64,000 nt of DNA. Origin: an uncultured Planctomycetota bacterium. GTDB lineage: Bacteria; Planctomycetota; PLA2; JAEUHO01. Location of the stretch: NCBI GenBank assembly GCA_963772585.1, contig CAVYXV010000013.1, forward strand, positions 62,555 through 126,554, in the 5' to 3' direction. Both the position numbers and the translations under genes were made by a program. How positions within the stretch are numbered: the stretch's first letter is position 1; every line of letters begins with the position of its first letter. Below the pieces are notes generated by a model. The model saw nothing but the letters and a program-made list of their open reading frames with translations, was not told the origin of the DNA and did no database searches. This document shows, one piece after another, positions 1 to 64,000 of this stretch.

Positions 1-1
1 G

Positions 2-376
2 GAGATCGGTGACCGCATCGGCGAGCTCGTCCCACGGCTGATGGCCGTCGCGGGCCCGCACATGGCCGGCCCGCTCGTCGCGCGCTGGCTCGACTGGGAT
101 GGCGACCACGGGGAGATGGAGCTGGCCGTGCCCGTCCGCACGGCCGTCCAGGGCCTGGGCGACGTCCAACCCTCGACGCTGCCGGGCGGGCGCGCGGTGA
201 CGACGCTCCATGTCGGGCCCTACGACGGTCTCAAGGGCACGTGGGCGACCCTGGCCAAGTGGCTGGCGTCGAGCGAGCACGAGGGCAGGGACGCCCCCTG
301 GGAGGAGTACCTCGACGACCCGAGGAGCACCCCGCCGGACAAGCTCCGCACCCGGATCGTCTGGCCGATCGCGTAG
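2..376 (+). CDS. GyrI-like / AraC effector-binding domain protein; 5' end runs off the window start
   Basis: Open frame from the first base to TAG at 374-376. The C-terminal motifs (TLHVGPYDGL...WEEYLDDP) are typical of GyrI-like small-molecule-binding domains. Confidence 0.55.
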   Translation, partial: EIGDRIGELVPRLMAVAGPHMAGPLVARWLDWDGDHGEMELAVPVRTAVQGLGDVQPSTLPGGRAVTTLHVGPYDGLKGTWATLAKWLASSEHEGRDAPWEEYLDDPRSTPPDKLRTRIVWPIA

Positions 377-403
377 CCGGCGCCGAGCCGGGGGGGAGGC
401 TCG

Positions 404-1339
404 TCACTCCGCCTTGCGCGGGATCTCCGAAGAGGTCCCGACGACCAGCGCGTCTCCCGCCACGCGCCAGGCGAGGTCGTAGGGCAGCAGCAGCGTGTCC
501 AGGACCCCGGCGACGGTAGCGTCCTCGAGGTACAGGGTGACCCGCATGGTCTTCAGCTTCGCCGACGCCGCATCCGTCACGCGAAGCGTCCGCCCCAGGC
601 GTTGGGCCACGCTCTCCAGCACGTCCCGGGTCGAAGCGTTCGCCAGCGAGAGGTCGTCCATCGACGTCGTCGCGGGGTCGGCGACCGAGGCGGAGGGCAC
701 GGCGGGCTTCGCTTCGGACGCCGTCGCGCCGCCGAACCGAAACGTCGTGCGGAGCCGGTGGAGCGGGGCCCCGACCCGTCGGAATGCGTCCTTCGCATGC
801 GTCTCGATCCAGGCTCGGAGCGAGGCCGTGTCGCCCGTCAGGTGGACCTGCCGGAGCGCGAGGTCGCCGCTCGCTCCCTCGACCCGTCCCTCGAGGTCTC
901 CCGCGAGGACGCCCTTCGCGAAGCAGGCGACGTCGGGAACGTAGAGCCAGAGATCGTCCTTGGACGCCTCGTCGTACTCGTAGCCGCAGATGCCGTACGC
1001 GTGCGTCTCGTCCGGATTCTGCACGCTCAGGTATCGGCGTCCTCCGATCGTCGTGGGAAGAAGGGGGGTGCGCACCGCTCGAACGTGCTGGTCGCGATCG
1101 AGACCGACGAGGCCGAGTTGCATCGCATCCGCCCCCGCCTGGCCCCGGCCCACGACGAAGATGAAGGGCAGGTCCGTCGGGTTGGACTCTCCCTCCTTCG
1201 TCGCGACCCAGTACCCGACCAGGTCCGGATCGACCTTGGTAGCAAGGCCTTCGCTCAACGGGTAGGCGCTGTCCACACTGCCGCATCCGGCGGCGACGGC
1301 GCCAAGGAGGACGACGAGAGAGACGGCCGTGATGCGCAT
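404..1339 (-). CDS. lipoprotein with a C-terminal STN/secretin-like domain
   Basis: ATG at 1339 preceded by GGGAGAA. Signal peptide plus lipobox (LLGAVAAGC). C-terminal motif (DVLESVAQRLGRTLRV...LYLEDATVAGVLDTLL) resembles the secretin/TonB short N-terminal (STN) domain of FecR-type proteins. Confidence 0.6.
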   Translation of the reverse strand: MRITAVSLVVLLGAVAAGCGSVDSAYPLSEGLATKVDPDLVGYWVATKEGESNPTDLPFIFVVGRGQAGADAMQLGLVGLDRDQHVRAVRTPLLPTTIGGRRYLSVQNPDETHAYGICGYEYDEASKDDLWLYVPDVACFAKGVLAGDLEGRVEGASGDLALRQVHLTGDTASLRAWIETHAKDAFRRVGAPLHRLRTTFRFGGATASEAKPAVPSASVADPATTSMDDLSLANASTRDVLESVAQRLGRTLRVTDAASAKLKTMRVTLYLEDATVAGVLDTLLLPYDLAWRVAGDALVVGTSSEIPRKAE

Positions 1340-1429
1340 GGCGATTCTCCCGAGGAGGCCGGTCGGCACACCAGCGTAGGTCCATGCGCGAGGGCGGGCG
1401 AGCCCCCCCTCTCCCTTCGATCCCGGGGA

Positions 1430-3379
1430 TCAGCCCCCGAGGGCGACGTCGGGAGAGCGCCGAGGGGCCCCCCGGGGCATGTCGGGCCATGCGCGGTCGG
1501 TGACGGAGAGCGGTCGGGCGAGAAGCCCCGCGAGGGCGCCGTCATCGAGGACCAGTCGCGAGCGCCCGAGGCGCGGACACGCGCCGCCCTCCTCCACCGC
1601 CTCTACCGACACCACGTGGGCCGCGGGGGCGTGCTCCGCTTCCAGGATGTCCAGATCGATGCCCGCCCCGGGCTCAGGCGTCCTCTCGCGATCGTGCAGG
1701 GCCTCGAACACGTCGTGCTCTCGGCGTCGCACGAGGAGTGCCGGTGCCGTGCCGATGCGCACCGGGATGTGGAGAAGCACCTCGCCGGCCGCCGCGTCGA
1801 TCCCGCGAAGCGACACCGTTACGAGCGGCGCCGCCTTGTTCTTCACGGAGAGCGGCGGCATCCGGTACCCGTACGCGTGCTCCTGGATGCGCTCCCAGGC
1901 GGCGGGTCCGGCGAGGACCTGCTCGGCGCAAGCGCGGCTCTCGATGCGCATGGCGGTGTTCACGGTGTCGCCGATGACCGTGTACTCCATCCGGCTTTCC
2001 GCGCCGATGTTCCCCGCGACGACGGGGCCGAACTCGAAGCCGACGCCCATGGCCAGCGGCCGCTCTCCGTCCTGGTGGCGCTCGCAGTTGAGCATCCACA
2101 GAGCGTTCTGCATCGCGAGGCCGGCGCGCCCGGCCTGGAGCGTGTGGTTCGCTTCCTCGAAGGGGATGCCCCAGAGCGCCATGATGCAGTCGCCGATGAA
2201 CTTGTCGATCGCGCCACCGGCATCGCGGATGCACGGCACCATGCGATCGAAGAAGGTGTTCATCATCGCGACGATGCCCTCGGGATGCATGCGCTCGGAG
2301 AGGCTCGTGAACCCCACGACATCCGCGAAGAGCGCCGTGCAGTCGCAGGCGGCGCCGCCGAGGTCGATCTTCACCTCTCCGTGGAGCGCCTGCTCCGCCA
2401 CCGGCGCGGGCAGGAAGCGCATGAGGTTCTGCTTGGTCAGGGCCTCCCGCTCGACCTGCTCGACGAGCGCGGCGTTGCTCATGCTGATGGCGATCTGTCG
2501 TCCGACGGCGGCGGCGAGTTGCATGTCGGCGACGCCGAAGGGCCGGAGGTGGTCCTTCGTGTCCACCACGAGCAGGCCGAGGGTGTCGTCGCGAACGATC
2601 AGGGGGATGACGAGCGCGCTCCAGATGTTGAGCGTGAGGAGGCTCCGCGCGGCCCACTCGGACTTGTCGGGCTCGCTCCGGTAGACGATGACCTCCTTCT
2701 TCTCGAGCGCGGCCCGACAGAGCGTCGAGGAGAGGGCCGGCGTCTTCGTCGTCTCCTCGCCCCGAAAGCGCACGGCGCGCGGCTGGAGGGCTTCGTAGGC
2801 ATCCCCCAGCATGACGAAGGCCCGTTCGGCCTGGGGAAAGACGTCCAGCAGGCTCGCGAGGGAACGGTCGAGCGCCTCGCCGAAGCTGGGGATGCTCGCG
2901 AGGCTCTCCGCCACCCCCATCACCGTGTCCAGGCGGCGCTGCATGGCGGGGACGGACATCTCCGGCGCGGGCCCGCCGGCCTCGGCCAGGATGGACATCG
3001 TCGCGTAGGGGAGCAGGTGGGGATCGGAGGGCGAGATGGAGAACGCGCCGTCGTCGGCCCGCTCTCCGGTGCCGGCTTCCTCCTCTTCCTCCTCGTCCTC
3101 GTCCACGATGCCGAGAACGGTATCCCCCACGCGCACGCGGTCGCCGTGCTTCAGGACGCCTCGTTCCACGCGCTCGCCGTCGAGGAGCGTGCCGTACGAC
3201 GAGCCCTCGTCCTTCACCACGAGGTCCAGACCCTCCATGAGGAAGACGGCGTGGCGGCGACTGACCTTGGAGTCCGCGAGCACGAGGTCGGAGGAGGAGA
3301 GACGACCGACGACGACCTCGCCCTGCACCTTCGCAGCGAGCCCCCGGTTGACGCCCTCGACGACCTGGATGCGATACAC
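1430..3379 (-). CDS. FHA domain - GAF domain - class III adenylate/guanylate cyclase
   Basis: FHA motifs (VYRIQVVEG...SRRHAVF...SSYGTLLDG), an acidic linker (DEDEEEEEE), a GAF block, and cyclase motifs (FADVVGFTSL, FIGDCIMALWG, TVIGDTVNTAMRIES). GTG start at 3379 chosen because GGAGG lies 7 nt upstream; the upstream 255 nt of the ORF are Arg/Pro-rich junk. Confidence 0.8.
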   Translation of the reverse strand: MYRIQVVEGVNRGLAAKVQGEVVVGRLSSSDLVLADSKVSRRHAVFLMEGLDLVVKDEGSSYGTLLDGERVERGVLKHGDRVRVGDTVLGIVDEDEEEEEEAGTGERADDGAFSISPSDPHLLPYATMSILAEAGGPAPEMSVPAMQRRLDTVMGVAESLASIPSFGEALDRSLASLLDVFPQAERAFVMLGDAYEALQPRAVRFRGEETTKTPALSSTLCRAALEKKEVIVYRSEPDKSEWAARSLLTLNIWSALVIPLIVRDDTLGLLVVDTKDHLRPFGVADMQLAAAVGRQIAISMSNAALVEQVEREALTKQNLMRFLPAPVAEQALHGEVKIDLGGAACDCTALFADVVGFTSLSERMHPEGIVAMMNTFFDRMVPCIRDAGGAIDKFIGDCIMALWGIPFEEANHTLQAGRAGLAMQNALWMLNCERHQDGERPLAMGVGFEFGPVVAGNIGAESRMEYTVIGDTVNTAMRIESRACAEQVLAGPAAWERIQEHAYGYRMPPLSVKNKAAPLVTVSLRGIDAAAGEVLLHIPVRIGTAPALLVRRREHDVFEALHDRERTPEPGAGIDLDILEAEHAPAAHVVSVEAVEEGGACPRLGRSRLVLDDGALAGLLARPLSVTDRAWPDMPRGAPRRSPDVALGG

Positions 3380-3544
3380 GCGCGTGCCTCCGGCGGAGGA
3401 GGATACCCGAGAGGGCGCGCGGACCGGTCGGCGCGCCGCCCGGCGTGATCTTCCTGGCCGGCACGACCCCCGAACGGGCCTTGCATCGCGCGGCCCGGGT
3501 CCGCATCTCGCGCAGGATGCGTCCAAGCGCGGAAACGGCGGACA

Positions 3545-4147
3545 ATGGCCGCGCCGATGGCCGAAGGCTCCGTCCACGACCGCATCGTCGCCCTCCTCGC
3601 CGACCGGGGCGTGCCGTTTCGGGAGACTCACCACGCCCCCGTGCGCACCTCCGAGGAGGCGGCCGCCGCCCGGGGAGAGCCCATGGCGATCGGGGGGAAG
3701 AGCCTGGTGCTGCGAGTGTCGGACAAGATCCCGCGCTCGGGCGACGGCGGGCCTCGGCGGACCGTGCAGGCCGGCAAGGAGAGGGCGTCGCGGGACGGCC
3801 CGCGCCTGCGGGACGAGTTGCGCACACGCCCCGCAGCCGAACCCCGCTTCGTTCTCTTCGTGCTACCCGCGGCGATGCGCCTTCCTTCCGCCGAAGCGCG
3901 AAGGGCGACCGGAGCCCGGCGCTCCCGGTTCGCGACGGAGAGGGAACTCCGGGCGCTCACCCACTGCGTGCCCGGCTGCGTCCCTCCCTTCGGGGAGCCG
4001 ATCCTGCCCCTCCCCCTCTACGCCCACCGCGCGCTGCTTCGAAACGACCGCATCGCCTTCACGCCCGGCGTCCGCGACGCGTCGATCCTCATGGCGACGG
4101 CGGACTGGGCGCGCCTGGCCCGCCCCCGCTGGTTCGGCGGCGGATAG
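3545..4147 (+). CDS. YbaK/ProX-type aminoacyl-tRNA deacylase (trans-editing domain protein)
   Basis: HHAPVRTSEEAA...GGKSLVL and CVPGCVPPFGEPI motifs typical of the YbaK/ProRS-associated editing domain. Confidence 0.7.
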   Translation: MAAPMAEGSVHDRIVALLADRGVPFRETHHAPVRTSEEAAAARGEPMAIGGKSLVLRVSDKIPRSGDGGPRRTVQAGKERASRDGPRLRDELRTRPAAEPRFVLFVLPAAMRLPSAEARRATGARRSRFATERELRALTHCVPGCVPPFGEPILPLPLYAHRALLRNDRIAFTPGVRDASILMATADWARLARPRWFGGG

Positions 4148-4299
4148 GGGGCCGCCCCTCTCCGACGGCCTCCGCAGCGATCTCTTGCCGGTCTCGGTCC
4201 GTGCCACGTCCGGGCTTGACGCCGTGGTGCCCGCGAGCCTACGATGAATCGGTCCCTTCCGACCCGGGGAGACGCAGTGTGCATGGCGCGCATCCGTGG

Positions 4300-5223
4300 A
4301 TGCGGCGGGCAGGGGCCTTGTGGCTTCTCGCCGCCGCGATGGGACTTCCCTCCGCGAGGGCGGACGAGCCGAAGCCCCCCGACCTCCCGCGACTCGGCAC
4401 GATCGGCCGGCGACCCGATCCCTCGGTGGTGATCCCGGTCGCGATCGACCGCGACGGACGGATCACCGTGGACGGCGGACGGTCCCTCGGGCTCGCCGAG
4501 CTCCGCGACGAGCTTCGCCGTCGAACCGACAAGTCCGAGTGGCGAAACGACGATGGCACGAGCAACCGCGTCCTGCTGGTGGACGCCGACGCCGCCGTCC
4601 CGTGGCGGCTCGGGCAGTGGGTGGTCCAGGTCGCCGCCGACCCGCGGATCCAGATCTCCCGGATCTTCTTCGGCGCGCGCCCCCTGGAGGGCGAAGGACG
4701 CGGCGCGATCGGCTGGACGCTTCCCGTGGATCGCGGACTCAGCCGCTCCGGGACCTTCCCGGATCCGATCCGACACGTCGCCATCAAGGCCTTCGCCGCC
4801 GCGGACGCCGATCGCTCCGATCCGCAGGGCGTGGCGGCGTCGGTCCGGCGCGCGCTGGCGGATGGGAAGGACGGCGAGCCGGCGATCTTCGAGGTGAAGG
4901 CACCGCCGCCCCTCGGCGCGGGCGTCCCGACGGGGACGGTGATGGCCATCCTCGACGTGCTCCACCGCGCCGGTGCACGGGACGTCCGGTTCGAGGGCGC
5001 GGCGCCGCCGCAGGACGCGAGCGCGAACGCGATCCGGGCGTGGGTGAAGGAAACGCGGGCCACGAAGGCCATCCCCTATCTCGTGATGGACGGAAAGGTC
5101 GTCCCCCCCGCCGTGGAGGACGCCGCGCTGGCCAAGCCCGGGGGCTTGCGGGACGCGCTCGTGGGGTTCGGCAGGCTGGCCGGCAATCCCCCCCACGTTG
5201 CGGTGGAGGCACCGGACAAGTAG
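4300..5223 (+). CDS. secreted hypothetical protein with two ExbD/TolR-like domains
   Basis: Signal peptide MRRAGALWLLAAAMGLPSARA. Two repeated ExbD-like segments (RITVDGG...NRVLLVDADAAVPW...VVQ and PAIFEVKAP...VMAILDVLHRAGARDVRF). The upstream 285 codons of the ORF are junk. Confidence 0.5.
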   Translation: MRRAGALWLLAAAMGLPSARADEPKPPDLPRLGTIGRRPDPSVVIPVAIDRDGRITVDGGRSLGLAELRDELRRRTDKSEWRNDDGTSNRVLLVDADAAVPWRLGQWVVQVAADPRIQISRIFFGARPLEGEGRGAIGWTLPVDRGLSRSGTFPDPIRHVAIKAFAAADADRSDPQGVAASVRRALADGKDGEPAIFEVKAPPPLGAGVPTGTVMAILDVLHRAGARDVRFEGAAPPQDASANAIRAWVKETRATKAIPYLVMDGKVVPPAVEDAALAKPGGLRDALVGFGRLAGNPPHVAVEAPDK

Positions 5224-5277
5224 GCGGTACGGCGATACGGAGCCACGGGGCGGTACGGAGCCGGGCTCCGGTACGCC
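5224..5277. repeat. REP-like palindromic units (GGTACGGAGCC-G-GGCTCC) upstream of the hydrolase gene
   Basis: ggcggtacggcgatacggagccacggggcggtacggagccgggctccggtacg contains the same GGTACGGAGCC half-sites as the array downstream of the gene (see 6098-6338). Confidence 0.6.
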
Positions 5278-5317
5278 AAGGAGTTTCGTTCACAGCCAGG
5301 CTTCGTACGGTACGGGG

Positions 5318-6085
5318 ATGGACGCGTACGAGACCCGGCGGATCGAGTTTCCCAACGACGAGGGCGAGTTGCTCGCGGCGCGCCTGGAGGTGCCGACCGA
5401 TGCGGCGCGGGCGTATGCGGTCTTCGCCCATTGCTTCACGTGCTCGAAGGACGTCTTCGCGGCGTCGCGGGTGAGCCGTGGGCTGACGGCCCACGGGATC
5501 GCCGTCCTGCGCTTCGACTTCACGGGGATCGGCGGCAGCGAAGGCGACTTCGCGAATACCAACTTCTCGTCGAACGTGGAGGACCTCGTCTCCGCCGCGC
5601 GCTGGTTGGAGGAGGAACATCGACCCCCCTCGCTGTTGATCGGACACAGCCTCGGCGGAGCGGCGGTGCTGGTCGCCGCCGCGTCGCTCCCGTCGGTCCG
5701 CGCCGTCGCGACGATCGCCGCGCCGTCGGACCCGCGGCACGTGGCGGAACTGCTCGGCCCGGTCGCCGAGCGGATCGAGGAGAAGGGCCTTGCCGCCGTC
5801 TCGCTGGGCGGCCGGACCTTCCGGATCCGCAAGCAGTTCCTGGACGACCTGCAGGACCAGCGCCTGGAGCGGGACCTCGCCCACGGACCGTCGCGCGCCC
5901 TCGTGATCTTCCACTCGCCCGCGGACGAGGTCGTGCCGATCGAGCACGCCCGGCGGCTGTTCGACGCGGCGCGACACCCGAAGAGTTTCGTGTCCCTCGA
6001 CGACGCGGACCACCTGCTCAGCCGCGAGGAGGACTCCCGCTACGTCGCGGAGGTCCTCGCCGCGTGGAGCCGCCGGTACCTCTGA
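5318..6085 (+). CDS. alpha/beta hydrolase (dienelactone-hydrolase/esterase fold)
   Basis: ATG at 5318. Nucleophile elbow GHSLGG, conserved Asp, and HSPADEVVP...H near the C-terminus. Confidence 0.8.
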   Translation: MDAYETRRIEFPNDEGELLAARLEVPTDAARAYAVFAHCFTCSKDVFAASRVSRGLTAHGIAVLRFDFTGIGGSEGDFANTNFSSNVEDLVSAARWLEEEHRPPSLLIGHSLGGAAVLVAAASLPSVRAVATIAAPSDPRHVAELLGPVAERIEEKGLAAVSLGGRTFRIRKQFLDDLQDQRLERDLAHGPSRALVIFHSPADEVVPIEHARRLFDAARHPKSFVSLDDADHLLSREEDSRYVAEVLAAWSRRYL

Positions 6086-6097
6086 CGTTCGGTACGG

Positions 6098-6338
6098 CGG
6101 TACGGAGCCTGGCTCCCGATCAAACCCTTCGACGGTACGGAGCCTGGCTCCCGATCCGACCTTTCGACGGTACGGAGCCTGGCTCCCGATCAGACCTTTT
6201 GCACCCCGACGGGCTCCCCCGAGCGCGTCGAGGGCCCTACTTCCGGGCGCTCCCGGCGAACCGTGTGCATCGGAGCCAGGCTCCGTAGCGAGGCTCCGTA
6301 GCGCGAAAAGGTGTGCCTGGGAGCCAGGCTCCGTACGG
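6098..6338. repeat. array of REP/BIME-like palindromic repeats: 3 direct 35-bp-period units then 2 inverted units
   Basis: CGGTACGGAGCCTGGCTCCCGATC at 6098, 6133 and 6168; the core GGAGCC-T-GGCTCC is a perfect palindrome. Inverted copies GGAGCCAGGCTCCGTA at 6272 and 6319. The array sits between convergent genes (hydrolase stop 6085, HEAT gene stop 6340). Confidence 0.8.
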
Positions 6339-6339
6339 A

Positions 6340-8199
6340 CTACGGCGCGCTTCGGCCTACGAAGGAGCGGCGACAGGACTCGAGGATCGGCGCCGCGACG
6401 GGGGAGGCGGCGGCGATCGCCTCGTCGAGGGCCTTCGCCGTGCCGGACCACCGCGGTCCGAGGGTCGCGAGCGCGACGTACAGCATCCCCTCCCCTCGTC
6501 CCTTCGAAGCGATGGACGCGGCGTAGCGCCCGAGGAGCGCGGGCACGCTCGTGGCGGCGCTGGACGGGCGGCGGGTCAGCGCGCTCGCGGCGAGCCAACG
6601 CGTCGCGTCGTCGTCGAGCGCGGCGACGAGGATCGGCACCAGCCGACTCTCCGGCTCCCCGATCTTGCAGAGCGCATTCAACGCCACCTGCCGCGTGGAC
6701 GCCTCCTCGTCGTGGAGGTGCCGCTCGATCAGCAAGAGGAGCCGGGACGAGTCGGCGGGAGCGTCCGTGGCCGTGAAGAAGCGCAAGGCCGAACGGACGT
6801 CCCCGTCGCCGTCGGGATTCTCGAGCCCCGCCAGGGCCAGGGCCGTCGCCTCCTCCGGGAGGAGCTTGGCGTCCAGGAGCGCCCACGCGACCCGCAGCTT
6901 GTCGCCCGCGTCCCCCTCCTTCGCCCTCGCGAGCAGGAACGCGACCCCGTCGGTTCCGGGGAAGCGGGCGAGGGCGTGCGCGGCGCTGCGGCCGACGACG
7001 GAGCTCTCGTAGTGCCCCTCCAACCACGTGAGCGCCTCCGGGGTGTCCGCCGGCGGGTCCATCCGTGCCACCTGGTCCACCGCCTTGCTCCGGAGGCGAT
7101 CCGAGTCGGACTCGGCGATCCGGAGGAGTACGTCCACCTGCGGACGGACGTCGGCGCCCGCGTCGAGCAACGCCTGGAAGGCGTAGAGGCGCTCGTCGTC
7201 GGTCTCGCCGTCGCGCGCGATGGCGACGAGCGCGGCGCGGCCGGCCTCGCCGAGCGCGGCCAGGGCCTGGCCGGCCCCGACCCCGTGCTCCTCCTGCAGG
7301 AGCCGGGCGAGGGCTCCCACCACGTACGGGGTCGCGACGCCCGACGCCCCCAGCGCCGCCGCCGCCGCGCGGCGGACGTGCGGGTCGTAGTCGTCGAGCA
7401 GAGGGACGACGTCGGGGACCAGGGGGGCACCCGCGGGCCCCAGCGTCGCGAGCGCGTCGAGCAGTCCCGGCCGCGCATCGGTGTCCTCGAGGATCGCGAC
7501 GCGGAGGCTCCTCAGCACGTCGGGAGTACCGCCGGCGATCGCGGCGAGCGCCCTGGCCGCCTGGGCGGGAAGACCCCGCAGCGGAGGCTGGAGTCGCTCC
7601 AGGAGGAAGGGGACGGCGTCGGCGGCCGCGGGACCGATCTGCTGCAGGCTGAAGAAGGCGACCGTACTGCTCCAACCGTAGGCACGGGTCATCGGGACGC
7701 GCTGGAGATACGCGACCAGCGACGCGGTGGCCGGGGCGGCGTCCGGCCCCATCGTCCGGAGCGCTTGCAGCACCATGCCGTCGCGGAGGTCGCTCTCCGT
7801 CCCCAACATGGCCGCCAGCACGCGCGCGCCGTCCGGCCCGAACGCGGCCAGCGCGAGCGTGAGTCGCTGGAGACCGATGCGGCGCCGGGCGAGCTCGGCG
7901 TCCGACAGCTTCGCGAGGGCGGCGAGGCGATCGAAGAGCGTGGGGTCCCGGGAGGCCCGCTCGCGAATCGTGGCCGCGCGGACGCCGTCGCTGCCGCGCC
8001 AATCGATGCCCTCCAGGAACGCCGCCACGTCGACTTCGCGCGGGGCGCCGACGAGCACGGGGGCTTGCCCGGGAACCGTCGGAGCCGCTTCGTCTTGCCC
8101 GGCGTAGGGCTCGGGCGAAGGGAAGAGGGACCGTCCCACCCCCACGAGCAGGCCCGCGGCGAGCAGCACGACCAGGAGGGGAAGGGCCCTTTGCGCCAC
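6340..8199 (-). CDS. HEAT/PBS-lyase repeat protein with N-terminal signal peptide
   Basis: Repeated DxxVRxAAAxALG-type HEAT units throughout. N-terminal hydrophobic leader. Lies 67 bp downstream of the kinase gene on the same strand. Confidence 0.7.
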   Translation of the reverse strand: MAQRALPLLVVLLAAGLLVGVGRSLFPSPEPYAGQDEAAPTVPGQAPVLVGAPREVDVAAFLEGIDWRGSDGVRAATIRERASRDPTLFDRLAALAKLSDAELARRRIGLQRLTLALAAFGPDGARVLAAMLGTESDLRDGMVLQALRTMGPDAAPATASLVAYLQRVPMTRAYGWSSTVAFFSLQQIGPAAADAVPFLLERLQPPLRGLPAQAARALAAIAGGTPDVLRSLRVAILEDTDARPGLLDALATLGPAGAPLVPDVVPLLDDYDPHVRRAAAAALGASGVATPYVVGALARLLQEEHGVGAGQALAALGEAGRAALVAIARDGETDDERLYAFQALLDAGADVRPQVDVLLRIAESDSDRLRSKAVDQVARMDPPADTPEALTWLEGHYESSVVGRSAAHALARFPGTDGVAFLLARAKEGDAGDKLRVAWALLDAKLLPEEATALALAGLENPDGDGDVRSALRFFTATDAPADSSRLLLLIERHLHDEEASTRQVALNALCKIGEPESRLVPILVAALDDDATRWLAASALTRRPSSAATSVPALLGRYAASIASKGRGEGMLYVALATLGPRWSGTAKALDEAIAAASPVAAPILESCRRSFVGRSAP

Positions 8200-8265
8200 G
8201 TCTTCTCCGCGCCCGGTTGTACCGGAGATCGCCCCGCACGGGGAAGGGTCGATCGCCGCCGCGGG

Positions 8266-11200
8266 CTACGACCCGGTGCCCTCCCGTCGCCGCCACGCCG
8301 CGAGGACGGCGCGGTGGATCGGGACGTTCTCCACGACCGAGTCGCGGTACGCGGCCGGAACGCGGGCGGCGAGAGCCCTCAGCTCCTGGTGGGCCGCTTC
8401 CAGGTATCCGATGTCGTGGGTCGCGCGCCACGCCTGGAAATCGGCCTCGATCTCGCTGATCGCGGTGACGGGGCCGTCGCGCGCGGCCACGAGCGCGCGG
8501 ATCGTCTCCGGCGTCGCGTGCGAGAGACCCGCCTCCCGGAGCCGGAGGATCCTCGCGGCGGGGTCGTCGGGCTCCGCGAGCGCCAGTGCCTCGTCGAACA
8601 GCGAACGGGCCCCCGCGGTGTCGCCCGCCTCCTCGGCGACCTCGGCCCGCACGGCGAGGGCGGGAGAGAAGAGTCCCAGGCGCCTGGCCTCCGGGTGCTC
8701 CGTCACCTCCTGCGCCAGGTGGTCGGCGCGGTCGAGGTTCCCGCGCACGAGATGGATCTTCGCGAGACGCAGCAGGACGTAGGCGGTGAGCCGCGGATCG
8801 CCGACCTCGAGCGCGATCCGCCGGCAGGCCTCCAACGCGTCCTGCGCGCCGTCCAGGTCGCCGAGCAGGCGGCGGACGTGCCCGAGATTCAGGAGCACGT
8901 TCGCCTCGCCCTGCCGGTTTCCGATCTCGCGCGACATGCCGAGCGCGCGTTCGTACGTCTCGAGCGCCTCCGCGTAGCCTCCCTGCGAGAGCAGCGAACC
9001 GCCGAGGTTCCCCAGCAGCATGGCCTCCTGGTAGCGGTCGCCGATGCTGCGGGCGAGGATGAGCGCCCGCTCGTAGCAGTCCCGCGCGGACAGGTACTCC
9101 CGCCGGTACGTGTGGACGTTGGCGATGTTTCCGAGTGCGGTCACCTCGGAGGCGGGGTCGCCGATCTCGCGGGCGATCTCGCGGTGGCGTCGGTGATTCG
9201 TGAGCGCCTCGTCGAGCCGGCCGCGGGTACGGAGGACGTTTCCGAGACTCCCCAACGCCGCGGCCTCGCCCGCGCGGTCGGCCCCACGGCGGGCCACGGC
9301 GAGCGCCTCCTCGAGGAGGCGCTCGCTCTCGTCGAGGCGTCCCAGGTAGTAGAGCGCGACGCCGAGGTGGAGGGCCGCGGCGCGGAGGGGGGAATCGCCG
9401 CCGGCTTCGCGCGCGAGGGAGAGCGCCTGGCGGAGCGTCTCCTCCGCCCCGGCGTAGTCGGACACCCGGATCCGGAACCAGCCGAGGTCCGTCAGGACCT
9501 CGGCCTGGAGCGACGGGTCGCCCGCCTTCCGGGCCAGGGCGAGCGCCCTTCGGAGCGCCGATTCCTGGGCGGCTCGCCGGCCGAGATGGCCGCAGCCGGC
9601 CGCCTCGCGCAGCAGGAGGCGGGTCCTCCGCTCCCCGCGCACGAGCCCGGGGACGGCGAGCGCCCGCTCGATCCGGTCCACCACCGCCTCGGTCCGGTAG
9701 GAGTAGCCCAGGTGGTCCAGGGCCCGATCGAGGAACGGCAAGGCGTCCTCCGGTCGCGCGCCCCGGAGATGGTGCGTGACCAGGAACACGCAGGTCCTCG
9801 GGTCGACCTCCTCGACGGGCTTCTCCCCCACCCCCTCCCGTTCGGCCAGGGCGGAGGCAAGAGCCGTGTGGTAGGCGACGCGAAGCGCCTGGGGAAGGGC
9901 GTCGTAGAGGACCTCCTGCACCTGGTGGTGGTCGAACCGGAGCAGCCGGCCCGCGCCGCGAACGAGGCCGCTTCGCCGCTCCACCTCCGCCAGCGCCTGG
10001 AGGACCAGGATCGGCTTCGACTCCAGGACGCGGGCGACGAGGTCGGGGTCGAACTCGAAGCCCTGCACCGCGGCGACGTCCAGGATCGCGCGGTCCGGGC
10101 GCTCGAGGTCCCTGGTGCGGGCCTGCACGAGATCGCGCACGGCGGACGGAACCTCGATCTCCCCGATCTCCTGCGTCTCCAGGTACGTCCCGTCGTCGGA
10201 GCGGGAGAGGTACCCCCCCTCCTCGAGGCCGCGGACCATCTCGAAGACGAAGAAGGGGACGCCGTCCGACTTGAAGGCGATCCGACCGCCCAACCGATCC
10301 GCGAGCGTGGCGCTCGCGAAGGCCTCGCGGAGGACCTCGATCACCTCGCGAGGGGACAGGCGGTCCAGGGCGAGGCGGCGGCAGTGCGGTAGCGCCGTGA
10401 GACGCGCGAGCTCGTCGTCGGCACGCCCCGGGCGCGTCGTCACGAGGAGGAGCACGGGCGCGGCGGCGATGGCCCTTGCCAGCGAGACGAAGAGGGCACG
10501 GCTCTCGGGCGGAGCGAAGTGGAGGTCCTCGACCACCCAGAGGACGGGCTTCTCGCGCGCGAGGGCGCGGACCAGTTGCACCATCAGGGTGTGCGGCGCG
10601 TCGCCCTCCAGTCGCCGCGCGCCGGGTGGGAGGTCGCCGTGGCGGACGAGGGCCGCGAAACCGGGGACGAGCTCCGGCATCGCATCGAGATAGGGTCGCA
10701 GCGCCTGGTCGAGCGTCGCGTCCCCGAACCGTTCGACGATCGCGTCGGAGAACGCGCCCAGGCCGGACGTCGGAAGATAGGCGCCGTAGAGGACGTGCGC
10801 ATCGACGTCGCCGACGCGCTCGATCGCCGCATCCACGAAGCGGGTCTTCCCGATGCCCGCCTCGCCCTCGAGCACGACGACGCGGCCATGACCACGCGTC
10901 GCCTCCTTCCACCACCCGGCGAAGGCGGCGAGCTCCGCGTCCCGGCCGCGGACCGCCGTGTCCCGCCGCACGGGAATCTCCGGCCGAACGACCTGGGAGG
11001 CGAGCAGCGCCTTCTCCCGCCCGACCCACCACCGGGAGCGCTCTCCCTCGGCGAGGACCCTCGCCAGCATCGAGGCGGTCGAGAAGCGGTCCTGGGGACG
11101 CTTGGCGAGGAGCGTCGCGATCACCTCGGAGAGGAACACGGACACCGCCGGGCGGCAGTGGTGCACGGGCGACGGCGTCTCCCGGAGATGCGCGTGGATC

Positions 11201-12021
11201 GTCGTCGCGATGTCCGTCCTGCGAAACGGATTGCCGCCGGTGGCCATCTCGTAGAGGACCACGCCCAGGGCGTACAGGTCGGCGGAGGGCCCCGCGTCTT
11301 CGTGGCGGAACTGCTCGGGCGCAGCGTAGTGGACCGAGCCGGCGAAGTGCCCCGGCGCCGTCAGACCAGAGGTTCCGTCCACCAGCCGGGCCACGCCGAG
11401 GTCCATGATGCAGACGCGCTGCGAGTCGGTGACGAGCACGTTCTCGGGCTTCAGATCGCGGTGGACGATGCCCTGGGCGTGGATCGCCGTGAGGCCCGAG
11501 GCGATCTGACGCGCGAGCTCGCGGAGGAGCAGCTCGGGGACGCACCCCAGATCGAGGAGCATCCGTCGGAGCGTGCGGCCCTCGACGAACTCCATCGCGA
11601 TGTAGAGGACGCTCCTCCCGTCGAGACGGGACTCGCCGGCGTCGAGCGTCCGGACCACGTGTTCGTCGCAAACCTTCCGGCCGATGTCCGCCTCGCGGAG
11701 GAACCGGCGCACGAAGGCGGGCTGGTCCACGAGGTGCGGGTGGATGACCTTGAGGGCGACGACGCGGCCCGGCGGCATGCCGCCGGCGGGTTCCACCACG
11801 GCGGCGCGGTAGACGGTCCCCATCCCGCCCGATCCGATCTCGGCCTCGATGCGATAGGGACCCAACCGGTCCAACGCCCGCCTCCGCGCCTCGCGCAGGG
11901 ATCGCGCGCACGGATCATGCCGGATCGCGCCCCGGATCGCGACCCGGATCGCGACGTCCGGGCTGCGGCGTGGGTCGGAGTGGGAGGTGCCCGCGGCCGA
12001 GGAGCCGCGGGCACCGGACAT
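8266..12021 (-). CDS. STAND-type Ser/Thr protein kinase (kinase - P-loop NTPase - TPR repeats)
   Basis: Kinase subdomains (GSGGMGTVY, VALKVI, HRDLKPENVL, DLGVAR, APE). Walker A (LEGEAGIGKTRF). Long C-terminal TPR array. Start is uncertain: the first ATG is at 12021, and the ORF reaches 12144 from a GTG. Confidence 0.85.
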   Translation of the reverse strand: MSGARGSSAAGTSHSDPRRSPDVAIRVAIRGAIRHDPCARSLREARRRALDRLGPYRIEAEIGSGGMGTVYRAAVVEPAGGMPPGRVVALKVIHPHLVDQPAFVRRFLREADIGRKVCDEHVVRTLDAGESRLDGRSVLYIAMEFVEGRTLRRMLLDLGCVPELLLRELARQIASGLTAIHAQGIVHRDLKPENVLVTDSQRVCIMDLGVARLVDGTSGLTAPGHFAGSVHYAAPEQFRHEDAGPSADLYALGVVLYEMATGGNPFRRTDIATTIHAHLRETPSPVHHCRPAVSVFLSEVIATLLAKRPQDRFSTASMLARVLAEGERSRWWVGREKALLASQVVRPEIPVRRDTAVRGRDAELAAFAGWWKEATRGHGRVVVLEGEAGIGKTRFVDAAIERVGDVDAHVLYGAYLPTSGLGAFSDAIVERFGDATLDQALRPYLDAMPELVPGFAALVRHGDLPPGARRLEGDAPHTLMVQLVRALAREKPVLWVVEDLHFAPPESRALFVSLARAIAAAPVLLLVTTRPGRADDELARLTALPHCRRLALDRLSPREVIEVLREAFASATLADRLGGRIAFKSDGVPFFVFEMVRGLEEGGYLSRSDDGTYLETQEIGEIEVPSAVRDLVQARTRDLERPDRAILDVAAVQGFEFDPDLVARVLESKPILVLQALAEVERRSGLVRGAGRLLRFDHHQVQEVLYDALPQALRVAYHTALASALAEREGVGEKPVEEVDPRTCVFLVTHHLRGARPEDALPFLDRALDHLGYSYRTEAVVDRIERALAVPGLVRGERRTRLLLREAAGCGHLGRRAAQESALRRALALARKAGDPSLQAEVLTDLGWFRIRVSDYAGAEETLRQALSLAREAGGDSPLRAAALHLGVALYYLGRLDESERLLEEALAVARRGADRAGEAAALGSLGNVLRTRGRLDEALTNHRRHREIAREIGDPASEVTALGNIANVHTYRREYLSARDCYERALILARSIGDRYQEAMLLGNLGGSLLSQGGYAEALETYERALGMSREIGNRQGEANVLLNLGHVRRLLGDLDGAQDALEACRRIALEVGDPRLTAYVLLRLAKIHLVRGNLDRADHLAQEVTEHPEARRLGLFSPALAVRAEVAEEAGDTAGARSLFDEALALAEPDDPAARILRLREAGLSHATPETIRALVAARDGPVTAISEIEADFQAWRATHDIGYLEAAHQELRALAARVPAAYRDSVVENVPIHRAVLAAWRRREGTGS
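11920..11955. repeat. 12-bp x3 tandem repeat (CCGGATCGCGMC) in the kinase 5' region
   Basis: ccggatcgcgcc / ccggatcgcgac / ccggatcgcgac; in the kinase ORF frame it reads AIRVAIRGAIR. Confidence 0.7.
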
Positions 12022-12311
12022 TCCAAGCCACACCGGGATCGGGACGGGCCGTATCCTCGCCGGCCGTATCCCAGGGCACCGTTCGCTTGCGGCCGAAGGC
12101 GCCCTCCCTTCCCCCGAACGGAAGGCGAGGCCGAAACCGGACACCCGCCGCCCCGGTCACTAGGCAGAAAGTCCCGATTGCTCCCGCCGTTCCCCGCGCA
12201 TGCGGCCCGGCTTGCGGGGGTTCCCGACCCCGGATCGGGCGCCGTCGCGAGTGGTATGCTCGCCACCCGATGTTCGCCATGGACTTCGGGATGCACGACC
12301 GGGGGGGTCGA

Positions 12312-12646
12312 CTGAGAGAACGTGAAGAAATCGAAGTCCGGGGCTTCGGCCGGCTGCGGGACCACGATGCTGCGTTGCTCGTCGTCAGCGACCCACGGTG
12401 GGGTCGCCTCCTCCTCGCGCCTTGCCTCGTGGCCCCTCGCTCGGCCTCGGGCCCTCGGCCCATTTCTTCACGCCCTCTGAGAGAACGTGAAGAAATCGAA
12501 GTCCGGGGCTTCGGCCGGCTGCGGGACCACGATGCTGCGTTGCTCGTCGTCAGCGACCCACGGTGGGGTCGCCTCCTCCTCGCGCCTTGCCTCGTGGCCC
12601 CTCGCTCGGCCTCGGGCCCTCGGCCCCTTCCTTCACAGCCTCTGAG
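12312..12646. repeat. 165-bp tandem duplication (2.03 near-identical copies) in a divergent intergenic region
   Basis: Copy 1 at 12312-12476, copy 2 at 12477-12641, and the first 5 nt of a third. The two copies differ only in the last ~15 nt. Open in several frames (ORF 11970..12719 reads the same 55-aa peptide twice). A related copy lies at 31464-31590. Confidence 0.9.
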
Positions 12647-12761
12647 ATGGCCGCACTCATCCGGGGCGGTGCGCGACCGGGGCAGGACCTCGCCACCGGG
12701 CGTCGCGCTACCGCCGTGAAGCACGCTCCACGCCTCGCAACCGCGAAGGGACAGCCGCACC

Positions 12762-13940
12762 ATGATGACGCCGCTCCACATGCAGGACCTCGAAGCACTT
12801 CTCGCGCACCGCGAAGGTCCCTGCGTCTCCATCTACATGCCGACGCATCGCACGGGTCACGAGATGCAGCAGGACACGATCCGTCTCAAGAACCTCCTCA
12901 AGGCCTCGGAACGCGAGCTCCAGGGCGTGGCAATTCGGGAGACGTCGGCGCAGGAGATCCTGAAGCCGGCCCGTGACCTGTTGAACGAGGGACCGTTCTG
13001 GGAGAACCTCGGGGACGGGCTCGCCGTGTTCCTCGCACCGGGGTTCTCGCGCATCTACCGCCTTCCCGCGCCCTTCAGCGAGCTCCACGTCGTCGCCGGC
13101 GCATTCCACGTGAAGCGGCTCCTCCCGATCGTGGGCGGCGACGGGCGCTTCTACGTCCTGGCGCTCAGCCAGAACGAAGTGCGCCTGCTACGGGGCACGC
13201 GATTCCACGTGGAGGAACTGGAGCCCGACGGCATGCCCAAGAGCCTGCGGGAAGCGCTCTGGATGGACCACCCCGAGAAGAGCCTCCAGTTCCACACGGG
13301 CTCCTCCGCCGCCACGACGGGCGACGGAGGCTCCCGGCGAGCGGCCGTCTTCCACGGGCAGGGCGGGCCCGCCGCCATCGAGAAGTCGAAGCTGGAGCGG
13401 TACTTCCGCCGCGTCGACGACGGCCTGAGGGAGCACCTGGCCAACGGCAAGGACCCCCTCGTCCTCGCCGGCGTGGATCACTACTTCCCGATCTACCGGG
13501 AGATCAGCAAGGTCCCGACCCTGGAGAAGGAGGGCGTCCCCGGCAACCCGGAGAAACTCAGCATGAGGGAGCTCCACGACCGCGCCTGGGCCATCGTCGA
13601 ACCCCAGTTCCGGAAGGCCGAGACCGACGCGATCGACCGCTACCGGGCGCACGCCGGCCAGGGCAAGACGGCGGCGGGCCTCGAAGCCGTCCTCCCGGCC
13701 GCGCACCATGGTCGGGTGGACACGCTGCTGGTCGCCGCCGGTCGCCAGCAGTGGGGCGCGTGGGTCGCCGGGAGTGGCGCCGACGGGAGCGTCGTCATCC
13801 ACGATCACTACGAGCAGGGCGACCGCGACCTGCTCGACGTCGCGGCGGCCGCCACCTTGAAGTCGGGCGGTCGGGTCTTCCCCCTGGCGGTGGAACGGAT
13901 TCCCGACGGCGCGGATGCGCTGGCCATCCTCCGCTACTGA
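12762..13940 (+). CDS. eRF1/Pelota-like (bacterial aeRF1-type, baeRF family) protein
   Basis: ATG-ATG start with AAGGGA 10 nt upstream. Central segment AVFHGQGGPAAIEKSKLERYFRRV resembles the eRF1 GGQ loop (HGRGGQSALRFARLR). C-terminal GRVDTLLVAAG matches the eRF1/Dom34 domain-3 signature VETLLV. Confidence 0.65.
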   Translation: MMTPLHMQDLEALLAHREGPCVSIYMPTHRTGHEMQQDTIRLKNLLKASERELQGVAIRETSAQEILKPARDLLNEGPFWENLGDGLAVFLAPGFSRIYRLPAPFSELHVVAGAFHVKRLLPIVGGDGRFYVLALSQNEVRLLRGTRFHVEELEPDGMPKSLREALWMDHPEKSLQFHTGSSAATTGDGGSRRAAVFHGQGGPAAIEKSKLERYFRRVDDGLREHLANGKDPLVLAGVDHYFPIYREISKVPTLEKEGVPGNPEKLSMRELHDRAWAIVEPQFRKAETDAIDRYRAHAGQGKTAAGLEAVLPAAHHGRVDTLLVAAGRQQWGAWVAGSGADGSVVIHDHYEQGDRDLLDVAAAATLKSGGRVFPLAVERIPDGADALAILRY

Positions 13941-14007
13941 GGGCCCGGCCGCGCTCCGCCCGCCCCGCCTCCGGGCGTAGGCTGAATCGCCCCCCGGAGG
14001 ACCCATC

Positions 14008-14928
14008 ATGCGCAGAAGCACGCTCCTGCTCCTCGTCGCGGGCCTCTTCGCCCTCGGTGCCTGCGGCGATCGGGGAAGCCCCGCGACAGGACGGACGCGA
14101 CGGGACGGCCCGCCCGTCGTCTACACCGTGAATTACCCGCTCGCCTACTTCGCCGAGCGCATCGGGGGAAAGGCCGTGGACGTCCACTTCCCGGTCCCCG
14201 CGGACATGGATCCGGCCTGGTGGACGCCGACGCCGGAGGAGATCGCCAGGTTCCAGGAGGCCGACCTGATCCTCCTGAACGGCGCGACGTACGCCAAGTG
14301 GGTCCTGAAGGCCTCGCTCCCGGCGTCCCGCGTCGTCGACACCTCCGCGAGCGTGGCGGACCGCTACATCCAGATGAAGGGTGTGATCACCCACTCGCAC
14401 GGACCGGAAGGGAAGCACACCCACAAGGGAACGGCCTTCACCACGTGGCTCGATCCGAACATCGCCGTGGTCCAGGCGAAAGCCGTGCTGGAGGCGCTCG
14501 TGAAGCTCGTGCCGGCCGAGACGAAGACCTTCGAAGACCGTTTCGACGGGATCGAAAGGGACCTGAGGGATGTCGCCGACGCCATCCGCATGGCGGTGGC
14601 GCAGGATCCGAGTCGTCCCGTGCTCTTCTCCCATCCCGTCTACCAGTACCTCGAACGAGCCTTCTCGATGAACGGTCGCTCCGTCCACTGGGAGTCGAAC
14701 GAGGAACCGGACGAGAACATGTGGAAGGAGCTCGACGCGCTCCTGGCCGAGCATCCCGCGAAGGTCATGATCTGGGAGAGCCCGCCGCTCCCCGACGTGG
14801 TGACGGAACTCGAGCACCGGGAAGTGAAGAGCGTCGTCTTCGACCCGGGCGGCAACAAGCCGAGCACCGGAGATTTCCTCACGCTGATGAAGGCGGGCGC
14901 GGAGGCGCTCCACGAGGCCTACCAGTAG
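14008..14928 (+). CDS. metal (Zn/Mn) ABC transporter substrate-binding lipoprotein, ZnuA/TroA family
   Basis: GGAGGA RBS, lipobox LFALGAC, His-rich metal-site loop (HSHGPEGKHTHKG), overall TroA-like motifs. Confidence 0.8.
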   Translation: MRRSTLLLLVAGLFALGACGDRGSPATGRTRRDGPPVVYTVNYPLAYFAERIGGKAVDVHFPVPADMDPAWWTPTPEEIARFQEADLILLNGATYAKWVLKASLPASRVVDTSASVADRYIQMKGVITHSHGPEGKHTHKGTAFTTWLDPNIAVVQAKAVLEALVKLVPAETKTFEDRFDGIERDLRDVADAIRMAVAQDPSRPVLFSHPVYQYLERAFSMNGRSVHWESNEEPDENMWKELDALLAEHPAKVMIWESPPLPDVVTELEHREVKSVVFDPGGNKPSTGDFLTLMKAGAEALHEAYQ

Positions 14929-14956
14929 GGCGTACGAGCAGGGCATACGAGCACGC

Positions 14957-15727
14957 GTGGCCGGGGTTCCGCTCGTTCGCTGGCTCTCCCGCGCGAACGT
15001 CGCGTCGCGCCGGGAGGCGCGGGACCTCGTTCGGGCCGGACGCGTCGCGGTGAACGGCCGCGTGCAGACGGACGGCGCCGTCCGCGTGGACGCGGCCCTC
15101 GACCGCGTGACGGTGGACGGACGCCTCGTCCGCGCCCCCGACCCCGAACGGGACCTCGAGTGGTGGGCCGTGAACAAGCCGCGCGGCGTCGTCGCCACCA
15201 CCGCCGACCCGGAGGGCCGCCCGACCGTCATGGACATCGTGCTCCCGCCCCGCGCCCCGGGACTCGCGCCCGTGGGGCGGCTGGACATGGCGAGCGCGGG
15301 CCTGCTTCTCCTCACCAACGACTCGCTGCTCGCGGCTGCGCTCCTCCAGCCGGAGCACCACGTGCCGAGGGTCTACAGGGTGAAGGCGCGCGGGCACCCC
15401 TCGGCCGAAACGCTGCGGCGGTGGCGGGAGGACACCCTGGTGGTCGGCACCCTCCGGCTGGGGCCGATGGCGGTTGCGATCGAACGCGAGGCTCCCCGTT
15501 CGACGTGGCTCGAGATCGCGTTGACGGAGGGGAAGAACCGTCAGATCCGACGCCGCCTCGAGGCCGAGGGACACCCCGTGGAGATCCTCGTCCGCGTGGC
15601 CTTCGGTCCGATCCGCCTGGGAACGCTGGAGAAGGGGGCGGCGCGCCGCCTCGGCGCGGACGAGGTCACCGCGCTCGCGACGGCCTGCGGTGGCGTCTCC
15701 AGGGCGCCCCGTACCCCCCGGTCGTGA
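14957..15727 (+). CDS. pseudouridine synthase, RsuA/RluB family (S4 domain + PseudoU_synth_2)
   Basis: GTG start. S4-like N-terminus (ARDLVRAGRVAVNGR). Catalytic region GRLDMASAGLLLLTND. KNRQIRR motif. Confidence 0.85.
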   Translation: MAGVPLVRWLSRANVASRREARDLVRAGRVAVNGRVQTDGAVRVDAALDRVTVDGRLVRAPDPERDLEWWAVNKPRGVVATTADPEGRPTVMDIVLPPRAPGLAPVGRLDMASAGLLLLTNDSLLAAALLQPEHHVPRVYRVKARGHPSAETLRRWREDTLVVGTLRLGPMAVAIEREAPRSTWLEIALTEGKNRQIRRRLEAEGHPVEILVRVAFGPIRLGTLEKGAARRLGADEVTALATACGGVSRAPRTPRS

Positions 15728-15801
15728 CGGCGACCAGGGCGCTGGGGATGGGCGCACGGCGGGTGACGTGCTCGGAAGGTGGATACGCTGGCCATCGAGC
15801 G

Positions 15802-15842
15802 CCCCCCCCCGCGCGCGCGACAGAGAGAGAGAGAGAGAGAGG
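15802..15842. repeat. simple-sequence repeats C9 - (GC)4 - (AG)10 immediately 5' of the reductase start codon
   Basis: gccccccccc gcgcgcgcg acagagagagagagagagagagg ends 8 nt before ATG 15850; the (AG)n run doubles as the purine-rich RBS. Confidence 0.9.
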
Positions 15843-15849
15843 AGCCGGC

Positions 15850-16740
15850 ATGGAGAAGCGATGGTTCGGTCGGACCGACATGGAAGTGAGCGTCCTCGGG
15901 TTCGGGGGCGCCGAGATCGGCCTCGAACGGGCATCGGTCGCGACGGCGACCCGCCTGCTCCGCCAGGCGCTCGACGACGGGCTCGACGTCATCGACACGG
16001 CGGAGTGCTACGAGGACAGCGAGACGCTGATCGGCCGCGCGGTCGCCGACCGGCGGAGGGACTTCCACCTCTTCACGAAGTGCGGCCATCCGGAGGGCTT
16101 TGGGACGGAGGACTGGCGCCCGGCATCGATCCTCGCCAGTATCGAGCGGAGCCTGAAACGCCTGCGCACCGACCACGTCGATCTCGTCCAACTCCACAGT
16201 TGCGGGGCGGAGGAGTTGCAGAAGGGCGACGCGATCACCGCGCTTCTCCGCGCGAAGGAGAAGGGTCACACGCGCTACATCGGGTACAGCGGCGACGGCG
16301 AGGCGGCCCGGGTAGCGATCGGGAGCGGCGCCTTCGACGCCCTCCAGACCTCGGTCAGCATCGTGGACCAGGAGGCGATCGAGCGCACGTTGCCGCTCGC
16401 GCGGGAGCGGGGGCTGGGGGTCGTCGCGAAGCGACCCATCGGCAACGCGGTATGGCGCTACGACGGGCCGCCCGACAACGCGTACCACCAGCCGTACTGG
16501 GAGCGATGGCAAGCGCTGGCGTACCCGTTCGCGAAGGAGGGAGACCCCGCCCGCACGGCGCTTCGCTTCACGCTGGGCGTGCCGGGCGTTGCCACGATGA
16601 TCGTCGGGACGAACCGGCCCGGTCGCTGGCGAGAGAACGCCCGGGTCCTCGAGGAGGGGCCCCTGTCCGAGGAGGTCTTCGAGCGCATCCGCGAGCGCTG
16701 GCGGGAGGTCGCCGGCCCCGCGTGGGGCGGCCAGACGTAG
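15850..16740 (+). CDS. aldo/keto reductase
   Basis: GFGGAEIG, DTAECYEDSE, HLFTKCG, LQLHSCG motifs of the AKR superfamily. Confidence 0.85.
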   Translation: MEKRWFGRTDMEVSVLGFGGAEIGLERASVATATRLLRQALDDGLDVIDTAECYEDSETLIGRAVADRRRDFHLFTKCGHPEGFGTEDWRPASILASIERSLKRLRTDHVDLVQLHSCGAEELQKGDAITALLRAKEKGHTRYIGYSGDGEAARVAIGSGAFDALQTSVSIVDQEAIERTLPLARERGLGVVAKRPIGNAVWRYDGPPDNAYHQPYWERWQALAYPFAKEGDPARTALRFTLGVPGVATMIVGTNRPGRWRENARVLEEGPLSEEVFERIRERWREVAGPAWGGQT

Positions 16741-16753
16741 CCCGCGCCCCGCC

Positions 16754-17908
16754 GTGGAGGTCCTCTTCGTCCTCGCCGTAGCGGCGCTCGCCGCTTGGGT
16801 CGCGCTCGGCGTGCTCCGTGCGCGGCGATGGCCCCACGAACACGTCCTCCCGAAGACCGGCGACGCGGCAGGCGCCCCGGTCCACGCCGTCGTCCCGGCC
16901 CGGAACGAGGCCGATCGGCTCCCCGCGACGTTGCCCGCGCTCCTCGCCCAGCGACCGCCGCTCGCATCCGTGACCGTGGTGGACGACCGGTCCTCGGACG
17001 GCACGGCGTCGGTGGCGCGCTCGCTGGCCGCCGGGGCGGAGGTGCCCGTCGGGATCCTCGAGGTCGATCACCTCCCCGCGGGCTGGACGGGCAAGGTCCA
17101 CGCGCTGGCCGAGGGGTGGGCCGCCCTCCGCCGCCGGTCGGCCGAGGACCCGTCTCCCCCGTGGGTCTTCCTGACCGACGCCGACATCCTCCACCCCGCG
17201 GACGGCGTGGCGCGCTTCGTCGCCCAGGCGGCGCGGGGCCCGTTCGACCTCGTGAGCGTGATGGCCAGGCTCCGGACCGAGACGTTCTGGGAGAAGCTCC
17301 TCGCACCCACGTTCGTGTGGTTCTTCCAGGCGATGTACCCCTTCCGCGCCTCGAGCGATCCCGCGTCGAAGGTGGCCAGCGCGGCGGGGGGCGCCGTGCT
17401 CGTCCGGGCGGACGTGTTGGAGCGCGCGGGAGCCTTCATCCCGTGGCGGGATGCCACGATCGACGACCTCGCCCTCGCCCGCCACGCCAAGGACGCGGGC
17501 GCCCGCCTGTGGACGGGGTTCGCCGACGACATCGTCTCCACCCGGGCATGCCCGACGCTCCGGTCCTTCGTGGACATGGTGGCACGCTCCGCGTTCGAGG
17601 AACTCCGCCGCCGCGCCGTTCTCGTCCCCGTGGTGTGGCTTGCGTTGCTCCTCGCCTTCGTCGTGCCGCCGGCGGCCACGGCGGCCGGGGTCCTGGCGGC
17701 GAACGCGCCGCTCCTGGTCGTGGGCGCCGCCGGCTGGTTCCTCCTGCTCGTCCAGGTCCTCCCGTCCTTTCGTCACCACCGGGTGCCGGCCCCGTTCGCG
17801 CTGCTCGTCCCGCTGGCGGCGGTTCTCTACGCGTGGATGACCACGGTCTCGGCGTGGCGGCACCTGCGAGGTACGCGGACTCCCTGGCGTAGCCCGGCGC
17901 CGCAGTAG
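16754..17908 (+). CDS. family-2 glycosyltransferase (HpnB / ceramide-glucosyltransferase-like), membrane
   Basis: N-terminal TM helix. GT2 motifs (AVVPARNEADRL, VVDDRSSDGT, FLTDADI). C-terminal TM helices. Confidence 0.7.
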   Translation: MEVLFVLAVAALAAWVALGVLRARRWPHEHVLPKTGDAAGAPVHAVVPARNEADRLPATLPALLAQRPPLASVTVVDDRSSDGTASVARSLAAGAEVPVGILEVDHLPAGWTGKVHALAEGWAALRRRSAEDPSPPWVFLTDADILHPADGVARFVAQAARGPFDLVSVMARLRTETFWEKLLAPTFVWFFQAMYPFRASSDPASKVASAAGGAVLVRADVLERAGAFIPWRDATIDDLALARHAKDAGARLWTGFADDIVSTRACPTLRSFVDMVARSAFEELRRRAVLVPVVWLALLLAFVVPPAATAAGVLAANAPLLVVGAAGWFLLLVQVLPSFRHHRVPAPFALLVPLAAVLYAWMTTVSAWRHLRGTRTPWRSPAPQ

Positions 17909-17919
17909 AGTCGAGGGCG

Positions 17920-19746
17920 ATGCGTCGATCCCTCCTCCTCCTGTTCGCGTTCGCCCTGCTGTTTCTCGGCCGCAGCGCGGAAGCCGCTCCTCGCGACGAG
18001 CCGCAGGCGAAGGTCCCGCCGGTCGAACGGAACCTCGTGTACGCGACGGCCGGCGACCGGGCGCTGCACCTCGATCTCTACCGCCCGGCGCCGTCCGCTT
18101 CGCCCGCGCCCGTCGTGCTCTGGCTCCACGGCGGCGCTTGGCGCATGGGCAGCAAGCTCTTCTGCCCCATCTTCTGGCTGCGGGACGAGGGCTTCGCCGT
18201 GGCCAGCGTGGACTACCGCCTGAGCGGCGAAGCGACGTGGCCCGCCCAGATCCACGACGTGAAGGCGGCGGTGCGTTGGCTCCGCGCGAACGCGGCGACG
18301 TACGGCTTCGACGCCGGCGCGATCGGCGTGGCCGGCGCGTCGGCGGGGGGCCATCTCGCGGCGCTGCTCGGGACGTCGGGCGGCGTCGAGGCGCTGGAAG
18401 GGGATCTCGGCGACCACGCCGACGTCTCGAGCCGCGTCGCCGCGGTCTACGACATGTTCGGTCCGACCGACCTCGTCCACATCTACGAGGACGCGCGAGT
18501 GGACGGGAAGCTCCCGAAGGAGATGGACGCGGTGGCCGCCTTCCTCGGCGGAGAGAGAGCGGAGAGGAAAGAGAGGGCCCGACTCGCGAGCCCGCTCACC
18601 TGGGTCAGCCCCGACGACCCGCCCTTCCTGATCGTCCACGGAGAAGAGGACTTCCTCGTCCCGGTCGCCCAGAGCGTCCGGCTGGAGAAGGCGCTGAGGG
18701 ACGTCGGCGTCCCCGCGACGCTGGTGGTCATCCCGGGCGCCAGCCACGGCGGGTTGGCGTTCCTCACGAAGACCGAGCGCCATCGCATGCTCGACTTCTT
18801 CCGCCTGCACCTCTTCCACGAAGAGACCGCGGCCGTCCCGAAGGAAGCCGCGCGGATACGCGAGGCGGTCCGGCCCGGCCCCTTCGAGATCGCGCGGTTC
18901 GAAACCCCGCTCCTCGACCCGCTCCGGAAGAAGTCGCTCCCGATCGCCGTCACGTGGCCCGTCCGCAAGGGGCCGTGTCCGGTGATCGTCTTCTCCCACG
19001 GGGCGTTCGGGTCGCGGGAGGGCTATCGCCCGCTCGTCGATCACTGGGCGAGCCACGGGTGGGTCGTCGTGCAGCCCACGCACGAGGACTCCCTCTCGCT
19101 ACGCAAGGGCGCCGGGGCGCGCGCGAACCCCTTCCGGCACTGGCGCTCGCGCATCGGCGACGTGCGGCTCGTGCTCGACGACCTGGAGGCCATCGGCGCG
19201 ATGCTCCCCGGTTTCGAGGGGACCCTCGATACCGGGCACGTCGCCGTGGCCGGCCACTCGTTCGGCGCGCACACGGCCCAACTCCTGGCCGGCGCCACGA
19301 CGCGCGAGGAGGGAGCGACGGAGCGCGGCGTCCATCGGGATGGGCGGCCGAAGGCCTTCCTGCTGATCTCCCCGCAGGGGAGCGGCGACCTCCTCGACGC
19401 GGACTCCTGGACGACGATGACGCCGCCCGTGATGGTGATCACGGGGACGGAGGACAGGGGGCGCGGCGGGCAGCCCTTCAACTGGCGGACCGAGCCGTGG
19501 TCGCGGGCCGCGCCCGGCGAGAAGTTCCTCGCCGTCCTCCAGGGCGCCGACCACGGCTTCGGAGGGATCGCCGGCGCGCACGCCCTCGCGCGGCGCCGCG
19601 ACCCGGCGATGGTCGATCGCGTCCGCGCCCTCTCGCTCCTCTTCCTCGAGGCCGAGGTCCGTGGCGACGAGGCCGCCCGCGCGGCCTTGGCCCAGGCGCC
19701 GCTCCGCGCGGTCCTCGGCCCGGAGGTCCGCCTCTCCGTCCGGTAG
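17920..19746 (+). CDS. secreted tandem alpha/beta-hydrolase (esterase/lipase-type domain + PAF-acetylhydrolase/dienelactone-hydrolase-like domain)
   Basis: Signal peptide. Domain 1: HGGAW...GASAGGHLA...HGEED. Domain 2: VIVFSHGAFGS...VAGHSFGAHTA...GADHGF. Confidence 0.8.
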   Translation: MRRSLLLLFAFALLFLGRSAEAAPRDEPQAKVPPVERNLVYATAGDRALHLDLYRPAPSASPAPVVLWLHGGAWRMGSKLFCPIFWLRDEGFAVASVDYRLSGEATWPAQIHDVKAAVRWLRANAATYGFDAGAIGVAGASAGGHLAALLGTSGGVEALEGDLGDHADVSSRVAAVYDMFGPTDLVHIYEDARVDGKLPKEMDAVAAFLGGERAERKERARLASPLTWVSPDDPPFLIVHGEEDFLVPVAQSVRLEKALRDVGVPATLVVIPGASHGGLAFLTKTERHRMLDFFRLHLFHEETAAVPKEAARIREAVRPGPFEIARFETPLLDPLRKKSLPIAVTWPVRKGPCPVIVFSHGAFGSREGYRPLVDHWASHGWVVVQPTHEDSLSLRKGAGARANPFRHWRSRIGDVRLVLDDLEAIGAMLPGFEGTLDTGHVAVAGHSFGAHTAQLLAGATTREEGATERGVHRDGRPKAFLLISPQGSGDLLDADSWTTMTPPVMVITGTEDRGRGGQPFNWRTEPWSRAAPGEKFLAVLQGADHGFGGIAGAHALARRRDPAMVDRVRALSLLFLEAEVRGDEAARAALAQAPLRAVLGPEVRLSVR

Positions 19747-19809
19747 TCCGCGGGGCCGCGTCCGGGGACGCTGCCGTACGGCCCGAGGGCCTGCCTACAA
19801 TGCGCCGCC

Positions 19810-20313
19810 ATGCGCACGCTCCCCCTGCTCGTCGTCCCTCTGCTCCTGCTGGCCGCCTGCGGCCAGGACACGCCCCCGCCCGCGGTCCGCGAAATGAAGC
19901 CCCCGACGACGGTCTACCGGACGCCGCCGCCGCAGCCCGACGCGGGCAAGGAGCCCTCGTGGGTCACCGTGGACCACATCCTGATCGCCGCCAAGGGCGA
20001 TCGGATCCCGAACCCTCGCCACGCGGACCCCGAGGAGGCGAAGGCCCTCGCCTACCGCCTCCTCGACGAGTTGGAGAAGGGCGCGGACTGGGACGCGTTG
20101 AAGCGGAAGTACTCCGAGGACCCGCCCCCCGGCGGCCCCTACGCCCTGGCGAACCACGGCGTCTCGCCCCGCAAGGGGGAATTCGAGAGGCGCAGCATGG
20201 CCAAGTGCTTCGGCGACGTCGCCTTCTCGCTGGAGATCGGCGAGATCGGCATCGCGGACTACGACCCGAAGACCTGTCCCTTCGGATGGCACATCATCAA
20301 GCGCATCCGCTGA
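19810..20313 (+). CDS. PpiC/parvulin-type peptidyl-prolyl isomerase lipoprotein
   Basis: Lipobox LLLAACG. Parvulin motifs (VDHILIAAKG...GWHIIKRI). Confidence 0.8.
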   Translation: MRTLPLLVVPLLLLAACGQDTPPPAVREMKPPTTVYRTPPPQPDAGKEPSWVTVDHILIAAKGDRIPNPRHADPEEAKALAYRLLDELEKGADWDALKRKYSEDPPPGGPYALANHGVSPRKGEFERRSMAKCFGDVAFSLEIGEIGIADYDPKTCPFGWHIIKRIR

Positions 20314-20428
20314 AGTGGGCGGAAAGGAAGGGTCCGAGGGCGCGAGGGGCCGCGAGCGGCGCAGCCGCCAAGGGCTTCTCGAAGGGCAACGCCGCATCGC
20401 GGTTCGCGGCCAAGGCGCGGCGTGGGCT

Positions 20429-21274
20429 ATGCTCCGTCGCGTGCTCGCCGCGATCCTCGTCGCCGTCCTCCTGTTGGGGATCGGACTCTTCCTCTTCCGA
20501 CGGCCGTTGACCGACGCGATGCTCTTCTACCCGGACCACGGTCAGGGCCGATCGCCCGACGACGTGGGACTCGCGTACGAGTCGCTGTGGGTAGAGGCCT
20601 CCGACGGTGTCCGCACGGAGGCGTGGTGGATCCCGGCGGGACCCGATGCGCCGGTGATCCTGTTCTTCCACGGCAACGCAGGAACCATCTCGGATCGGCT
20701 GGAAAACGCGGCCGAGCTCCACGGACGGGGCGCGAGCGTGCTGCTCGCCGAGTACCGGGGCTACGGAAACAGCGGGGGCAAGCCCTCCGAGCAGGGGTTC
20801 TACCGAGACGCCCGTGCGGCGCTGGCGGTGGCGCGGGAGCGCGCGGGCGATGCACCTGTCGTGGTCTTCGGCCGGTCGCTCGGCGGTGCCGTCGCGATCG
20901 ACGTGGCCTCCCGGGAACGCGTAGACGGGCTGGTCGTCGAATCGTCGTTCACGTCGCTCGGAGAGATGGCGAAGCGGGCGGTGTCGGTGCCGTTCGCGAG
21001 CGTACTGGCCGCGTACGACTTCGATTCCGTGGCGAAGATCGGGAGGGTGACCGTTCCCGTCCTCGTGATCCACGGCGAGGACGACGAGCTGGTTCCCATG
21101 GAAATGGGCCGCCGGCTCTACGAAGCGGCGCGGGGAGCGCCGTGGCGACGCATCCACGCCGTCGAGGGCGGCGACCACGACTCGACGCTCGCCGTCGGCG
21201 GGGAGGCGTACTGGGAAGCGTGGAAGGCGTTCCTGGCGACGGTGGAGCACCGGGCGGAAGAACCCCGGCGCTGA
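20429..21274 (+). CDS. membrane-anchored alpha/beta hydrolase (S9/S33-like, BEM46-type)
   Basis: ATG at 20429 precedes the TM helix (LAAILVAVLLLGIGLFLF). FFHGNAG, GRSLGG, HGEDDELVP motifs. The ORF extension from 20315 is Arg/Gly-rich junk. Confidence 0.75.
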   Translation: MLRRVLAAILVAVLLLGIGLFLFRRPLTDAMLFYPDHGQGRSPDDVGLAYESLWVEASDGVRTEAWWIPAGPDAPVILFFHGNAGTISDRLENAAELHGRGASVLLAEYRGYGNSGGKPSEQGFYRDARAALAVARERAGDAPVVVFGRSLGGAVAIDVASRERVDGLVVESSFTSLGEMAKRAVSVPFASVLAAYDFDSVAKIGRVTVPVLVIHGEDDELVPMEMGRRLYEAARGAPWRRIHAVEGGDHDSTLAVGGEAYWEAWKAFLATVEHRAEEPRR

Positions 21275-21350
21275 GGGTGTCCGGACGCGGCCTCTCGAAG
21301 GTGGGGTAGGCTCCGATCCCCGGACGAACGGTCCGGGCGGGACCCGAAGC

Positions 21351-21713
21351 ATGGCGCGTCAAGGCCGATCCGTTCCGGCGTGGTCGAGCGACCCGGAGAC
21401 CTGTCCCCGTTGCCGGCGCCCCCTCCCCGCCTGCGCCTGCGAGGCTCCGGCGGGGCGGGAGGCGCCCCGCCCCGCGGGCGTCGTGCGGGTGGGCCGACAG
21501 ACGAAGGGCCGAAAGGGCGCGGGCGTGACCGTGGTGACCGGCACGGGACTGGACGCCGCCGCGCTCCGGGACCTGGCGCGCGATCTCAAGGTCCTGTGCG
21601 GGGCCGGAGGCGCGGTGAAAGCGGGCGACATCGAGATCCAGGGCGAGCACCGGGACCGGATCGTGAAGGCCCTCGCGGCCCGGGGATGGACCGTCAAGCG
21701 GGCCGGGGGATGA
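21351..21713 (+). CDS. SUI1/eIF1 (YciH) family translation initiation factor
   Basis: KGRKGAGVTVVTG...GAVKAGDIEIQGEHRDRIVKAL matches the SUI1 domain signature. Confidence 0.85.
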   Translation: MARQGRSVPAWSSDPETCPRCRRPLPACACEAPAGREAPRPAGVVRVGRQTKGRKGAGVTVVTGTGLDAAALRDLARDLKVLCGAGGAVKAGDIEIQGEHRDRIVKALAARGWTVKRAGG

Positions 21714-21828
21714 GTCCGTGGGCCCCGGAGCCGCGCCTCGCGCCGAACGGGGGCGCTTGATTGTCTCGCCTTCCCCGGCACAATATGCGCGCACTCTCCG
21801 TTCCGAACGTGGGGGAAACGTCCACTCG

Positions 21829-22836
21829 ATGCGCTGGCTGCTCCCGTTCCTCGTGCTGACCTTCCTGCTCCCCGTGCCCGCCCGGGCGGGGGAGGAGGAG
21901 GAGTCCTCGCAGCAGGCCCCCGCCCCCGAGGCTCCGTCCGAGGAAGCGGTGGAAGAGCCGCCGTCCACCGGCCTCGTCGTCAAGGACGTGGACGTCAAGA
22001 TGGAGAAGGTCGAGAAGGTCAAGCGCCGGCTCCAGGGCAGCCACATCGTGCGCGACCACGTCGTCGTCGGCTGGAACTGGGAGGTCGAGGTCTCGCTGGA
22101 GCGGACCCCCGAGGCGGAGTCCGGTCGGTGGATCGTCTCCGGGGACGTCTTCGACAAGCTCAAGGCGGCTTCCCAACGCGTGTCGGACTGGCACTGGGGG
22201 AAGAAGTCGAAGCTGCGGGTGCGGATCGTCGCGCAGGGCTACCTGCCGGCGGACAAGGGCGACATCCTCTCCTCGGTGCCGCTCATGGCCGCTCGCACGC
22301 TGCGCGACGACATCCAGATCGCGCCCCCGCCGGAACCGAAGCCGGAGCCCGAACCGGAACCCGAGCCCGAAGCCACGCCCCCGGCCCCCGAGCCCGTCCG
22401 GGAGAAGCCCAAGCCGAAGCGCAGCAACCCGCAGGACCCGCGCCTCAGCCGCAAGGAGAGCATCGACCTGGTCGCGAGCTGGGCGAAGGAGCGGGAAGAC
22501 ATCAAGACGCGGATCGCGCGCTACCGCACCGTCATCAAGGGCGCGGAGGGGCAGGGGCACGAGGACAAGACGAAGCAGGCGACCCGGCTGCTCGACGGGG
22601 CGGCGAAAGCCCTCGAGGACTCCACGGGGCCCTACCTCGCGTGCCAGGCGCTCGTCGATGCGGGCGAGCGCGTCCTGCTGCGGCTGCGCCTCGAGGTCAA
22701 CACGCAGCACTTCAAGGCCGAGCGGGACCTCCTGTCCGTGGACGAGCTGCTGCTCGTCTTCACGGGTCCCGGGAGCGGCGGCGGCACCGACGACGGCGGC
22801 GGTGACCAGGGCGGCGGGACCGGCGAGGGCGGGTAG
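21829..22836 (+). CDS. secreted hypothetical protein with an acidic and (PE)n linker
   Basis: ATG at 21829 followed by a signal peptide (MRWLLPFLVLTFLLPVPARA). PEPKPEPEPEPEPEA low-complexity linker. No recognisable domain. Confidence 0.5.
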   Translation: MRWLLPFLVLTFLLPVPARAGEEEESSQQAPAPEAPSEEAVEEPPSTGLVVKDVDVKMEKVEKVKRRLQGSHIVRDHVVVGWNWEVEVSLERTPEAESGRWIVSGDVFDKLKAASQRVSDWHWGKKSKLRVRIVAQGYLPADKGDILSSVPLMAARTLRDDIQIAPPPEPKPEPEPEPEPEATPPAPEPVREKPKPKRSNPQDPRLSRKESIDLVASWAKEREDIKTRIARYRTVIKGAEGQGHEDKTKQATRLLDGAAKALEDSTGPYLACQALVDAGERVLLRLRLEVNTQHFKAERDLLSVDELLLVFTGPGSGGGTDDGGGDQGGGTGEGG

Positions 22837-22863
22837 CCGCGGCGCAGGCCGCGGTGTCCCATC

Positions 22864-23205
22864 TCACCGGTGGTCTTCGCCCGGGACGCACACGCAGCCC
22901 CCGATCCACAGGCGATCGAGGAACGAGGACGGACCGTGCGGCCGGTACCGCACGAGCTCGCGCAAGCGTTCGGGCGAGACGTCGAGATCGAGGGGGGACG
23001 TGCCATCGGCGAGGTTGGACGGCGGCGCTTCGCGCGCGCCCGCGCGCATCCACCGTCCCGGCCTCGCGGGGGTTCCTTTTCGCGCCGCAGCGACGGCGCG
23101 GGACGGTTCGAGCGCGCCCCGGTCCAGGGGAAGGCGCGCCCGGCAGGCCGCGAGGCCGAAGAAGAGGGCCGCCGCCCCTGCGACTCGGATCCGCCGTCGT
23201 GTCAT
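22864..23205 (-). CDS. small hypothetical lipoprotein
   Basis: Lipoprotein signal MTRRRIRVAGAAALFFGLAAC. Occupies an otherwise empty gap between convergent genes. Composition is otherwise Arg/Pro-rich, so this is uncertain. Confidence 0.35.
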   Translation of the reverse strand: MTRRRIRVAGAAALFFGLAACRARLPLDRGALEPSRAVAAARKGTPARPGRWMRAGAREAPPSNLADGTSPLDLDVSPERLRELVRYRPHGPSSFLDRLWIGGCVCVPGEDHR

Positions 23206-23312
23206 GCCCGGCCTCCCGGCTCCATCCTACGCGGCGGATGACCGTTCGTTGGAAGCCACGCCCCCCGGCCGGTCCCCCCGGGGCGGGGAAGGGGCGCTGG
23301 TACCCTCCGGGC

Positions 23313-26300
23313 ATGCTGGGTCGCCTTCCCAAGGTCGGGTCGTCGGTCGCGGGACTCCTCCTCCTCCTCGCCCTGGGCCTCGCCGGCGGGGGCGCCCGCG
23401 CCGGCGAGGAGACGCCCCTGGAGGCGGGCCTCGCCGTGGTGGACCTCACCCCCGCGCCCGGGGTGGCGCTGGGCGGGTACGCGGCGCGGTGGGGTCGCCC
23501 GAGCCTCGCCGTCCACGACGCGGTCGAGGCGCGCGCCCTCGTGCTCCGCCAGGGCGACCGGAGCGTCGCCCTCGTCTCGGTGGATCTCGTGGGCGTGAGC
23601 CGACGCGTGACCGAGCTCGTGCGACGCCGCGTCGCCGATCTCGGATTGGACGACGTCGTGCTCACCGCGACCCACACCCACGCAGGCCCCGGGGGCTTGA
23701 CGACCGTCCCTCTCTGGCGAACGTCCATGGGCGCCTTCGACCGCGGTCTCTTCGCGCGCACGGCCGCGCGGATCGAGGCTGCCATCCGACGCGCCTACGC
23801 GGATCTCGACCCGGCGGTGATCCGTGCAGGCCGCACGTCCGGCGAACGCCTGCGCGGCGCGGTGCGCCGCCGCGCCGAGGTCGGCGTCGAACCCGACGCC
23901 TCGCTGGGCGTGATCCGGATCGACCGACCCGACGGTTCTCCCCGCGGCGCGGTCGTGCACTTCGGCGCCCACCCGACGCTGATCGGGGCGGGAGTGCGGG
24001 CGATCAGCGCGGGGTGGCCGGGGGCGGCGCGTCGCGAGGTCGAACGACGGCTGCCCGGCGTGACCGCAATCTTCCTCCAGGGCGCGGAGGGCGACGTCTC
24101 CCCCGTTACGCCGCCGAACACGTCGCCCGACGTGTGGGCGAAGGTGGCGGCGTACGGACGCCTGGTGGGCGACGCGGCCATCGAGGAGTACGGCCGCCTC
24201 GGCGAGCGGGACCGGGAGCGCATCGGACTCGTCGTCGAAGGCACGCGCATCGCGCACGTGCCGACGGTGGCCGCCGCGCTCCTCGGCGGCTCGCCCGAGA
24301 GCGCGTTGCTGGGTTCCTGGTCCGTTCCCGTCGCCCGCCTACGCCTCGGAACGCTGGAGCTCGTGACGGTGCCGGGGGAACCGACGAGCGCCGTCGCGAA
24401 ACGGATGGGTGCGGGCTCCGCGCGTTGGATCCTCGCCTGCGCCCAGGACCACCTCGGCTACTTCGTGGATCGGCCGACGTGGCGAGCGGCCCGCGACATG
24501 GAGGCGGAGCTCTGCCTGTTCGGACCGGGGATCGCCGACACCCTCACCGCGCTCGCGGACGGCGATCCGCCCCCCCTCGCCGAGGCACCTCCCGGGGCCC
24601 CGACCGCGGACGTCCCCGTCGAACCGGTGGTCCTGCGCGCCCCGACGGGCGGCGGCCCCCGGGGGCTCGGGCGCGAGCACGGGCGACGACTGGCCGTGCC
24701 GATCCGGGGGCTGCTCGCCGCGGCCGAGCGCGCGCTCGAGGACGAGGCCCTCGGCCACGGAGCCGGGCTGCTCCTCGCGCCGGTAGGCCTGGCCACCGGG
24801 CTCTCGCCCCGCGACATGGTGATGCCGTTGCTGGTCCGCGCGGTCCGGAAGCTGCAGCGCCACGCGCCCCCGGCGTTGCTCGACGAGATGGAGGCCGTCG
24901 CCGGGGGTGCCGGCGTTCCGTTCGACGCGATCCTGCTGGAGAACATGTTCCTCACGCTCGCCGAACAGCCCGACAAGCGAGCGCTCCTCGCACTCCCCGC
25001 CCGGTGCACGAACCTCGTCGCGGTCGGCGATGCGACGAGCATGGGCCAGCTCATCCACGGCTCGACGCTCGACTGGGGCATGCACGGCGTCCTCGCCGAT
25101 CGCGTGGCGATCCTCGTGATGGAGCCGGATACGGGGCATCCGTTCGTCAGCGTCACCTGGCCGGGCATGGTCGGCACCCTGCGCGCGATGGGCGCCCAGG
25201 GGATCGCGCTGACGGAGGAGTCCTGCGCGGCGCCCGACGACACGACCACCGACGGCGTCCCGGTGAACCTCCTCATGCGCGACGTCGTGCAGCACGCCTC
25301 CTCCCTCGAGGACGCCGTGCGTCGCGTGGTCGATGCGCCGGGCACGTGCGGCTACAAGATCACCGTCTCCGACGGCCGCGAACTCGACGCCCGGGTGGTC
25401 GAGGTGACGGCGCACCACCACCACGTACGCGCGCCCCGGGGCGGTCTCCTCTACGGATGCGATCCGGAGAGCCCCTGCGTAGGGGGCGACTGCGATCCCC
25501 GCATTCCTCGCAACGACGGTTCGTCGGCACGGCGGTACCCGGTCGTGCGAACCCGGCTCGAAGGGCGGCGCGAACGGATCCGGGTCACGGACGTCGAGGC
25601 GGCGCTGTCGTCGCGCGACGGAGGCGTCCTGAACGGCGGAACGCTCCTCGCGTGCGTCTTCGAGCCGCAGCTCCTCCGCTTCCACGTGGCCCGCGGCGAT
25701 GGCCTGGACGCGCGCGCGGGACGGCTCGCGTTCGTCGCGTACGATCTCGCGCCCCTGCTCTCGCCCGCGGCGCGCGAGCGATACACACCGCCCTGGCCCG
25801 TGACGGACACCGGCGACATCCGGGCGCGAGTGAAGTTGGAGGACTTCCTCGGTATGCGGGTCGAGGAGCTGTCCATCCCCTCGCCGGTGCGGTCCGGGTC
25901 CGCGCGAAACGACCGGTTCACGGCCGAGCTCTACACGCCGAAGGATCCGATCGGCGTCGTGATCCAGCTCCCGCACTGGAAGGACCCGTCGGGAGGGCAG
26001 GGGCAGAAGCTCGTCGCCGTGGGCCTCGCGCGCGAAGGCATCGCCTCGGTCCTCCTCCCGCTACCGTGGCAGTATGGACGGACCCCCGACGGGGCCTCCT
26101 CGGGGGAACGCACGCTATCGCGGGATTTGGCGAGGACGAGGGAGGCCGCGTTCCAGGGCGTCGCGGACGTGCTTCGCGTGGGCCTCTGGCTGGAGCGCGA
26201 GCGCGGCTACCCGCCGTCCCGGCAGGCTCTCCTCGGCCTCAGCCTCGGCGGCCACATCGCCTCGCTCGCCTATGGGGCGACCCCGGACCGCTTCGCCGGC

Positions 26301-26693
26301 GCGGCGCTGCTCCTGGCGGGAAGCCACCGGCAGGGCGCGATCTTCCGGAAGAACGGCGTCACGGACTCGATCCTCGCGCGCCTGCGGGAGCGGGATGTCA
26401 CCTTCGAGGAGGCGCGGGGCTTCTTGCTCCCCATCGATCCCGCCGCGCTCGCTCGGCCGGCGCTGGCCGACCGCGTCCTGATCGTGGCGGGCACGGAGGA
26501 TCCGGTGGTCCCGCGGGAGGCGGTCGAGGCGCTCGCCCAAGCGTGGGGTGGCGCCCGCGTGTCGTGGTTCGAGGGCGATCACTACAGCGTGATCCGGCAC
26601 GTCGCCGACATCATCCACGCCGTCACGGAACACGTGCGGCGTCGTTTCGCGGCCTCCGACCCCACGGACGGCCGAGCCGAGATGCGCCGCTAA
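23313..26693 (+). CDS. secreted three-domain hydrolase: neutral/alkaline ceramidase-like N domain, C45 acyl-CoA:6-APA acyltransferase-like Ntn domain, and alpha/beta hydrolase
   Basis: Signal peptide from ATG 23313. Ceramidase motifs (VDLTP...GGYAAR...HDAVEARALVL...ATHTHAGPGG). C45 region with nucleophile context ARCTNLVAVGDATSMGQLIHGSTLDWG. C-terminal GLSLGGHIA...VAGTEDPVVP alpha/beta hydrolase. Confidence 0.8.
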   Translation: MLGRLPKVGSSVAGLLLLLALGLAGGGARAGEETPLEAGLAVVDLTPAPGVALGGYAARWGRPSLAVHDAVEARALVLRQGDRSVALVSVDLVGVSRRVTELVRRRVADLGLDDVVLTATHTHAGPGGLTTVPLWRTSMGAFDRGLFARTAARIEAAIRRAYADLDPAVIRAGRTSGERLRGAVRRRAEVGVEPDASLGVIRIDRPDGSPRGAVVHFGAHPTLIGAGVRAISAGWPGAARREVERRLPGVTAIFLQGAEGDVSPVTPPNTSPDVWAKVAAYGRLVGDAAIEEYGRLGERDRERIGLVVEGTRIAHVPTVAAALLGGSPESALLGSWSVPVARLRLGTLELVTVPGEPTSAVAKRMGAGSARWILACAQDHLGYFVDRPTWRAARDMEAELCLFGPGIADTLTALADGDPPPLAEAPPGAPTADVPVEPVVLRAPTGGGPRGLGREHGRRLAVPIRGLLAAAERALEDEALGHGAGLLLAPVGLATGLSPRDMVMPLLVRAVRKLQRHAPPALLDEMEAVAGGAGVPFDAILLENMFLTLAEQPDKRALLALPARCTNLVAVGDATSMGQLIHGSTLDWGMHGVLADRVAILVMEPDTGHPFVSVTWPGMVGTLRAMGAQGIALTEESCAAPDDTTTDGVPVNLLMRDVVQHASSLEDAVRRVVDAPGTCGYKITVSDGRELDARVVEVTAHHHHVRAPRGGLLYGCDPESPCVGGDCDPRIPRNDGSSARRYPVVRTRLEGRRERIRVTDVEAALSSRDGGVLNGGTLLACVFEPQLLRFHVARGDGLDARAGRLAFVAYDLAPLLSPAARERYTPPWPVTDTGDIRARVKLEDFLGMRVEELSIPSPVRSGSARNDRFTAELYTPKDPIGVVIQLPHWKDPSGGQGQKLVAVGLAREGIASVLLPLPWQYGRTPDGASSGERTLSRDLARTREAAFQGVADVLRVGLWLERERGYPPSRQALLGLSLGGHIASLAYGATPDRFAGAALLLAGSHRQGAIFRKNGVTDSILARLRERDVTFEEARGFLLPIDPAALARPALADRVLIVAGTEDPVVPREAVEALAQAWGGARVSWFEGDHYSVIRHVADIIHAVTEHVRRRFAASDPTDGRAEMRR

Positions 26694-26882
26694 GGGCCCG
26701 TCCGTGAACAAGTGTCGCCCTTTGCACTCGCCTTCACGCCGCCTGCGGCCCTTCCTCGGTCGCGAATTCCTCAGCGTAGCTGGCGCTACGCCTCCGGATC
26801 CGCTCCCTCGTCATGACCACATCCGACGCGAATCCGAGCGTCCTTCTCAACACGCATTCCTCGGCCAGGCCCTAACGGAGAG

Positions 26883-27332
26883 TCAGTCGGGACGGTAGGC
26901 GCCGTAGCGCCGGAGATTCGTGCTCGCCGTGGCGGCCTGGGCGCTGAGCAGGGCGCGCACGCGCCGCGCGAGGGGACGGTTCAGGGCGTCCAGGGTCCGG
27001 GCGACCACCTCGCGCTCCGAAGCGACCAGCTCGTCGAGCAGGGCTTGGGTGTCCGCTTGCGCCGCCGTCTCGAAGGCGCCGAGCCAGGGCTGGTGGAAGG
27101 CGCCGGCCGGGACCCCTTCGGGCTGCGGCAGGCCGCCGAGGCTCTCGATGGCCTCGCTGAGTTGCCGGACGACCGCCCGGCGCTCGCTCTCGGACGCCAG
27201 GAACGCCAGCGACAGACGGCGGTCGTGGGCGCACTCGCGGGCTCGGCCGTACGCCCGCTCACCGGCCTTGGAGAGTTGCAGAAGGTCTTGCAGGACGTCG
27301 AGGGTCTCTTGCGTGGTCAGCCGGGTCATCAT
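26883..27332 (-). CDS. DUF2383 (PA2169-family) four-helix-bundle ferritin-like protein
   Basis: ATG-ATG at 27332/27329 with GGAGG upstream. Conserved LxxLLQLSKDGExxY and RRxxxAxxLxxLG motifs of the TIGR02284 family. Paralogue at 37427-37870. Confidence 0.7.
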   Translation of the reverse strand: MMTRLTTQETLDVLQDLLQLSKAGERAYGRARECAHDRRLSLAFLASESERRAVVRQLSEAIESLGGLPQPEGVPAGAFHQPWLGAFETAAQADTQALLDELVASEREVVARTLDALNRPLARRVRALLSAQAATASTNLRRYGAYRPD

Positions 27333-27446
27333 GGTCGCGGGCGCCTCCGTGAATGCGCCGGCGAGTCGCCGCCGCAAGGGCACGTCGTCCTCTGCATGCT
27401 CGTCCCGCACGACGCACACGCCGTGCCGCCTCGCCCGCATCATCAT

Positions 27447-27480
27447 TCACGAGCGGACGTTGAATCGCGGGGACCTGGCA
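27447..27480 (+). promoter_or_regulatory. copy (a) of a recurrent GG-N10-GC motif (sigma-54 -24/-12-like)
   Basis: cacgagcGGacgttgaatcGCggggacc; shares the ACGAACGGACGTTGMATCGCG core with copies at 29262, 35562 and 52881. Confidence 0.35.
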
Positions 27481-27565
27481 CGCATCTCGCGCCTTGCCTC
27501 GCGGCCCGGTCGGATGCGGCGCCTCCGACAGCCCGGCGCTTCGGACGTCCCACCCCCGGCCGTGA

Positions 27566-28070
27566 CCGTACGACGACGGCGAGTTCCAACGGCCCTTCGA
27601 GGCCCTGGCCGGCGCGGGTCACCCCTGCGCGGTCGTCGGATGCGACGCGGGCGAGCGACATCACCCGCCTTTGCGGAGGCAGCCACGCGACGGTGGAAGT
27701 CGCCGCGTCCCAGGCCCGCGCCACCGACTTCGACGCCCTGGTCGTCCCCGGCGGCCACGGCCCGGACCACCTGCGCCATCGCGACGACGTGGCGCGCTTC
27801 ACGCGGGACTTCTTCACCTCGAGGAAGCTCGTCGCCGCGATCGGTCACGGCGGTCAGGTCCTGATCGACGCCGGCGTCGTCGAGGGTCGCAGGGTGACGT
27901 CGGCGCCCGCGATCCAGCGGGATCTCGAGAACGCCGGGTCGGAGTGGCTCGACGTCGAGGTCGTCGTGGACGGCAACCTGATTACGTCGCGGGGCGCGAC
28001 CGACATCCACAGCTTCATCCGCGTGCGGAAGAAGGAGGTGGGCGCCGATTCGTCGTCGGAGGCGACGTAG
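27566..28070 (+). pseudogene. DJ-1/PfpI family protein, N-terminally truncated and frameshifted near 27655
   Basis: One frame encodes DDGEFQRPFEALAGAGHPCAVVG.DAGE and opens right after a TGA. A second frame continues ITRLCGGSHATVEV...DALVVPGGHGP...AAIGHGGQVL...VVDGNLITSR. No start codon covers the first beta-strand. Confidence 0.5.
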
Positions 28071-28540
28071 CGACGTGCCCGGCGGCCCGCCAGGACGCCG
28101 GTAGCTCGATCGCCCGGGTGCGGACGATCGCCAGCATCAACAGCACGAGGCCGGTCACCATGTCGCTCTGGGCCGGCCCGTCGGCATCGCCGCCCGCCGC
28201 GAGGTAGACGGAGGCAACGAGCCATCCGGCGGCACCGGTGACGAGAACGAGGGGACGGTCGGTTCCGTCCTTCATGCCCGCCGCGCGGCAAACGCCCCTC
28301 CACCCGCCCCGGCTGACGGCCCCGTTCATCGGCAATGGCGGAACGCCCCATCGGAACGACGGACTCCGACCCCTTCGGAGGCGGACGCGCGGGGCGGCGG
28401 CACTCCCGGCGGCGTGCCGGCCCGCATGCCGGGGCGAAGACGCGTACGGGGCGGGCCTCGCTGCCCACCGCTTCGGCCCGTGGGATCGGCACGGCTTCTG
28501 CGTGCCCTGCCAAGCCCCTCGACAAGGAAGGGGACCTCCC

Positions 28541-28828
28541 ATGAGCACCGACACCGACATGCGAGACGTGGAGACACGGCTGGAGAAGATCGGCCTCCAC
28601 CTGCAACAGATGACGCTCGATGCCAAGAAGGCGGGCTTGAAGCTGAAGGAGGAACGAATCGGGCTGCTGTCCGATCTCCAGCGGCGCTACGACGACGCCC
28701 GGCGACGGCTGGACGCCACGAAGACCTCCGCGGCGAACCGGGCCTCGACGGCGGAGCAGGAGTTCCGCAAGGCCTGGGAGGAGTTGAAGCTTCACTACGA
28801 GCGCGTCGCCAGGGGCCCCGCCGACTAG
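28541..28828 (+). CDS. small coiled-coil hypothetical protein (95 aa)
   Basis: ATG with AAGGAAGGGGA upstream. Heptad-like sequence with no known domain. Similar in layout to the proteins at 28886 and 38871. Confidence 0.45.
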   Translation: MSTDTDMRDVETRLEKIGLHLQQMTLDAKKAGLKLKEERIGLLSDLQRRYDDARRRLDATKTSAANRASTAEQEFRKAWEELKLHYERVARGPAD

Positions 28829-28885
28829 CCCACGGGCTGGACGACGGACCCCGAACGACGATCACGAGTCCATGCGGGGTCGATC

Positions 28886-29227
28886 ATGACGGAGGTTCGG
28901 AATAGCGGTACTGGCGATGCGAAGGCGTTCCGCCAGGAGGCCCGCGCGAGGCTGTCGCAAGAAGGCCCCGAGATGATCCGGCTGTTGTCCAAGGCACGGA
29001 GCCACCTCGCCATGCAGAGCCGGGGGCTGAGCGAGCAGATCGAGGCCTTGGTGCATCATCTGTCGTGCGTCCGGACCAAGGTCGATCGCATCCAGGCTGC
29101 GCGGGGTGAGGACCTCGAGGCGCTCGAGAGCGAGCTTGCGGAGGGTTGGACCGCGCTCGAGGGTTGCGCGGCACGCATCCAGGACAAGCTCGAGCGGTCC
29201 GCGCGGACGCACGCCCAGGGCAGGTAG
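28886..29227 (+). CDS. small coiled-coil hypothetical protein (113 aa)
   Basis: Open frame with helical/coiled-coil character. Adjacent to and co-oriented with the 28541 gene. Confidence 0.4.
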   Translation: MTEVRNSGTGDAKAFRQEARARLSQEGPEMIRLLSKARSHLAMQSRGLSEQIEALVHHLSCVRTKVDRIQAARGEDLEALESELAEGWTALEGCAARIQDKLERSARTHAQGR

Positions 29228-29261
29228 CTCGAAGGCGCCTTCCCGTTCGGACGTCCGCGAC

Positions 29262-29310
29262 GGCCACGAACGGACGTCCCGTCGCGCGCTTCGCGGGGAG
29301 TGCAGGCACG
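29262..29310 (+). promoter_or_regulatory. copy (b) of the recurrent GG-N10-GC motif plus an inverted partner, upstream of the sigma-54 activator gene
   Basis: ccacgaacGGacgtcccgtcGCgcgcttcgcggggagtgcaggc, then acggccgttcgtg as the inverted half. Confidence 0.35.
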
Positions 29311-29449
29311 ACGCCAACGGCCGTTCGTGCATAGTGCGGGCTGGATGCGGGATTCCCCCACGCCAACCTCTGGACGGCGGCTTGCGTACGACACCACGGG
29401 GCCACCCGCGCCCGTGCGCGCCGGTGTACTCTCGCGCTCCTGGGATTGG

Positions 29450-30889
<1,440 letters not shown>

Positions 30890-31013
30890 CCAGGCCACCC
30901 GCACGCGTTCGACGCTTGCGCGCGACGACCTCCCGAGCGCGTGCGACCCGGGTGGGATGCGACCGCCCGGTGCCCGCGTCCCACCACGGAGCCCTGCGCG
31001 GCGGGGGACAATG

Positions 31014-31032
31014 GGCCCGCTCATCGCAGTCG
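31014..31032 (+). promoter_or_regulatory. candidate sigma-54 promoter for the EncFtn-encapsulin operon
   Basis: tGGGCCCgctcaTCGCA matches the -24 GG / -12 GC elements with exact 10-nt spacing. The -12 GC lies 31 nt upstream of ATG 31061. A sigma-54 activator gene is immediately upstream. Confidence 0.4.
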
Positions 31033-31060
31033 AGGGAGCGCGTCCCAAGGAGGTCCCGAC

Positions 31061-31447
31061 ATGTCGGAAAGCAGCGGCGGTCTTCACGAGGCGAAGAGCG
31101 ATCTCGGCCCGGAGACCGTGGACCGGCACCGGGCGATCGCGTCCCTGATGGAAGAACTCCAGGCGATCGACTGGTACGAGCAACGCGTCCAGGCGACGCA
31201 GGACGAAACGCTCGGCGCGATCCTCGCGCACAACCGGGACGAGGAGAAGGAGCACGCCGCCATGCTGCTGGAGTGGCTTCGGCGCCATGATCCCGCCCTG
31301 GACGGCGAGTTGAGGACCTACCTCTTCCGCGACGGAGACATCACGACCTTGGAAGGGGCGGGAGCCGAGGGGGCCGACGACACGGGCAGTACGCCGCCCC
31401 GAACGACCCCGGACGGTTCGCTGGGCATCGGGGACATGGGAGGATGA
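31061..31447 (+). CDS. encapsulated ferritin-like cargo protein (EncFtn) with a C-terminal encapsulin targeting peptide
   Basis: AAGGAGG RBS. EncFtn ferroxidase motif (IDWYEQRV...ILAHNRDEEKEHAAMLLEWLRR). C-terminal ...DGSLGIGDMGG resembles the SLGIGxL cargo-loading peptide. Confidence 0.85.
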   Translation: MSESSGGLHEAKSDLGPETVDRHRAIASLMEELQAIDWYEQRVQATQDETLGAILAHNRDEEKEHAAMLLEWLRRHDPALDGELRTYLFRDGDITTLEGAGAEGADDTGSTPPRTTPDGSLGIGDMGG

Positions 31448-31463
31448 GAAGGAACCGGATGCA

Positions 31464-31590
31464 GTGTTTCGGCCGGCTGCGGAGCCACGACGCGCCTTGC
31501 CCCTTCGACGGGCTCACGGCGGCTGCGCCGCTCGCGGCTCCTCGCGAGGCCTCGGACCCTCGCCCCATTCCCTCAGACCCTCCGAGAGGA
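31464..31590. repeat. third member of the 165-bp repeat family, between encFtn and the encapsulin shell gene
   Basis: Shares ttcggccggctgcgg.(g/a)ccacga at its 5' end and cctcgg.ccctcg.ccc.tt.c.tca...ccctc.gagag.a at its 3' end with the tandem units at 12312-12646. Its 3' end supplies the shell-gene RBS (gagagga). Confidence 0.6.
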
Positions 31591-31597
31591 GACGACG

Positions 31598-32404
31598 ATG
31601 TTGTTCCTGCGGCGTGAACAGGCCCCGGTCTCGGAGGCCGCGTGGGCCCGGATCGACGCGGAGGCGAGACGCACGTTGCGCCTCCGCATGGGCGCTCGCA
31701 AGTTCTTCGACGTCCTCGGTCCGAAGGGGTGGGCCGACGCGTGCGTGAATCTCGGACGCAAGGCCGAGACCACGGGATTCGACCCCGGCGTGGACGCCGC
31801 AACGCGGCTCGTCCAGCCGCTGCTGGAGCTCCGTGTCCCGTTCACGCTGTCGCGCGCGGACCTGGATGACGTGGACCGGGGTTGCCCGAACCCCGATCTC
31901 GATCCCGTGATCGACGCGGCGAAGAGCCTCGCTCGCGCCGAAGGCCGGGTGCTCTTCCACGGCCACGCGGACTCGGGCGTGGTCGGCATGGCGGACGGCG
32001 GCACGCACGATCCGCTGCCGCTCCCCGAAGATCCGGAAGGCATTCCGGGCGCGGCGGCCGCCGCGGTCAACCTGCTCCGGGACGAGGGCATCGAAGGGCC
32101 CTACGGCATCGCGCTCGGGTCCCGGCCCTACACCGGCCTCGTGCAGGCGCCCGCCTCCGGCGGCTATCCCGCTCTCGATCGGCTTCGCAACGTCCTCAGC
32201 GGCCCGGTCGTCTGGGCGCCGTCGCTCGAGGGCGCGGTGGTGCTGAGCATGCGCGGCGGCGACTTCGAGTTGCACGTCGGCCAGGACGCCTCGATCGGCT
32301 TCCACTCGCACACGCCGGAAGACGTCCACTTCTTCCTGGTGGAGACCTTCACGATGCTGAATCTCACGCCCGAAGCGGCGATCGGCCTCCAGTACGGAGG
32401 ATAG
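31598..32404 (+). CDS. family-1 encapsulin nanocompartment shell protein (linocin M18 / CFP29 type)
   Basis: MLFLRREQAPVSEAAW...GRKFFDV, ELRVPFTL, RGCPNPDL, DEGIEGPYGIALG, GGDFELHVGQDASIGF, VHFFLVETFT. These are collinear with the T. maritima and M. xanthus encapsulin sequences. Confidence 0.9.
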   Translation: MLFLRREQAPVSEAAWARIDAEARRTLRLRMGARKFFDVLGPKGWADACVNLGRKAETTGFDPGVDAATRLVQPLLELRVPFTLSRADLDDVDRGCPNPDLDPVIDAAKSLARAEGRVLFHGHADSGVVGMADGGTHDPLPLPEDPEGIPGAAAAAVNLLRDEGIEGPYGIALGSRPYTGLVQAPASGGYPALDRLRNVLSGPVVWAPSLEGAVVLSMRGGDFELHVGQDASIGFHSHTPEDVHFFLVETFTMLNLTPEAAIGLQYGG

Positions 32405-32478
32405 ATGGCGGGGGACGTCGGAGCGTGTCTCGCCGGCGGGCGACCGAACCCCGTCGCCTGCCCGACAACGCCCGTCCG

Positions 32479-32904
32479 TCAGCTCCTCGGGGGCGCCGCG
32501 CTGATCTTCCCGAGTGCGGATCGGGAGGCGTGGTCCTCGGCGAGATCGCCCAGGGAGATGACGCCGACGGGTTTCCCGCCGTCGTCCGCCACGGGCAGGC
32601 GCCGCACCGCCTTCTCCTTCATGAGCTCGATCGCTCGATCCGGCGCGTCCGACATCGACAGGGTGACGAGGTCCCCGCCGCACGCGTTCTCGCACGTCGT
32701 CTTCCCGGGGTCCTTGCCCTCGGCGAGCACGCGCACGACGATGTCCCGGTCGGTCAGGATCCCCGTGAGCTTCCCCTTCGTGTCGGTCAGAAGCGCGTTG
32801 CCGACGTTGGAGTGTCGCATCCGTTGCGCGGCATCCAGGACGGAGGTCGTGAACTCCAGCGTCACCAGGTCCTTGCTCATCAACTCCGCGAGTGACGTCG
32901 TCAT
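32479..32904 (-). CDS. CBS-pair domain protein
   Basis: ATG at 32904 with AAGGAG 8 nt upstream. Two CBS motifs (VGNALLTD.KGKLTGILTDRDIV and RRLPVADDGGKPVGVISLGDL). Confidence 0.8.
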   Translation of the reverse strand: MTTSLAELMSKDLVTLEFTTSVLDAAQRMRHSNVGNALLTDTKGKLTGILTDRDIVVRVLAEGKDPGKTTCENACGGDLVTLSMSDAPDRAIELMKEKAVRRLPVADDGGKPVGVISLGDLAEDHASRSALGKISAAPPRS

Positions 32905-33011
32905 GGTCCTGGCTCCTTCTCGTGGCAGGCTCGCGGCCTCCCCGCGTTTCGGGGAGCGCCGAGGCCGTGGGCACCGCACGCTCCGTGCCGCCGTCGTCCT
33001 TCGTCGGGGCG

Positions 33012-33418
33012 CTACGCGCGGACGTGCGCGTAGAACTCCCGAACCCGCCGATCCATCGCCGCATCGACCGGCTCCTCCGCGTCGTACGCGGCACGCTCCC
33101 GGACCTTGCGACCTGGTACGGCCCTCGCGAGAACGCCCTCGGGCCCGTGGATCCCGGTCAGCACGGTCGGAGGCAGGAGGGCGCTTCGACCGGAGTGCCA
33201 GGGGCCGGTCCCCACCACCACGAAGGAGAGTTCCCGGGTCTCCGCGTCGAGGCGGAAGCCGCGCACATGTCCGATGGCCGGCTCGCCCACGGGACGACGC
33301 CGTAGCCGTGCACCTCGCGGCTGGCGCGGAGGTGGCGCTCGTCGCCGTCCCTCGCGGCGAAGCGGAAACCGTCAAGGCTCTCGATGCTGTGCAACCTCTC
33401 CTGCTCCGTCGGCACCAT
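33012..33418 (-). CDS. PRC-barrel domain protein; apparent frameshift between 33290 and 33160
   Basis: ATG 33418 lies 33 nt after the upstream gene stop and opens LDGFRFAARDGDERHL. A second frame continues VRGFRLDAETRELSFVVVGTGPW...LLPP, a PRC-barrel signature. Either one frameshifted gene or a 92-aa GTG-initiated gene (33290-33012). Confidence 0.4.
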
Positions 33419-33451
33419 CGTTGCGTTCCACGGAAGGGGACAGGGGTGCCG

Positions 33452-33739
33452 TCAGTCCCGGCTCCCGTGGCTTTCGAGCTGGTCGATGTCGCGCCGGAGA
33501 TGCTCGAGCCTCTCTACGATCTCGGGCCTCTGCGACTTCATGTGATCGGGCCCGAGTTGTGACCGTTTCACGAGATCCAGGATCTCCGCGTGCCGATCGC
33601 GAAGGCTCGCCCGCTGTTTCGTGAAGAGAGGGCTGGGGCCTTTGCCGGGCATCGGAACGCGAGGCGCGAGCACGTCGATCCGCTCTCCGTAGTCGTCCAT
33701 GGTGGACTTCCACTCGTCGAACGGGGGAGGCTGTGTCAT
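33452..33739 (-). CDS. small hypothetical protein (95 aa), first gene of a three-gene minus-strand operon
   Basis: ATG at 33739 with GGGAGGAG RBS. Hydrophilic. No known domain. Confidence 0.45.
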   Translation of the reverse strand: MTQPPPFDEWKSTMDDYGERIDVLAPRVPMPGKGPSPLFTKQRASLRDRHAEILDLVKRSQLGPDHMKSQRPEIVERLEHLRRDIDQLESHGSRD

Positions 33740-33895
33740 GGGGATCTCCTCCCGAATTCCGAACGCGGATGCCCTCTGGCACTCGATGACGGACCCGTGT
33801 CCGGCGAAGAACACGCGGCAAGCGCTGTGCCGGGGGAACGCGGCGCGTTTCGTTCCGCGCATGCGGCGGCCGCGGGGCCGGTGGCGGGCTGCCCG

Positions 33896-34813
33896 CTACG
33901 CCGTCGCCTTCTCGCCCAGGCGGACGAGCGCGCGCTGCCGGCCCTCGTCGAGCCGCCGGGCCCTCCGCGCGATGTCCGCCCACGGGTCGTCGCGGGCTCC
34001 GAGGCGCCGGAGGATGTTCTCCAGGCGCCACCGTCTCGCGTCGAGGTCCGGATCGTCGAGCTCGTCCCACTCCAGCGGGGTGGCCACCGGTGCCCCTTCA
34101 CGCGCCCTCACGGCGTACGGAGCGACCGCCGTCTGGCCGCGGGCGTTCCGCATCACGTCGAGATACACGCGGTCGCCTCGCTTCGTCTTCCGCACCTCCA
34201 GCGTCAGCGCTCGGGGCTGACGCCGTACGAGAACCTCCGCGGCCCCGCGTGCGAACGCACGGACTTCATCGAAGGTCCTTTCTGGCCGGATGGGGACCAC
34301 GACGTGCAGCCCCCGAGAACCCGTCGTCTGGACGAAAGGAACGAGATCGATCTCCCGCATGAGCTCCCCCAGTCGTCGGGCCGCCTCGCGAATCCTCCCG
34401 AAGGGAGCGCCCGCGGGGGGATCCACATCGAAGACGATCCGGTCGGGGTGGTCGAGGTCCGGCTCCCTGCTCAGCCAGACGTGCAGCGTGATGCACGCCT
34501 GATCGACCAGGAAGGCGAGGCTGGAGCGGCTCTGTGCCGTCAGCTGTCGCTGGTGGCCCTCGGCGGTCCGCACCGTCGTGCGGTGGACCCAGTCGGGCGT
34601 CCTGGCGGGCACGCGCTTCTGGTAGAAGCCCTCGCCCTCGATGCCGTCGGGGTATCGCTGGAGCGTGAGCGGCCGGCCCCGGAGGTGGCGCAGCATGGTC
34701 TCGCCGACCCCCACGTAGTAATCCAGGAGATCCCGCTTCGTCACGCCGCAATCCGGGAACAGGACCTTGTCGGGATGGGACAGTTCGACGCGCCCGAACC
34801 CATGGGCCATCAT
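33896..34813 (-). CDS. stand-alone LigD polymerase/primase domain (NHEJ PolDom)
   Basis: ATG-ATG with AAGGAGG RBS. HPDKVLFPD.GVTKRDLLDYY, GRPLTLQRYPDGI, FYQKRVP, and SRGLHVVVPI motifs of the LigD polymerase domain. Confidence 0.85.
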   Translation of the reverse strand: MMAHGFGRVELSHPDKVLFPDCGVTKRDLLDYYVGVGETMLRHLRGRPLTLQRYPDGIEGEGFYQKRVPARTPDWVHRTTVRTAEGHQRQLTAQSRSSLAFLVDQACITLHVWLSREPDLDHPDRIVFDVDPPAGAPFGRIREAARRLGELMREIDLVPFVQTTGSRGLHVVVPIRPERTFDEVRAFARGAAEVLVRRQPRALTLEVRKTKRGDRVYLDVMRNARGQTAVAPYAVRAREGAPVATPLEWDELDDPDLDARRWRLENILRRLGARDDPWADIARRARRLDEGRQRALVRLGEKATA

Positions 34814-34896
34814 TGAAGGTCCTCCTTGGCGCGTCCCCCCGCCCGGTCCCTCGCTTGCGGGCCGTGCCGCGCCCCGGAGCGCGGTCGGAGCGGACC

Positions 34897-35514
34897 ATGA
34901 GCACACGGAAGGAACCGCTGGAAACGTACGCGAGCCGGCGCTCGTTCGGCAAGACGCCCGAGCCGGATGTCGCCGACGACAGCCCGGTTCGCTGGCGAAA
35001 GGCCGACAATCCCATCTTCGTGATCCAGAAGCACGCCGCCAGCCGTCTGCACTACGACTTCCGTCTCGAAGTGGACGGGGTGTTGAAGTCCTGGGCCGTG
35101 CCCAAGGGTCCTTCCACGGATCCCCGGGAGAAACGCCTTGCGGTGGAGACGGAGGACCACCCCCTCGCGTACGCCGACTTCGAAGGGGTGATCCCCGAAG
35201 GCGAGTACGGGGCGGGGCGCGTGATCGTCTGGGACGCGGGGCCGTACCGCGTCCTGCCGGGCGAGGACGGCGAGGCACCGGACGCGGGCGAGGCGCTGCG
35301 GAAGGGGTACCTCGACGTCTGGCTCGAGGGTCGCAAGGTCCGCGGCGGATACGCCTTGATCCACGCGAAGGTCGGAGGGAAGCACGAGAACTGGCTCCTG
35401 GTCAAGCACGACGACGACGCGGCGGACGCGCGAAGGAAGCCCACGAGCACGCAACCCGAGAGCGTCGTGTCCGGGCGGACGATCGAGGAGATCGGTGACG
35501 ACGAGGACCCCTGA
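34897..35514 (+). CDS. stand-alone LigD 3'-phosphoesterase domain
   Basis: FVIQKHAASRLHYDFRLE.DGVLKSWAVPKGPS, TEDHPL.YADFEG.IPEGEYGAG; divergent from the polymerase-domain gene. Confidence 0.85.
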   Translation: MSTRKEPLETYASRRSFGKTPEPDVADDSPVRWRKADNPIFVIQKHAASRLHYDFRLEVDGVLKSWAVPKGPSTDPREKRLAVETEDHPLAYADFEGVIPEGEYGAGRVIVWDAGPYRVLPGEDGEAPDAGEALRKGYLDVWLEGRKVRGGYALIHAKVGGKHENWLLVKHDDDAADARRKPTSTQPESVVSGRTIEEIGDDEDP

Positions 35515-35561
35515 CGGGGCCCGTCGCCACACTCCCAATGCTGCGGGCTAGTTGGCACTAC

Positions 35562-35605
35562 CCACGAACTGGCGTTGAATCGCGCGCTTCGCGGGGAATG
35601 CAGGC
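35562..35605 (+). promoter_or_regulatory. copy (c) of the recurrent motif: CCACGAACTGGCGTTGAATCGCGCGCTTCGCGGGGAATGCAGGC
   Basis: Lies between the LigD phosphoesterase stop and the BON gene stop. TGGCGT-N5-ATCGC resembles sigma-54 -24/-12 with a 9-nt spacer. Its 3' half is near-identical to the copy at 29281. Confidence 0.35.
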
Positions 35606-37242
35606 TAGTCACCGAGCCCGGCCTCTGCGTCCGTAGAGGAAGGGGTCCCTTCCTCGTCCTTCGGCAGCGGCGGCAGCTTCGGAGGATTCACGTCCAGGTC
35701 GTCCACGACCCATCCGGCTCCCGCTTCGTACGCATTCATGATCGCGGCGTGCTTCTCGCTCCAGCTGTCCACCTCGCCCGAGAGACGCACCACGCCGTTC
35801 TCGACCGCGACGTCCACGTCCATCAGGTCCACGAACGGGCTCCACCAGATCTCCTGTTCCACGCGGCTCTTCAGCTTCCGGTCGCTGATCGGCACGCTGT
35901 AAGACGACGGCTGATACCACCTGACGTTCGCCCACGCGAGATCGTCCACGTACGGTCCGTAGACCAGCGGCGTGTAGTGATCGCGGACGTCGAGGGCGTT
36001 GTCCACGTCTTGGACCCCGCGAGCCCTGGAAACCAGGTCCTCGGCCCGCATCTTCTCCCAATAGGTGTTGACGGTCCCGTCCAGGCGAATCTTCCCGTCG
36101 TCAGCCGTGATCTCGATGTCGTGGGAGTCCACGATGGGATCTCGTACCACGTTTCCGAGAGCGCGCATCTCGAGCTCGTCGTCGGCGACGTGCGGGGGAC
36201 GCACCTTCACGCGATTCCACACCCCGAGAACCCCGGTCACGTTCCGGGCGTCGGCGCCTGCGCAGCGCCGCGCCTTCAGATTGTCCACCGTACCTCGGAG
36301 GGTCACGAAACCGTCCTGCAACGTCGGCTCGATGTCGAACGAATGGACCCGCGGATCGACGGAGAGCGCATCGATGACCGCCGCCTTCACGTCCTCAACG
36401 GCACGCCGGGCCGGTCTTCCTCTCACGTCGGGGCCTTCGGTCCAGTCGCGGACGGAGACGCCGCTCACGTCCACGCTCTTCACCCCCATGACGTAGGCAT
36501 CACCCTCGGCTCTGTCCTTCTCCGCAGCGCTACGGACCACGCCGACGAGGCGCACGCCACCGTCTTCCACATCGACCTGGAGCAGACGGTCATCGACACG
36601 AACGTCCCAATCCAGGGAACGGGCGATCTCGCTTTGGATCTCGCCGTCCGAGCGAGGTGTCATGAGATTCACGGACATCGCGTCCTCGACGTCCAGCACG
36701 CCGTCTACGCTCTTCGCGACCTTCCGTGCGAGCTGGTCCTCGCGCCAGGAGTCCACCGCGCCGTGCAGGGTGACGACCCCGCCCCCGACGTTCACCTTCA
36801 ACTCGTAGGCGTCCGTTGCAGGATCCGCGTGGAGGGCCTCCTGGACGTCCTTCTTGACGATGGCGTCGGATCGCACGGAATCCGGATCGATCTTCAGGCG
36901 ATTCACCACGCCTCGCACGCCACGCATGGCCTTGGCGATGCGGACGGCCCGCTCTTTCTCCAGGAGGCTGTCCACCTCCCCCTCGAGGGTGACGATGCCC
37001 CCGACGACGCGGACGTCCACGTCGTCGAGCGTGACGACGGGATCGTGGGCGATCTGGTCCTCGACGGCGATCAGCACGCTCGGGTCGTCGAGCGAGGGCG
37101 TATTCGGCTCGTCGGCGAAGGCAGGGCCGGACCGGACGACGACGACGGCCGCGGCGAGAACGGCAAGGACCCCGACGAAGGCCGGTCCCCCCATGACGCG
37201 AAGACGTCGCGTCGACGCGTGGATGCGGTTGTCGTATCTCAT
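35605..37242 (-). CDS. secreted protein with about six BON (OsmY-like) domains
   Basis: Signal peptide. Repeated ~70-aa units with the BON signature (V.V.GG.VTL.G.V.S...R..A....GV..V.N.L.V). Confidence 0.85.
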   Translation of the reverse strand: MRYDNRIHASTRRLRVMGGPAFVGVLAVLAAAVVVVRSGPAFADEPNTPSLDDPSVLIAVEDQIAHDPVVTLDDVDVRVVGGIVTLEGEVDSLLEKERAVRIAKAMRGVRGVVNRLKIDPDSVRSDAIVKKDVQEALHADPATDAYELKVNVGGGVVTLHGAVDSWREDQLARKVAKSVDGVLDVEDAMSVNLMTPRSDGEIQSEIARSLDWDVRVDDRLLQVDVEDGGVRLVGVVRSAAEKDRAEGDAYVMGVKSVDVSGVSVRDWTEGPDVRGRPARRAVEDVKAAVIDALSVDPRVHSFDIEPTLQDGFVTLRGTVDNLKARRCAGADARNVTGVLGVWNRVKVRPPHVADDELEMRALGNVVRDPIVDSHDIEITADDGKIRLDGTVNTYWEKMRAEDLVSRARGVQDVDNALDVRDHYTPLVYGPYVDDLAWANVRWYQPSSYSVPISDRKLKSRVEQEIWWSPFVDLMDVDVAVENGVVRLSGEVDSWSEKHAAIMNAYEAGAGWVVDDLDVNPPKLPPLPKDEEGTPSSTDAEAGLGD

Positions 37243-37426
37243 CGGTCGTACTCCTCTCTGACGCTGCCCGCGTCACGACACGCAGGGGGCGCAACCCGCA
37301 TGCCGCCGTCTCCGGGCAGGGGGGCGTGTCCCGGGAAGGGTGAATCGGAGGGAGAGCCACCAGGGGTTTCGGAACCCCCGGCACGGACCGCAAGACGACG
37401 GGGGGAGGGCCTGGACCCTCCGACGT

Positions 37427-37870
37427 TCAGGCGCGGTGCGCCGTGAGCCCCTCGAATCGGCGCAGATTCGCCTTTGCTCCGGCCGCCTGGCTCGTGACGA
37501 GGCCGCGAATGTCGTCGCCGAGAGGCGCCGCCATGGCCTCGTCGTAGTGCTTCACCGCGGCACGTTCTGCACGGACGATCTCCTCGAGCAGCGTCTTGTC
37601 GGCGCTCCCGGAGAGCGTGCTGCGTGCCTCCAGCCACGTCCTGCCAAAGGCCCCCGGCACCGTCCCTCGCTCCGCCGGTCTCCCGCCCAGCTCCTCGATC
37701 TTGTCCACGAGTTGTTGCGCCGCGATCGCGCACGACTCGAGACTCGTCTCGAACGCCGCCTTCAGCGTCTCGTCGTCGGTGATCTCCTTGGCCCGCCCGA
37801 AGGTCTCTTCGCCGTCCTTCGAAACGTGGAGCAGATCGCCCAGGAGACTGATGGTCGCCGCCTCGTCCAT
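37427..37870 (-). CDS. DUF2383 (PA2169-family) four-helix-bundle protein, second paralogue
   Basis: LLGDLLHVSKDGEETFGRA, RAERAAVKHYDEA; same family as 26883-27332. Confidence 0.7.
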   Translation of the reverse strand: MDEAATISLLGDLLHVSKDGEETFGRAKEITDDETLKAAFETSLESCAIAAQQLVDKIEELGGRPAERGTVPGAFGRTWLEARSTLSGSADKTLLEEIVRAERAAVKHYDEAMAAPLGDDIRGLVTSQAAGAKANLRRFEGLTAHRA

Positions 37871-38214
37871 GGTCTTGTCATCTCCGGATGGGTTTCATTC
37901 GGGGATCGAGGCCTGTCGTCATGCCTATCTTCGATCCTGCTTGCCCTCCGGCAAATCACGGACCGGGCGTCGATCCGCCCGCCTACCCCGGACCGCGGCG
38001 CCGGGGAGGTCGTCAGGCCCCGGTCCGGGCGCACTCCGGGAGGGCGCTTCGAGCCGGCAGGTTCGCGCTTCGCTCCCCGCGATTCTCGCCCTTTGCCGGC
38101 CGACGGCGACTCTCACCGGCACTGCCCGCCCCTTCTTCGACCGCGACGCGGACCCTCTGGTGATCGCACTCCAGGCCGATCCAGGAGCCGCGGAAACGGA
38201 TCCGGAAGTCCAGC

Positions 38215-38780
38215 CGACGGATCGCGACGGGGAGCCTCGGATTCAGCCGGAGGGTGCCGTCCGGGATCTCGAGCCCCGTGAGACCGCGCTGGACCCGGTC
38301 GACCGTGCTTTCCATCGCTCCCACGTGGATGCCCTCGGGGGATGGGAGGGACTGATCGCCAAGAACGCCGCCTCTCCCTACGTCGGAGGGCGATCGCCCC
38401 ACGGGCTCGAGTTCAAGTGCCACGGCGAACAGGAGTTCGTCGTCGCCGGCTTCACCGACCCCGAGGCCGACGAGGACTGGATCGGCGCCCTGGTTCTGGG
38501 GATCTACGAGAAGGGCGATCTCGTCCACGCCGGCCGGGTCGGTACGGGCTTCGACGACGACGAGCGAGGGGACCTTCGACGGCGTCTGGCGCGCTCGGAG
38601 CGCAGGTCCCCACCGTTCCCGGCGGAGGTGCCCCACCCGTCCGAGGTGCCCTGGACGACGCCCAGGATGGTCGTGCAGGTCGCCTTCACGGGGTGGACGA
38701 GGAAGGGGCGGCTTCGTCACCCCCGCTACCTGGGAATCCGACACGACAAGGACCCGACCGCGGTCCACCGGGAGGGCTGA
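38215..38780 (+). pseudogene. remnant of an ATP-dependent DNA ligase (LigD ligase domain, C-terminal motifs IV-VI and OB fold only)
   Basis: EGLIAKNAASPYVGGRS..W.K.K, EFVVAGF, and RHPRYLGIRHDKDP motifs. There is no motif I (KxDGxR) in any frame, and only ~345 nt of space before the upstream gene. Confidence 0.5.
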
Positions 38781-38870
38781 CCGTCCCCCCCGCCCGCCGC
38801 TTCGCCCATGGCGCTGCGGCACGAGATATGCTTGAGAGGGCATGGCCACCGGGCCGACTTCGGAGCCCCC

Positions 38871-39164
38871 ATGACGAGACGAACGGCCTTCGACGATCTG
38901 GAAGCGAACATCGCGACGCTCCGGGCGGACCTCGATCGACTCCGTACGGACTTCACGGACCTCCACTGGGAGAAACACCCCACGGAGAAGACCCTCCTCG
39001 AAGAGGCGGAACAGAGCTACAGCAAGACCCTCGCCAACCTGGAGCGGGTCCGGCTCCAGGCCCTGGCGGACTCGGACGAGTTGCCGGAGGATCTGCGGGC
39101 GAGCTGGCACGAGCTCCGACACGCCTTCCAGCGCCTCGTGGAGCACCGCTCCCGCGCCACCTGA
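38871..39164 (+). CDS. small coiled-coil hypothetical protein (97 aa)
   Basis: ATG with GGAG upstream. Helical heptads (LEANIATLRADLDRLRTDF...). Layout resembles the 28541 and 28886 proteins. Confidence 0.45.
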   Translation: MTRRTAFDDLEANIATLRADLDRLRTDFTDLHWEKHPTEKTLLEEAEQSYSKTLANLERVRLQALADSDELPEDLRASWHELRHAFQRLVEHRSRAT

Positions 39165-39256
39165 TCCGCGCACGCGCGACGTCCTCGATTGGCATGCGGG
39201 ATGCGACTTCCCGGTCGGACCGGTCGCAGGAGTGCGACCGCTCCGGGAGATCGATC

Positions 39257-39754
39257 GTGCACCGACACGTGCTGCTTCCCGTGGACGGTTCCGAAGGGAC
39301 CCGACTCGCCGTTGCCGAGGTCTGCAACTGGGGGGAGTCGATGCGACCCGATCGGCTCACGCTCCTCCAGGTGCTCGGGCCCTATCCGCCCGCCCTGCTC
39401 GAGAGCGGCGGATCGAGCGACCCCGAAGAAGAACGCAGGCAGCACGATCGGCTCGCTCAGGAGCGGCGCCGGTGGGATCGTGAGGCCGAAGAAAGGGCCA
39501 GGCCGGTCGTGGAGGCCGCCCTCCAGGGGCTCCACGCCGCAGGCTACGGAAAGGACGTGGAGGTCGTGCACACCACGCTCATCCCCGAAGACGACGTGGC
39601 GCGCAGGGTGATCGAGGTGGCGCGGGACCACCATTGCGATCGCATCGTCGTCGGCCGCTCGCCCGGCGACGACGAAGGCCGACTCGACGCCTCGGTCGTG
39701 GACAAGCTCGAAGACCTTGCCAGCGGCGACGTGGACACCCTCGTCGTCGGCTGA
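39257..39754 (+). CDS. universal stress protein (UspA family)
   Basis: GTG at 39257 with GGGAGA 7 nt upstream. HVLLPVDGSEG...RIVVGRSPG...VLVV-type Usp motifs. Confidence 0.75.
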   Translation: MHRHVLLPVDGSEGTRLAVAEVCNWGESMRPDRLTLLQVLGPYPPALLESGGSSDPEEERRQHDRLAQERRRWDREAEERARPVVEAALQGLHAAGYGKDVEVVHTTLIPEDDVARRVIEVARDHHCDRIVVGRSPGDDEGRLDASVVDKLEDLASGDVDTLVVG

Positions 39755-39842
39755 CCCGCCGTCCGCCCGACCCCACGTCGGGATTCGGCCCCCGCCGCGG
39801 TTTCCCGTTGGAATTCCTGCGCGAAACGAGAAGAATCCCGCC

Positions 39843-41231
39843 ATGCGCCCCTTTGCATGCGTATCCAGTGGGCTCTCGATCCTCCTGTTCGCGGCTCTGC
39901 TCCCCTTCGTCACGGACGCCCGGGCGGAAGATCCGGACACGGCCGCTCCGCCTCTCGATTTCCGAGAGATCATCCACCAGGCGAAGAGCCGCGTCTTTCC
40001 CGCCGTCCTCTTCGTCCGGTGCATCAGCGAGTCGCACGAGGGGGGGAAGCGGGAGACGCAGCAGGTGTCCGGAAGCGGCGTCCTGATCACCGCCGACGGG
40101 GAGTTCCTCACCAACTGGCACGTCGTGGAGAAGGCCGTGGAGGTCCGATGCCTGCTGCTCGACGGGCGGGCGTTTCCGGCGAAGGTGCTGGGTACGGACA
40201 AGTCGACGGATCTGGCCCTCTGCCGTCTCGAGGGCGGAGAGGACACAGGGCCCTTCCCCTGCGCGAGTCTCGGCGACTCGGACGCGCTGACCGAGGGCGA
40301 CTTCGTGATGGCGATGGGAGCACCCTGGGGCCTCAGCCGATCGGTATCCCTCGGCATCGTCGCGTGCACGCGACGCTACCTTCCCGGCAACAGCGAGTAC
40401 AGCCTCTGGATCCAGACGGACGCATCCATCAGTCCCGGCAACTCGGGCGGCCCCCTCGTGAACACCGACGGCGCGGTCATCGGTCTCAACACGCGCGGGG
40501 TCCGCAGCGGCGGCGACATGGGCTTCGCCGTGCCCTCCGCGACGATCCGCCTCGTCCTCGACCACCTCCGCAAGGACGATCGGGTCCCGTGGAGCTGGAG
40601 CGGCCTGCTCCTGCAACCGCTGCGGGACTTCGACAAGGACATGGTCTACGAAGGCGATCACGGCGTGATCGTCACCGGGACGGAACCGGAGAGTCCCGCC
40701 CGGCGGGCCGGCATCAAGGCCCGGGATCGTCTCCTCGCGGTGAACGGCCGACCGCTGGACGCCCGGGTGACGGAAGACCTTCCTGCCCTCCGTCGGCTGC
40801 TCGCTCTGCTCCCCGGCGGAGAGCCCGCCCGCTTCGAGGTGCAGAGGGATGGCCAGACGATCGAGGTGGAGTTCGCGCCGCGCGCGAAAGGCAGTGTCGA
40901 AGGCGAGGAGCTGGACCTCCCGCGCTGGGACTTCTCCGTGAAGGAGATCAACCAGTTCGACAATCCAGAGTTGTTCTTCTACCGAAAGAAGGGCGTATTC
41001 GTCCAGGGGATCCGTCAACCCGGCAACGCGGCGGATGCCGGGTTGCGGCGGGGCGACATCATCGTGAGGGTCGGGTCGGACGACGTCGAGACCCTCGATC
41101 GGCTGAAGGCCGTCCACGAGGCCGCCGTGGCCGACGTGGGGCGCCATCCGAAGATCGTCCTGACCGTCCTTCGCCAGGGCCTCATGCGGCAGATCGTTCT
41201 CGACTTCGCACGGGATTACGAACGGAAGTAG
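39843..41231 (+). CDS. HtrA/DegP/DegQ-family periplasmic serine protease with two PDZ domains
   Basis: Signal peptide. Catalytic triad context (TNWHVV, D..LCRL, GNSGGPLVN). Two PDZ segments. Confidence 0.85.
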   Translation: MRPFACVSSGLSILLFAALLPFVTDARAEDPDTAAPPLDFREIIHQAKSRVFPAVLFVRCISESHEGGKRETQQVSGSGVLITADGEFLTNWHVVEKAVEVRCLLLDGRAFPAKVLGTDKSTDLALCRLEGGEDTGPFPCASLGDSDALTEGDFVMAMGAPWGLSRSVSLGIVACTRRYLPGNSEYSLWIQTDASISPGNSGGPLVNTDGAVIGLNTRGVRSGGDMGFAVPSATIRLVLDHLRKDDRVPWSWSGLLLQPLRDFDKDMVYEGDHGVIVTGTEPESPARRAGIKARDRLLAVNGRPLDARVTEDLPALRRLLALLPGGEPARFEVQRDGQTIEVEFAPRAKGSVEGEELDLPRWDFSVKEINQFDNPELFFYRKKGVFVQGIRQPGNAADAGLRRGDIIVRVGSDDVETLDRLKAVHEAAVADVGRHPKIVLTVLRQGLMRQIVLDFARDYERK

Positions 41232-41250
41232 GTGAGCGGGAGGGGAAGTC

Positions 41251-43422
41251 GTGTCCGACAAGAGCAGATTCCCGGCGACGTCGGCCGGATCCATCGTGGT
41301 CGCGATGCTGGTCGTCGCCGCTTGGGCGACCGCGCCGGCTTCGGCGAACGAGGACGAGCAGCCGGAAGGAGAGACCGCGCTCGCGGTGGCCCGTGCCGTG
41401 GCACCGTCCTGCGCGCGCGTGGAGATCTACCTCCGCTACGACAAGGGCGAGGCCCCGCACGGATTCAATGCGAGCGCGAGCCAGTTGCAGGATCTCCTCC
41501 TCGAGCGGAGGCCTTGGGAGATGAGCGGGTTCGTCATCGCGCCGGACCGTGTCCTCATGCCCGACATCCAGATCCACCCGCGCTTCATCGAGAAGATCCG
41601 GGTCCGCTTCGGGGATCAGGACGTGAGCGCGAAGCCGATCACGTGGTACGACGCGCAGGACGGGGTGCTCCTCGCCCTGGACGAGCCTCTGAGGGAGGCG
41701 AAGCCGCTCGCCTTCGACCCCGGCAGGGACGGACCGTACTTCGCCGCGTACTACGGTGCCTACGACACGGCGTGGGCGGTCACCGTCTCGAAGACGTTCG
41801 GGAGACCGTTCCTCTACACCGAGGTCACCGGCGGCCGCGAGCGGTACTCGACATGGGCCGGCGCCGTCATCACGGACGCGTCCGGTGCGCCGGCGGGCAT
41901 CACGCTCGACGACGAGGTCTCCCTGGACGGACCGTGGCGAGGCTCTCCGGTCGACTGGGCCGGCTACGACGAGGCGGCGTACCAGTCGCTCCTCCGAACG
42001 GTGGAGGGAGTCGCGGATCGCGGCCTGCTCCACCTGCACCTGCAATTCCGCAGCCCCAAGCAGGAGGCCTCCGGCGGCTCGCCGTTCCTCGGGTCGATCC
42101 GAGAGGATGCGGAGACACCCGCCACCGACCTCTACGCGCCCGGGCTTCTGCTCGAAGGGGGGCGGGTCCTCGTCCTGATGAGCCTGGATCCCTCCGCGAC
42201 CGCGCGCCTGGAACACGTCGAGGTGCTGTCGCACGGCGATCCCGCACCGCGCGCCGCCTTCGTCGCGAGCCTCGAAGACTACGGGGCGCTCGTGGTCCAG
42301 TTCGAGCATCCGATGGACGGCGCCCTCGCCTTCTCGAGCCGCCCCGTGCGGAGCGACAAGGATCGGCTTCTTCTCCTGGTTCAGCAGGAGATCCAAGGCG
42401 AGCGCCGCACGACCTACTACGAACACGCGAGAATCCACCACTTCCAGCGCTCCTGGGAGAACCAGGTCGTGCCCAACTCCGACGGAGGGGGCGAGGGCCG
42501 GTATCTCTTCGACACGGACGGCCGCCTGGTCGCCTTCCCCATCCTGAGGCGGATGCCTACCGGCGAGAGGCCCCGCTGGTCGCGACCCGATCCCGTCATG
42601 CTGCCGGTTGCCTACATGCAGCGGGTCCTACAGGACCTGGACGCGAACGTCGATTTGAACAACGTGCCCCGCTCCGCCGAGGATGAGAATCAACTGGCGT
42701 GGCTGGGAATCGAGGTCCAGTCCCTCGACAGCGAGCTCGCCCGACTGAACGACGTCTCTCATCTGACGAACGACGGAAAGACCGGCGCGATCGTCGCGTA
42801 CGTGTATCCCGAGTCTCCCGCGGCCCGGGCCGGAATCGAGGCGGGAGACATCGTCATCCGTATCCGCGCAGCGGGACGCCCGAAACCCATCGAGGTGACG
42901 GGGGGTGGCGAGTCGCTCCACGGGTTCTTCGACGATCTGCCCGACGAGTTGCGGGACCAGTTCCGCGACGAGATGCCCGGCTCCCAGCCCTGGCCCTCCG
43001 CCGACAACGCCCTGAACCGGGCCTTGACCGAACTGGGCTTCGGGAAGCCGTTCACCCTCGTCACGGTCCGCGGCGGCGAAGTCCGGGAGCTCGACATGGT
43101 GGTCGAGCAGGGGCCGCAGTACTTCGAGGCGGCACCGCTCTTCGAGGACAAGGACCTCGGGCTCACCGTCAAGAACCTCACGTACGAGGCGCGTCGCTAC
43201 TTCCGGCTCTCCGAGGACGACCCGGGCGTCGTGATCGCCAAGGTGGAGCGCGGCCGGAAGGCAGCGGTGGGCGGGCTGCATGCGTACGAGATCCTCACGC
43301 ACGTGAACGGAACGGCCGTCCACGACGTGCATGCGTTCGAGAAGGCCTTGGAGGGACGGGAGGTTCTCCAGTTCAAGGTGCGCCAGAAGCTGCGGGAACG
43401 GCTGGTGAAGATCCGCCGTTGA
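41251..43422 (+). CDS. large secreted PDZ-domain protein (two C-terminal PDZ domains; N-terminal part without recognisable domain)
   Basis: GTG start with GGGAGGGGAAG RBS. Signal peptide. PDZ-like regions (GAIVAYVYPESPAARAGIEAGDIVIRI and GVVIAKVERGRKAAVGGLHAYEILTHVNG). Confidence 0.65.
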   Translation: MSDKSRFPATSAGSIVVAMLVVAAWATAPASANEDEQPEGETALAVARAVAPSCARVEIYLRYDKGEAPHGFNASASQLQDLLLERRPWEMSGFVIAPDRVLMPDIQIHPRFIEKIRVRFGDQDVSAKPITWYDAQDGVLLALDEPLREAKPLAFDPGRDGPYFAAYYGAYDTAWAVTVSKTFGRPFLYTEVTGGRERYSTWAGAVITDASGAPAGITLDDEVSLDGPWRGSPVDWAGYDEAAYQSLLRTVEGVADRGLLHLHLQFRSPKQEASGGSPFLGSIREDAETPATDLYAPGLLLEGGRVLVLMSLDPSATARLEHVEVLSHGDPAPRAAFVASLEDYGALVVQFEHPMDGALAFSSRPVRSDKDRLLLLVQQEIQGERRTTYYEHARIHHFQRSWENQVVPNSDGGGEGRYLFDTDGRLVAFPILRRMPTGERPRWSRPDPVMLPVAYMQRVLQDLDANVDLNNVPRSAEDENQLAWLGIEVQSLDSELARLNDVSHLTNDGKTGAIVAYVYPESPAARAGIEAGDIVIRIRAAGRPKPIEVTGGGESLHGFFDDLPDELRDQFRDEMPGSQPWPSADNALNRALTELGFGKPFTLVTVRGGEVRELDMVVEQGPQYFEAAPLFEDKDLGLTVKNLTYEARRYFRLSEDDPGVVIAKVERGRKAAVGGLHAYEILTHVNGTAVHDVHAFEKALEGREVLQFKVRQKLRERLVKIRR

Positions 43423-43540
43423 CGCCGCGGAGGAGGAGGAAGGCTCGTCCACGGCCGCCCGCCCGTCTCGCGGGTTCTCGTCCCGGCCCGAGAGGGGCTT
43501 CCTCCGGCCCCCTCGCGCACGCGGCGTCGTCCACCATCCG

Positions 43541-43772
43541 CTACGTGGCGCGCCATCCGCCCACGATGAGGCCGTTCAGGAAGATCACGAGGGAGACGAC
43601 GAGCAGGATCTTCGCGATGCCGGCGGCGCCGACCGCGATGCCCGTGAAACCTGGCCTGCACACGAGCCCGTCCGTGAACGACTCTCGTCTTCCCCGAGAC
43701 CGATTCCCGGCGAGTCTTCGACAGCGCGGCGACGAGCGCGGCCACGAAAAGGAGGACGCTCCATCCGAGCAC
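43541..43772 (-). CDS. possible GlsB/YeaQ/YmgE-like small membrane protein, frameshifted (low confidence)
   Basis: GTG 43772 with GGAGG 6 nt upstream gives MLGWSVLLFVAALVAALSK... (TM1). A second frame continues GFTGIAVGAAGIAKILLVVSLVIFLNGLIVGGWRAT (TM2) to the stop at 43541. Confidence 0.3.
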
Positions 43773-44046
43773 GAGACACCTCCAAGCCGAGGCTCGAAGA
43801 CGCGGTCGGCCCGATCGGGGGGAAACGGCCGGATCCGCCGGGGCGCGGGCGAGAGCCCTCCCTCCTCCGCGTACCCGACCGCGCGCCACCGGCCCCATCG
43901 GCAGGCACACAGGCCCCTGAGCACCGCGAGGAGCGTCACCGGCCACGCGAGGCGGCCGCGGTCGCCTCGCGTCCGGATGTCGTCGAGGTGAGCCCCCGCG
44001 TAGGATGCGCGCCTCTCGCCGACGACGGACACGGCGGAAAGGACCC

Positions 44047-47000
44047 ATGGACGAATCCGCGATCGGATGGGTGGACGCCTTGCTCGCCCTGGACGAGGAA
44101 CGGCTCCTGCGGATCGGCGTCCGCCACGCGGCGAAGTTGGGACGGCTCCGGGACAAGCTCGCGCTGGTGGGCGGGCACGCCCCCTCCCCGAGGGCTCCGG
44201 GGGAACGCTACGGGGACGCCCACAAGATCGCCCAGGGTTCCATGGGCGCCGTGTTCCGGGTGCGCGACCGCATCCTCGACCGCGATGTCGTCCTGAAGGT
44301 CCTCTCCCCGGACCCTTCGGGCGAGGAGGGCTGCGCCTCGCCGGACGAGATCCGCCCCCCGTCGGCGACCGAGGCAGGGGGCGTCGACTACGAGAGCTAC
44401 CGGGCGCGTTTCGTCGAGGAGGCGAGGATCGCCGCCGACCTCGAACACCCGGGCGTGGTTCCGGTGTACGACCTCGGCGAGACGCCCGCGGGCGTGCCGT
44501 ATCAGGTGCTCCGGATGATCCGCACCGAGCGGACCCTGGCGGGCCTCCTCGCCGACGCCGGCCGGAGCCACTGGCGCGAACGACGTCGGCTCCTGGACCC
44601 CTTCCTGGATGCCTGCGACACGATCGCCTACGCCCACGCCAACGAGGTGATGCACCGCGACCTGAAGCCGGACAACATCATGGTCGGGGAGTTCGGCCAG
44701 GTGTTCGTCGTGGACTGGGGCCTGGCCCGGCGGCTCGGCGCACCCTCCGACGCGGCGCGGACCCCCGAAGACATCCGCGATCGACCCTCGCCGCGAACGC
44801 CGCTCACCGGCATCGCCGGAACCCCCGGCTACATCGCACCGGAGGTCCTGCTCCAGCGCACGCGCTATCCCGACCCGCGGCAGGACGTCTACGCGCTGGG
44901 CGTCATCCTCTACGAGATCCTGGCGGGCCGATCGCTGCATCCGCGGGTCGGCCTCCAGGAGTACCTCGAATGGATGAAGGCGGGAGGGGAACCGTCCTTC
45001 GAAGACGTGCCGTGGGAACCGCCGCCGGCGCTGGTCGCGTGCTGCCGCGACGCCCTGGATCCCGATCCCGAGCGGCGACTGGCCTCGGTCAAGGAACTCA
45101 TCCGACGCATCCGACTCTGGCGGGAAGAGGAGATCCTCGAGAAGCTCGCCTTGCGGGTGGAGGCGGATTTCCAGGCGGCGGCCGAGGCGCCCGAGGCGCA
45201 GCGTCTCGCGATCGCGGACCGCGCCGGCGCCAACCTCGAGCGCTTGCGGCGGCAGGGAGGCGCCGCTTCGACCGTGGATCGCCTCCAGCGAGATCTGGAC
45301 GAGCTCCGGGCCCGGATCCATGACGAGGCGATCCGCTTGCAGCGCCGCCGGCTCCTCCGCACGGCGGGACTCCTCGGCCTCTTGGTCTTCGCCGTCGCCG
45401 GCGTCCTGGTGTCCCTCTCCTTGGAGGCACGCCGGAAGGAGGTGAGCGCGGCGTACGAGCGCGCGAGCGCCGCCGCCGAGAACGCCCGCCGAGCCCAGGA
45501 GCGGACCCAATCCGCTCTGGGTCTGGCTCTCCAGGCGCGGGAGGCGGCCGAGACCGCGAAGAACCGCGCCGCCTCGTACGGCCTCGTGAGCGCATCCCGG
45601 GAGGTTCAGCTCGACGATCCGGCTCTCTCCTACGCGCTCGCGAACCGGGCCGCGTGTTGCGCGGGTCCGCCGCCCGAGCGGGCGGTGACCCGGCTCCACG
45701 AGGCGTTCGCGCACCTGACGGAGATCCGCAGGATCGACGCCTCGCCGACGGCGGTGACCGCCGCGGACTGGTCGCCCGACCACGACCTGCTCGTCACGGG
45801 CGACGCGGCGGGAACCCTCGCCGGCCGGTCTCTCGACGGCACGCTGACCTGGACCGCCGAAGCCCACACCGACGCCGTGACGACCTGCGTCCTCTCCCCG
45901 GACGGCAGCCGGATCCTGACGACATCGCGGGACGGCTCGGCGCGGCTTTGGAAGGCCGACGGGACGCCGGTCGCGACGCTCGAGGGCCATGAGGGTCCCG
46001 TGCTCGCGGGCGCCTTCTCGCCCTCCGGCCGCCAGGTGGCCACGGCCGGAGCGGACGGAGACGTCCGCATCTGGAACGCGGACGGTACCTCGGCCGGGGT
46101 GCTCGGCGGGCCAGACCACGGTCACCAGGGCGAGGTCGGCCAACTCCTCTGGCTCCCCAACGGCAAGGGAATCGTGACGGGATCGCGGGACGGCACCGCC
46201 CGGTTGTGGCGGGAGGACGGGAAGCAGTGGATGGTGCTGAACGGCCACGTCGGGGGCGTCACGAGCCTGGCCACCGACGCGGAGGGGCGCTTCCTCCTGA
46301 CCGGATCCATGGATGGCGCCGTCCGGCTCTGGGACATGAAAGGCGTACGGCTCCAGGAGCTGCGCGCCGGCGAAGATGCCTTCCCGGTGCTTTGCGTGGC
46401 GGTCTCGCCGTCGGGCGATCTCCTCGTCGCCGGCCGCGAGGACGGCTCCGTCGCGATGTGGTCGGAGAAGGGCGAGCTGCAGGCATCCATGCAGGTCCAC
46501 GAGGGCCCCGTACGGCACATCGCCTTCGCGCGGGCCGGGCTCCGCGTCCTCACCGGCTCCGACGATCGGACGATCTGCGCCTGGGATCGCACGGGACGGC
46601 TCGTCGCCTCCCACCACGGCCACCACGGGGGAATCACGAAACTGCTGGTCGCTCCCGGACGGGGTGGATTCGCGTCGGCCTCCGAGGACGGGACGGTCCG
46701 CTTCTGGGCCTGGTACGGGCACGAGGTCTTCACCCGATCCGAGCCGGGCGATCCGCTGACGGGGGTCGTGCCCGGGCCCGACGACGGGAGTTTCGTGACC
46801 TGGAGCGACGGCGTCGTCCGGGCATGGCGTCCCGGCGCGACGACACCGCTACCGGTGGCCCGTCTCCCGGAGGGCTGTCGCCGCTGGGCCGCCGTCGCAG
46901 GGGCCCAAGGGCCGTTCGCCGCCCTCTGCGCGGAAGGCGCACTCGTCGTCGACGCGTCGGGCGGACGAACGGAGATCCCCCTCCCCGAAGGAGAGGCGCC

Positions 47001-47679
47001 GTCCCATACCGCGTTCCTGCCCGACGGACGCGGGCTCCTCCTGGCCTGGCCTTCCGGGCGCGTCCTCGTCCGTCCGGACGCCGGCCCGGAACGCGTACTC
47101 TCGACCGAGACCGGCGTTGCCGTGGTGGCGGTCAGCGTTTCCCCCGACGGCGCGCTCGCGGCGTACGGAAACGCCGAGGGACTCGTCCGCGTCCAGGACC
47201 TCGAAGACGGCCGCGAGGTGTGGTCCCGTCGCATCGGCGAGGCCGTGAACGACGTGGTCCTTTCGCCGGACGGCCGACGACTCGCCATCGCCGCGGCGGC
47301 GGCCCCGGTGCGCGTCTACTCCCTGGACGACGACCGGCGCTGGCCGTACGCCGACGACCTCCAGGACGCCACGGCCGTGCGGTGGGACCATGGCGGGGCG
47401 TCGCTCCTGATCGGCACCCCGGATGGAACGATGCACCGTCGGAACGAAGCAGGGGACGACCTCGCGATCTACCGGGCACCCGACGGCCCCCTCCAGGCGG
47501 TCGCCGCTTCCGCCGACGGGCGACTCGTCGCGACGCTCTCCCGGACCGGGGTCTTCCGCGTGTGGCACGCCACGGCGGAGAGCCTCCTCCAGGAGGCGCG
47601 GGCGCGCCCCCCGCGCGCACTGACCCCTGCGGAGCGTGCACGCTATCAGGACGTGCTGCCCCCGCGCGGCGGCGGGTAG
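44047..47679 (+). CDS. Ser/Thr protein kinase - transmembrane segment - WD40 beta-propeller protein
   Basis: AAAGGA RBS. Kinase motifs (VFRVRDR..DRDVVLKV, HRDLKPDNIM, DWGLAR, GTPGYIAPE). TM helix (LLGLLVFAVAGVLVSL). More than seven WD40-like repeats (SRDGSARLW, GADGDVRIW, SRDGTARLW, SMDGAVRLW...). Confidence 0.85.
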   Translation: MDESAIGWVDALLALDEERLLRIGVRHAAKLGRLRDKLALVGGHAPSPRAPGERYGDAHKIAQGSMGAVFRVRDRILDRDVVLKVLSPDPSGEEGCASPDEIRPPSATEAGGVDYESYRARFVEEARIAADLEHPGVVPVYDLGETPAGVPYQVLRMIRTERTLAGLLADAGRSHWRERRRLLDPFLDACDTIAYAHANEVMHRDLKPDNIMVGEFGQVFVVDWGLARRLGAPSDAARTPEDIRDRPSPRTPLTGIAGTPGYIAPEVLLQRTRYPDPRQDVYALGVILYEILAGRSLHPRVGLQEYLEWMKAGGEPSFEDVPWEPPPALVACCRDALDPDPERRLASVKELIRRIRLWREEEILEKLALRVEADFQAAAEAPEAQRLAIADRAGANLERLRRQGGAASTVDRLQRDLDELRARIHDEAIRLQRRRLLRTAGLLGLLVFAVAGVLVSLSLEARRKEVSAAYERASAAAENARRAQERTQSALGLALQAREAAETAKNRAASYGLVSASREVQLDDPALSYALANRAACCAGPPPERAVTRLHEAFAHLTEIRRIDASPTAVTAADWSPDHDLLVTGDAAGTLAGRSLDGTLTWTAEAHTDAVTTCVLSPDGSRILTTSRDGSARLWKADGTPVATLEGHEGPVLAGAFSPSGRQVATAGADGDVRIWNADGTSAGVLGGPDHGHQGEVGQLLWLPNGKGIVTGSRDGTARLWREDGKQWMVLNGHVGGVTSLATDAEGRFLLTGSMDGAVRLWDMKGVRLQELRAGEDAFPVLCVAVSPSGDLLVAGREDGSVAMWSEKGELQASMQVHEGPVRHIAFARAGLRVLTGSDDRTICAWDRTGRLVASHHGHHGGITKLLVAPGRGGFASASEDGTVRFWAWYGHEVFTRSEPGDPLTGVVPGPDDGSFVTWSDGVVRAWRPGATTPLPVARLPEGCRRWAAVAGAQGPFAALCAEGALVVDASGGRTEIPLPEGEAPSHTAFLPDGRGLLLAWPSGRVLVRPDAGPERVLSTETGVAVVAVSVSPDGALAAYGNAEGLVRVQDLEDGREVWSRRIGEAVNDVVLSPDGRRLAIAAAAAPVRVYSLDDDRRWPYADDLQDATAVRWDHGGASLLIGTPDGTMHRRNEAGDDLAIYRAPDGPLQAVAASADGRLVATLSRTGVFRVWHATAESLLQEARARPPRALTPAERARYQDVLPPRGGG

Positions 47680-47716
47680 CGTGGGATCGAACACCTTGAC
47701 GAATCCGGGAGAGGCC

Positions 47717-48655
47717 GTGCCGCCGAGCGATAGCCCCCACGAGACGTGCCTGGTCGAGCGCGGCCACGACCACACCTTCGGTCAGCAGCACCGCAAGACC
47801 GGTGAGAGCCGGACCAGGATCGTGATCGTCCTCACCGCGCTCATGATGGTCGCGGAGATCCTCGCGGGCCTGGCCTTCGGATCGATGGCCCTTCTGGCCG
47901 ACGGCCTCCACATGGCCTCGCACGCGGTGGCTCTCGCCATCACGGCCGTGGCGTACTACTACGCGAGACGCCACGCGACCGACGAGCGGTTCTCGTTCGG
48001 GACCGGAAAGGTGAATGCGCTCGGCGGCTACACCGGCGCCGTCCTGCTCGGGATCTTCGCCGCCTTCATGGCCGTCGAGAGCTTCCGCCGCTTCTTTCAA
48101 CCGGTGACCATCCAGTTCGACCAGGCCATCCTCGTCGCGACGATCGGACTCGTCGTGAACGCGGTGAGCGCGTGGGTCCTGGGGAGCGGTCACCACGAGC
48201 ACGACGAGCACGGCCATCACCACCACGACCACAACCTGCGCTCCGCCTACCTCCACGTGCTGGCCGACGCCCTGACCTCGCTCGCCGCCATCGTCGCGCT
48301 CCTCGCCGGCAAGTACTTCCAGCTCGGCTGGATGGATCCCGCAATGGGGGTCTTGGGCGGCGCGCTCGTCGCCCGATGGTCGGTGGGCCTGCTGCGCCAG
48401 AGCGGGCGCGTCCTCCTCGACCGCCAAGCGCCGGAGGACGTCCGCCGCGAGGTCGGCCGGGCCGTGGAGGAAGGGAGCACCGACCGCGTGAGCGATCTCC
48501 ACGTCTGGTCCATCGGGCCGGGGATCTGGGCGGCGGAGATCGTGGTGCTGGCCGAGGAACCGCGGCCGCCCGAGCACTACAAGGAGCGCCTGCCCCGGGG
48601 TCTGGGCCTCGTACACGTGACCGTCGAGGTCCTTCCCTGCGTCCACGGGGGGTAG
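47717..48655 (+). CDS. cation diffusion facilitator (CDF) family metal efflux transporter (CzcD/ZitB-like)
   Basis: GTG with GGGAGAGG upstream. TM core with HxxxD metal-site motifs (HMASHAVAL, HVLADALTS). His-rich loop (HHEHDEHGHHHHDH). C-terminal cytoplasmic domain. Confidence 0.8.
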   Translation: MPPSDSPHETCLVERGHDHTFGQQHRKTGESRTRIVIVLTALMMVAEILAGLAFGSMALLADGLHMASHAVALAITAVAYYYARRHATDERFSFGTGKVNALGGYTGAVLLGIFAAFMAVESFRRFFQPVTIQFDQAILVATIGLVVNAVSAWVLGSGHHEHDEHGHHHHDHNLRSAYLHVLADALTSLAAIVALLAGKYFQLGWMDPAMGVLGGALVARWSVGLLRQSGRVLLDRQAPEDVRREVGRAVEEGSTDRVSDLHVWSIGPGIWAAEIVVLAEEPRPPEHYKERLPRGLGLVHVTVEVLPCVHGG

Positions 48656-48691
48656 GAACCCGAGCCTCTGCGCAGCGCCCCGCGCGGGGGG

Positions 48692-49216
48692 CTACTCCAT
48701 GCGGCGGAAGACGAGGCGGAAGGGGGCGCTCGCCGTGGGCTTGACCCGGAGCCTCCGCCCCTCCAGCGTCCCCGTGATCGTCTCCGGGGCGTCGAGCATC
48801 TCGCCGCGCTCCTCGACCTGCACCAGCGTGAGGATGTCGCCCTCCCTGCTCCACGTGCCCCTTCCGACGGCCTCGCCGGACTCCCCCGGCGTCTCGGTCC
48901 GCATCGCGAAGGTGCCGTCCGCGTGGAACACGAGGCGCGCCCCGCGGAGCCGCCTCACCACGCCGGGGCGCATGTTCTCCAACGCCGCTTCACGGAGGGT
49001 CCGGATGTCCTCTTCGCTCTTGCCCTCGCGAGGGATCCGGATCGTGCGAAGGACCATCTCGTCGATGTCCGGCGCCACGGCGTCCACGTCCACCTGCCAG
49101 GTCCCGACGAGGTCCGACGCCCGCGCCCGGGCGGACGACGTCCCCGAGGGTTCGTTTCCCCGACCGCATCCCCCGACGAGCGCGGCCACGAGCAGGCAGG
49201 GTCCCAGGACGCGCAT
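48692..49216 (-). CDS. small hypothetical lipoprotein
   Basis: ATG at 49216. Lipobox LVGGCG. No known domain. Confidence 0.5.
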   Translation of the reverse strand: MRVLGPCLLVAALVGGCGRGNEPSGTSSARARASDLVGTWQVDVDAVAPDIDEMVLRTIRIPREGKSEEDIRTLREAALENMRPGVVRRLRGARLVFHADGTFAMRTETPGESGEAVGRGTWSREGDILTLVQVEERGEMLDAPETITGTLEGRRLRVKPTASAPFRLVFRRME

Positions 49217-49281
49217 CGGGTTCCTCCCGCCCACGAACACGACGAATGTATCCCGCTCCGCCGGGCCGGCGGCCCCGGGGA

Positions 49282-49836
49282 TCAGCCGCTGGGTGCGCTC
49301 GCCTCCCGACGTCGCCGTCGGAGCACGAGGACGGTCCCCCACAGGGCGAGCAGCGGGACCCAGAGCCGGGTCAGCTCCCAGCCCGCGATCTCCGCTCCGC
49401 GGGCCGTGAAGAAGCCCCGGATGGAGAGCGGGGCCACGGGAATGGGGGTCCAGGGAAGGAAGGTGCGCTCCGTGCGGAAGGGAGCGAGGAAGGCGACGCC
49501 CAGTCCGCCGGTGGTCATCGCGTCCAGGACGCCGTGGCTGGCCGTCGCGAGCACGAGGGCGGTGGCCGCGCGCCCCCAACCGAGGCCCGTTCTCCGGGAG
49601 AAGATCGCAGCGGCGACAGCCCCCACCACCACCGCGAACAAGACGCCGTGGGTGATCCCGCGGTGCCCCCACGGGTCGGCATAGGCCACGTGGGCGTAGC
49701 GCATCAGCAGGACGTCGGCGTCGGGAAGCGCGGCGAGCAGCGCCCCGGCGACGCGCAGTCCCGTTCCCCCCTGCGGCCCGCCGACCACGTCCGCGATCAC
49801 CAGCCCGGCGAGCGCGTGCGTGGGGATCGTCGCCAT
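49282..49836 (-). CDS. membrane-bound metal-dependent hydrolase (DUF457/YdjM-like)
   Basis: Multi-TM protein with conserved His/Asp positions (HRGITHG, SHGVLD) typical of the family. Confidence 0.65.
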   Translation of the reverse strand: MATIPTHALAGLVIADVVGGPQGGTGLRVAGALLAALPDADVLLMRYAHVAYADPWGHRGITHGVLFAVVVGAVAAAIFSRRTGLGWGRAATALVLATASHGVLDAMTTGGLGVAFLAPFRTERTFLPWTPIPVAPLSIRGFFTARGAEIAGWELTRLWVPLLALWGTVLVLRRRRREASAPSG

Positions 49837-49898
49837 CCTCGCGATGGTAGCGGCGGCACGAGGAGGCTCGTCAGGACGGCTTGGTAGGCTTGGCGCGC

Positions 49899-51605
49899 AT
49901 GCGCCCCGGCCCCCCCCACCCCCCCGGCTCCGGCGGCGCCGACTGGGCTGCGAGCATCGCGCAGGAGCCGGCCGCGCGGTTCGCGGTGGCCGTGCTCGTC
50001 CTGTGCACGGTCCTGAGCGCGTTCGTCGCCCGCGACCTGTGGTCGCCCGACGAACAGCGCTACGGTCAGGTGGGACGCGAGATCCTCCATGGCGGCGACT
50101 GGCTCGTCCTCCACCTCGGCGAGAGGCCGTACGCGGAGAAGCCTCCCGTCTACTTCTGGGCGGAGGCCCTGGTGTCCCTTCCGTTCGGCGGGGTGTCTTC
50201 GTTCACGGCCCGGCTCACGGGTTGTCTCTTCGCCGCGGGAGCGTACCTGCTCGTGTTCCTCCTGGGGCGCCGGTGGTTCGCGAGCGAGGCGGCCGGGGCG
50301 ATCGCCGCGCTGGCCTTCGGCACGAACCTGCTTCTGCTCCAGAACGGGACGCGGGCGACGATGGACCTCGCCCTGGCGTTCTTCGTGCTGGCGGCGGTGG
50401 AGCGGGGATCGGCCTGGTTGCGCCGGGGCGGCACGTGGCGCGCCCTCCTCGCCGGTCTCGCCTGGGCGGCCGGCACGCTGACGAAGGGGCCGATGGGCGC
50501 GCTCCTCCCGCCGATCGCGCTGGCGGGCGAAGCGCTCTTCCTCGCGCGACGGCCGGCGTGGCGCGCGCCGGGGTGGTGGCTCGCCCCCCTCGCCTTCGCG
50601 GGCGCCACGCTCGCGTGGGCGCTTCCCGCCGCCCACGCGGGCGGCGAGGCGTACCGGCAACGGTTGTTCGGTCAGATCACGTCCCGGGTGTCGGGCACGG
50701 AGGGACACCACGTCCTGGGAGCAGGGTGGTATTGGGGGGTCCTCGCCGTGACCTCCCTGCCCTGGCTCCTCCACTTCGCCCTGGGCACGATGTACGGCGC
50801 CACCTGCTACCGCCGGGAGCATCGCGCGGGGCTCGCCGCCGCCACGGGAGCCGGCGTCCTCGGGATGACGATGCTCTTCCTCGCGGCGACGAAGCGGGAG
50901 GTCTACCTGATCACGCCGCTCCCCTTCCTCGCGCTGTCGGCGGGGGCGGTCGTCGCCAGGCACGGCTTCCCTCGCCTCCTCGCCGTCGCGCGCGGCCTCC
51001 TCGTGGCGGCCCCGCTGGGCGGGCTCTTGTTGACACTCGCGCTGCCCTTCTTCGGGCTCCGCTTCCTCGTCGCCGAGCAGCCATGGCCCGCGGCGCCGTA
51101 CGACGCCGGGCGCCTGCTCCATCTGCTCCCCGCCGCCGCGGTCTTCGCCGTGGGCGCCGCGTGGGTGCTTCGGGTGCACCGGGACGGCGTCCGCGTCGCG
51201 CTCCGAGCCGGAACGGTCCTGGCGATCGGGGCGTTGCTCGTGAAGGCCGGCCTGTTCCCCGAGATCGACCGCGTCAAGTCCTTCTCCGCGGCGGCGCGGC
51301 TCGCGACGAGCGCGGCACACGACGGTCGTGTGGTGATCGCGGGACCGATCGGTGCGGACTGGCTCTGGAACCTGGGCACCACCCGGCTCGACCGCGCCGC
51401 GGCCCTCCCCGACCTCCTGGAGCGCATGGAGGCTCCCGGCGGTCCCCGCACGGCGCTCGTCGAGTCGAAGTGGTGGGACGACATGCGGGACGTGGCCCGC
51501 CGCCGCGCCCCCGAGCTCGCGACGCAGGCCGAGCGACTCGCCGAGGTCGGCCGCGCCCGGGCCGAGCATCGCACCTGGATCGTCCTGCAGGACGAGGGAA
51601 GGTGA
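49899..51605 (+). CDS. GT39/GT83-type glycosyltransferase (ArnT / PMT-like, undecaprenyl-phosphate-sugar dependent)
   Basis: About 12 TM helices. N-terminal DEQRYGQVGREIL...PYAEKPPVYFW motif of the ArnT/PMT_2 family. Start could also be the TTG at 49881. Confidence 0.75.
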   Translation: MRPGPPHPPGSGGADWAASIAQEPAARFAVAVLVLCTVLSAFVARDLWSPDEQRYGQVGREILHGGDWLVLHLGERPYAEKPPVYFWAEALVSLPFGGVSSFTARLTGCLFAAGAYLLVFLLGRRWFASEAAGAIAALAFGTNLLLLQNGTRATMDLALAFFVLAAVERGSAWLRRGGTWRALLAGLAWAAGTLTKGPMGALLPPIALAGEALFLARRPAWRAPGWWLAPLAFAGATLAWALPAAHAGGEAYRQRLFGQITSRVSGTEGHHVLGAGWYWGVLAVTSLPWLLHFALGTMYGATCYRREHRAGLAAATGAGVLGMTMLFLAATKREVYLITPLPFLALSAGAVVARHGFPRLLAVARGLLVAAPLGGLLLTLALPFFGLRFLVAEQPWPAAPYDAGRLLHLLPAAAVFAVGAAWVLRVHRDGVRVALRAGTVLAIGALLVKAGLFPEIDRVKSFSAAARLATSAAHDGRVVIAGPIGADWLWNLGTTRLDRAAALPDLLERMEAPGGPRTALVESKWWDDMRDVARRRAPELATQAERLAEVGRARAEHRTWIVLQDEGR

Positions 51606-51980
51606 GAGGGCGGAGGGGGGCCCCGGCGCCCTTGCATGCTGGACTCTCCGCTCCAACAACGCCCACTCCCGCTTCTCCCAGACTACCGGCCGGGCTCTCG
51701 AGGCATCGCGTTCGGGCTTCCGCCGTCGCGGCGGGCGATGCCCCTTCCTCGCCGCGTGCGCGTACCGCCGCCGCCCGCCGCCACCGACCCGCACCCCGAC
51801 ACGACTGATGATGAGAGTCGCTCTCGACGAGTTCCGTGACGTTCATCCGCTCGGTGGCGCGAACCCGCATTGCGCCCGTGCCGTGGTCCACGAGACTCTA
51901 GCGATCCGAACGATTGGTCTTGCCCATCGGTCCCGGAAGGGGTGAAACGGCATCGCCGACCGTCGCCGAGGGAGGACGTC

Positions 51981-52871
51981 ATGCGGATCCCGGGTCTGAT
52001 CGTGTTGGGCGCGCTCGTGCTCGGCGTGGGTGCTTGCGGCACAGGCGCGGGTTCCACGACACCGGGCACCCCCCTCGTGACGGTGCAGGGCGTCGTGATG
52101 GCGACGGACGGCTCCACCGCGTCGGTCGACGGCATCGACGTCGCCTGCCCCGAGGCAGGCGTACAGGTCACGACCGACGCGGAGGGACGATTCCAGTTCC
52201 AGGTTCCGATGGACCAGACGTTCCACATGGGCTTCGCGGACCCGACGTGGCCCGTGACCGGCCAACACCGCGGCGTCGATCAAGAGCCCTCCGATCCGAC
52301 GGCGGACCCCACGGAGGTCGATGGCTCCATCGTCACGTGCCGCCCCGAACAGCCTCTCCCCTGGTGCGACGTCGAGGTCTACCTCGAGGAGGGTGAGGTC
52401 GCCGAGTGCGACGTGCACTGGTACGGCGCCGACGGCGACAGCCACGACGGCGAAGACGTCCTCGAGTGCATGGGGCCCTGGCACGACTCGGGTGTCCTCG
52501 CCGAGGTCGAAACCACGCTCGAAGGTGCCTGCATGACCGTCGAGTGCGAGGTCGAGGGACTGCCCGCGGACACCTCTTACCAGATCGTGATGATGGACGC
52601 CGACGGAAACGTCCGGCCCCTGGCCATGCTCGACGTGGACGATGGGGGCACGGGTCACATGGAGTGGTCGTGGTGCGATGGCGACGACCTCCCCTTCGAC
52701 GCCATGATACCGGCCGACTGCCTCGGGTACGGGATGGCGATCCTCGACGCCCAGGGCGAGATGGTCTTCCAGGGCCACCTTCCGCAGGGCGAGATGTACG
52801 CCGGCCATCACCACGGCGGCGGGATGGGTGGTATGGGCGGCATGGGCGGCATGGGACCGTACGCCCGCTAG
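51981..52871 (+). CDS. lipoprotein with a carboxypeptidase-regulatory-like domain, an acidic Cys-containing middle, and a C-terminal HHHGGGMGGMGGMGGMG tail
   Basis: GGGAGGA RBS. Lipobox GVGACG. VQGVVMATDG...VTTDAEGRFQFQVP resembles CarbopepD_reg. The Met/Gly/His-rich C-terminus is typical of Cu(I)/Ag(I)-binding periplasmic proteins. Confidence 0.6.
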   Translation: MRIPGLIVLGALVLGVGACGTGAGSTTPGTPLVTVQGVVMATDGSTASVDGIDVACPEAGVQVTTDAEGRFQFQVPMDQTFHMGFADPTWPVTGQHRGVDQEPSDPTADPTEVDGSIVTCRPEQPLPWCDVEVYLEEGEVAECDVHWYGADGDSHDGEDVLECMGPWHDSGVLAEVETTLEGACMTVECEVEGLPADTSYQIVMMDADGNVRPLAMLDVDDGGTGHMEWSWCDGDDLPFDAMIPADCLGYGMAILDAQGEMVFQGHLPQGEMYAGHHHGGGMGGMGGMGGMGPYAR

Positions 52872-52880
52872 CCGGCACGA

Positions 52881-52906
52881 CCCACGAACGGACGTTGCAT
52901 CGCGCG
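52881..52906 (+). promoter_or_regulatory. copy (d) of the recurrent motif (cccacgaacGGacgttgcatcGCgcgg)
   Basis: Same core as copies a-c; sits 10 nt after the 51981 gene stop and 190 nt upstream of the 53096 lipoprotein gene. Confidence 0.35.
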
Positions 52907-53095
52907 GCCCTCGTGTCCGGGGCCGGGAGGACTCCAAGGAGGCGAGTCCGGCGGGCGAGAGGGATCCCGTCTGGCGAATCGGTCGTACGCGTCTCGCGCC
53001 CGGAACCTCGGTTGCTCGTCGTCCGCGAGCCTACGGACGAGGGCGTTTCGGACGGGATCTTCCCCCGCCCCCTTCCGACGGGTAGAACGCTCCGC

Positions 53096-54133
53096 ATGCG
53101 CTCCGCCCGGCTCCTGCTCTGCTCGGTCCTTCTCGGGCTCGCCGCCTGCGGTCTCGGCGACGGCCGGCCCGAGAGCATCCAGGGGCCCTGGTGGCTGACC
53201 CGCTACGTGGACGGCGTCGCCCAGGATCCGATCCACCTGACCGTCGCCCAGAGCGGCTCGGACATCCAGGTGCGCTTCAGCTGCGACGACACCAGTCCGG
53301 TCGGCATCGGCAGCTACCTGGACGGCACCTTCGGCGTCCTGTTCGACTTCGGGGGCGGCGACACGGCCCACCTGCAGGGGCTCCGGATCGCGACCGGCAT
53401 CGTGGGCACGTTCAACGCCGGCCCCGAGTCGGGTACGTTTCTCATGGTGCCGGCACCGTCGTACCTCGATTGCTCCATGGCGTGCGCCCCCGTCGCACCT
53501 CTGAGGTTCGTGGACACGTCCTTCACCGAGTTGGACAAGATCGAGCGCATCTCCCTCTTCCGCTCCTCCGCGGGTCACTCGTACGTCGATGGCTGCGAGA
53601 CGTGCCGCAGCATGAAGCACTACTTCGCCCCCTACGCCGCCTGGCGGATGAACGACGCCGTGGAGGTCTACGCGCCGGTGAACGGCACGATCGTCTCCAT
53701 CCAGGACGAGGGCCACGGCGCCAGCGTCGGAGACACCAACAAGCAGGTCCGCATCCGCTCGAGCGCCCACCCCGACTACACCTTCGTGCTCTTCCACGTG
53801 GACCTCACGGCCCCCGTCGTGACACCCGGGTCCCTCGTGACCGCGGGCCAGGTGCTCGGGCACGCGAGACTGGAGTACCCCGACATCCCGGAGGTCGCGG
53901 ACAACTTCGACATCGGCGTGCGGGTCCACACGGCGTTCGGCGAGCGCTTCGTCTCGTGGTTCGACGTCCTGACCGACGCGGCGTTCGCCGCCTATGTCGC
54001 CCGGGGGGCTTCGGCGCGCTCGGACTTCGTGATCTCCGAGGCCGCACGGGACGCGGATCCGCTGACCTGCGACGGCGAGGCGTTCACCTCCACGGGCACC
54101 CTCAACGCCTGGGTGATGCTCGATCCTCCGTAA
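53096..54133 (+). CDS. lipoprotein with a degenerate M23/LytM-like peptidase domain
   Basis: Lipobox LLGLAACG. GHSYVDG (HxxxD), APVNGTIVS, and FHVDL...GSLVTAGQVLGHA resemble M23 motifs. Confidence 0.55.
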   Translation: MRSARLLLCSVLLGLAACGLGDGRPESIQGPWWLTRYVDGVAQDPIHLTVAQSGSDIQVRFSCDDTSPVGIGSYLDGTFGVLFDFGGGDTAHLQGLRIATGIVGTFNAGPESGTFLMVPAPSYLDCSMACAPVAPLRFVDTSFTELDKIERISLFRSSAGHSYVDGCETCRSMKHYFAPYAAWRMNDAVEVYAPVNGTIVSIQDEGHGASVGDTNKQVRIRSSAHPDYTFVLFHVDLTAPVVTPGSLVTAGQVLGHARLEYPDIPEVADNFDIGVRVHTAFGERFVSWFDVLTDAAFAAYVARGASARSDFVISEAARDADPLTCDGEAFTSTGTLNAWVMLDPP

Positions 54134-54257
54134 CCCACCGCAGGCGGCGCCGCCGGGACCAAGATCCCTCCGGGACGCGGCTCGGGGCGAGCATGCGGTT
54201 CCCCCTCCGACACCGGCGTCTTGTGGAGGCCGGGTTCTGGAGTAGACTTCTGCCAAT

Positions 54258-54737
54258 ATGTCGCATCCCGCCGGGAAGGCCCTGCTGATGGCGGCCACGG
54301 TCCTTGCGCTCGTGGTGGCCCCCGCTGTTCCGGCGCAGTGCCTTTGCGGAGAGAGCCACGGCCGCGCAGGCTCGCAGCACGTCGCGTCCCTGCCCTCCTG
54401 CTGCGCCGACGAGCACGAGTCCTCCTGCGGCGCAGCGGGCACCGAGGACGCATGCGGCCACGGATGTACGGGTGCGCAGCCCGAAGGCGGCCCCTGTCGC
54501 CGGCCCGACTGCCCCTGCCGCCACCGCCCCCCGCTCGTCAGCTCGCTCACGGGCACCCTCGGCGCGTCGATGCTCTCCCTCGGCACGACCCCCACGACCT
54601 TCCTCGCGCCCTGGGCGTCGTGGGGTCGGCCGGGCGTCCCGATTCCGGCATCGGCGGCTGTTCGCCAGGGGGCGTTTCCCGTCGAACGACCACCTGGTTC
54701 GCTCGGCCGCCTCGCCACCCAGGTCCTCCTGATCTAG
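54258..54737 (+). CDS. small secreted Cys/His-rich hypothetical protein
   Basis: Hydrophobic N-terminus, 13 Cys in ~60 aa (CLCGESHG...CCADEHESSCG...CGHGCTG...CRRPDCPC). Weak RBS. Positioned at the head of the metal-efflux cluster. Confidence 0.35.
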   Translation: MSHPAGKALLMAATVLALVVAPAVPAQCLCGESHGRAGSQHVASLPSCCADEHESSCGAAGTEDACGHGCTGAQPEGGPCRRPDCPCRHRPPLVSSLTGTLGASMLSLGTTPTTFLAPWASWGRPGVPIPASAAVRQGAFPVERPPGSLGRLATQVLLI

Positions 54738-54972
54738 CCGCTCCCCTACCCGGTTGAACGGCGGCGCGCCTCCTACGCGAAGGGCGACCGCCTTTTCGAA
54801 GCACGGCGCGGAGGCGCGGGGCGCGCCCCCACCACGACCGACGTGCTTCTCTTGCCCGGCCCGCACGGCGATTCGCCGCGGAGTTTCGATCGAACGTCGA
54901 AACGAGTAGGGTCGAACCGGAACCCGGAGTCGGTTGCGCCCAGGACCCGTCGTCCTGGACGGGAGGTACGAC

Positions 54973-56470
54973 ATGCACACCAGGAGGAACCCTCCGGCCG
55001 CCGTGGTGGCGTGCACCCTGTTGCTCGCACTCGCGTCGTGCCGGACGTCCAGGGGGACCCTTGCCTCCCCCGGGGAGCGCGTGTCCACCACCTCGGAGGT
55101 GGCCACCGGCGCGCACGGTGGGCGTGAGGTCGCGGCGACCCACCCGCCGGGAACGCCCCCGGTCGCAGAGCCGGCGACGCCGGCCGCTCCGACGCGACCG
55201 GGCCCCGCCGGACACCGGACGGTCTCGACCCCGCTGCTCTCCATCCTGTCCATGACCTTCACGCGAAATCCGGACATCCGGCGGGCTCGCGCCCAGTGGC
55301 GGGCGGCGATCGAGAAGATCCCGCAGGCGAAGGCGCTCCCCGATCCCTCGTTCCAGGTCCTCCACTGGGTGGAGAGCGTGGAGACGCGGGTCGGCCCGCA
55401 GGAACAGGCCTTCACGCTCACACAGAAGATCCCGTGGCCCGCGAAGCTCGCGAACGCGGGTCGCGTGGCGGAGGCGGGTGCACGCATCGCCGCATTGCGG
55501 TACTCGGCGGTTGTCCGCGACGCGCTCGCGGCGGCGAAGGCGTCCTACTACGAGTATTCCTATCTCGTCCGGGCGCGCGAACTCGTCAGGCAGAACCAGG
55601 AGATCGCCGCCCGCCTCGCCGGTCTCGGCGCGGAGATGATGGCCGAGGACAGGGCCCTCCTGATCGACGTCCTCAAGGCCCAGTCGCAACTCGCGCAGCT
55701 CCAGTACGACCTGATCACCCTCGAGGAACTGATCGCGGCCGAGCGAACCCGGCTGAACGGTTTGATGAACCGCCAACCCGACGAGCCGATTCCGGAGCCG
55801 CCCGAACCACTCTTCCCTCGTCTCGTGATTTCCGTCGACAGGCTCTTCCAGCTCGCGATGTCGAATCGGGAGGAGATCCGCATCGCGGATCGGACCATCC
55901 AGCAGGCGTGCGCCCGCCTCGCCCTGGCGCACAGCCAGGCCCGCCCCGACTTCACGCTCGGTGGAACCTGGATCCGCGTGGGGGAGAACAGCGCCGCCGC
56001 CGCGCCTCCCCCCCGACAGCGGCAAGGACGCGTGGGGCGTCGTGCTGGGCGTCAGTATTCCGCTCTGGGCGAACAAGAACGCCGCGGTGATCCGCCAGGC
56101 GGACGCGGAGCGCGACGCCGCGGTCGCCGGACGGGCGTCGGTTGTCGTCGAGACGAAGACGATGATCCAGGACGCCTACACGAAGCTCTCCAACGCCGAG
56201 CGACTCGTACTCCTGTACCGCGACAGTCTCGTCCCCCAAGCGGAACAGGTGATGCTGTCCACGGAGGAACTGGCCCGAGAAGACCGTATGCGCCTCGGGG
56301 ACTACCTCGAGGCCCAGACGGTCTGGCTCAACTTCACCCTCGCCAAGGAGCGCGCCCTCGCGGACTACCAGCAGGCGATCGCTCGGCTGGAGCGCCTGAC
56401 CGGTGCCAACCTCGCCCCTTCCCCCCCGCAGCCGCCCATGGCGGCCCCCACCGAAGAGGAGTCGCGATGA
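54973..56470 (+). CDS. TolC/CusC-family outer-membrane efflux lipoprotein (copy 1), interrupted by a +1 frameshift at a C7 tract (56008-56014)
   Basis: GGGAGG RBS. Lipobox LLALASC. The N-terminal half is in frame 1 up to ...ENSAAAAPP. The C-terminal half (ORF 55961..56470, DSGKDAWGVVLGVSIPLW...) is in frame 2. Removing one C restores a contiguous OMP. Confidence 0.7.
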
Positions 56471-58013
56471 ACAGGGAACGCGGTAGAGGCGAGGGTCGAG
56501 CGTTCCCGCTACTCCTCCCGCTCCTCCTGTTCGCGGGCGCCTGCAGCGCCAGCCCGCTGCGCGGGGACTACGCGGGAGGCGGCGAGACCCCCTTTGCCCG
56601 ACGGGCCATCGCGGGAGAGTCGGCGATCCCCATCGCTGCCCATCCCGAACCCGTCCGCGCCGGCGAGGACCAGGTGATCGAGAAGGTGCGGAACCAACTG
56701 GATGCCCTGGCCCGGACCTTCCGCGAGCGAGCGAAGCGAGGTCCCTCGGATCCGAAACGCCTCGGCTTCGACGTCGAGCGGGACGTGAGCAACGAACGGC
56801 TCCAGCAGGACCTGACGCTGGCGGTCGTGCTCGGAGCGGCCTTCGAGATGAGCCCGGCCATCCAATCCGCGCGGGACGCCTTCCGCGCCACCGTGGAGCA
56901 GTTCAGTCAGGTGGCCTTCCTCGACACGATCCTGCGGCAGTACGTGTCCTTCACGAAGGACCTGAACCTCCGGGTGGGCAAGCCGCGGCAGAAGGAGACG
57001 GTCGAATCGCTGTTCCCGTTCCCGGGCACGCTCGCGCTGAAGAGTCGCATCGTGGAGGAAGAGGCGAAGGCCGCGGAGGAGCACCTCCAGGCGACCGTCC
57101 GCCGGACGCTCGTATCTGCGGGGAAGACCTACTACGACTACGGGTACGCCCAGGAAGCCATCGGGATCGTCGAGGAGAACATCCAGGTTCTTCGCGGCAT
57201 GGTCGAGATCGCGGAGTCCCGGTACGGCGTCGGCGAGACCAAGCAGGGCGTCGTCCTCAAGACCCATACGGAGATCGCCACGCTCGAGGAGAAGCTGGTC
57301 ACGCTGAAGCAGGAGGTGCAGACCGCGAGGGCGCGGCTGGCCTCCGTTCTCGGCCTGCCGCCCGACTTCCCTCTGGGCCCCGCCCAGGTACCGGAACCCA
57401 GCGCGCCGCCGTCGGCCGTCGAACCGCTCTACGACCTGGCCCGTCGCTCCCGACAGGAGATCCTGGCCCTCGACGCGAAGATCGCTCGAACCGAGGCGCT
57501 CATCGAACTCTCGGAGACCCAGACGTACCCGGATCTCTCGCTGGGCTACAGCCGTTTCGAGGAGGGGACGGGCACGCGCGTCGGGGGCGCTCGGATGACG
57601 GAGCCGTTCGCCGAGAAGCCGACCCAGATGCCGAAGCCGTGGTTCGGTCAGAGCGCGTCCTTCATCGAGGAGATGAAGGGCCGCTTGCGGGCCATGCAGG
57701 CATCCCGCGCCGATCTCGTCGCGACGGTCGCGTACCAGGTCAAAGACGCGTGGTTCAAGTGGGACGCGGCCTGGCGTCAGACCGCCCTCTACCACTCGAC
57801 ACTCCTTCCCTCCGCGGAGCAGACGTACGAAGTGCTCCAGTCCGGTTGGCAAGAGGGTGTCGTGGACTTCCTCGACGCGCTCGACGCTCAGCGCGTCTGG
57901 TTGAAGGTCCGTCTCCAGGAGAAGGCCGTCATCCGCGACACGCTCGCCGGAAGATTGGCCCTGCTCGACGCGCTGGGGACCGGCCTCCCCCCGAGACCCC
58001 GAACTCACACTGA
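56467..58013 (+). CDS. TolC/CusC-family outer-membrane efflux lipoprotein (copy 2); the stop is reached only after a frameshift at a C6 tract (57987-57992)
   Basis: ATGA overlap with the copy-1 stop. Lipobox LLFAGACS. TolC-like repeats. The reading frame has no stop for 2.7 kb, while the -1 frame gives ...LPPETPNSH* ending at 58013, matching the ORF 57639..58013 tail. Confidence 0.7.
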
Positions 58014-58024
58014 AGACCAAAGCC

Positions 58025-60691
58025 ATGAAGACTTCGAACAACCTCTCCGTGATCCTGGCGATCGGCGCCGCCCTCGTCGGCCTCGGCGCCGGATACCTCC
58101 TGTTCCACCGGGGCCAGAATGGTGCGACGACGCCGACGGGGCAGTCGGCGACCGCGGAAGGTCCCACGACGCTCTACACGTGCGGCATGCACCCGGAGGT
58201 GATCCAGGACCACCCCGGAACATGCCCGCAGTGCGGCATGACGCTGACGCCTCTCCAGACGGACGAGGCGGAAGAGGGCAATGGCGGAGGGAAGGACCGC
58301 AAGGTCCTCTACTGGGTCGCGCCCATGGACCCTTCCTACATCAAGGACAAGCCCGGGAAGTCTCCGATGGGCATGGACCTCGTGCCCGTCTACGAGGACG
58401 AGGTGAAGGGCGGCCCCACGGTCAAGATCGATCCGACCACGCAACAGAACATGGGGATCCGAACCGCTCCCGTCGAGAAGGGCCCCCTCGTTCACCAGGT
58501 TCGGGCCGTGGGGAACGTCGGGTACGACGAGACCAAGATCGGCATCGTCTCGCTGAAGGTCGGCGGATACATCGACGAGCTGTTCGTGAGCGAGACCGGC
58601 GTCGCGGTGAAGAAGGGCCAGCCCCTCTTCTCCATGTACGCGCCGGAGGTGGTCCAGGCCCAGGAAGAGTACTTGCTGGCGAAGCGGAGCCTCGAGAAGA
58701 GCGACGCGGTGGACCCCAAGCACTGGCGCAATCTGCTCGCCGCTTCGCGCCTCAAGCTGCTCCGATGGGACATCTCCGAGGACCAGATCCACGAGCTCGA
58801 GAAGCGAGGCAGGCCCGAGAAGAACGTCGTCTGGAGGAGCCGCTTCGATGGCATCGTCCTCCACAAGAACGCCGTCGAGGGCGCGTACTTCAAGCCGGGA
58901 GATCCTCTCTACAAGATCGCCGGCCTCGACACGATCTGGGTGGAAGTCTCGATCTACGAGTACGAATTCCCGTGGATCAAGACCGGACAGCCCGCTCGGA
59001 TGGAGCTCCCCTACTACCCGGGGGAAGTCTTCCAGGGCGTCGTGGACTTCATCTATCCCTACCTCGACCCCCGCACACGCGACCTGAAGGTGCGACTCGT
59101 GTTCGACAACCCGGGACGCGAACTGCTCCCCGACATGTACGTCACGGTGATCATCGATTCGAAGCTCGCCGACGAGGCCATCCTCGTGCCGGGCGAAGCC
59201 GTTCTCGACACCGGTACGCGACAGGTCGCATTCGTCGCCCGCGGGAAGGGGCACTTCGAGCCGCGCAACATCACGGTCGGCGTGGAGGGCGAAGGCGGCC
59301 GGCGCGAGGTGGTGATGGGGCTCGTTCCCGGCGAGTACGTCGTCACGTCCGGCCAGTTCCTTCTCGACTCCGAGTCGAAGATCAAGGAGGCGATCCAGAA
59401 GATGCTGGAGAGCCGAAAGCAAGGCGGGAACGCCGGCGAGTCCGAAGCGCGGGGCGCTCCTTCCGGGTCGCTGGCGGCCCTGCCGAAAAAGGACCGGTCG
59501 GCGTTCAAGGCCCCTCCGGGACTGGTCCCGGTCGTGGGCGACGTCTGCCCGGTGATGGGCGGGGAGCCCCAACCCGACGTCTTCGTCGACTACAAGGGCT
59601 ACCGCGTCTTCTTCTGCTGCACCGGGTGCCCCCCCCGCTTCCTCGCCGAACCCGAGAAGTACATGCAGAAGCTCCGCCGCATGGGCGCCGTCCCCTCCAC
59701 GGAACCCGAGAGCGGGACTGCCCCACCCGACGCGCGGTTCTCCGCGCCGGAGGGCCTGATCCCCGTCGTGCCGAAGGCGTGCCCCGTCATGGGCGGCGAA
59801 CCCCAACCCGACGTCTACGTGGACTACAAGGGCTATCGCATCTTCTTCTGCTGCGCCGGCTGCCCCGAAGAGTTCGAGAAGGACCCCGAGACCTACATGA
59901 AGAAGCTCCGCGAGGAGGGCGCGATTCCCGCGGAAACCCCGACCGCCGCACCGGCACCGGCACCGGCGCCGGCACCGGACGACCGTTTCAAGGCACCCGA
60001 GGGCCTCGTCCCGGTCGTGCCCAAGGCGTGCCCCGTCATGGGCGGCGAACCCCAACCCGACGTCTACGTGGACTACGAGGGCTATCGCATCTTCCTCTGC
60101 TGCGCCGGCTGCCCCGAAGAGTTCGAGAAGGACCCCGAGACCTACATGAAGAAGCTCCGCGAGGAGGGCGCGATTCCCGCGGAAACCCCGACCGCCGCAC
60201 CGGCACCGGCACCGGCGCCGGCACCGGACGACCGTTTCAAGGCACCCGAGGGCCTCGTCCCGGTCGTGCCCAAGGCGTGCCCCGTCATGGGCGGCGAACC
60301 CCAACCCGACGTCTACGTGGACTACGAGGGCTATCGCATCTTCCTCTGTTGCGCCGGCTGCCCCGAAGAGTTCGAGAAGGACCCCGAGACCTACATGAAG
60401 AAGCTCCGCGAGGAGGGCGCGATTCCCGCGGAAACCCCGACCGCCGCACCGGCACCGGCACCGGCGCCGGCACCGGACGACCGTTTCAAGGCACCCGAGG
60501 GCCTCATCCCGGTCGTGCCCAAGGCGTGCCCCGTCATGGGCGGCGAACCCCAACCCGACGTCTACGTGGACTACAAGGGCTATCGCTTCTTCTTCTGCTG
60601 CCAGGGCTGCCCCGAGAAGTTCCTGGCCGACCCAGGCCGCTACATCGAGGAGCTCCGCGCCCAGGGCATCCACATCGGCATCCATGACTGA
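58025..60691 (+). CDS. RND efflux periplasmic adaptor (CusB-like) with an N-terminal CxxC metal-binding domain and five C-terminal YHS/TRASH domains
   Basis: N-terminal TM. TCGMHPEV...CPQCGM heavy-metal-binding domain. Membrane-fusion-protein core (barrel-sandwich/beta-barrel motifs). Then 5 x [CPVMGGEPQPDV(Y/F)VDYKGYR(I/V)FFCC(A/T/Q)GCP] separated by AP-rich linkers. Confidence 0.85.
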   Translation: MKTSNNLSVILAIGAALVGLGAGYLLFHRGQNGATTPTGQSATAEGPTTLYTCGMHPEVIQDHPGTCPQCGMTLTPLQTDEAEEGNGGGKDRKVLYWVAPMDPSYIKDKPGKSPMGMDLVPVYEDEVKGGPTVKIDPTTQQNMGIRTAPVEKGPLVHQVRAVGNVGYDETKIGIVSLKVGGYIDELFVSETGVAVKKGQPLFSMYAPEVVQAQEEYLLAKRSLEKSDAVDPKHWRNLLAASRLKLLRWDISEDQIHELEKRGRPEKNVVWRSRFDGIVLHKNAVEGAYFKPGDPLYKIAGLDTIWVEVSIYEYEFPWIKTGQPARMELPYYPGEVFQGVVDFIYPYLDPRTRDLKVRLVFDNPGRELLPDMYVTVIIDSKLADEAILVPGEAVLDTGTRQVAFVARGKGHFEPRNITVGVEGEGGRREVVMGLVPGEYVVTSGQFLLDSESKIKEAIQKMLESRKQGGNAGESEARGAPSGSLAALPKKDRSAFKAPPGLVPVVGDVCPVMGGEPQPDVFVDYKGYRVFFCCTGCPPRFLAEPEKYMQKLRRMGAVPSTEPESGTAPPDARFSAPEGLIPVVPKACPVMGGEPQPDVYVDYKGYRIFFCCAGCPEEFEKDPETYMKKLREEGAIPAETPTAAPAPAPAPAPDDRFKAPEGLVPVVPKACPVMGGEPQPDVYVDYEGYRIFLCCAGCPEEFEKDPETYMKKLREEGAIPAETPTAAPAPAPAPAPDDRFKAPEGLVPVVPKACPVMGGEPQPDVYVDYEGYRIFLCCAGCPEEFEKDPETYMKKLREEGAIPAETPTAAPAPAPAPAPDDRFKAPEGLIPVVPKACPVMGGEPQPDVYVDYKGYRFFFCCQGCPEKFLADPGRYIEELRAQGIHIGIHD
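59730..60480. repeat. 249-bp near-perfect tandem repeat x3 inside the adaptor gene (YHS domains 2-4)
   Basis: Identical 62-aa wrong-frame ORFs at 59787, 60036 and 60285 (period 249). The encoded 83-aa units differ only at K/E and F/L positions. Confidence 0.9.
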
Positions 60692-60763
60692 GCGCCGTCA
60701 AGGGACACGTCCTACGGGGCGACAACCGGTTCCGCGAACGAGAACGCCGGGAGACCATCGAGC

Positions 60764-63700
60764 ATGATCGGCCGCCTGATCGCCTTCTGCATCCGCAACA
60801 AGTTCCTGGTCCTCCTCCTCGCGTTCCTCCTCTTCGCCGCGGGCATCTACTCGATCCAGGCCATCAAGCTGGACGCGATCCCCGACCTCTCCGACGTACA
60901 GGTCATTATCTATACGGACTATCCCGGACAGGCTCCCCAGGTCGTGGAGGACCAGGTCACCTATCCACTGACCACGGCGATGCTCGCCGTTCCGTACGCG
61001 AAGGTCGTCCGCGGTTACTCCTTCTTCGGTCTCTCCTTCGTCTACATCATCTTCGAGGACGGGACCGACCTGTACTGGGCCCGTTCCCGCGTCCTCGAGT
61101 ACCTGAACTTCGCCCGGGGGCGGCTGCCCCAGGGCGTGACCCCCAGCCTCGGGCCGGACGCCACCGGCGTCGGGTGGGTGTACGAGTACAGCCTCGTCAA
61201 CGGCTACTACTGCCCGGATCACCCGCAGGGGATCTGGCGGGACGACTCGCAGGATCGGTGGTACGCCGCGCCGGAAGACGCGCCCGAGCGGCGCCGTGGC
61301 TACCTCCGGAGGGTGCGCGTCTTCGACACCCCGGGGACCTGCCCCCTCGACGGGACCACGAAGCTCGCCCTGGCGGAGTTCGATCTCTCCGAACTCCGAA
61401 GCCTCCAGGACTGGTACCTGCGCTACGAGTTGACCGCGGTACCCGGCGTCTCGGAGGTTGCCTCCATCGGTGGATTCGTCCGGCAGTACCAGGTGGTCGT
61501 CGATCCCGACAAGCTCCTGGCGCACGGGATTCCCCTGCCGAGGGTGAAACAGGCCATCCAGACGATCCAACAACGACGTCGGGGGCCGCCTGCTGGAGCA
61601 ATCCGAGACCGAGTACATGGTGCGGGGGCGCGGCTACCTGGGCGAATTGTCCGACGCGCAGAGGCAGGAAGCGCTCGCGCAGGGAATCCCGCTCTCCCGC
61701 GTCCGCCAGGAACGCGTCGTCGCCGACCTGAAGCAGATCCCCCTTGGCGCGACCTCCAGCGGCACGCCCATCTTGCTCGGCGACGTCGCCACGGTGCAGG
61801 TGGGCCCCGAACTCCGCCGCGGGCTGGCCGAGCGGAACGGGAAGGGGGAAGTCGCGGGCGGCATCGTCGTGATGCGTTCCGGAGAGAACGCCCTCGAGGT
61901 CATACAGAGGACGAAGACGAAGATCCGCGAGCTCGAGAACGGGCTGCCTGCGGGCGTCGCTGTCCGCACCGAGTACGACCGCTCGGATCTCATCGAGCGA
62001 GCCGTGGACACGCTCAAGGAGAAACTCCTCGAGGAGATGCTCGTCGTCGCCCTCGTTTGCGTGATCTTCCTCCTCCACGTACGGAGCGCCTTCGTAGCCG
62101 TCTTCGTGCTTCCCATGGGCGTTTTGATCTCCATCATCGTGATGCACATTCTCGGCATCAATGCCAACATCATGAGCCTGGGCGGCATCGCGATCGCCAT
62201 CGGCGTGATGGTCGACTCCTCGATCATCATGGTGGAAAACGCCCACAACCACTACGAGCGAGAGAGCGGAACACGCAGCCACGAGGAGGTGATCACGGCG
62301 GCGGCGACGGAGGTCGGCCCGAGCCTGTTCTTCTCGCTGCTCGTCATCACCGTCAGCTTCTTCCCGGTCTTCGTGCTCGGCGAGCAGTCGGGCCGGATGT
62401 TCAAGCCGCTGGCGTACACCAAGACCTTCGCGATGGGCGCGGCGGCTCTCCTCGCCGTCACCGTCATCCCGGTGTTGATGGTGTTCTTCGTGCGGCGCCG
62501 CGCCCTCCCGGAGTCTCTCACCCGAGCCCGCGTCCTCCGCTGGATCGCGACGATCGCGGGCGTGCCCCTGATCCTTCTCACCGCCTGGGCGCTCTTCCTC
62601 CCCAAGGACCTCACGTCCCGAACCACGATCTGGCTCCAGGACCACTGGGTGCTCGTGGGCCTCGGATGGACCGTCTTCGCCCTCGTCCTCTTCCTGCCGC
62701 AGCGGATCCTTCCGGAGGAGAAGAACCCGATCTCCAGGGTCCTGATCCGTCTCTACGAGCTCCCCTTCTGGATCGCCATGAAGGGGAAATGGCTCACACT
62801 CGTCGTGGCGGTCGCCTTCGTGGCCAGCATGGTCTACCCGTTCTCGCGGCTCGGGAGCGAGTTCATGCCGCCGCTCAACGAAGGCGATCTCCTCTACATG
62901 CCCACGACGGACCCCGGAATCAGCATCACCAAGGCGAGGCAACTTCTCCAGCAGACGGACAAGCTCATCGCGAGCTTCCCCGAGGTGGCGAACGTCTTCG
63001 GGAAGATCGGACGCGCGGAGACCGCAACGGATCCAGCGCCCCTCTCGATGATCGAGACGACCATCACCCTGGAGCAAGACAAGTCCAAGTGGCGGAAGCG
63101 AAAAGTCCCCGGCTTGTTCGGCCGAGGGGAAGTCGAGCGACCCATCACCATCAAGGAACTCACCTACGGCTGGCACGATCCCGACGGCACGCACCACGAC
63201 GGCCTGAACGACGTCGTCCGCTTCCCCGGCCTCACCAACGCGTGGACGATGCCGATCAAGACGCGCATCGACATGCTCTCCACGGGCATCAAGACGCCGG
63301 TGGGCATCAAGATCATGGGAGAGAACCTGGAGACGCTCGCCTCCCTGGCCCAGCGGATCGCGAGCGAGGTGCGGACGATCCCCGGGACCGTCTCTGCCTA
63401 CCCCGAGAAGACCGTTGGCGGCAACTACGTCGACTTCGACATCGACCGGGAGGCCGCGGCGCGCTACGGGCTCACCGTGGGCGACGTCGAAGACGTGATC
63501 ATGTCGGCCCTGGGAGGCATGAACATCACCACGACGGTAGAGGGGCTAGAGCGCTATCCGGTGAACCTCCGCTACATGCGCGAGCTCCGGGACTCGCTTC
63601 CGGCCCTGAGACGCACGCTCGTGCCCACCCCCGGGGGTGCGCAGGTCCCCCTGACCCAGGTCGCGGACATCCGCATCCACCGCGGCCCTCCCGGCATCAA

Positions 63701-64000
63701 GAGCGAGAACGCGCGGAAGACGGCGTGGATCTACGTGGATCTGTCCACGTCCGACATCGGCGGGTGGGTGGACCAGGCCAAGGGCGTGGTCGCCGACCAC
63801 GTGGACATGCCCGCCGGCTACACCCTCCAATGGTCCGGGCAGTACGAGTACATGCAGGCCGCCTCGAAGCGCCTCCGGCTCGTGATCCCGTTCACCCTCC
63901 TCCTCATCATCATCCTGCTCTACACCTCCACACGCAGTTGGTTCCGGACGGCTGTCGTGCTGCTGGCGGTTCCCTTCAGCCTCGTGGGCGCCATGTGGTT
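60764..64000 (+). CDS. CusA/CzcA-family heavy-metal efflux RND transporter (3' end runs off the window), with a 1-nt frameshift near 61565
   Basis: [23 protein letters not shown]...[32 protein letters not shown] is canonical. After ...RVKQAIQT the frame slips (cag acg a tcc aac aac gac gtc ggg ggc = SNNDVGG). RND motifs continue to the window end. Confidence 0.8.

Follow-up and report, generated by a model that had tools for sequence, protein, structure and literature searches.

What does a sequence of 165 bp, repeated head-to-tail in a divergent promoter region, stand for? For the pair of units found at 12312-12646, the original prediction allowed for a cis-regulatory RNA, for a miniature repeat element, and for a short leader-peptide module. 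All coordinates are those of the window, the whole 64-kb stretch of DNA that was analysed (G+C content 70.8%). The evidence points to the second option. We read the two units as adjacent copies, A and B, of a new noncoding MITE family that probably owes its mobility to an IS5/IS1031-like transposase acting in trans (at a probability of about 0.7).

The tandem units and their relatives

The units are located between the gene of a Ser/Thr protein kinase with AAA and TPR domains (8266-12144, minus strand; Pfam) and that of a bacterial eRF1-like (baeRF) protein (12762-13940, plus strand; PF18845 and related families). The start codon of the kinase gene is uncertain (12144 or 12021), and A/B occur 170-290 nt upstream of this divergent gene; the ATG of the eRF1-like gene follows 117 nt past the end of copy B. 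No sigma-70-like promoter tied to the element was found and none could be assigned at A/B. Other repeats occur around the kinase start: a 12-bp repeat (CCGGATCGCGAC, 3-5 copies at 11892-12046), which gives VAIR repeats in the frame of the kinase ORF, and a 43-nt inverted repeat (11955-11997 / 12004-12046), in or just upstream of the uncertain start.

With Tandem Repeats Finder, the segment 12312-12647 has a period of 165, 2.0 copies, 97% matches, no indels, and a score of 644; in a repeat search of the window, 12312-12476 and 12477-12641 are 98% identical. In a direct comparison, units A and B differ by four mismatches only, at unit positions 151, 154, 161, and 162 (12462, 12465, 12472, and 12473 in A; 12627, 12630, 12637, and 12638 in B). 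All four are in the right TIR, and the first 150 nt are 100% identical. The predicted head-to-tail duplication of two units is, thus, borne out. The period of 165 is also correct, but the element itself has 162 bp, to which a TGA of 3 bp is added; with the middle TGA common to both copies, the period becomes 165 bp. On the plus strand, the left flanking TGA (12313-12315, the first copy of a direct repeat attributed to target-site duplication; gggtcgac-TGA-GAGAACGTGAAGAAAT) is followed by copy A (12316-12477, 162 bp), with GAGAACGTGAAGAAAT as left TIR (12316-12331) and ATTTCTTCACGCCCTC as right TIR (12462-12477), which match at 14/16 positions. The middle TGA (12478-12480) joins the right TIR of A to the left TIR of B. 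Copy B (12481-12642, 162 bp, plus strand), identical to A except for the 4 nt in the right TIR, is followed by the third copy of the direct repeat (12643-12645, plus strand; CACAGCCTC-TGA-gatggccg). The right TIR of B, CTTCCTTCACAGCCTC, matches its own left TIR at 11/16 positions and resembles the right ends of copies from two other organisms (L013 and L014, see below).

A third family member had been placed next to the encapsulin gene, and copy C (143 bp, plus strand, diverged, with 73% identity to A) is real according to both nhmmer (E = 3.6e-8 to 3e-12 versus A) and the covariance model (117 bits). The limits proposed for it, 31464-31590, are to be replaced by 31440-31582. Its TIRs, GAGGATGAGAAGGAAC and ATTCCCTCAGACCCTC, match at 11/16 positions, and the triplets flanking it are TGG (31437-31439) and CGA (31583-31585). 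Four independent assemblies (L001-L004) give copy C without a single difference.

A fourth member, copy D, is a degenerate remnant on the minus strand (around 20311-20411) that has lost its left TIR but with recognisable central and right parts (nhmmer E = 9e-6 versus copy C; 17.5 bits on the plus strand with the minus-strand covariance model). It corresponds to the inverted repeat I1, of which 65 nt are 78% complementary to 31482-31546. The spacer from a PPIase gene (19810-20313), whose stop codon (20311-20313) copy D abuts, to an alpha/beta-hydrolase gene (20429-21274) is filled by this copy; it measures 115 nt, as it does in three other assemblies. The original prediction had its three copies all lying 5' of a plus-strand gene. 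This does not extend to every copy in a single orientation, since the genes on either side of copy D are both on the plus strand and the copy itself is inverted. Over the window, the covariance model gives no further convincing copies. Copy B is not separately listed by the model, presumably owing to overlap with the match to A. The weak matches at 2782-2910, 18673-18824, and 53342-53435 are inside genes and were taken as noise.

Repeats of other kinds are present in the window. Between the convergent genes 5198-6085 (plus strand) and 6340-8199 (minus strand), a cluster at 6095-6345 contains three direct 35-bp units (CGGTACGGAGCCTGGCTCCCGATCAGACCTTTCGA) and inverted copies, each with the palindrome GGAGCCTGGCTCC; by its appearance, this is another repeat family, of a REP/BIME-like kind. 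A motif of about 43 nt (for example, CTAGCCGGCACGACCCACGAACGGACGTTGCATCGCGCGG), with 74-91% identity between copies, occurs at 3454-3513, 27450-27492, 29264-29307, 35548-35605, and 52868-52927. Several of these sites are just upstream of genes, including that of a sigma-54 activator (29300-30889), and the motif may be a shared operator or promoter motif; its spacing does not fit the canonical -24/-12 site of sigma-54. Finally, a tandem repeat of 249 bp (59750-60622, 3.5 copies, 97% matches) falls within a membrane-fusion gene of the CusB/HlyD type (58025-60691), where it codes for a series of YHS metal-binding domains.

Further copies of the unit had been anticipated and, besides copy D, they occur in L013, L014, and P0005. 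A degenerate pattern that matches all four window copies returned, in a scan of metagenomes, only L013, a contig of another organism with a version of 229 bp positioned 3' of a convergent gene. L014, again a metagenome contig of another organism, has a 160-bp version; it was reached through a protein search with the FGRLR frame, which led to P0001, a spurious ORF of 85 aa over the element (820-1076 of L014). The copies in L013 and L014 have 82-89% identity to A. P0005, obtained by an exhaustive profile search, is likewise a spurious ORF (263 aa, on a 705-kb contig) and contains two tandem units of 55 aa (165 nt) of the same subfamily, identical at the protein level; the ORF spans both units with a frame change within each. 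The flank of P0005 does not match the window and the locus is nonorthologous. In the GTDB representative genomes, the pattern TTCGGCCGGCTGCGGNNCCACGA gave seven single chance matches, of which none was confirmed by nhmmer; that pattern is too strict, L013 and L014 having CCGCGA. Scans of viral contigs and blastn searches against plasmids and phages gave nothing real.

Termini, target site and class of element

All copies called with both ends are bounded by 16-bp TIRs starting with GAG (consensus GAGGCCGTGAAGGAAT). The two TIRs match at 16/16 positions in L014 (GAGGCCGTGAAGGAAT) and L013 (GAGGCTGTGAGGGAAT), at 14/16 in A, and at 11/16 in B and C. In the window, the TIR motif occurs seven times versus 0.66 expected, and four of the seven occurrences are element ends. 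The element is about 160 bp long (162 in A and B, 160 in L014), with variants of 143-229 bp, and its G+C content is 68%-73%. Several organisms have copies, which are found in either orientation and in intergenic regions unrelated to one another.

Around A and B, the 3-nt flanks read TGA/TGA/TGA; L014 has TGA/TGA, L013 GCA/TCA, and copy C TGG/CGA. The repeat is perfect at two loci only, and the DNA of five to six independent copies was at hand. As fits a target-site duplication, the two flanks are in direct, not inverted, order and vary between loci (TGA versus TCA). The TGA beside GAG/CTC could in part also belong to a longer, near-palindromic end (CTGAG/CTCAG). The gene upstream of the L014 copy has its stop codon in the left TGA, and the convergent gene at the L013 copy has its own, in reverse complement, in the right TCA.

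The element is small (in the range of 50-500 bp) and noncoding, with TIRs, flanking direct repeats (in a small sample), and copies at several loci. The hallmarks of MITEs have been described, as has the way in which their direct repeats decay over time (PMC10969869). The TIRs, the direct repeats, the unrelated loci, the stem-loop, and the decayed flanks of old copies together lead to the reading as a prokaryotic MITE, and with the 3-bp direct repeat and the presence in both orientations, the option of a miniature repeat element is the one retained. Such MITEs (Correia/NEMIS, ERIC/IRU, RUP, QMITE, or MITEAba12) are, like the element here, small, noncoding, multicopy, and intergenic, with TIRs, short direct flanks, and a long stable stem-loop; clustered or adjacent insertions and the loss of direct repeats in old copies are shared as well (PMC10969869). 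There are also differences. Prokaryotic MITEs are typically AT-rich, whereas the present element is GC-rich (68%-73%), and the target-site duplication is TA in Correia, ERIC, and RUP but TNA here. The element has no sequence similarity to the phage and plasmid collections or to Rfam and was seen only in uncultured high-GC bacteria.

In the IS1031 group of the IS5 family, TNA is preferred and the direct repeat is exclusively of 3 bp (PMC12016507; PMC2516522). A published example, ISLrh, has TGA and an IR starting with GAACCTGT (PMC12016507; also PMC2516522). As in ISLrh and its group, the target-site duplication here is of 3 bp, at TNA. The TIRs of the group have 16-17 bp and start with GA, with GAACCTGT in ISLrh compared with GAGGCTGT/GAGGCCGT here. 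We take GAG to be the end of IS1031-group elements, partly from the tables of ISfinder. The context C-TNA-G is also the target in the PHIS superfamily, related to IS5 and with eukaryotic NuwaII relatives (PMC4482050), and the PHIS/Harbinger relatives share that context with the present element (PMC4482050). It is the 3-bp TNA duplication, together with ends starting with GA(G), that leads to the IS5/IS1031-like assignment, drawn solely from the anatomy of the ends and the target. Elements of the IS1031 group are about 850-950 bp long and contain a transposase, whereas the present one has 160 bp, with no transposase in or near any copy. Among 40 ORFs of the 64-kb window compared with Pfam, no transposase of any family was found. 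No autonomous element with these ends was found either, and the mobilisation in trans by an IS5/IS1031-like transposase, as well as any act of transposition, is inferred.

Insertion would occur at a TNA triplet, mostly TGA in the context C-TGA-G, and would duplicate the triplet; the cognate transposase would be encoded elsewhere in the genome. In many cases the duplicated triplet is a neighbour's stop codon, so that insertion there leaves the gene intact.

Origin of the dimer, folding and coding potential

The dimer has the layout TGA-element-TGA-element-TGA, with a period of 162 + 3. Insertion would recreate C-TGA-G at both ends of the element, and a second insertion beside the first would yield such a dimer; slippage between two CTGAG repeats would yield it too. 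A local duplication of a unit that is still a MITE, through replication slippage or unequal exchange at the CTGAG microhomologies, is a possible origin of the dimer, at a fairly low probability. Its expected product is exactly TGA-E-TGA-E-TGA with a period of 165 bp, and it would account for the complete identity of the first 150 nt of A and B and for the protein-level identity of the two units of P0005. However, the four differences between A and B all fall within the 16-nt right TIR, for which the chance is (16/165)^4, or about 1e-4, under random drift, and the right end of B resembles those of the L013 and L014 subfamilies. Because the differences are clustered and the end of B is like those of L013 and L014, a duplication followed by drift is unlikely. 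A clean double insertion, for its part, needs a chimeric master copy or a later gene conversion. Neither a clean second insertion nor clean slippage explains the clustered differences without an extra event. The second dimer, at the unrelated locus of P0005, speaks for a systematic process and suggests that dimers form regularly.

The element, read here as a MITE, is an imperfect palindrome over its full length and forms one long hairpin. The minus-strand RNA of copy A folds with -96.3 kcal/mol (z = -5.8), versus -77 kcal/mol (z = -2.4) for the plus strand; copy C alone folds no better than shuffles. When five copies are aligned, their G-rich strand, which in A, B, and C is the minus strand, has 54 pairs, and 96.2% of the cells are paired; in 11 of the pairs both partners have changed. 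In controls with the partner slid by 1-3 columns, there are 0-1 double-changed pairs, and shuffles never reach the observed values. On the C-rich strand, 91.9% of the cells are paired, and most of the mismatches are A-C, equivalent to G-U on the other strand; wobbles are retained in 14 cells on the G-rich strand versus one on the C-rich strand. Compensatory changes are present in the TIRs (AAGAAAT/ATTTCTT, AAGGAAT/ATTCCTT, and AGGGAAT/ATTCCCT) and in the central stem (GCGACCC/GGGTCGC into GCGATGC/GCATCGC), and helix 4 also covaries. The alignment is suggestive of a pairing kept by compensatory changes between organisms; with a small sample of partly related copies, the covariation is suggestive only. 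Compensation in internal stems is not required by a plain MITE and leaves room for a constraint at the level of RNA or single-stranded DNA.

The element might even be primarily a structured RNA, either an sRNA/antisense family or a mobile hairpin module, produced from the G-rich strand and selected for its fold. The compensatory changes outside the TIRs (in the central stem and helix 4) favour such an RNA, as do the asymmetry between strands, both in pairing (96.2% versus 91.9%) and in the G-U cells, and the deeper fold of the minus strand of copy A. Nevertheless, we consider it improbable. Copy C alone is not significantly folded, TIRs and flanking direct repeats are foreign to RNA genes, there is neither a match in Rfam nor a sigma-70-like promoter, and the orientation to genes is mixed. 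The covariation comes from four to five partly related sequences, and the same pattern would result from hairpin-templated repair of the palindrome or from single-stranded DNA hairpins, in which G-T is tolerated. No match to Rfam was obtained in the window at the gathering thresholds, and over 12250-12700 there is only noise (E >= 0.17, far below gathering). A dedicated 5' cis-regulatory RNA, the first of the initial options, is unlikely, as the copies differ in how they are oriented and placed with respect to genes, with copy D inverted and the L013 copy 3' of a convergent gene.

Other functional modules were considered and rejected. For a sigma-54 or sigma-70 promoter module, a CRISPR, a retron, or an omega-RNA-like RNA, there are no associated genes and no Rfam match. 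For an intrinsic terminator, weak terminator-like scores occur at A-type ends only.

A long imperfect palindrome, restricted to intergenic DNA, with subterminal GC hairpins and a tandem arrangement like that of BIME/REPIN clusters, recalls elements of the REP/REPIN type moved by RAYT or palindrome-associated elements of the IS200/IS605 type. REP, BIME, and REPIN are similarly extragenic palindromes that form hairpins in mRNA, with tandem clusters and compensatory changes. But a REP measures 20-40 nt, has neither TIRs nor a TSD, and depends for its movement on a Y1 transposase (RAYT); none of these features was found here. Neither REP/REPIN nor IS200/IS605-type elements make a TSD or true TIRs, while the present element has 16-bp TIRs and 3-bp flanks. 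No Y1_Tnp/RAYT gene occurs among the window ORFs scanned. The best-studied REPs carry a conserved 5' tetranucleotide of the GTAG type, and none is present in the element. An origin of this kind is very improbable.

There is also only a slight chance that the tandem copy number is an artefact of assembly, with one copy in the genome. Such repeats do break short-read assemblies. The contig L005 breaks at the near-identical A/B and ends inside B; L004 ends inside copy C; three of the four contigs begin just before or inside copy C, and all three span the degenerate D. Against the artefact, the right ends of A and B differ and both are embedded in unique junctions, and an independent assembly of another organism also has a dimer. 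The independent L005, which starts inside B at 12599, supports the body together with the B-specific right end and confirms its junction with the flank. From its start to the first B-specific base there are 28 nt, which is what a graph branch between two versions of the right end would give; Logan contigs use k = 31. In the same contigs, L002 differs from the window by a few SNPs, and the end of L005 has diverged at 15794-15850 (window coordinates), near an (AG)10 microsatellite (15822-15841); these differences indicate strain variation in the sampled populations.

Least of all do the data favour a translated module, whether a leader peptide, the third of the initial options, or a MIRU-like intercistronic mini-ORF coupling the translation of its neighbours. 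It is true that the period of 165 corresponds to 55 codons, that one frame (FGRLR...APR.AS.PRPI) is open in all copies, and that the EncFtn stop and an ATG of copy C overlap as ATGA. However, all six frames are open or nearly stop-free, and an open frame is, therefore, uninformative here. GC3 in the element is 0.57-0.79, versus 0.82-0.96 in nearly all the long window ORFs taken as real (the exceptions being a few doubtful long ORFs at 0.65-0.81), and no frame has the GC3 of coding sequence. Between copies, substitutions are evenly spread over codon positions (7/6/5, 9/10/11, and 13/16/12), and an indel of 2 nt puts A and L014 in different frames. Counted from the GTG of the TIR, the frame likewise differs between these two copies. 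The lengths of element plus TSD include 146, 163, and 232, which are not multiples of 3, and the neighbours of copy D run antisense to it. When 1.84 billion proteins were searched exhaustively, only spurious ORFs over other copies came up. MIRUs are also variable-number tandem intercistronic units of a high-GC genome, and the unit here is a multiple of 3. Yet MIRUs contain mini-ORFs overlapping the stop and start codons of the neighbours and have no TIRs and no hairpin, whereas the present element has no coding signal but clear TIRs and a TSD.

The EncFtn-encapsulin operon and the meaning of the family

Copy C, read as an old member of the MITE family, separates two genes of an encapsulin operon. 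The EncFtn gene (encapsulated ferritin; 31061-31447, plus strand; Pfam PF22277 and PDB alignment) gives a product with the C-terminal targeting peptide DGSLGIGDMGG. Its stop codon, TGA (31445-31447), falls within the left TIR of copy C, and in our reconstruction the last EncFtn codons and the stop derive from the flank and the left TIR. The right end of copy C, ...CCCTC (31582), is followed by CGA and then by the flank GAGGAGACGACGATG. The encapsulin shell gene (Linocin_M18) follows at 31598-32404 on the plus strand. The terminal GAGAGRA of the unit had been proposed as its ribosome binding site, which is mostly wrong: the Shine-Dalgarno AGGAG (31587-31591) sits in the flank, outside copy C and 5 nt past its right TIR. 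In A and B, GAGAGAA is made of TGA and the left end of the next unit. The wider region 29300-35514 contains the sigma-54-dependent activator, the EncFtn cargo with its C-terminal SLGIG targeting peptide, and the shell gene, along with a CBS-domain protein on the opposite strand and, further downstream, LigD-type genes (phosphoesterase, ligase).

If copy C and one triplet, assumed to be TGA, are excised in silico, EncFtn regains a C-terminus, DGSLGIGDMRGDD.../...DGSLGIGDMRGDDDVVPAA, which aligns with DGSLGIGSLKGEA of the solved full-length EncFtn of the Rhodospirillum type, and its ORF then extends over the start of the encapsulin gene. Related genomes yielded no empty site. The restored C-terminus is supportive, but not decisive, for an insertion of copy C. 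The element would have landed within the last EncFtn codons, replacing about 10 of them past the core of the targeting peptide, and would now provide the stop codon. Copy C would also place a spacer of 150 nt, able to form a hairpin, between the EncFtn and encapsulin cistrons; in the mRNA of the operon this would amount to a hairpin-forming addition of 143 nt ending 5 nt before AGGAG. Any effect of the hairpin on neighbouring genes, as an mRNA hairpin or a roadblock, would probably be incidental.

A more speculative reading, to which we attach a low probability, is that of a palindromic element that seeks stop codons and whose full-length hairpin is selected on the G-rich strand, as RNA or single-stranded DNA. 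It would act as a portable hairpin of 3'-UTRs and intercistronic spacers or as an antisense RNA and would reset the ratio of cargo to shell, with dimers made regularly by the transposase. If so, the C-TGA-G target would regenerate the stop of the host gene, the element would also have trimmed the tail of the EncFtn targeting peptide, and head-to-tail dimers with ends 3 bp apart would be a regular product of the transposase.

With the MITE reading, the odd-looking duplication of a promoter region has a simple explanation: a 162-bp element with a 3-bp target duplication, twice. The family would be a previously undescribed GC-rich one, in uncultured high-GC bacteria, that tends to sit exactly on TGA stops and breaks short-read assemblies. 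For annotators, it is a warning that such stretches, and ORFs called over them (like P0001 and P0005), are probably mobile-element DNA. The remodelled 3' end of EncFtn and the spacer preceding encapsulin could matter for expressing or modelling the operon; apart from this effect on the encapsulin operon, the element is an ordinary selfish one.

What the first reader, a model, noticed from the sequence alone, without database searches (positions are those of the whole stretch)
12762..13940. Bacterial eRF1/Pelota-like (baeRF) protein with a variant GGQ loop
The protein aligns to the three-domain aeRF1/Dom34 fold. Its central loop reads HGQGGP instead of GGQ, and its C-terminus has the VDTLLV signature. 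Bacteria normally use RF1/RF2, so baeRF proteins are poorly characterised and have been proposed to act in ribosome rescue or as translation-targeting effectors in conflict systems. It is divergently transcribed from the STAND kinase across the 165-bp tandem repeat.
Basis: partly seen in the sequence, partly recalled or inferred. Interest (0 to 1): 0.6.

Follow-up and report, generated by a model that had tools for sequence, protein, structure and literature searches.

The report
Balon-type ribosome hibernation factor homologue
This gene encodes a bacterial relative of the archaeal/eukaryotic release factor eRF1 that belongs to the Balon family of ribosome "hibernation" proteins, so it is an ordinary member of a family that is now understood, not a new release factor or defence effector.

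Summary
The ORF at 12762-13940 (+, 392 aa) is real and is a three-domain baeRF protein (Pfam baeRF_family3, E=2.4e-48). Its closest characterised relatives are the Balon ribosome hibernation factors. The family profile matches P. urativorans Balon end to end (E=4e-37). A confident AlphaFold model (pLDDT 89.5) ranks ribosome-bound Balon and Msmeg1130 first (E~2e-21, TM 0.60-0.70), ahead of aRF1/eRF1 (TM~0.42) and Pelota.

The "HGQGGP" loop is present and lies in the GGQ-equivalent loop of the middle domain. It is not a GGQ variant. Across 255 homologues the conserved core is F-H-G-(H/Q)-G. The position that best aligns with eRF1 Gln185 is Gly/Ala/Val/Pro. It looks like a relic of eRF1's H-G-R-G-G-Q without the catalytic Gln.

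The protein meets the published Balon criteria: no NIKS, no GGQ, a conserved N-domain loop and a C-domain beta-hairpin. It scores below NCBI's equivalog cut-off (148 vs 330 bits), so it belongs to a separate, very large subfamily with no confirmed experimental study.

The kinase adjacency is not conserved in any of 80 homologue loci. The 165-bp repeat is a dispersed hairpin element. I found no support for a conflict-system role. Most likely function: a non-catalytic A-site-binding hibernation factor.

The parts
12762..13940 (+). CDS of the Balon-like baeRF protein (392 aa; alternative start at 12765 gives the 391-aa public copy)
12762..13136 (+). N-terminal domain (residues 1-125), the counterpart of the decoding-centre-binding domain of Balon/aeRF1; lacks NIKS
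   Evidence: Full-length profile alignment to Balon; model pLDDT above 90 here; no NIKS
12840..12881 (+). Conserved N-domain loop PTHRTGHEMQQDTI (residues 27-40). It aligns with Balon's KTHREHPANDQDPI, the loop that holds Balon's only HP dipeptide
13137..13661 (+). Middle (RNase H-like, PTC-facing) domain, residues 126-300
   Evidence: Pfam baeRF_family3 covers residues 129-318; model
13221..13367 (+). Long loop (residues 154-202) between strand 150-153 and helix 203-226. This is the topological counterpart of the eRF1 GGQ loop and of Balon's lasso loop. Its length is constrained in the family (IQR 44-46 residues)
13314..13334 (+). TTGDGGS (residues 185-191), identical to the 7-mer in the corresponding loop of P. 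urativorans Balon
13350..13370 (+). FHGQGGP (residues 197-203). The family motif is F-H-G-(H/Q)-G. It is probably a relic of eRF1's K-H-G-R-G-G-Q, with Pro at the Gln185-equivalent position
13662..13937 (+). C-terminal (Pelota/eRF1 domain-3-like) domain, residues 301-392, containing VDTLLV (13716-13733)
13746..13805 (+). Two-strand beta-hairpin insertion (residues 329-348, with invariant W331-G332). It lies where Balon carries its EF-Tu-binding beta-hairpin and aeRF1 carries its insert
   Evidence: Model strands 331-335 and 343-347, pLDDT 86-91; conservation; PMC10901736 supplement; PMC6514570
14008..14928 (+). ZnuA-family lipoprotein gene 67 bp downstream on the same strand. It is possibly co-transcribed, and the adjacency is shared with the closest relative L001
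12312..12647 (.). Two tandem copies of a 165-bp hairpin element in the upstream intergenic region. It is context, not shown to be part of the gene's function

Best explanation
The gene encodes a non-catalytic, A-site-binding ribosome hibernation factor of the Balon (baeRF) family.

[quoted passage not shown] - It has no catalytic Gln, so it cannot release the nascent chain.
- The C-domain with its beta-hairpin faces the factor-binding site (EF-Tu in Psychrobacter).

Shown here: family membership, fold, presence or absence of motifs, and conservation. Inferred: ribosome binding, the contacts, and the physiological trigger.
For: Pfam baeRF_family3 at E=2.4e-48. The NCBIfam 'AOC03_06830 family ribosome hibernation factor' model (Balon) matches over its full length at E=4e-43, and all 30 sampled subfamily members hit it. 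The subfamily profile matches Balon chain 8rd8_B at E=4e-37, covering profile 7-384 and chain 3-369. The AF2 model has pLDDT 89.5. Its top Foldseek hits are ribosome-bound Balon (E=1.9e-21, TM 0.61/0.65) and Msmeg1130 (TM 0.67/0.70), well ahead of aRF1/eRF1 (TM~0.42) and Pelota. There is no GGQ or NIKS. The Gln185-equivalent column holds no Gln in 255 homologues. A C-domain beta-hairpin is present. These are the three criteria the Balon paper uses for homologues. Recurrent neighbours elsewhere are stress- or translation-related: UspA and GAPDH, MscS, and EF-P/EpmA/EpmB. This fits the stress-operon pattern reported in PMC10901736. Burroughs & Aravind predicted Gln-less baeRFs to be non-catalytic A-site inhibitors (PMC6514570).
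Against: There are no experimental data for this protein, and I could not confirm any for its subfamily. The score is below NCBI's equivalog cut-off (148 vs 330 bits), and identity to Balon is only 22-27%. The PTC loop is about 12 residues longer than Balon's and has a conserved His-Gly tip that solved Balons lack, so the PTC contacts may differ. The literal HP dipeptide of Balon is G32-H33 here. No HPF/RaiA gene was found among the window ORFs scanned. The neighbourhood in this genome is not an obvious stress operon.
Confidence: 0.8

Rival explanations
1. It is a catalytically active aeRF1-type peptidyl-tRNA hydrolase (a release or rescue factor). The HGQGG loop would function as a modified GGQ motif in the peptidyl-transferase centre.
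For: The loop sits at the GGQ-equivalent position. The best local alignment places F-H-G-Q-G-G-P on eRF1 K-H-G-R-G-G-Q. Unlike most baeRF families, which have variable loops (PMC6514570), this subfamily's loop is constrained in length (IQR 44-46) and its tip is highly conserved (H198 in 232/255, G199 in 250/255). Burroughs & Aravind associate that pattern with catalytic families.
Against: No Gln is conserved at or next to the eRF1 Gln185-equivalent column, which is G/A/V/P/E. The Gln of 'HGQ' is His in 171/255 sequences. A Gly-Gly pair at 201-202 occurs in only 42/255. The eRF1 alignment is statistically weak (E=0.014, probability 3%). Every solved relative is non-catalytic and keeps the PTC inert (PMC10901736).
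Confidence: 0.08
2. It is a translation-targeting effector or sensor module of a conflict (anti-phage) system, working with the adjacent Ser/Thr kinase-STAND-TPR protein.
For: It is arranged divergently with a 1292-aa Pkinase+AAA_16+TPR protein. That protein's kinase domain matches PADLOC PD-T4-6 and mad6 kinase models. Burroughs & Aravind suggested conflict-driven origins for baeRFs. A Rubrobacter plasmid copy sits next to a CopG-PIN pair.
Against: The baeRF protein has no PADLOC match. The PADLOC kinase hits cover only the generic kinase domain. The kinase is absent from all 80 homologue loci, and the closest relative has an ABC exporter in that position. No neighbour is shared by more than 14 of 81 loci. 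The family is very large (11,446 representatives at 50% clustering) and rare on phages (3/50,697) and plasmids (19/72,556). The surrounding genes are housekeeping or signalling genes.
Confidence: 0.04
3. It is a Pelota/Dom34-like, non-catalytic ribosome rescue or recycling factor. It would recognise stalled or damaged ribosomes and promote subunit splitting or reactivation instead of storing ribosomes.
For: It has the same fold as Pelota (Foldseek ~1e-6). It is linked to EF-P/EpmA/EpmB in Syntrophales. The Synechocystis preprint discusses a possible reactivation analogy between Balon and RRF.
Against: Fold and sequence are much closer to Balon than to Pelota. I know of no ABCE1-like splitting partner in bacteria (own knowledge, not tested here). 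The Balon paper states that Balon lacks Pelota's loop A; I did not check this protein for that loop.
Confidence: 0.08

Closest known systems
Balon (Psychrobacter urativorans AOC03_06830; PDB 8rd8, 8rdv, 8rdw), ribosome hibernation factor (PMC10901736)
   Same: Three-domain aeRF1-like architecture of similar length (392 vs 369 aa). End-to-end profile match (E=4e-37) and best fold match (E~2e-21, TM 0.60-0.65). No NIKS and no GGQ. Shared T-H-R...Q-D-P-I N-domain loop. Identical TTGDGGS in the PTC-facing loop. C-domain beta-hairpin and C-terminal R-Y.
   Different: Only 22-27% identity, and below the NCBIfam equivalog cut-off (148 vs 330 bits). The PTC loop is about 12 residues longer and ends in a conserved F-H-G-(H/Q)-G that Balon lacks. 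Balon's H27-P28 dipeptide corresponds to G32-H33 here. No RaiA gene is adjacent.
Mycobacterial Balon homologues Msmeg1130 and Rv2629 (PDB 8v9j, 8v9l, 8v9k)
   Same: Same fold, with the highest whole-chain TM-scores (0.65-0.70). Both lack GGQ and NIKS and bind the A site.
   Different: Sequence similarity is marginal (NCBIfam E=8e-5 and 5e-6 over partial stretches; PDB E=0.15). The mycobacterial proteins have larger C-domain insertions.
Pfam baeRF_family3 (PF18845) and baeRF_family7 (PF18849), from Burroughs & Aravind 2019 (PMC6514570)
   Same: Scores far above the gathering thresholds (165 and 152 bits vs 31.5 and 27.2). Public homologues are annotated 'baeRF7 domain-containing protein'.
   Different: None; this is the family-level classification. 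These Pfam families carry no experimentally defined function of their own.
Archaeal/eukaryotic class-I release factor aRF1/eRF1
   Same: Common fold (Foldseek E 4e-14 to 1e-12). VDTLLV matches VKTLLI in domain 3. The H-G-x-G at the loop tip probably corresponds to eRF1 H180-G181-R182-G183.
   Different: No NIKS, no GGQ and no catalytic Gln. There is an insertion of about 34 residues in the middle-domain loop. TM is only ~0.42. Profile-profile comparison is not significant.

Membership tests
baeRF-1 clade (Pfam baeRF_family3/7) | Match to the curated Pfam HMM above its gathering score | tested here: met
   PF18845 165.1 bits (cut-off 31.5) and PF18849 151.7 bits (cut-off 27.2)
baeRF-1 clade (Pfam baeRF_family3/7) | Three-domain aeRF1 architecture with a two-strand insert in the Pelota-like C-domain | tested here: met
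   AF2 model with pLDDT 89.5, strands 331-335 and 343-347; Foldseek hits to aRF1, eRF1 and Pelota; definition in PMC6514570
Balon family of ribosome hibernation factors (sensu PMC10901736) | Absence of the NIKS motif, with an extended N-domain loop that binds the decoding centre (the HP motif in Balon) | tested here: inconclusive
   NIKS is absent. The homologous loop is present and is the most conserved N-domain segment (P27 238, T28 234, R30 200, G32 222 of 255). Balon's H27-P28 aligns with G32-H33, so the dipeptide itself is not kept. Contact with the decoding centre cannot be tested here.
Balon family of ribosome hibernation factors (sensu PMC10901736) | Absence of the GGQ motif in the middle domain | tested here: met
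   The protein contains no GGQ. No Gln is conserved at the Gln185-equivalent column in 255 homologues.
Balon family of ribosome hibernation factors (sensu PMC10901736) | Characteristic beta-hairpin insertion in the EF-Tu-binding C-terminal domain | tested here: met
   Hairpin at residues 329-348 in the model; invariant W331-G332; criterion taken from the supplement
Balon family of ribosome hibernation factors (sensu PMC10901736) | Binds the ribosomal A site of idle ribosomes and inhibits translation | not testable with these tools
   Needs biochemistry or cryo-EM
Balon family of ribosome hibernation factors (sensu PMC10901736) | The genome also encodes RaiA/HPF, and the gene is often in a stress-response operon | tested here: inconclusive
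   No HPF was found among the window ORFs scanned, but only 64 kb of the genome is available. Homologue loci show UspA, MscS and EF-P neighbours in some lineages.
NCBIfam NF052287, AOC03_06830 family RHF (equivalog of P. urativorans Balon) | Whole-protein score at or above the curated cut-off of 330 bits | tested here: not met
   148.3 bits. All 30 sampled subfamily members hit the model; the best E-value is 1.5e-52. I therefore treat this protein as a distinct subfamily and not as the Balon equivalog.
aeRF1 class-I release factors | GGQ motif with catalytic Gln, and a NIKS-type stop-codon recognition motif | tested here: not met
   Neither motif is present; the column statistics agree
Known anti-phage defence systems (PADLOC) | Match of the protein to a defence-system HMM, and conserved linkage to partner genes | tested here: not met
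   No PADLOC match; the kinase is not linked in any of 80 loci

The most novel reading that the evidence does not exclude
The F-H-G-(H/Q)-G subfamily may be a mechanistically distinct branch of Balon-like factors. It has at least 5,460 representatives at 50% clustering, and I found no confirmed experimental study of it. Its longer, length-constrained loop keeps the H-G-x-G half of the ancestral eRF1 H-G-R-G-G-Q motif. That loop might reach further into the peptidyl-transferase centre than Balon's lasso loop. It might also perform chemistry there, for example His-assisted peptidyl-tRNA hydrolysis. If so, this would be a bacterial aeRF1-type release or rescue factor and not a passive plug.
Probability: 0.08. 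Interest if true: 0.75.

Novelty: new member of a known kind. Interest (0 to 1): 0.3.

Why it matters
The practical gain is better annotation. This protein and its relatives are labelled 'hypothetical protein' or 'baeRF7 domain-containing' in public records, including RefSeq for Rubrobacter. They can instead be read as Balon-type hibernation factor homologues.

The modest scientific interest lies in the subfamily. It is very large and spans many phyla (Planctomycetota, Desulfobacterota, Gemmatimonadota, Cyanobacteria, Chloroflexota, Acidobacteriota, Actinomycetota). It keeps a conserved relic of the eRF1 catalytic loop that the solved Balons have lost. That makes it a useful intermediate for working out how a release factor was converted into a hibernation factor, and a sensible next target for cryo-EM.

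Tried and rejected
(1) Profile-profile alignment of the family (255 sequences) against an eRF1 profile (90 sequences) was not significant (probability about 1%). Only a low-stringency (mact 0.01) local alignment of the M domain places HGxG on HGRGGQ (E=0.014). The residue-level equivalence is therefore an inference, not a demonstration.

(2) I tried to collect archaeal aRF1 sequences by searching with the A. pernix fragment printed. No candidates were found. The eRF1 search returned only closely related eukaryotic sequences.

(3) The look-up of encoding contigs found no record for the exact protein, and the listing of cluster members gave no names. The source organism is therefore inferred only from the nearest homologues: Planctomycetota MAGs at 63-65% identity, one of them with shared ZnuA and GT synteny.

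(4) I tried to establish whether the Synechocystis Balon seen on hibernating ribosomes (bioRxiv 10.64898/2026.07.03.736309) belongs to this subfamily. The gene is not named in the text and no supplements are held. Cyanobacterial members of this subfamily are 21-25% identical to Psychrobacter Balon, against the 30% reported for the Synechocystis protein. This remains unresolved.

(5) An Rfam search of the upstream region and repeat found nothing real.

(6) The sigma-70 promoter scan found no sites. The terminator-like hits inside the repeat have weak T-tracts.

(7) I considered the kinase as a conserved partner and rejected it.

Full report
**1. Observation.** The ORF 12762..13940 on the + strand (392 aa) exists. 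Its composition is typical of coding sequence in this ~71% GC window (GC3 0.91, GC2 0.44). It is identical to a public protein that starts one codon later (P0001, 391 aa). A 1292-aa Pkinase + AAA_16 + TPR gene lies divergently at 8266..12144. The 617-bp gap holds a 165-bp repeat in 2.0 copies at 97% identity (12312-12647).

**2. What the protein is.** Pfam assigns it to the bacterial aeRF1 clade: baeRF_family3 at 165 bits (E=2.4e-48), then families 7, 6, 11 and 8. The best NCBIfam model is 'AOC03_06830 family ribosome hibernation factor', which is the Balon of Psychrobacter urativorans. It matches over its whole length (protein 11-392 against model 2-361; E=4e-43). The score is 148 bits against an equivalog cut-off of 330. 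The two mycobacterial RHF models give weak partial hits.

Against PDB sequences, the single protein finds Balon chain 8rd8_B at E=2e-13. A 30-sequence family profile finds it at E=4e-37 and aligns end to end (profile 7-384, chain 3-369).

A first AlphaFold model from 30 sequences was poor in the N-domain (pLDDT 71.7). A 120-sequence alignment gave pLDDT 89.5 and pTM 0.82, with only the 171-200 loop at low confidence. Foldseek against PDB with this model ranks the hits as follows:
- Ribosome-bound Balon: 8rdv_B E=1.9e-21, TM 0.61/0.65
- Msmeg1130: TM 0.65-0.70
- aRF1 4af1: E=4e-14, TM 0.42
- eRF1: E about 1e-12
- Rv2629
- Pelota: E about 1e-6

Its specific relatives are the Balon hibernation factors described in PMC10901736.

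**3. The 'variant GGQ' loop.** In the model the middle domain has three strands (130-135, 140-145, 150-153). A 49-residue loop with two short helices follows, then a long helix (203-226) and strand 233-237. This is the topology of the eRF1 middle domain, in which the GGQ loop precedes the long helix. The family-to-Balon alignment places the loop on Balon's loop before the helix 'NSYLKEFFNQVDK'. Balon is about 12 residues shorter exactly where this family has '...raavfHGhg'. The Balon paper says that Balon lacks GGQ and instead bears a lasso-like loop around A2602. The window protein also carries TTGDGGS (185-191), identical to the Balon 7-mer. HGQGGP therefore does lie in the GGQ-equivalent loop.

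It is not a GGQ variant. Column counts in 255 homologues are:
- Position 197: F in 208
- Position 198: H in 232
- Position 199: G in 250
- Position 200: H in 171, Q in 64
- Position 201: G in 228
- Position 202: V 85, A 51, G 42
- Position 203: G 104, A 60, V 17, P 13, E 13

I verified my recalled human eRF1 sequence against 1dt9_A (437/437 identical) and tried to align the families. Profile-profile comparison is not significant overall. The best local path through the middle domain (E=0.014, probability 3%) places F-H-G-Q-G-G-P-A-A-I on K-H-G-R-G-G-Q-S-A-L, and PLVLAGV on GLVLAGS. On that reading H198-G199 correspond to eRF1 H180-G181, and P203 corresponds to the catalytic Q185.

The motif is therefore best read as a relic of H-G-R-G-G-Q that has lost the Gln. 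The Gln in this protein's 'HGQ' occupies a column that is His in two-thirds of relatives. 25 of 255 sequences contain a GGQ somewhere in the protein; I did not locate these, and it is not a conserved motif.

One feature is unusual. Burroughs & Aravind describe most baeRF families as having poorly conserved loops of unconstrained length. In this subfamily the loop length is narrow (IQR 44-46 residues; H198 to K208 is 11 residues across the interquartile range) and the tip is conserved.

**4. Other Balon features.** The Balon paper's supplement lists three criteria for homologues: no NIKS plus an extended N-domain loop (the HP motif in Balon), no GGQ, and an insertion in the EF-Tu-binding C-domain.
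- NIKS and GGQ are absent.
- The loop after the first strand (PTHRTGHEMQQDTI, residues 27-40) is the most conserved part of the N-domain. It aligns with Balon KTHREHPANDQDPI, which contains Balon's only HP dipeptide. That dipeptide corresponds to G32-H33 here. The loop is conserved but the dipeptide is not.
- A two-strand hairpin (331-335 and 343-347, with invariant W331-G332) sits in the C-domain.

**5. Distribution and context.** The subfamily is very large. The full-library profile search found 11,446 representatives at 50% clustering with E<=1e-3 and 5,460 with E<=1e-30. GTDB species genomes contain more than 531 relatives across Planctomycetota, Desulfobacterota, Gemmatimonadota, Cyanobacteria, Chloroflexota, Acidobacteriota, Firmicutes and others. 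The nearest are Planctomycetota MAGs at 63-65% identity, so the window probably comes from a planctomycete.

Clustering the flanking ORFs of 80 loci plus the window shows no universal neighbour; the largest real cluster covers 14 of 81 loci. The recurrent neighbours are lineage-specific:
- UspA and GAPDH in delta-proteobacterial MAGs
- an MscS-like channel 4-6 bp downstream in cyanobacteria
- EF-P, EpmA and EpmB arranged divergently in Syntrophales
- an ABC transporter in Gemmatimonadota

The window's kinase has no counterpart in any of these loci. The closest relative (L001) has an ABC exporter in the divergent position. ZnuA, and further on the GT2 gene, are syntenic with L001.

The baeRF protein has no PADLOC match. 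The kinase's PADLOC hits cover only its generic kinase domain. The family occurs in 3 of 50,697 phage records (short, unannotated fragments) and 19 of 72,556 plasmids, mostly large replicons. The window's other genes are signalling, hydrolase and housekeeping genes, and no HPF was found. These results argue against a conflict-system role and against the kinase as a functional partner.

**6. The repeat.** On the - strand each 165-bp unit folds into one long imperfect hairpin (-96.3 kcal/mol, z=-5.8, 0 of 200 shuffles as stable). The + strand is much weaker (z=-2.4). There is no Rfam match. A degenerate third copy lies in the same orientation at about 31435-31585, between an EncFtn-like cargo gene and an encapsulin shell gene. 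It is therefore a dispersed intergenic hairpin element (REP- or MITE-like), not a feature specific to this locus.

**7. Mechanism and verdict.** The best-supported reading (confidence about 0.8) is a non-catalytic A-site-binding hibernation factor that works like Balon. Fold, family, motif content and conservation are shown here. Ribosome binding, the individual contacts and the physiological trigger are inferred.

Rival readings:
- Catalytic release or rescue factor using the HGxG loop: about 0.08
- Pelota-like rescue or recycling factor: about 0.08
- Conflict effector paired with the kinase: about 0.04

The protein is not the NCBI equivalog of Psychrobacter Balon because it fails the score cut-off. 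It meets the published family-level criteria, so I file it as a new member of a known kind. It belongs to a large, conserved subfamily for which I could confirm no experimental study. A Synechocystis Balon has been seen on hibernating ribosomes with PTC and decoding-centre contacts unlike Psychrobacter's, but I could not establish whether it belongs to this subfamily.

Interest is modest at 0.3. The one point worth following up is the conserved HGxG relic loop.

Noticed in passing
window 12312-12647, and about 31435-31585: A 165-bp element is present as two tandem copies upstream of the baeRF gene. A degenerate third copy lies between an EncFtn-like cargo gene (31061-31447) and an encapsulin shell gene (31598-32404). 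Each unit forms a long hairpin that is much more stable on the - strand (-96.3 kcal/mol, z=-5.8) than on the + strand (z=-2.4). The unit has inverted ends, GTGAAGAAAT and ATTTCTTCAC. There is no Rfam match, and the element is absent from the 80 homologue loci. It looks like a REP- or MITE-like dispersed intergenic element.
   Followed up: partly
window 29300-32404: An encapsulin locus: a sigma-54-dependent activator (29300-30889), an EncFtn-like cargo gene (31061-31447) and a Linocin_M18 encapsulin shell gene (31598-32404). Two DUF2383 genes lie nearby (26883-27446 and 37427-37870, both on the - strand).
   Followed up: partly
window 14008-15727: A ZnuA-family gene with a lipoprotein-like N-terminus (judged by eye from the translation), and no adjacent ZnuB/ZnuC genes, lies 67 bp downstream of the baeRF gene. 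An S4-domain rRNA pseudouridine synthase gene follows 28 bp further on. All three are on the same strand, and no terminator was predicted between them. The baeRF-ZnuA adjacency recurs in the closest relative, L001. A link to metal limitation, as in zinc-dependent ribosome hibernation in mycobacteria, is speculative.
   Followed up: partly
loci L038, L043, L048, L054, L067, L068, L076: In Syntrophales MAGs the homologue lies divergently next to a cluster of EpmB (KamA-like), EF-P and EpmA. This translation-factor neighbourhood is not mentioned in the parts of the Balon paper I read.
   Followed up: no
loci L010, L015, L021, L053, L055: In filamentous cyanobacteria an MscS-like mechanosensitive channel gene starts 4-6 bp after the homologue's stop codon, which suggests co-transcription with an osmotic-stress gene.
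   Followed up: no
L081 (Rubrobacter radiotolerans plasmid 2, NZ_CP007516.1), 6192-8155: A 49%-identical homologue is annotated 'hypothetical protein' in RefSeq. It lies immediately downstream of a CopG-PIN (VapBC-like) toxin-antitoxin pair on a 150-kb plasmid.
   Followed up: no
window 1430-3634 (- strand) and 8266-12144 (- strand): Two large signalling proteins flank the region: an FHA-GAF-adenylate/guanylate cyclase, and a Ser/Thr kinase-AAA_16-TPR (STAND-like) protein. The kinase ORF as listed has a 96-residue N-terminal extension before the kinase domain, so its true start may be further downstream.
   Followed up: no

Follow-up and report, generated by a model that had tools for sequence, protein, structure and literature searches.

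The window, by which we mean the whole 64,000-nucleotide stretch analysed here, carries on its + strand a complete gene of 1,126 codons plus stop (23313..26693), whose product is identical to the database protein P0001. The product combines a signal-peptide-like N-terminus with three hydrolase modules in a single polypeptide, resembling in turn a neutral ceramidase, a C45-type Ntn hydrolase and an ABHD18-type alpha/beta-hydrolase. An earlier note on this DNA had named the three modules from the letters alone; each scores above the curated cut-off of its family, and the fold evidence agrees.

One continuous gene and its relatives

The gene was delimited by its translation and by the profile of third-position GC (GC3), which rises from 0.54-0.76 before the ATG at 23313 to 0.86-0.96 after it. 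Across both domain junctions GC3 stays at or above 0.78, and mostly at 0.86-0.96; the profile thus places the start at ATG 23313 and indicates a uniform coding signal. All six close homologues (6/6) share this start position, each with a signal-peptide-like N-terminus, and the GC3 profile and homologue N-termini together rule out GTG 22854 as an upstream start. A longer overlapping ORF of 1,349 aa (22658-26707) is out of frame and was set aside as a high-GC artefact, since its Arg/Pro-rich product is typical for DNA of 72-75% GC.

The 1,126-aa frame is uninterrupted, lies at the coordinates that the earlier note gave, and translates into a normal protein. That note also raised the prospect that a frameshift or mis-assembly had merged three genes into one long ORF. 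The modules are indeed separate adjacent genes in distant relatives, and long spurious ORFs also arise in high-GC DNA. However, the same junctions recur in 13 full-length tri-domain proteins from independent assemblies, the coding signal is unbroken over both junctions, the ceramidase-C45 junction consists of a Pro/Ala linker in the place of the C45 signal peptide, and the C45 and hydrolase domains were modelled as one packed unit (pTM 0.92). The conserved full-length relatives and the continuous coding signal exclude such an error, leaving it a negligible probability: the tri-domain gene is real, one continuous gene and no assembly artefact. The separate modules of distant relatives reflect an evolutionary fusion.

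The 13 tri-domain proteins are 27-67% identical per domain and derive from Planctomycetota MAGs wherever a source is named. The combination, for which the earlier note named no precedent, is rare, but it is not unique, and its modules are fused or adjacent in pairs in many genomes. A census of 179 proteins included 47 ceramidase+C45 fusions, 25 C45+hydrolase fusions, the 13 tri-domain proteins and 2-3 ceramidase+hydrolase fusions. Sequence patterns of the ceramidase domain retrieved 80 loci; in 18 of them the ceramidase-like gene is either fused to a C45 module or followed directly by one, the downstream genes often overlapping it, and in 3 further loci an ABH gene stands beside the ceramidase-like gene. 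Overlapping ceramidase-to-C45 gene pairs were found in Omnitrophota and Planctomycetales; one Omnitrophota pair occupies 9911-11188 and 11185-12408 of locus L047. The repeated fusions and overlapping pairs of the same modules indicate that they form one functional unit. For each of the three domains, the nearest relatives of the tri-domain proteins are other tri-domain proteins, which indicates one old fusion. A literature search returned no paper on the tri-domain fusion or on bacterial ceramidase-C45 pairs. The protein is an undescribed architecture made of known families, not a new kind of system.

Three modules and their predicted active sites

The first 30 residues (23313..23402, +) were read by eye as signal-peptide-like, with a basic n-region, a Leu/Ala-rich core and an A-R-A cleavage motif before Gly (MLGRLPKVGSS-VAGLLLLLALGLAGGG-ARA, then GE). 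Every architecture among the homologues features an N-terminal signal or anchor at the equivalent place, and the protein is putatively secreted, as the earlier note proposed. Its nine Cys residues are consistent with an oxidising compartment.

The first module, a short zinc amidase domain of neutral-ceramidase-like type (aa 33-415; 23409..24557, +), was assigned from Pfam PF04734, Foldseek and a profile alignment to 2zws. Its Ceramidase_alk match (PF04734) covers aa 39-266 at 65.1 bits against a cut-off of 32.1, and Foldseek returned E-values of 1e-19 to 2zws and 2e-17 to the human structure 4wgk. The neutral ceramidase equivalog NF041649, by comparison, gave 50.3 bits against a cut-off of 1,200; these sequence scores place the module within the domain superfamily but outside the orthologous neutral ceramidase enzyme group. 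With PaCDase of P. aeruginosa (2zws/2zxc) and human ASAH2 (4wgk) it has the catalytic-domain fold in common, and the G-D-V-S-P motif of the neutral ceramidase family is present; PaCDase is exported, and the window protein likewise carries a predicted export signal. The domain nevertheless spans ~380 aa versus ~500 in neutral ceramidase, is without ~60 of the PaCDase residues between the two aligned blocks and, unlike neutral ceramidase, is fused to two more hydrolases. No Pfam match to a C-terminal ceramidase domain was found at E<=1 after the catalytic domain, which is followed directly by the linker and the C45 module. The profile alignment to 2zws matches four presumed metal-binding residues, His121, His220, Glu356 and Tyr383, to PaCDase His97, His204, Glu411 and Tyr448, and His123 and Arg187 to His99 and Arg160; all six are invariant in the close homologues (6/6). 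We take the four PaCDase residues to be its zinc ligands, and His99 and Arg160 to be catalytic. The window copy has Met396 at the position of the second active-site tyrosine (PaCDase Tyr460), where 112 of 129 ceramidase-like domains of the family possess Tyr. A local frameshift was considered as the source of Met396, and no alternative frame restores the Tyr.

A Pro/Ala-rich linker (aa 416-447; 24558..24653, +), with low pLDDT at 420-445, occupies the place of the signal peptide borne by stand-alone C45 homologues in alignments with those genes. It leads into the C45-type Ntn-hydrolase proenzyme domain (aa 448-830; 24654..25802, +), which begins with a helical alpha-part (aa 448-545) and passes through a flexible loop ahead of the predicted cleavage site (aa 553-561) to the beta-part. 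The domain matches AAT/C45 (PF03417) at 31.4 bits (cut-off 23.2) and NCBIfam C45_proenzyme (NF040521) over aa 505-786 at 125.7 bits (cut-off 85). The predicted autoproteolytic site lies between Arg564 and Cys565 (25002..25007, +), Cys565 being the would-be N-terminal nucleophile. A conserved Cys behind such a site had been anticipated, and Cys565 is invariant in the six close homologues and in 17/17 stand-alone C45 relatives, as well as in 11/13 tri-domain proteins; in alignment with NAAA it falls on the first residue of the beta-subunit.

The full-length model had a pTM of 0.43, with pLDDT of 20-30 at aa 544-631 in the C45 core; its place was taken by a model of aa 441-1126 built on a deeper alignment (pLDDT 91.1, pTM 0.92). 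Within the latter the C45 and hydrolase domains are confidently predicted to pack as a single rigid unit. The modelled C45 fold is that of an Ntn hydrolase, its Cys nucleophile coming after a linker at the head of a central strand: Cys565 stands at the start of strand 567-572, and directly before it lies the sole low-confidence loop of the model besides the C-terminal tail. IAT (acyl-CoA:isopenicillin N acyltransferase) is the top fold match, and in this confident model (pLDDT 91) the middle domain is equally close to penicillin acyltransferase, acid ceramidase and NAAA.

The C45 site is derived in places. Where stand-alone relatives usually carry R-N-x-D-W, the window protein has S584-T585-L-D587-W, retaining Asp587, and Gly627 replaces the Asn of G-x-N-x-x-G; among the stand-alone relatives the Arg is kept in 16/17, the Asn of R-N-x-D-W in 15/17 and that of G-x-N-x-x-G in 16/17. 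Both replacements are common to the window's subclade. Relative to acid ceramidase (ASAH1) and NAAA (MEROPS C89; 5u7z, 5u81, 6dxw, 6dy2), this subclade has Ser584 in place of the Arg159-type residue, and motif comparison suggests that Gly627 takes the position of the backbone-amide residue Glu225 of acid ceramidase, while no residue of the module was matched to Asn320 or Arg333; unlike those enzymes, the module is neither lysosomal nor provided with a saposin partner. IAT (MEROPS C45; 2x1c/2x1d) is 14-16% identical to the module, and its cleavage site is Gly-Cys versus Arg-Cys here. The module differs further from IAT in being placed between two other enzymes and in being exported, which would leave it without an acyl-CoA donor at hand. 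Acid ceramidase cleaves itself before Cys143 and hydrolyses ceramide with that Cys (PMC5915598).

The ABHD18-type alpha/beta-hydrolase domain (aa 831-1115; 25803..26657, +) matches ABHD18 (PF09752) at 42.9 bits (cut-off 21), with positions 94-200 of the 351 in the profile aligned. Its predicted triad of Ser977 (in G-L-S-L-G), Asp1063 and His1090 aligns with that of 4z8z, a bacterial ABHD18 structure. In this family a substrate is known for the animal member only. Animal ABHD18 deacylates cardiolipin stepwise (PMC12173737); it is mitochondrial, whereas the window hydrolase is exported and, unlike ABHD18, shares its chain with an Ntn hydrolase.

All hydrolase domains examined (48/48) keep the Ser/Asp/His triad, which, as judged from the aligned residues, is the only one of the three active sites to be universal. 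The residue census found ceramidase-site residues lost in 3/13 tri-domain and ~12/47 two-domain proteins, a contrast that fits a protein in which the esterase, perhaps with C45, is the working enzyme and the ceramidase-like domain is decaying or serves a non-catalytic role in lipid binding or scaffolding. The same is suggested by Met396, by P0014, P0018 and P0028, whose ceramidase-like domain has diverged further than their other two modules, and by the syntenic orthologue P0176, from which the ceramidase-like domain is absent; the losses in tri-domain proteins and P0176 together indicate that the three activities are not all indispensable. We nevertheless consider a decayed ceramidase-like domain unlikely for the window copy, which keeps all four putative metal ligands along with His123 and Arg187, has normal coding statistics, and is 48-56% identical in this domain to its five closest tri-domain relatives (<=44% to more distant ones). 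Moreover, stand-alone family members keep the site residues in 66/66 cases, which argues that the ceramidase-like fold is normally an enzyme.

The C-terminal domain also bears on the kind of substrate. Its best NCBIfam match, as in P0176, is RcgR, a 'putative quorum lactone hydrolase' (NF047337), with 245 residues aligned. C45 enzymes act on small acyl-amides, IAT heads the fold matches and the protein is predicted to be exported, all of which would suit a quorum-quenching or detoxifying acylase plus lactonase/esterase acting on a soluble N-acyl compound such as an N-acyl-homoserine lactone, a beta-lactam-like antibiotic or a lipopeptide. Yet the match to RcgR reaches 49.8 bits where 182 are needed, which puts the window protein outside that family, and the enzymes that its other two modules resemble (ceramidases, acid ceramidase and NAAA) have long-chain lipids as substrates. 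No conserved signalling or antibiotic genes were found nearby, and we regard a soluble substrate as improbable.

Gene neighbourhood and host

Gene context was explored as a clue to the substrate and gave none. Esterase genes lie upstream of the tri-domain gene in the window, which differs in its neighbourhood from the other tri-domain loci; those have an upstream DUF1284 gene and a downstream ECF sigma factor gene in common. The Omnitrophota ceramidase-C45 pairs are flanked by a CCA/poly(A) polymerase gene on one side and lytB on the other. No lipid-pathway genes were detected in the neighbourhoods of the window gene or other tri-domain loci, and an Rfam scan of the window returned no RNA families.

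Sphingolipid-producing relatives had been invoked in the earlier note. The host belongs to the planctomycetes, the best named matches of its HtrA being in Phycisphaerae/Planctomycetota MAGs, and it does not count among the classical sphingolipid producers; for Planctomycetota MAGs, predictions extend to Spt-like genes only (PMC11334938).

The earlier note also entertained a lipid-targeting antagonistic toxin delivered to competitors. The protein is indeed a predicted secreted multi-hydrolase, and other bacteria do deploy lipases and amidases as effectors. Its N-terminus is of the Sec type only, however, and neither the window nor related loci contain an immunity gene, a secretion-system gene or a toxin-delivery domain. 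The four related loci L001, L003, L007 and L082 moreover have a housekeeping-type synteny in common, unlike mobile effector loci, and we consider a toxin very improbable.

Candidate role in lipid deacylation

Our analysis suggests that the protein is most likely an extracytoplasmic lipid deacylase that cleaves itself between Arg564 and Cys565 into two chains. Stated more fully, it would be an exported multi-site acyl hydrolase acting in lipid deacylation, fused from three enzymes that elsewhere cooperate as separate or pairwise-fused proteins, a proposal for which we see about even chances. Sec export of the tri-domain protein would be followed by self-cleavage by the C45 module, as in IAT, acid ceramidase and NAAA. 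The resulting chains would comprise aa 31-564 (the ceramidase-like domain and C45 alpha-part) and aa 565-1126 (the C45 beta-part and esterase), with expected fragment sizes of about 57 and 61 kDa, and the Ntn fold would keep them together. Outside the cytoplasm, the serine esterase would then take off ester-linked fatty acids, and the cysteine amidase, plus the zinc amidase if still active, amide-linked ones. Candidate substrates are sphingolipids of the ceramide type and, among acyloxyacyl aminolipids, ornithine lipids or lipid A, for example. The processive degradation of sphingolipids or N-acyl-amides proposed in the earlier note is plausible as a candidate role, and weaker for the window copy given Met396 in its ceramidase-like site and its derived C45 site.

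The occurrence of the modules elsewhere as separate or pairwise-fused proteins points to an uncharacterised pathway that probably removes fatty acids from lipids. More speculatively, and we think this possible if doubtful, the ceramidase-like, C45 and ABHD18-like modules may constitute an unrecognised but widespread bacterial system of Planctomycetota, Omnitrophota, Hydrogenedentota and Nitrospirota that, outside the cytoplasm, dismantles amide lipids bearing several acyl chains (sphingolipids, ornithine-type aminolipids, lipid A). The tri-domain protein would then represent the fully fused version of this system, cleaving itself into two chains, and amidases of the neutral- and acid-ceramidase types would cooperate in this one enzyme.

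A signal molecule or an antibiotic as substrate would instead make the protein a quenching enzyme with an unusual double action. With the modules fused, a single construct allows the three activities, the self-processing and the sequence of deacylation steps to be studied. How bacteria degrade amide-linked lipids (sphingolipids, ornithine lipids, lipid A) is poorly mapped beyond a few pathogens, and three hydrolase families tied by repeated fusion and adjacency in several uncultured phyla comprise a testable candidate pathway, whose C45 members are perhaps the first relatives of acid ceramidase and NAAA in bacteria to have a lipid-related partner.

A single reading frame encoding three hydrolase modules

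The gene at 23313-26693 (+) encodes a protein of 1,126 aa, identical to a database protein (P0001) encoded on a 292-kb contig. Because the DNA around it is 70-77% GC, long ORFs arise in several frames, and two overlap here on the (+) strand, 23313-26693 and 22658-26707. The latter, a 1,349-codon ORF spanning the whole gene in another frame, was rejected since it translates to nonsense rich in Arg, Pro and Gly; at such GC, ORF length by itself means nothing. The former translates to ordinary protein sequence with a Met start at 23313. Third-position GC switches from non-coding (0.54-0.76, with GC2 ~0.8) to coding values (0.86-0.96) exactly at 23304-23313, then stays at ≥0.78 (mostly 0.86-0.96) up to the stop at 26693. 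Might the tri-domain ORF nonetheless be an artefact? The earlier note had treated it as a single ORF rather than a product of frameshift or misassembly, which is borne out by a coding signal unbroken over both domain junctions and by the existence of full-length tri-domain relatives. The N-terminus, read by eye, resembles a Sec signal peptide with its three regions (MLGRLPKVGSS, VAGLLLLLALGLAGGG and ARA|GE), consistent with the proposal that the protein is secreted.

The three hydrolase modules first proposed from sequence are each recovered by Pfam above gathering score: Ceramidase_alk (aa 39-266, 65.1 bits), AAT/C45 (aa 595-703, 31.4 bits) and ABHD18 (aa 882-994, 42.9 bits). The NCBIfam C45_proenzyme model also matches (aa 505-786, 125.7 bits, cut-off 85), with the neutral-ceramidase equivalog (50 bits, cut-off 1,200) and RcgR (50 bits, cut-off 182) models falling far under threshold. 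Each module is from a known family, and the pieces are already annotated by automatic pipelines; we found no paper on the tri-domain fusion or on a ceramidase-C45 gene pair.

Distribution and origin of the fusion

Searching 5.8 billion proteins with a word index identified five more full-length proteins in which all three Pfam domains recur (45-59% identical), and a profile search run exhaustively over 1.84 billion cluster representatives yielded further tri-domain relatives. All 179 collected proteins were scored with domain models made from the alignment. The architecture does occur in other genomes: 13 proteins in this census are tri-domain, alongside 47 ceramidase+C45, 25 C45+hydrolase, 2-3 ceramidase+hydrolase, 66 ceramidase-alone and 17 C45-alone proteins, although some shorter entries, on 2-3 kb contigs, are probably fragments of tri-domain proteins. 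Among species-representative genomes the tri-domain form was found in four Planctomycetota MAGs, and the tri-domain relatives with a named source genome (loci L002, L003, L004 and L007) derive in every case from Planctomycetota MAGs.

We also surveyed 80 loci retrieved by ceramidase-domain sequence patterns. Eight carry a ceramidase+C45 fusion, four being the tri-domain loci. In 10 others, belonging to Omnitrophota and Planctomycetales, the gene directly after a ceramidase-like gene, and frequently overlapping it, is a separate C45 gene with its own signal peptide. An ABH gene adjoins the ceramidase-like gene in 3 of the 80 (two Nitrospirae MAGs and one Thermodesulfobacteriota MAG). At L048 501-3598 and L029 531-3574, both Nitrospirae, and at L035 2032-4424, the ceramidase-like gene is linked to ABH, not C45; the Nitrospirae loci feature a conserved 220-aa gene, without Pfam or NCBIfam family, between the two. 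Moreover, the ceramidase-C45 junction of the window protein is a Pro/Ala linker at the position of the signal peptide in stand-alone C45 proteins, and the nearest relatives of tri-domain proteins, domain by domain, are other tri-domain proteins. Gene adjacency, a linker at the signal-peptide position and mutual nearest relatives are the textbook marks of proteins that are functionally linked and were fused once; these sequence comparisons indicate that the three modules, which are evolutionarily coupled, are functionally linked and were fused in a planctomycete lineage. Assembly error as the source was rejected.

Active sites and dispensability of the modules

The full-length AlphaFold model placed the middle domain at pLDDT 20-30 only. 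A second model, of aa 441-1126 with an alignment of 30 sequences including stand-alone and fused C45 relatives, reached pLDDT 91.1 and pTM 0.92. It features a helical alpha-part in the C45 domain and, besides the C-terminal tail, a sole low-confidence loop at aa 553-561; Cys565 opens a strand and Asp587 closes the next. This predicted layout is that of an Ntn-hydrolase proenzyme, and Foldseek concurs. The C45 sequence profile reaches IAT (acyl-CoA:isopenicillin N acyltransferase; E 2e-10), acid ceramidase (5e-8) and NAAA (8e-7), and aligns Cys565 with residue 1 of the NAAA beta-subunit, placing a conserved Cys nucleophile after the predicted cleavage site, as anticipated. The Foldseek and profile matches thus make the middle module a C45 enzyme with near-equal likeness to lysosomal lipid amidases and penicillin acyltransferase. 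Stand-alone C45 relatives carry C...R-N-x-D-W and G-x-N-x-x-G, and the window protein S584-T585-L-D587-W and Gly627, the mark of a derived subclade. In acid ceramidase, the Arg159 equivalent matters for activity, and Glu225, putatively equated here with G-x-N-x-x-G by motif comparison, gives a backbone amide only (PMC5915598).

The ceramidase-like fold was confirmed by Foldseek on the full-length model (P. aeruginosa neutral ceramidase, PaCDase, 2zws, E 1e-19; human 4wgk, 2e-17). A profile built from the six closest homologues matches the P. aeruginosa and human enzymes in two blocks (E 3e-29 and 5e-23). Compared with neutral ceramidase, the domain is shortened, with ~60 residues absent between the blocks, and the C-terminal ceramidase domain is missing. 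His121, His123, Arg187, His220, Glu356 and Tyr383 align opposite PaCDase His97, His99, Arg160, His204, Glu411 and Tyr448, which we take to be its zinc ligands and catalytic residues. Unlike PaCDase, with Tyr460 at the aligned position, the window protein has Met396; 112 of the 129 family ceramidase-like domains have Tyr here, and no alternative frame restores it. The rival explanation that this module is inactive must be weighed between that substitution and the aligned residues.

Across the family, the ceramidase site is kept in 66/66 stand-alone proteins, its ligands being lost in 3/13 tri-domain and ~1/4 of two-domain proteins. Cys565 is kept in 17/17 stand-alone C45, 11/13 tri-domain and 31/47 two-domain proteins, and the esterase triad in 48/48 domains. 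P0176, a 698-aa C45+hydrolase protein, holds the tri-domain slot of L001, L003 and L007, with DUF1284 on the upstream side and an ECF sigma factor on the downstream side; orthologues therefore differ by a loss or gain of the ceramidase module. The Planctomycetota contigs L082 (10001-12097) and L001 (10001-13399) share ADSL, PDH E1 and DUF1284 upstream and ECF sigma factor and PilM downstream, enclosing the tri-domain gene on one and, on the other, the 698-aa gene, which lacks a ceramidase-like domain and leaves no space for one. The C45+hydrolase pair, modeled as a rigid body (pTM 0.92), seems to form the core, whereas the ceramidase-like domain appears easier to do without, and the window copy shows signs of partial decay.

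Genomic setting and proposed function

Upstream on the same strand lie genes for a glycosyltransferase, double esterase, PPIase, alpha/beta hydrolase and secreted protein. The first four abut or overlap in a hydrolase-rich cluster at 16601-21274 (+): a family-2 glycosyltransferase, a 617-aa double esterase of hormone-sensitive-lipase type (BD-FAE/hormone-sensitive-lipase-like and chlorophyllase/PAF-acetylhydrolase-like domains), the PPIase and a Hydrolase_4 esterase. The secreted protein, directly upstream at 21667-22836 (+), has no Pfam family, but a signal peptide, an acidic stretch and Pro/Glu/Lys repeats weakly like a TonB linker. A 476-bp gap with terminator-like hairpins separates these genes from the tri-domain gene, and this neighborhood is not common to other tri-domain loci.

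Elsewhere, two paralogous DUF2383 genes, of the ferritin-like superfamily, lie at 26883-27446 (-), immediately beyond the tri-domain gene but on the opposite strand, and 37427-37894 (-). At 29228-32404 (+), genes for a sigma-54 enhancer-binding protein (29228-30889), an EncFtn-like ferritin cargo (30890-31447) and an encapsulin shell (Linocin_M18; 31448-32404) succeed one another gaplessly; the arrangement resembles an operon for an iron-storage nanocompartment, seemingly placed under a sigma-54 activator. At 12720-13940 (+), a bacterial gene of baeRF family 3/7 (165 bits), homologous to archaeo-eukaryotic release factor 1, adjoins ZnuA zinc-binding protein and pseudouridine synthase genes. 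Large signalling/envelope proteins at 1430-3862 (-), 8266-12156 (-), 43921-47679 (+) and 35605-37272 (-) are an FHA-GAF-adenylate cyclase, one Ser/Thr kinase with AAA_16 and TPR domains, another that has WD40 repeats, and a six-BON-domain protein. At 57905-63998 (+), a CusB-like membrane-fusion protein with extra heavy-metal-binding and YHS domains precedes an AcrB/CusA-type pump gene that runs past the window end.

The HtrA protease encoded in the window shares 59-64% identity with proteins of Phycisphaerae and Planctomycetota MAGs; taken with the Planctomycetota origin of the tri-domain relatives of named source, this makes the host a planctomycete. In Planctomycetota, sphingolipid production is predicted only, from Spt-like genes in MAGs (PMC11334938), and planctomycetes synthesise ornithine lipids that bear two fatty acids, one amide-linked and the other ester-linked (PMC12493201). 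No gene context examined points to a substrate, and rival explanations are that it is a soluble N-acyl compound or that the protein is a toxin. Because all characterised relatives act on fatty-acyl amides or esters, our best guess is lipid: ceramide-type or acyloxyacyl aminolipids, or broadly N- and O-acylated lipids. By analogy with IAT, acid ceramidase and NAAA, self-cleavage at Arg564|Cys565 would yield ~57 and ~61 kDa chains that remain together; Ser977 would then take off ester-linked acyl chains and Cys565 amide-linked ones, which the zinc site would also cleave if Met396 still allows catalysis. Overall, the product is an exported polyprotein of zinc-amidase fold, Cys-Ntn proenzyme and serine hydrolase. 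What is surprising is the physical joining of a neutral-ceramidase-type to an acid-ceramidase-type fold, and the breadth of the gene linkage underlying their fusion.

Follow-up and report, generated by a model that had tools for sequence, protein, structure and literature searches.

A stress-gene island with predicted sigma-54 promoters and its own activator in an uncultured member of the Planctomycetota

Results

Gene content of the island

The window analysed here is a 64,000-nt stretch of DNA from an uncultured member of the Planctomycetota, and because its GC content is ~70%, genes were called by third-position GC. Their identities were checked against Pfam and NCBIfam profiles with family cutoffs applied, which upheld nearly all the calls of a preliminary description of the region, including two DUF2383 genes, a sigma-54 activator, EncFtn and encapsulin, a CBS protein, LigD Pol and PE domains, a 6xBON protein, Usp and HtrA. 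Independent assemblies carry the same sequence without gaps. Coordinates below are followed by the strand (+ or -).

Embedded in the island, as previously described, is a sigma-54 enhancer-binding protein (EBP; 29450..30889, +) composed of a degenerate receiver, an AAA+ domain with the GAFTGA motif and a Fis-type HTH (Sigma54_activat, 235 bits; AAA_lid_14; HTH_8). The receiver is sub-threshold (14 bits against a cutoff of 30), its acceptor position is occupied by D, E, Q or S, and the conserved Lys is missing. The protein stays below the cutoff of every named NCBIfam EBP equivalog and matches no named subfamily; an identical 479-aa gene call is present in public records (P0001). The rpoN gene itself does not lie within the 64-kb window.

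The EBP is preceded by cc2 (28886..29227, +), a three-helix-bundle protein of 113 aa (or 84 aa) that is its conserved partner gene: cc2 lies directly 5' of the EBP in L085, L086, L087, L088, L091 and the P0002 contig, preceding the orthologous activators (54-73% identity) every time. The protein is rare, with only ~5 clusters in a set of 1.84 billion representative proteins. Its AlphaFold model consists of three helices (pLDDT 87.6), and structure comparison returned no informative PDB neighbour, the fold being a generic helical bundle; a role as activator partner is suggested by synteny alone. Upstream of cc2 lies cc1 (28541..28828, +), a charged helical protein of 95 aa (40% charged residues, GRAVY -1.0) that matches no Pfam family and has orthologues at the equivalent position in L085 and L087 (33% identity). 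Four such small helical proteins are encoded in the island, rather than the three coiled-coil proteins first reported. The third, cc3 (33452..33739, -), is a charged protein of 95 aa with no homologue in the related loci, and the fourth, cc4 (38871..39164, +; 97 aa, 36% charged residues), is weakly similar to cc1 and its orthologues and is possibly a distant cc1 paralogue.

At the left end of the island DUF2383a (26883..27332, -; PF09537, 51 bits), a four-helix-bundle protein of the DUF2383/PA2169 family whose start was set at the MM codons 3' of its promoter, scores slightly below the TIGR02284 cutoff (42.3 against 44.8 bits), and its paralogue DUF2383b (37427..37870, -; PF09537, 82 bits) scores above it (71.8 bits). 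Downstream of the activator are an EncFtn cargo protein with a C-terminal GSLGIG-type tail (31061..31447, +; PF22277; TIGR04535, 135.9 bits against a cutoff of 125) and a family-1 encapsulin shell (31598..32404, +; PF04454, 258 bits; NF041155, 265 bits against 100), followed by a stand-alone CBS-pair protein of 141 aa (32479..32904, -; PF00571 in two stretches), for which the same 141-aa call is found in L001 and L002. LigD is represented by a stand-alone polymerase/primase domain (33896..34813, -; PF21686, 301 bits; TIGR02778, 278 bits against 214.7) and a stand-alone 3'-phosphoesterase domain (34897..35514, +; PF13298; TIGR02777, 210 bits against 144). The adjacent secreted protein with six BON domains (35605..37242, -; PF04972 in six stretches) has a signal-like hydrophobic segment at its N terminus and resembles OsmY by domain only, reaching 120 bits against the OsmY equivalog cutoff of 174. 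At the right end are Usp (39257..39754, +; PF00582, 165 aa), whose inferred GTG start at 39257 follows a GGGAG ribosome-binding site and which resembles its Usp counterparts in L085 and L087, and an HtrA/DegP-type serine protease with a signal peptide and two PDZ domains (39843..41231, +; Trypsin_2 and PDZ). Since a gene for a secreted PDZ-domain protein of 723 aa (41251..43422, +; PDZ domains) begins 19 bp past HtrA on the same strand, it probably closes the Usp-HtrA operon, and the right boundary of the island probably lies at 43422 rather than 41231.

Three genes of the island are decayed. The DJ-1/PfpI pseudogene (27514..28070, +; PF01965) carries at least two frameshifts, profile coverage extends from positions 44-160 in one frame to 11-160 of 165 (136 bits) when three frames are merged, and the AAIGHGG motif shows the catalytic Cys replaced by Gly. 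Overlapping it is an uncertain 86-aa ORF for a possible small membrane protein (28015..28275, -), with a GC3 frame signal in favour of the minus strand, a hydrophobic translation and no family match. The gene reported as a PRC-barrel protein (33012..33418, -) is homologous to a genuine double PRC protein of L092, whose repeat 2 it resembles, but it is split between two frames and reaches only 12 bits after frame correction, below the 21-bit PF05239 cutoff. The ATP-dependent DNA ligase remnant (38290..38780, +) retains only the end of the adenylation domain and the C-terminal OB domain, matching PF04679 only, and no adenylation domain was found in three frames over 37871-38520.

Sigma-54 promoters

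The motif on which the preliminary description relied, GG-N10-GC, has 1,601 matches in the window and at 70% GC therefore carries no information. The repeated -24/-12 elements themselves are nonetheless far above chance and confined to the island. The strict core GGCAY-N6-TGC, which was defined post hoc, has 8 matches in the 14.3-kb island, where 0.81 +/- 1.0 are expected (300 dinucleotide shuffles, maximum 5), whereas the remaining 49.7 kb holds 3 against 3.0 expected, the chance level. The fully independent test, available for the promoter only, used a weight matrix trained on 11 sites, all from other genomes (the related loci): its top seven scores in the whole window all fall in the island, and at a threshold of 12 it finds 7 sites there (0.6 +/- 0.8 in shuffles) and 0 elsewhere in the window. 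Of the eight strict-core sites, seven lie between genes and share the orientation of the start codon 28-82 nt downstream. One strong site, at 33409-33426 (+), faces antisense.

The island is thus predicted to hold at least seven sigma-54 promoters with good statistical support, with the form cGGCA(C/T)G-N4-nTGC, each of the following with a strict core. They precede DUF2383a (GGCACGGCGTGTGC, 27414..27427, -; matrix score 13.5; 82 nt 5' of the ATG), the cc1-cc2 unit, which probably continues into the activator gene (GGCACGGCTTCTGC, 28488..28501, +; 14.2), CBS (GGCACGGAGCGTGC, 32976..32989, -; 14.1), cc3 with the PRC-like remnant (GGCACAGCGCTTGC, 33818..33831, -; 10.6, the weakest of the seven), 6xBON (GGCATGCGGGTTGC, 37291..37304, -; 16.5, the best match in the window), cc4 (GGCACGAGATATGC, 38818..38831, +; 13.5; 40 nt 5' of the ATG) and Usp-HtrA-PDZ (GGCATGCGGGATGC, 39191..39204, +; 14.6; 53 nt 5' of the GTG). 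Strict sites are absent before EncFtn, Enc, Pol, PE, DUF2383b and HtrA; 98 nt 5' of DUF2383b there is no more than a weak CGGTCCGTGATTTGCC element, and the element upstream of the PE gene is limited to a weak CGGTCC-N6-TTGC. A degenerate sigma-54-like element of uncertain function, TGGCACGCATCTCGCG (27476..27491, +), whose -12 part is CGC rather than TGC, lies 5' of the DJ-1 pseudogene.

A candidate activator-binding palindrome

A 21-bp palindrome, RTCGGA-N9-TCCGAY, is found 45-125 nt 5' of the promoter before the cassette, and likewise at some others, both in the window and in relatives, and is a candidate site for the activator. Also defined post hoc, it occurs, counted strand-wise, 4 times in the window against 0.39 expected and 8 times in close relatives against ~0.5, counts that take in the loci where it was discovered, and it adjoins a sigma-54 promoter in all cases but one. 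The copy ~85 nt 5' of the DUF2383a promoter (GTCGGATGCGGCGCCTCCGAC, 27509..27529) consists of two perfectly inverted 6-bp arms separated by 9 nt, and this dyad is also found at the cassette promoters of relatives. The copy ~120 nt 5' of the cc1 promoter (ATCGGAACGACGGACTCCGAC, 28350..28370) is accompanied by a degenerate second dyad 23 bp upstream and is kept in the alignment with L085, L086 and L087. These are the only two of the seven window promoters with the full palindrome; those of CBS, cc4, Usp and BON have half-sites only and that of cc3 has neither. The half-site TCCGAC occurs 6 times in the -220 to -20 region against 0.78 expected (P ~2e-4).

Related loci

In relatives, the same kinds of stress genes adjoin the activator orthologues, with sigma-54 promoters in front of them. 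DUF2383, BON, CBS, Usp, EncFtn-Enc and sucrose-synthesis genes are found near the orthologues of L085-L087 and L091, PRC, HtrA and compatible-solute genes likewise recur beside activator relatives, and sucrose or ectoine operons adjoin members of the activator family. Strict sigma-54 cores precede the cc1 or cc2 cassette in L085, L086, L087 and L091, and in L086 also BON and CBS; in L088 cc2 is preceded merely by a weaker GGCCC-type element. The L086 CBS gene has an equivalent promoter with the full dyad, and in L087 the full dyad precedes DUF2383, so genes of both classes can be targeted directly. In L091 the EBP is followed by EncFtn, as in the island, and then by an encapsulin fragment. In the 50% relative L092, a textbook sigma-54 element, TGGCACG-N4-TTGCA, stands before a 102aa-DUF2383-PRC operon, with HtrA ~500 bp downstream on the same strand, and in the wider family L093 has no stress neighbours. 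Beside the 80 unrelated EBPs (1.17 Mb) taken as a control, the island families are absent save for one HtrA match.

Discussion

With at least seven predicted sigma-54 promoters and their own activator gathered in a ~16-kb cluster, the genes at ~26.9-43.4 kb probably form one co-regulated set, which we read, with a probability of about two in three, as a local sigma-54 regulon that protects against envelope, osmotic and general stress. The activator, as a dimer or hexamer, would bind the palindrome RTCGGA-N9-TCCGAY and hydrolyse ATP to open the complexes of sigma-54 holoenzyme at the island promoters; it would also switch on its own operon in positive autoregulation. Given the degenerate receiver without a conserved phospho-acceptor and the lack of a neighbouring kinase, the signal is probably not conveyed by phosphorylation; it may reach the activator through the always-adjacent cc2, acting as partner or anti-activator in a manner likened to that of PspA on PspF. 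Osmotic, desiccation or envelope stress is the most likely signal.

The promoters might be genuine and yet not serve one regulon, the local activator governing its own cassette and DUF2383a while CBS, cc3, BON, cc4 and Usp-HtrA answer EBPs encoded elsewhere that respond to different signals. Restriction of the full palindrome to DUF2383a and cc1 means that other activators may drive the remaining promoters, an unbiased k-mer search of upstream regions gave no common motif above shuffles, and such genomes are typically rich in EBPs: our protein search returned thousands of family members, and a sigma-54 survey describes EBP-rich phyla (PMC12316311). We consider this arrangement unlikely, however, because half-sites are enriched 5' of five of the seven promoters, the L086 and L087 dyads mark CBS and DUF2383 as possible direct targets, and the same gene classes accompany this activator subfamily, not unrelated EBPs, in several genomes. 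It is more doubtful still that the island was horizontally acquired or accreted and is now decaying, its content reflecting history and not common function. Its GC content (0.67-0.70 against 0.72-0.74 in the left flank), the decayed genes and a gene order that differs in every relative would fit such a history, but numerous short genes and long stretches between genes lead one to expect a lower GC, no tRNA, integrase, transposase or Rfam element was found, Planctomycetota affinities are the same in flanks and island, and common promoters favour function. Accretion could also coexist with the regulon proposed here.

Closely similar sets of genes (DUF2383/PA2169, BON, PRC, CsbD-like small proteins, Ku/LigD and Usp) are controlled by EcfG or RpoS in Alphaproteobacteria and Pseudomonas, so that the island might be a general stress regulon under another sigma factor (EcfG-type ECF, RpoS-like or SigB-like) with incidental sigma-54-like motifs. 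This is very improbable: GGAAC-N16-17-CGTT does not occur in the island, no sigma-70-type matches were found, and the sigma-54 core is tenfold enriched, well placed and kept in relatives. Hardly credible is an origin by chance, in which a GC-rich genome yields GG...GC matches everywhere and the genes cluster by coincidence. The abundance of GG-N10-GC and a canonical seven-position consensus score that is not enriched window-wide (8 against 13.8) speak for it, but the shuffle, rest-of-window and independent-matrix controls reject it, as do orientation, position and conservation, and the core count with the independent matrix effectively refutes it.

The observation in the preliminary description is thus largely confirmed and its interpretation, a single regulon for a non-growing state, partly supported: sigma-54 control finds support, whereas dormancy was read from gene content, and the comparative signal (BON, CBS, sucrose or ectoine operons) points more specifically to osmotic or desiccation stress. 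The proposed DNA end repair arm gains no support as part of the regulon: LigD Pol has no sigma-54 site and PE no convincing one, neither is found in any related locus, and both are probably bystanders; the arm also lacks a ligase here. For iron sequestration, adjacency of EncFtn-encapsulin 3' of the activator is conserved in two lineages and is its only apparent tie to the regulon; the pair has no clear promoter and probably owes its transcription to read-through of the activator operon. Control of this type is already known: a 2025 survey had predicted sigma-54 promoters of Usp genes in Planctomycetia, with enrichment at UspA, protease and chaperone genes (PMC12316311).

Results

Gene content and extent of the island

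Raw ORF lists consisted mostly of spurious frames because the GC content of the window is ~70%, and genes were selected by third-position GC and frame plot and then tested against Pfam and NCBIfam. By these profiles and the translations, nearly all gene calls of the preliminary description were correct. The island, a 14.3-kb cluster of stress genes (window 26883-41231), holds two DUF2383 genes on the minus strand (DUF2383a, 26883-27332; DUF2383b, 37427-37870), the gene for a sigma-54 activator (enhancer-binding protein) with a GAFTGA loop and an HTH_8 domain (29450-30889, plus strand), EncFtn (31061-31447), a family-1 encapsulin (31598-32404), a CBS pair (32479-32904, minus strand), stand-alone LigD polymerase (Pol; 33896-34813, minus strand) and phosphoesterase (PE; 34897-35514, plus strand) genes, a secreted six-BON protein (35605-37242, minus strand), a ligase fragment (about 38290-38780), Usp (39257-39754) and HtrA (39843-41231). 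A gene for a 723-aa PDZ protein (41251-43422) starts 19 bp past HtrA and probably belongs to the same operon, so that the island likely extends to 43422. Just past it lies a gene for a DUF1328 small membrane protein (43541-43700, minus strand), with no sigma-54 site found upstream.

The small charged helical proteins, previously described as three coiled-coil proteins, number four: cc1 (28541-28828, plus strand), cc2 (28886-29227, plus strand), cc3 (33452-33739, minus strand) and cc4 (38871-39164, plus strand), with 31-40% charged residues and GRAVY values of -0.6 to -1.0. OsmY is a periplasmic protein with two BON domains, and the label OsmY-like for the BON protein of the island holds at the domain level only, since the protein has six BON domains and scores 120 bits against the OsmY equivalog NF007858 (cutoff 174). 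Encapsulin (NF041155, 265.5 bits, cutoff 100) and EncFtn (TIGR04535, 135.9 bits, cutoff 125) lie on the same strand 150 bp apart and score as a family-1 encapsulin with EncFtn cargo. EncFtn ends in '...DGSLGIGDMGG', which, judged by eye, we take to resemble the known GSLxIGSL-type C-terminal targeting tag of cargo proteins.

Several genes have decayed, as had been proposed for DJ-1/PfpI and the ligase. The DJ-1/PfpI domain (121-136 bits) is a pseudogene, since the profile requires three reading frames and Gly replaces the nucleophile Cys. The ligase is a remnant in which DNA_ligase_A_C alone was found; the adenylation domain is absent, and nothing was detected in three frames of the upstream 650 bp. 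Pol (TIGR02778, 278 bits, cutoff 214.7) and PE (TIGR02777, 210 bits, cutoff 144) are separate genes for which we found no support as regulon members, and no Ku domain occurs among the window ORFs scanned, the 52-58 kb region being only partly annotated. The remnant state of the ligase makes the suggested DNA end repair arm doubtful at this locus. The PRC-like gene is split over two frames and reaches 12.2 bits against PF05239 (cutoff 21.2) even when frame-corrected; in a small database, blastp aligns it with E = 9e-6 to a genuine double PRC protein (itself 34.5 bits) encoded beside a related activator in another locus (L092). A possible unannotated 86-aa membrane-protein ORF (28015-28275, minus strand) follows the DJ-1 pseudogene and ends short of the cc1 promoter region; for it, the sole support is the GC3 frame signal and a hydrophobic sequence.

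In the flanks lie genes for Ser/Thr kinases with fused TPR or WD40 repeats, for an FHA-GAF-cyclase protein and for HEAT-repeat proteins. A housekeeping pseudouridine synthase has its closest named relatives in Planctomycetota MAGs (64% identity), and Planctomycetota are also the source of the named activator-family matches (about 50% identity). The locus comes from a metagenome-assembled 292 kb contig, and parts of it were found again, identical and gap-free, in independent short assemblies. Scans for tRNA genes and Rfam families were negative.

A lineage-tuned sigma-54 core is enriched in the island

The repeated -24/-12 elements of the preliminary description are borne out, by a different motif from the one it relied on. 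GG-N10-GC is uninformative at this GC content, with 1,601 matches in the window, and the canonical 7-position score (TGGCAC-N5-TTGCW) shows no window-wide enrichment (8 versus 13.8 expected); the sigma-54 sites of this lineage do not conserve the T at -26, the T at -15 or the final W. Reading of the intergenic regions drew attention to a recurrent cGGCA(C/T)G-N4-nTGC, whose core, GGCAY-N6-TGC, has 8 matches in the 14.3-kb island where 0.81 +/- 1.0 are expected from 300 dinucleotide-preserving shuffles (maximum 5). The other 49.7 kb contain 3 matches versus 3.0 expected, all 3 inside genes. Since the core pattern was chosen after the data had been seen, an independent matrix was built from 11 sites of other genomes only and used to scan both strands of the window. 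A first version that included the spacer columns was over-fitted, and these columns were masked. The best seven matches of the whole 64 kb on both strands fall inside the island; at a threshold of 12, matches number 7 in the island, compared with 0.6 +/- 0.8 in shuffles (maximum 3 of 60), and 0 elsewhere in the window.

Of the eight strict-core sites, seven face a gene that starts 28-82 nt downstream: DUF2383a, cc1, CBS, cc3, 6xBON, cc4 and Usp. They fit cGGCAYG-N4-nTGC, with GG and GC 10 nt apart in a TGGCAC-N5-TTGC-like context; the cc3 site is the weakest of them (score 10.6, rank eleventh by the independent matrix). The eighth, TCGGCACCATCGTTGCGT (33409-33426, plus strand; score 12.9), is among the top seven matrix matches and runs antisense into cc3 and LigD Pol, overlapping the region in which the PRC-like gene has its start codon on the opposite strand. 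Either an antisense promoter or a coincidental match within coding sequence could account for it. EncFtn, encapsulin, Pol, PE, DUF2383b and HtrA have no strict site, weak variants only (GGCCCGC..ATYGC before EncFtn, CGGTCC-N6-TTGC before DUF2383b and PE; before the activator gene, TGGACG-N5-TTGC), which were left out of the evidence. For HtrA and the PDZ protein the lack of a strict site of their own is explicable if they are downstream genes of the Usp operon. The search for sigma-70-type promoters returned none, and intrinsic terminators were at chance level.

Two other motifs recur. The 15-mer GGCACGG[CA]CCGCAAG is shared by the Pol/PE divergent region (approximately 34850-34866, minus strand) and the region upstream of the BON promoter (approximately 37378-37394, plus strand); as GG-N8-GC its spacing is unfit for sigma-54, and it is possibly the site of another regulator. 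In relatives, CGG(A/C/T)(C/A)(C/T)G(C/G)GGATTGC precedes a conserved protein of 300-354 aa with no known function, itself followed by DUF2383 (L085 8818-8831 and L087 7404-7417, both minus strand), EncFtn (L091 2974-2987, plus strand) and an 82-aa gene with CBS (L094 about 7205-7220, plus strand), and may represent a weaker class of sigma-54 promoter.

The activator has a degenerate receiver and a conserved small putative partner

The embedded gene was correctly read as a sigma-54 activator. It encodes a PF00158 AAA+ sigma-54 interaction domain (235 bits, E = 3.7e-70) and a C-terminal HTH_8 domain (30 bits, cutoff 22), and its GAFTGA loop, the element that contacts sigma-54, reads 'HEKGAFTGAH' in the translation and is invariant across the orthologue alignment. 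The N-terminal 150 residues are receiver-like, scoring 14 bits against the 30-bit cutoff of Response_reg; in the orthologue alignment the phospho-acceptor position varies between D, E, Q and S and the conserved Lys is absent. An N-terminal domain alignment searched against metagenomes returned only two distant loci. No histidine kinase gene was found nearby in the island, the window or the related loci L085-L088, which together with the sub-threshold receiver and the unconserved acceptor and Lys argues against a two-component response regulator of the NtrC family. None of the named activator equivalogs in NCBIfam (NtrC, ZraR, PspF, RtcR, NorR and others) reaches its cutoff: PspF scores 257 bits (TIGR02974, cutoff 443) and RtcR 318 bits (NF038308, cutoff 650), the latter match covering residues 151-463 only, with no N-terminal CARF domain.

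Activator orthologues over the full length (67-73% identity, plus one at 54%) were recovered in loci that include L085-L088 and L091, and in every one a cc2 orthologue (36-58% identity) lies directly upstream of the activator. The cc2 family is rare, with about five clusters among 1.84 billion representative proteins. Its predicted structure is a three-helix bundle (pLDDT 87.6) for which the fold search returned no match with E < 0.1 and no informative structural neighbour; the PspA structure 4whe ranked 27th (TM 0.41, E = 2.1). Likewise, none of cc1-cc4 matches the PspA family (PF04012) at E <= 1, and with TIGR02974 below cutoff the locus was rejected as a Psp system. Homology between cc1 and cc2 is not demonstrated (hhalign probability 13%). 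The constant position of cc2 before the activator, together with a sigma-54 promoter and a palindrome upstream, suggests an autoregulatory operon. Synteny, from which alone we infer the relationship, further suggests that cc2 modulates the activator as PspA does PspF. In L085 and L087, a cc1 orthologue and then a tiny zinc-ribbon ORF (L085 9385-9558, L087 9378-9515) come before cc2. This CxxC...CxxC micro-ORF of 45-57 aa, lying between the cc1 and cc2 orthologues, is 80% identical between the two loci and absent from the window, where the cc1-cc2 gap is 57 bp.

A candidate activator-binding site

Alignment of the promoters of the cassette (cc1, cc2 and the activator, with their counterparts in relatives) revealed tandem dyads, the best-defined being a 21-bp palindrome, RTCGGA-N9-TCCGAY; a candidate activator-binding sequence with its half-sites is GTCGGATGCGGCGCCTCCGAC. 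Within the window, the palindrome stands at 27509-27529 as a perfect inverted repeat, some 85 nt ahead of the DUF2383a promoter, and again at 28350-28370, some 120 nt ahead of the cc1 promoter; in relatives it is found in the cassettes of L085, L086, L087 and L091, before the CBS promoter of L086 and before DUF2383 of L087. Counted strand-wise, there are 4 occurrences in the window versus 0.39 expected and 8 in close relatives versus about 0.5, the pattern being post hoc and the relative loci counted being those in which it was found; in unrelated loci there are 13 in 1.17 Mb. The half-site TCCGAC is also enriched upstream of window promoters (6 versus 0.78, P about 2e-4), with none at cc3. 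Enrichment is confined to the extended palindrome and this half-site: the lone dyad CGGA-N8-9-TCCG is not enriched (19 versus 13.7), and an unbiased search for 9-mers common to the upstream regions did no better than shuffles. Given its post hoc origin and its counting in the discovery loci, the palindrome is a good candidate for the activator operator rather than a demonstrated one.

Related activators share a pool of stress-type neighbours

The neighbours of the activator vary by locus and are drawn from one shared pool. DUF2383 and Usp are found in L085 and L087; BON and CBS, followed by sucrose-phosphate synthase and sucrose synthase, in L086; sucrose synthesis genes and RtcB-RtcA in L085; and EncFtn followed by an encapsulin fragment in L091. 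Among other family members (L092-L095), that of L092, a 50% relative, is divergent from a 102aa-DUF2383-PRC operon, with HtrA following on the same strand and a ribosome hibernation factor further along, while those of L094 and L095 adjoin a CBS gene and a complete ectoine operon. The L093 member has no stress-type neighbours. Strict sigma-54 cores precede the cc1/cc2 cassette in L085, L086, L087 and L091 and the BON and CBS genes in L086, and the L092 operon is preceded by a textbook TGGCACG-N4-TTGCA; upstream of cc2 in L088 there is only a weaker GGCCC-type element. By tblastn, matches to island proteins are common in the 122 kb around related activators, whereas a control set of 80 unrelated activator loci (1.17 Mb, from the contig search with the whole activator, with generic AAA+ cores and no orthologue) gave a single HtrA match. 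The synteny comparison proposed in the preliminary description showed a cc2-activator core, a shared neighbour pool and sigma-54 cores, though not a fixed gene order. The EncFtn-encapsulin pair is probably transcribed by read-through from the activator operon, because the order is kept in L091 and no separate conserved promoter is apparent; an alignment of the activator-EncFtn intergenic region between the window and L091 gave no convincing candidate.

Compatible-solute operons adjoin family members in L086 (1331-8780), L085 (452-5077) and L095 (683-7834). Those of L085 and L086 encode sucrose-phosphate synthase and sucrose synthase with PfkB, and in L086 the sigma-54-driven CBS gene may head a single long operon that includes them. 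The L095 operon is asd-ask-ectABCD, faced by TGGCACG-N4-TTGG with a non-canonical -12 element. The RtcB and RtcA genes (RNA ligase and cyclase) of L085 (11574-13822) lie directly downstream of the orthologous activator, which is not RtcR despite this position, having no CARF domain and a score below cutoff.

Discussion

Predicted promoters, activator domains, a conserved cassette and recurrent neighbours are established at the level of sequence. In the mechanism we propose, osmotic, desiccation or envelope stress would release or stimulate the activator, possibly through cc2. The activator would then bind RTCGGA-N9-TCCGAY, hydrolyse ATP and open sigma-54 complexes both at its own cassette and at the DUF2383a, CBS, cc3, 6xBON, cc4 and Usp-HtrA-PDZ promoters, and EncFtn-encapsulin would probably be transcribed by read-through. 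The broadest form of this reading, to which we give a probability of roughly 0.3, is that the activator subfamily with its obligate cc2 is the master switch of a sigma-54 general (osmotic/desiccation) stress response in a Planctomycetota lineage, with cc2 a new class of partner controlling enhancer-binding proteins, and cc1, cc3, cc4 and the 102/104-aa proteins of L092 new sigma-54-dependent protectants. If true, the system would be a functional equivalent of RpoS, SigB and EcfG that relies on an ATP-driven activator.

In the principal alternative, these promoters are divided among several activators, of which the local one governs only some, consistent with the full palindrome standing at only two window promoters. 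A horizontally acquired, decaying island is compatible with the proposed circuit; the GC content of the island is slightly lower and it contains three pseudogenes, but no mobility genes or tRNA. Control by a sigma factor of the EcfG, RpoS or SigB type is disfavoured: of the two window matches to the EcfG-type GGAAC-N16-17-CGTT, neither lies in the island or between genes, and no sigma-70-type promoters were seen. Pure chance is also disfavoured, since the core is enriched against both shuffles and the rest of the window and the independent matrix agrees.

Sigma-54-dependent stress systems such as Psp, Rtc and Zra are well known, and the proposed circuit resembles each in part. Like Psp, it would be a sigma-54-driven envelope/stress response whose activator is not controlled by phosphorylation, with a small all-helical protein encoded beside the activator, a sigma-54 promoter and a feedback loop. 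However, PspF has no N-terminal domain whereas the window activator has a degenerate receiver; the Psp partner and activator are divergent whereas cc2 and its activator are co-oriented; and cc2 is a 3-helix bundle outside PF04012 whose interaction with the activator is conjectural. The REC-like, AAA+ and Fis-HTH architecture and the dyad-symmetric sites about 100 nt upstream of the promoter recall NtrC and ZraR, but across the family the phospho-acceptor Asp is not conserved and the conserved Lys is missing, and no kinase gene lies nearby in the window or in close relatives. The placement of a sigma-54 activator beside stress-repair genes recalls RtcR-RtcBA, most directly in L085; RtcR differs in its CARF-type N-terminal domain, and the window has no rtcBA. 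In gene content the island is similar to general stress regulons, namely the EcfG/PhyR regulon of Alphaproteobacteria and the RpoS-dependent PA2134-PA2190 region of Pseudomonas aeruginosa. They have in common PA2169-family DUF2383, BON/OsmY, PRC-barrel-like and small charged proteins, LigD parts, Usp and compatible-solute synthesis, but those regulons use an ECF or RpoS sigma factor where sigma-54 and an ATPase activator would act here.

To our knowledge, general stress sensing and response in Planctomycetota are essentially uncharacterized. Three things appear new, as read from the sequences: a subfamily of activators whose receiver is degenerate, the rare putative partner cc2 along with a candidate operator, and a clustered predicted regulon that resembles RpoS- or EcfG-type general stress regulons in content. 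Literature searches on sigma-54 with encapsulin, and on DUF2383 or BON, returned no description of such a system. A 2025 computational survey in PLoS One (PMC12316311) predicts an enrichment of sigma-54 promoters in Planctomycetia at genes for UspA-family proteins, proteases, chaperones and MscS; the portions of it that bear on this question appear to stay at the level of COG enrichment, and in them we found neither a particular activator subfamily or partner protein nor a binding site or clustered island of this type.

If confirmed, the locus would supply a testable circuit, with a promoter consensus, a candidate operator, an apparently phosphorylation-independent activator and a rare partner protein. 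It would link sigma-54 to envelope, osmotic and iron-oxidative protection genes, encapsulin included, add a sigma-54-based route to the RpoS, SigB and EcfG solutions for general stress, and provide a regulatory context for families of unknown function (DUF2383/PA2169, multi-BON proteins and cc1-cc4). For annotation, bare GG-N10-GC matching is useless in GC-rich genomes, whereas a core motif tuned to the lineage works.

Other features of the window

Two features elsewhere in the window deserve mention. At 12762-13940 (plus strand) there is a gene for a bacterial archaeo-eukaryotic release-factor-like protein (baeRF family 3/7, E = 2e-48), adjoining one for a Ser/Thr kinase of 1,292 aa that carries AAA_16 and TPR domains, and unrelated to the proposed regulon. 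An HlyD/CusB-like membrane-fusion gene (888 aa, 58025-60691) contains a 249-bp tandem repeat of 3.5 copies (59750-60622) that corresponds to repeated YHS metal-binding domains; the copies are 97% identical, and the duplication is therefore very recent.
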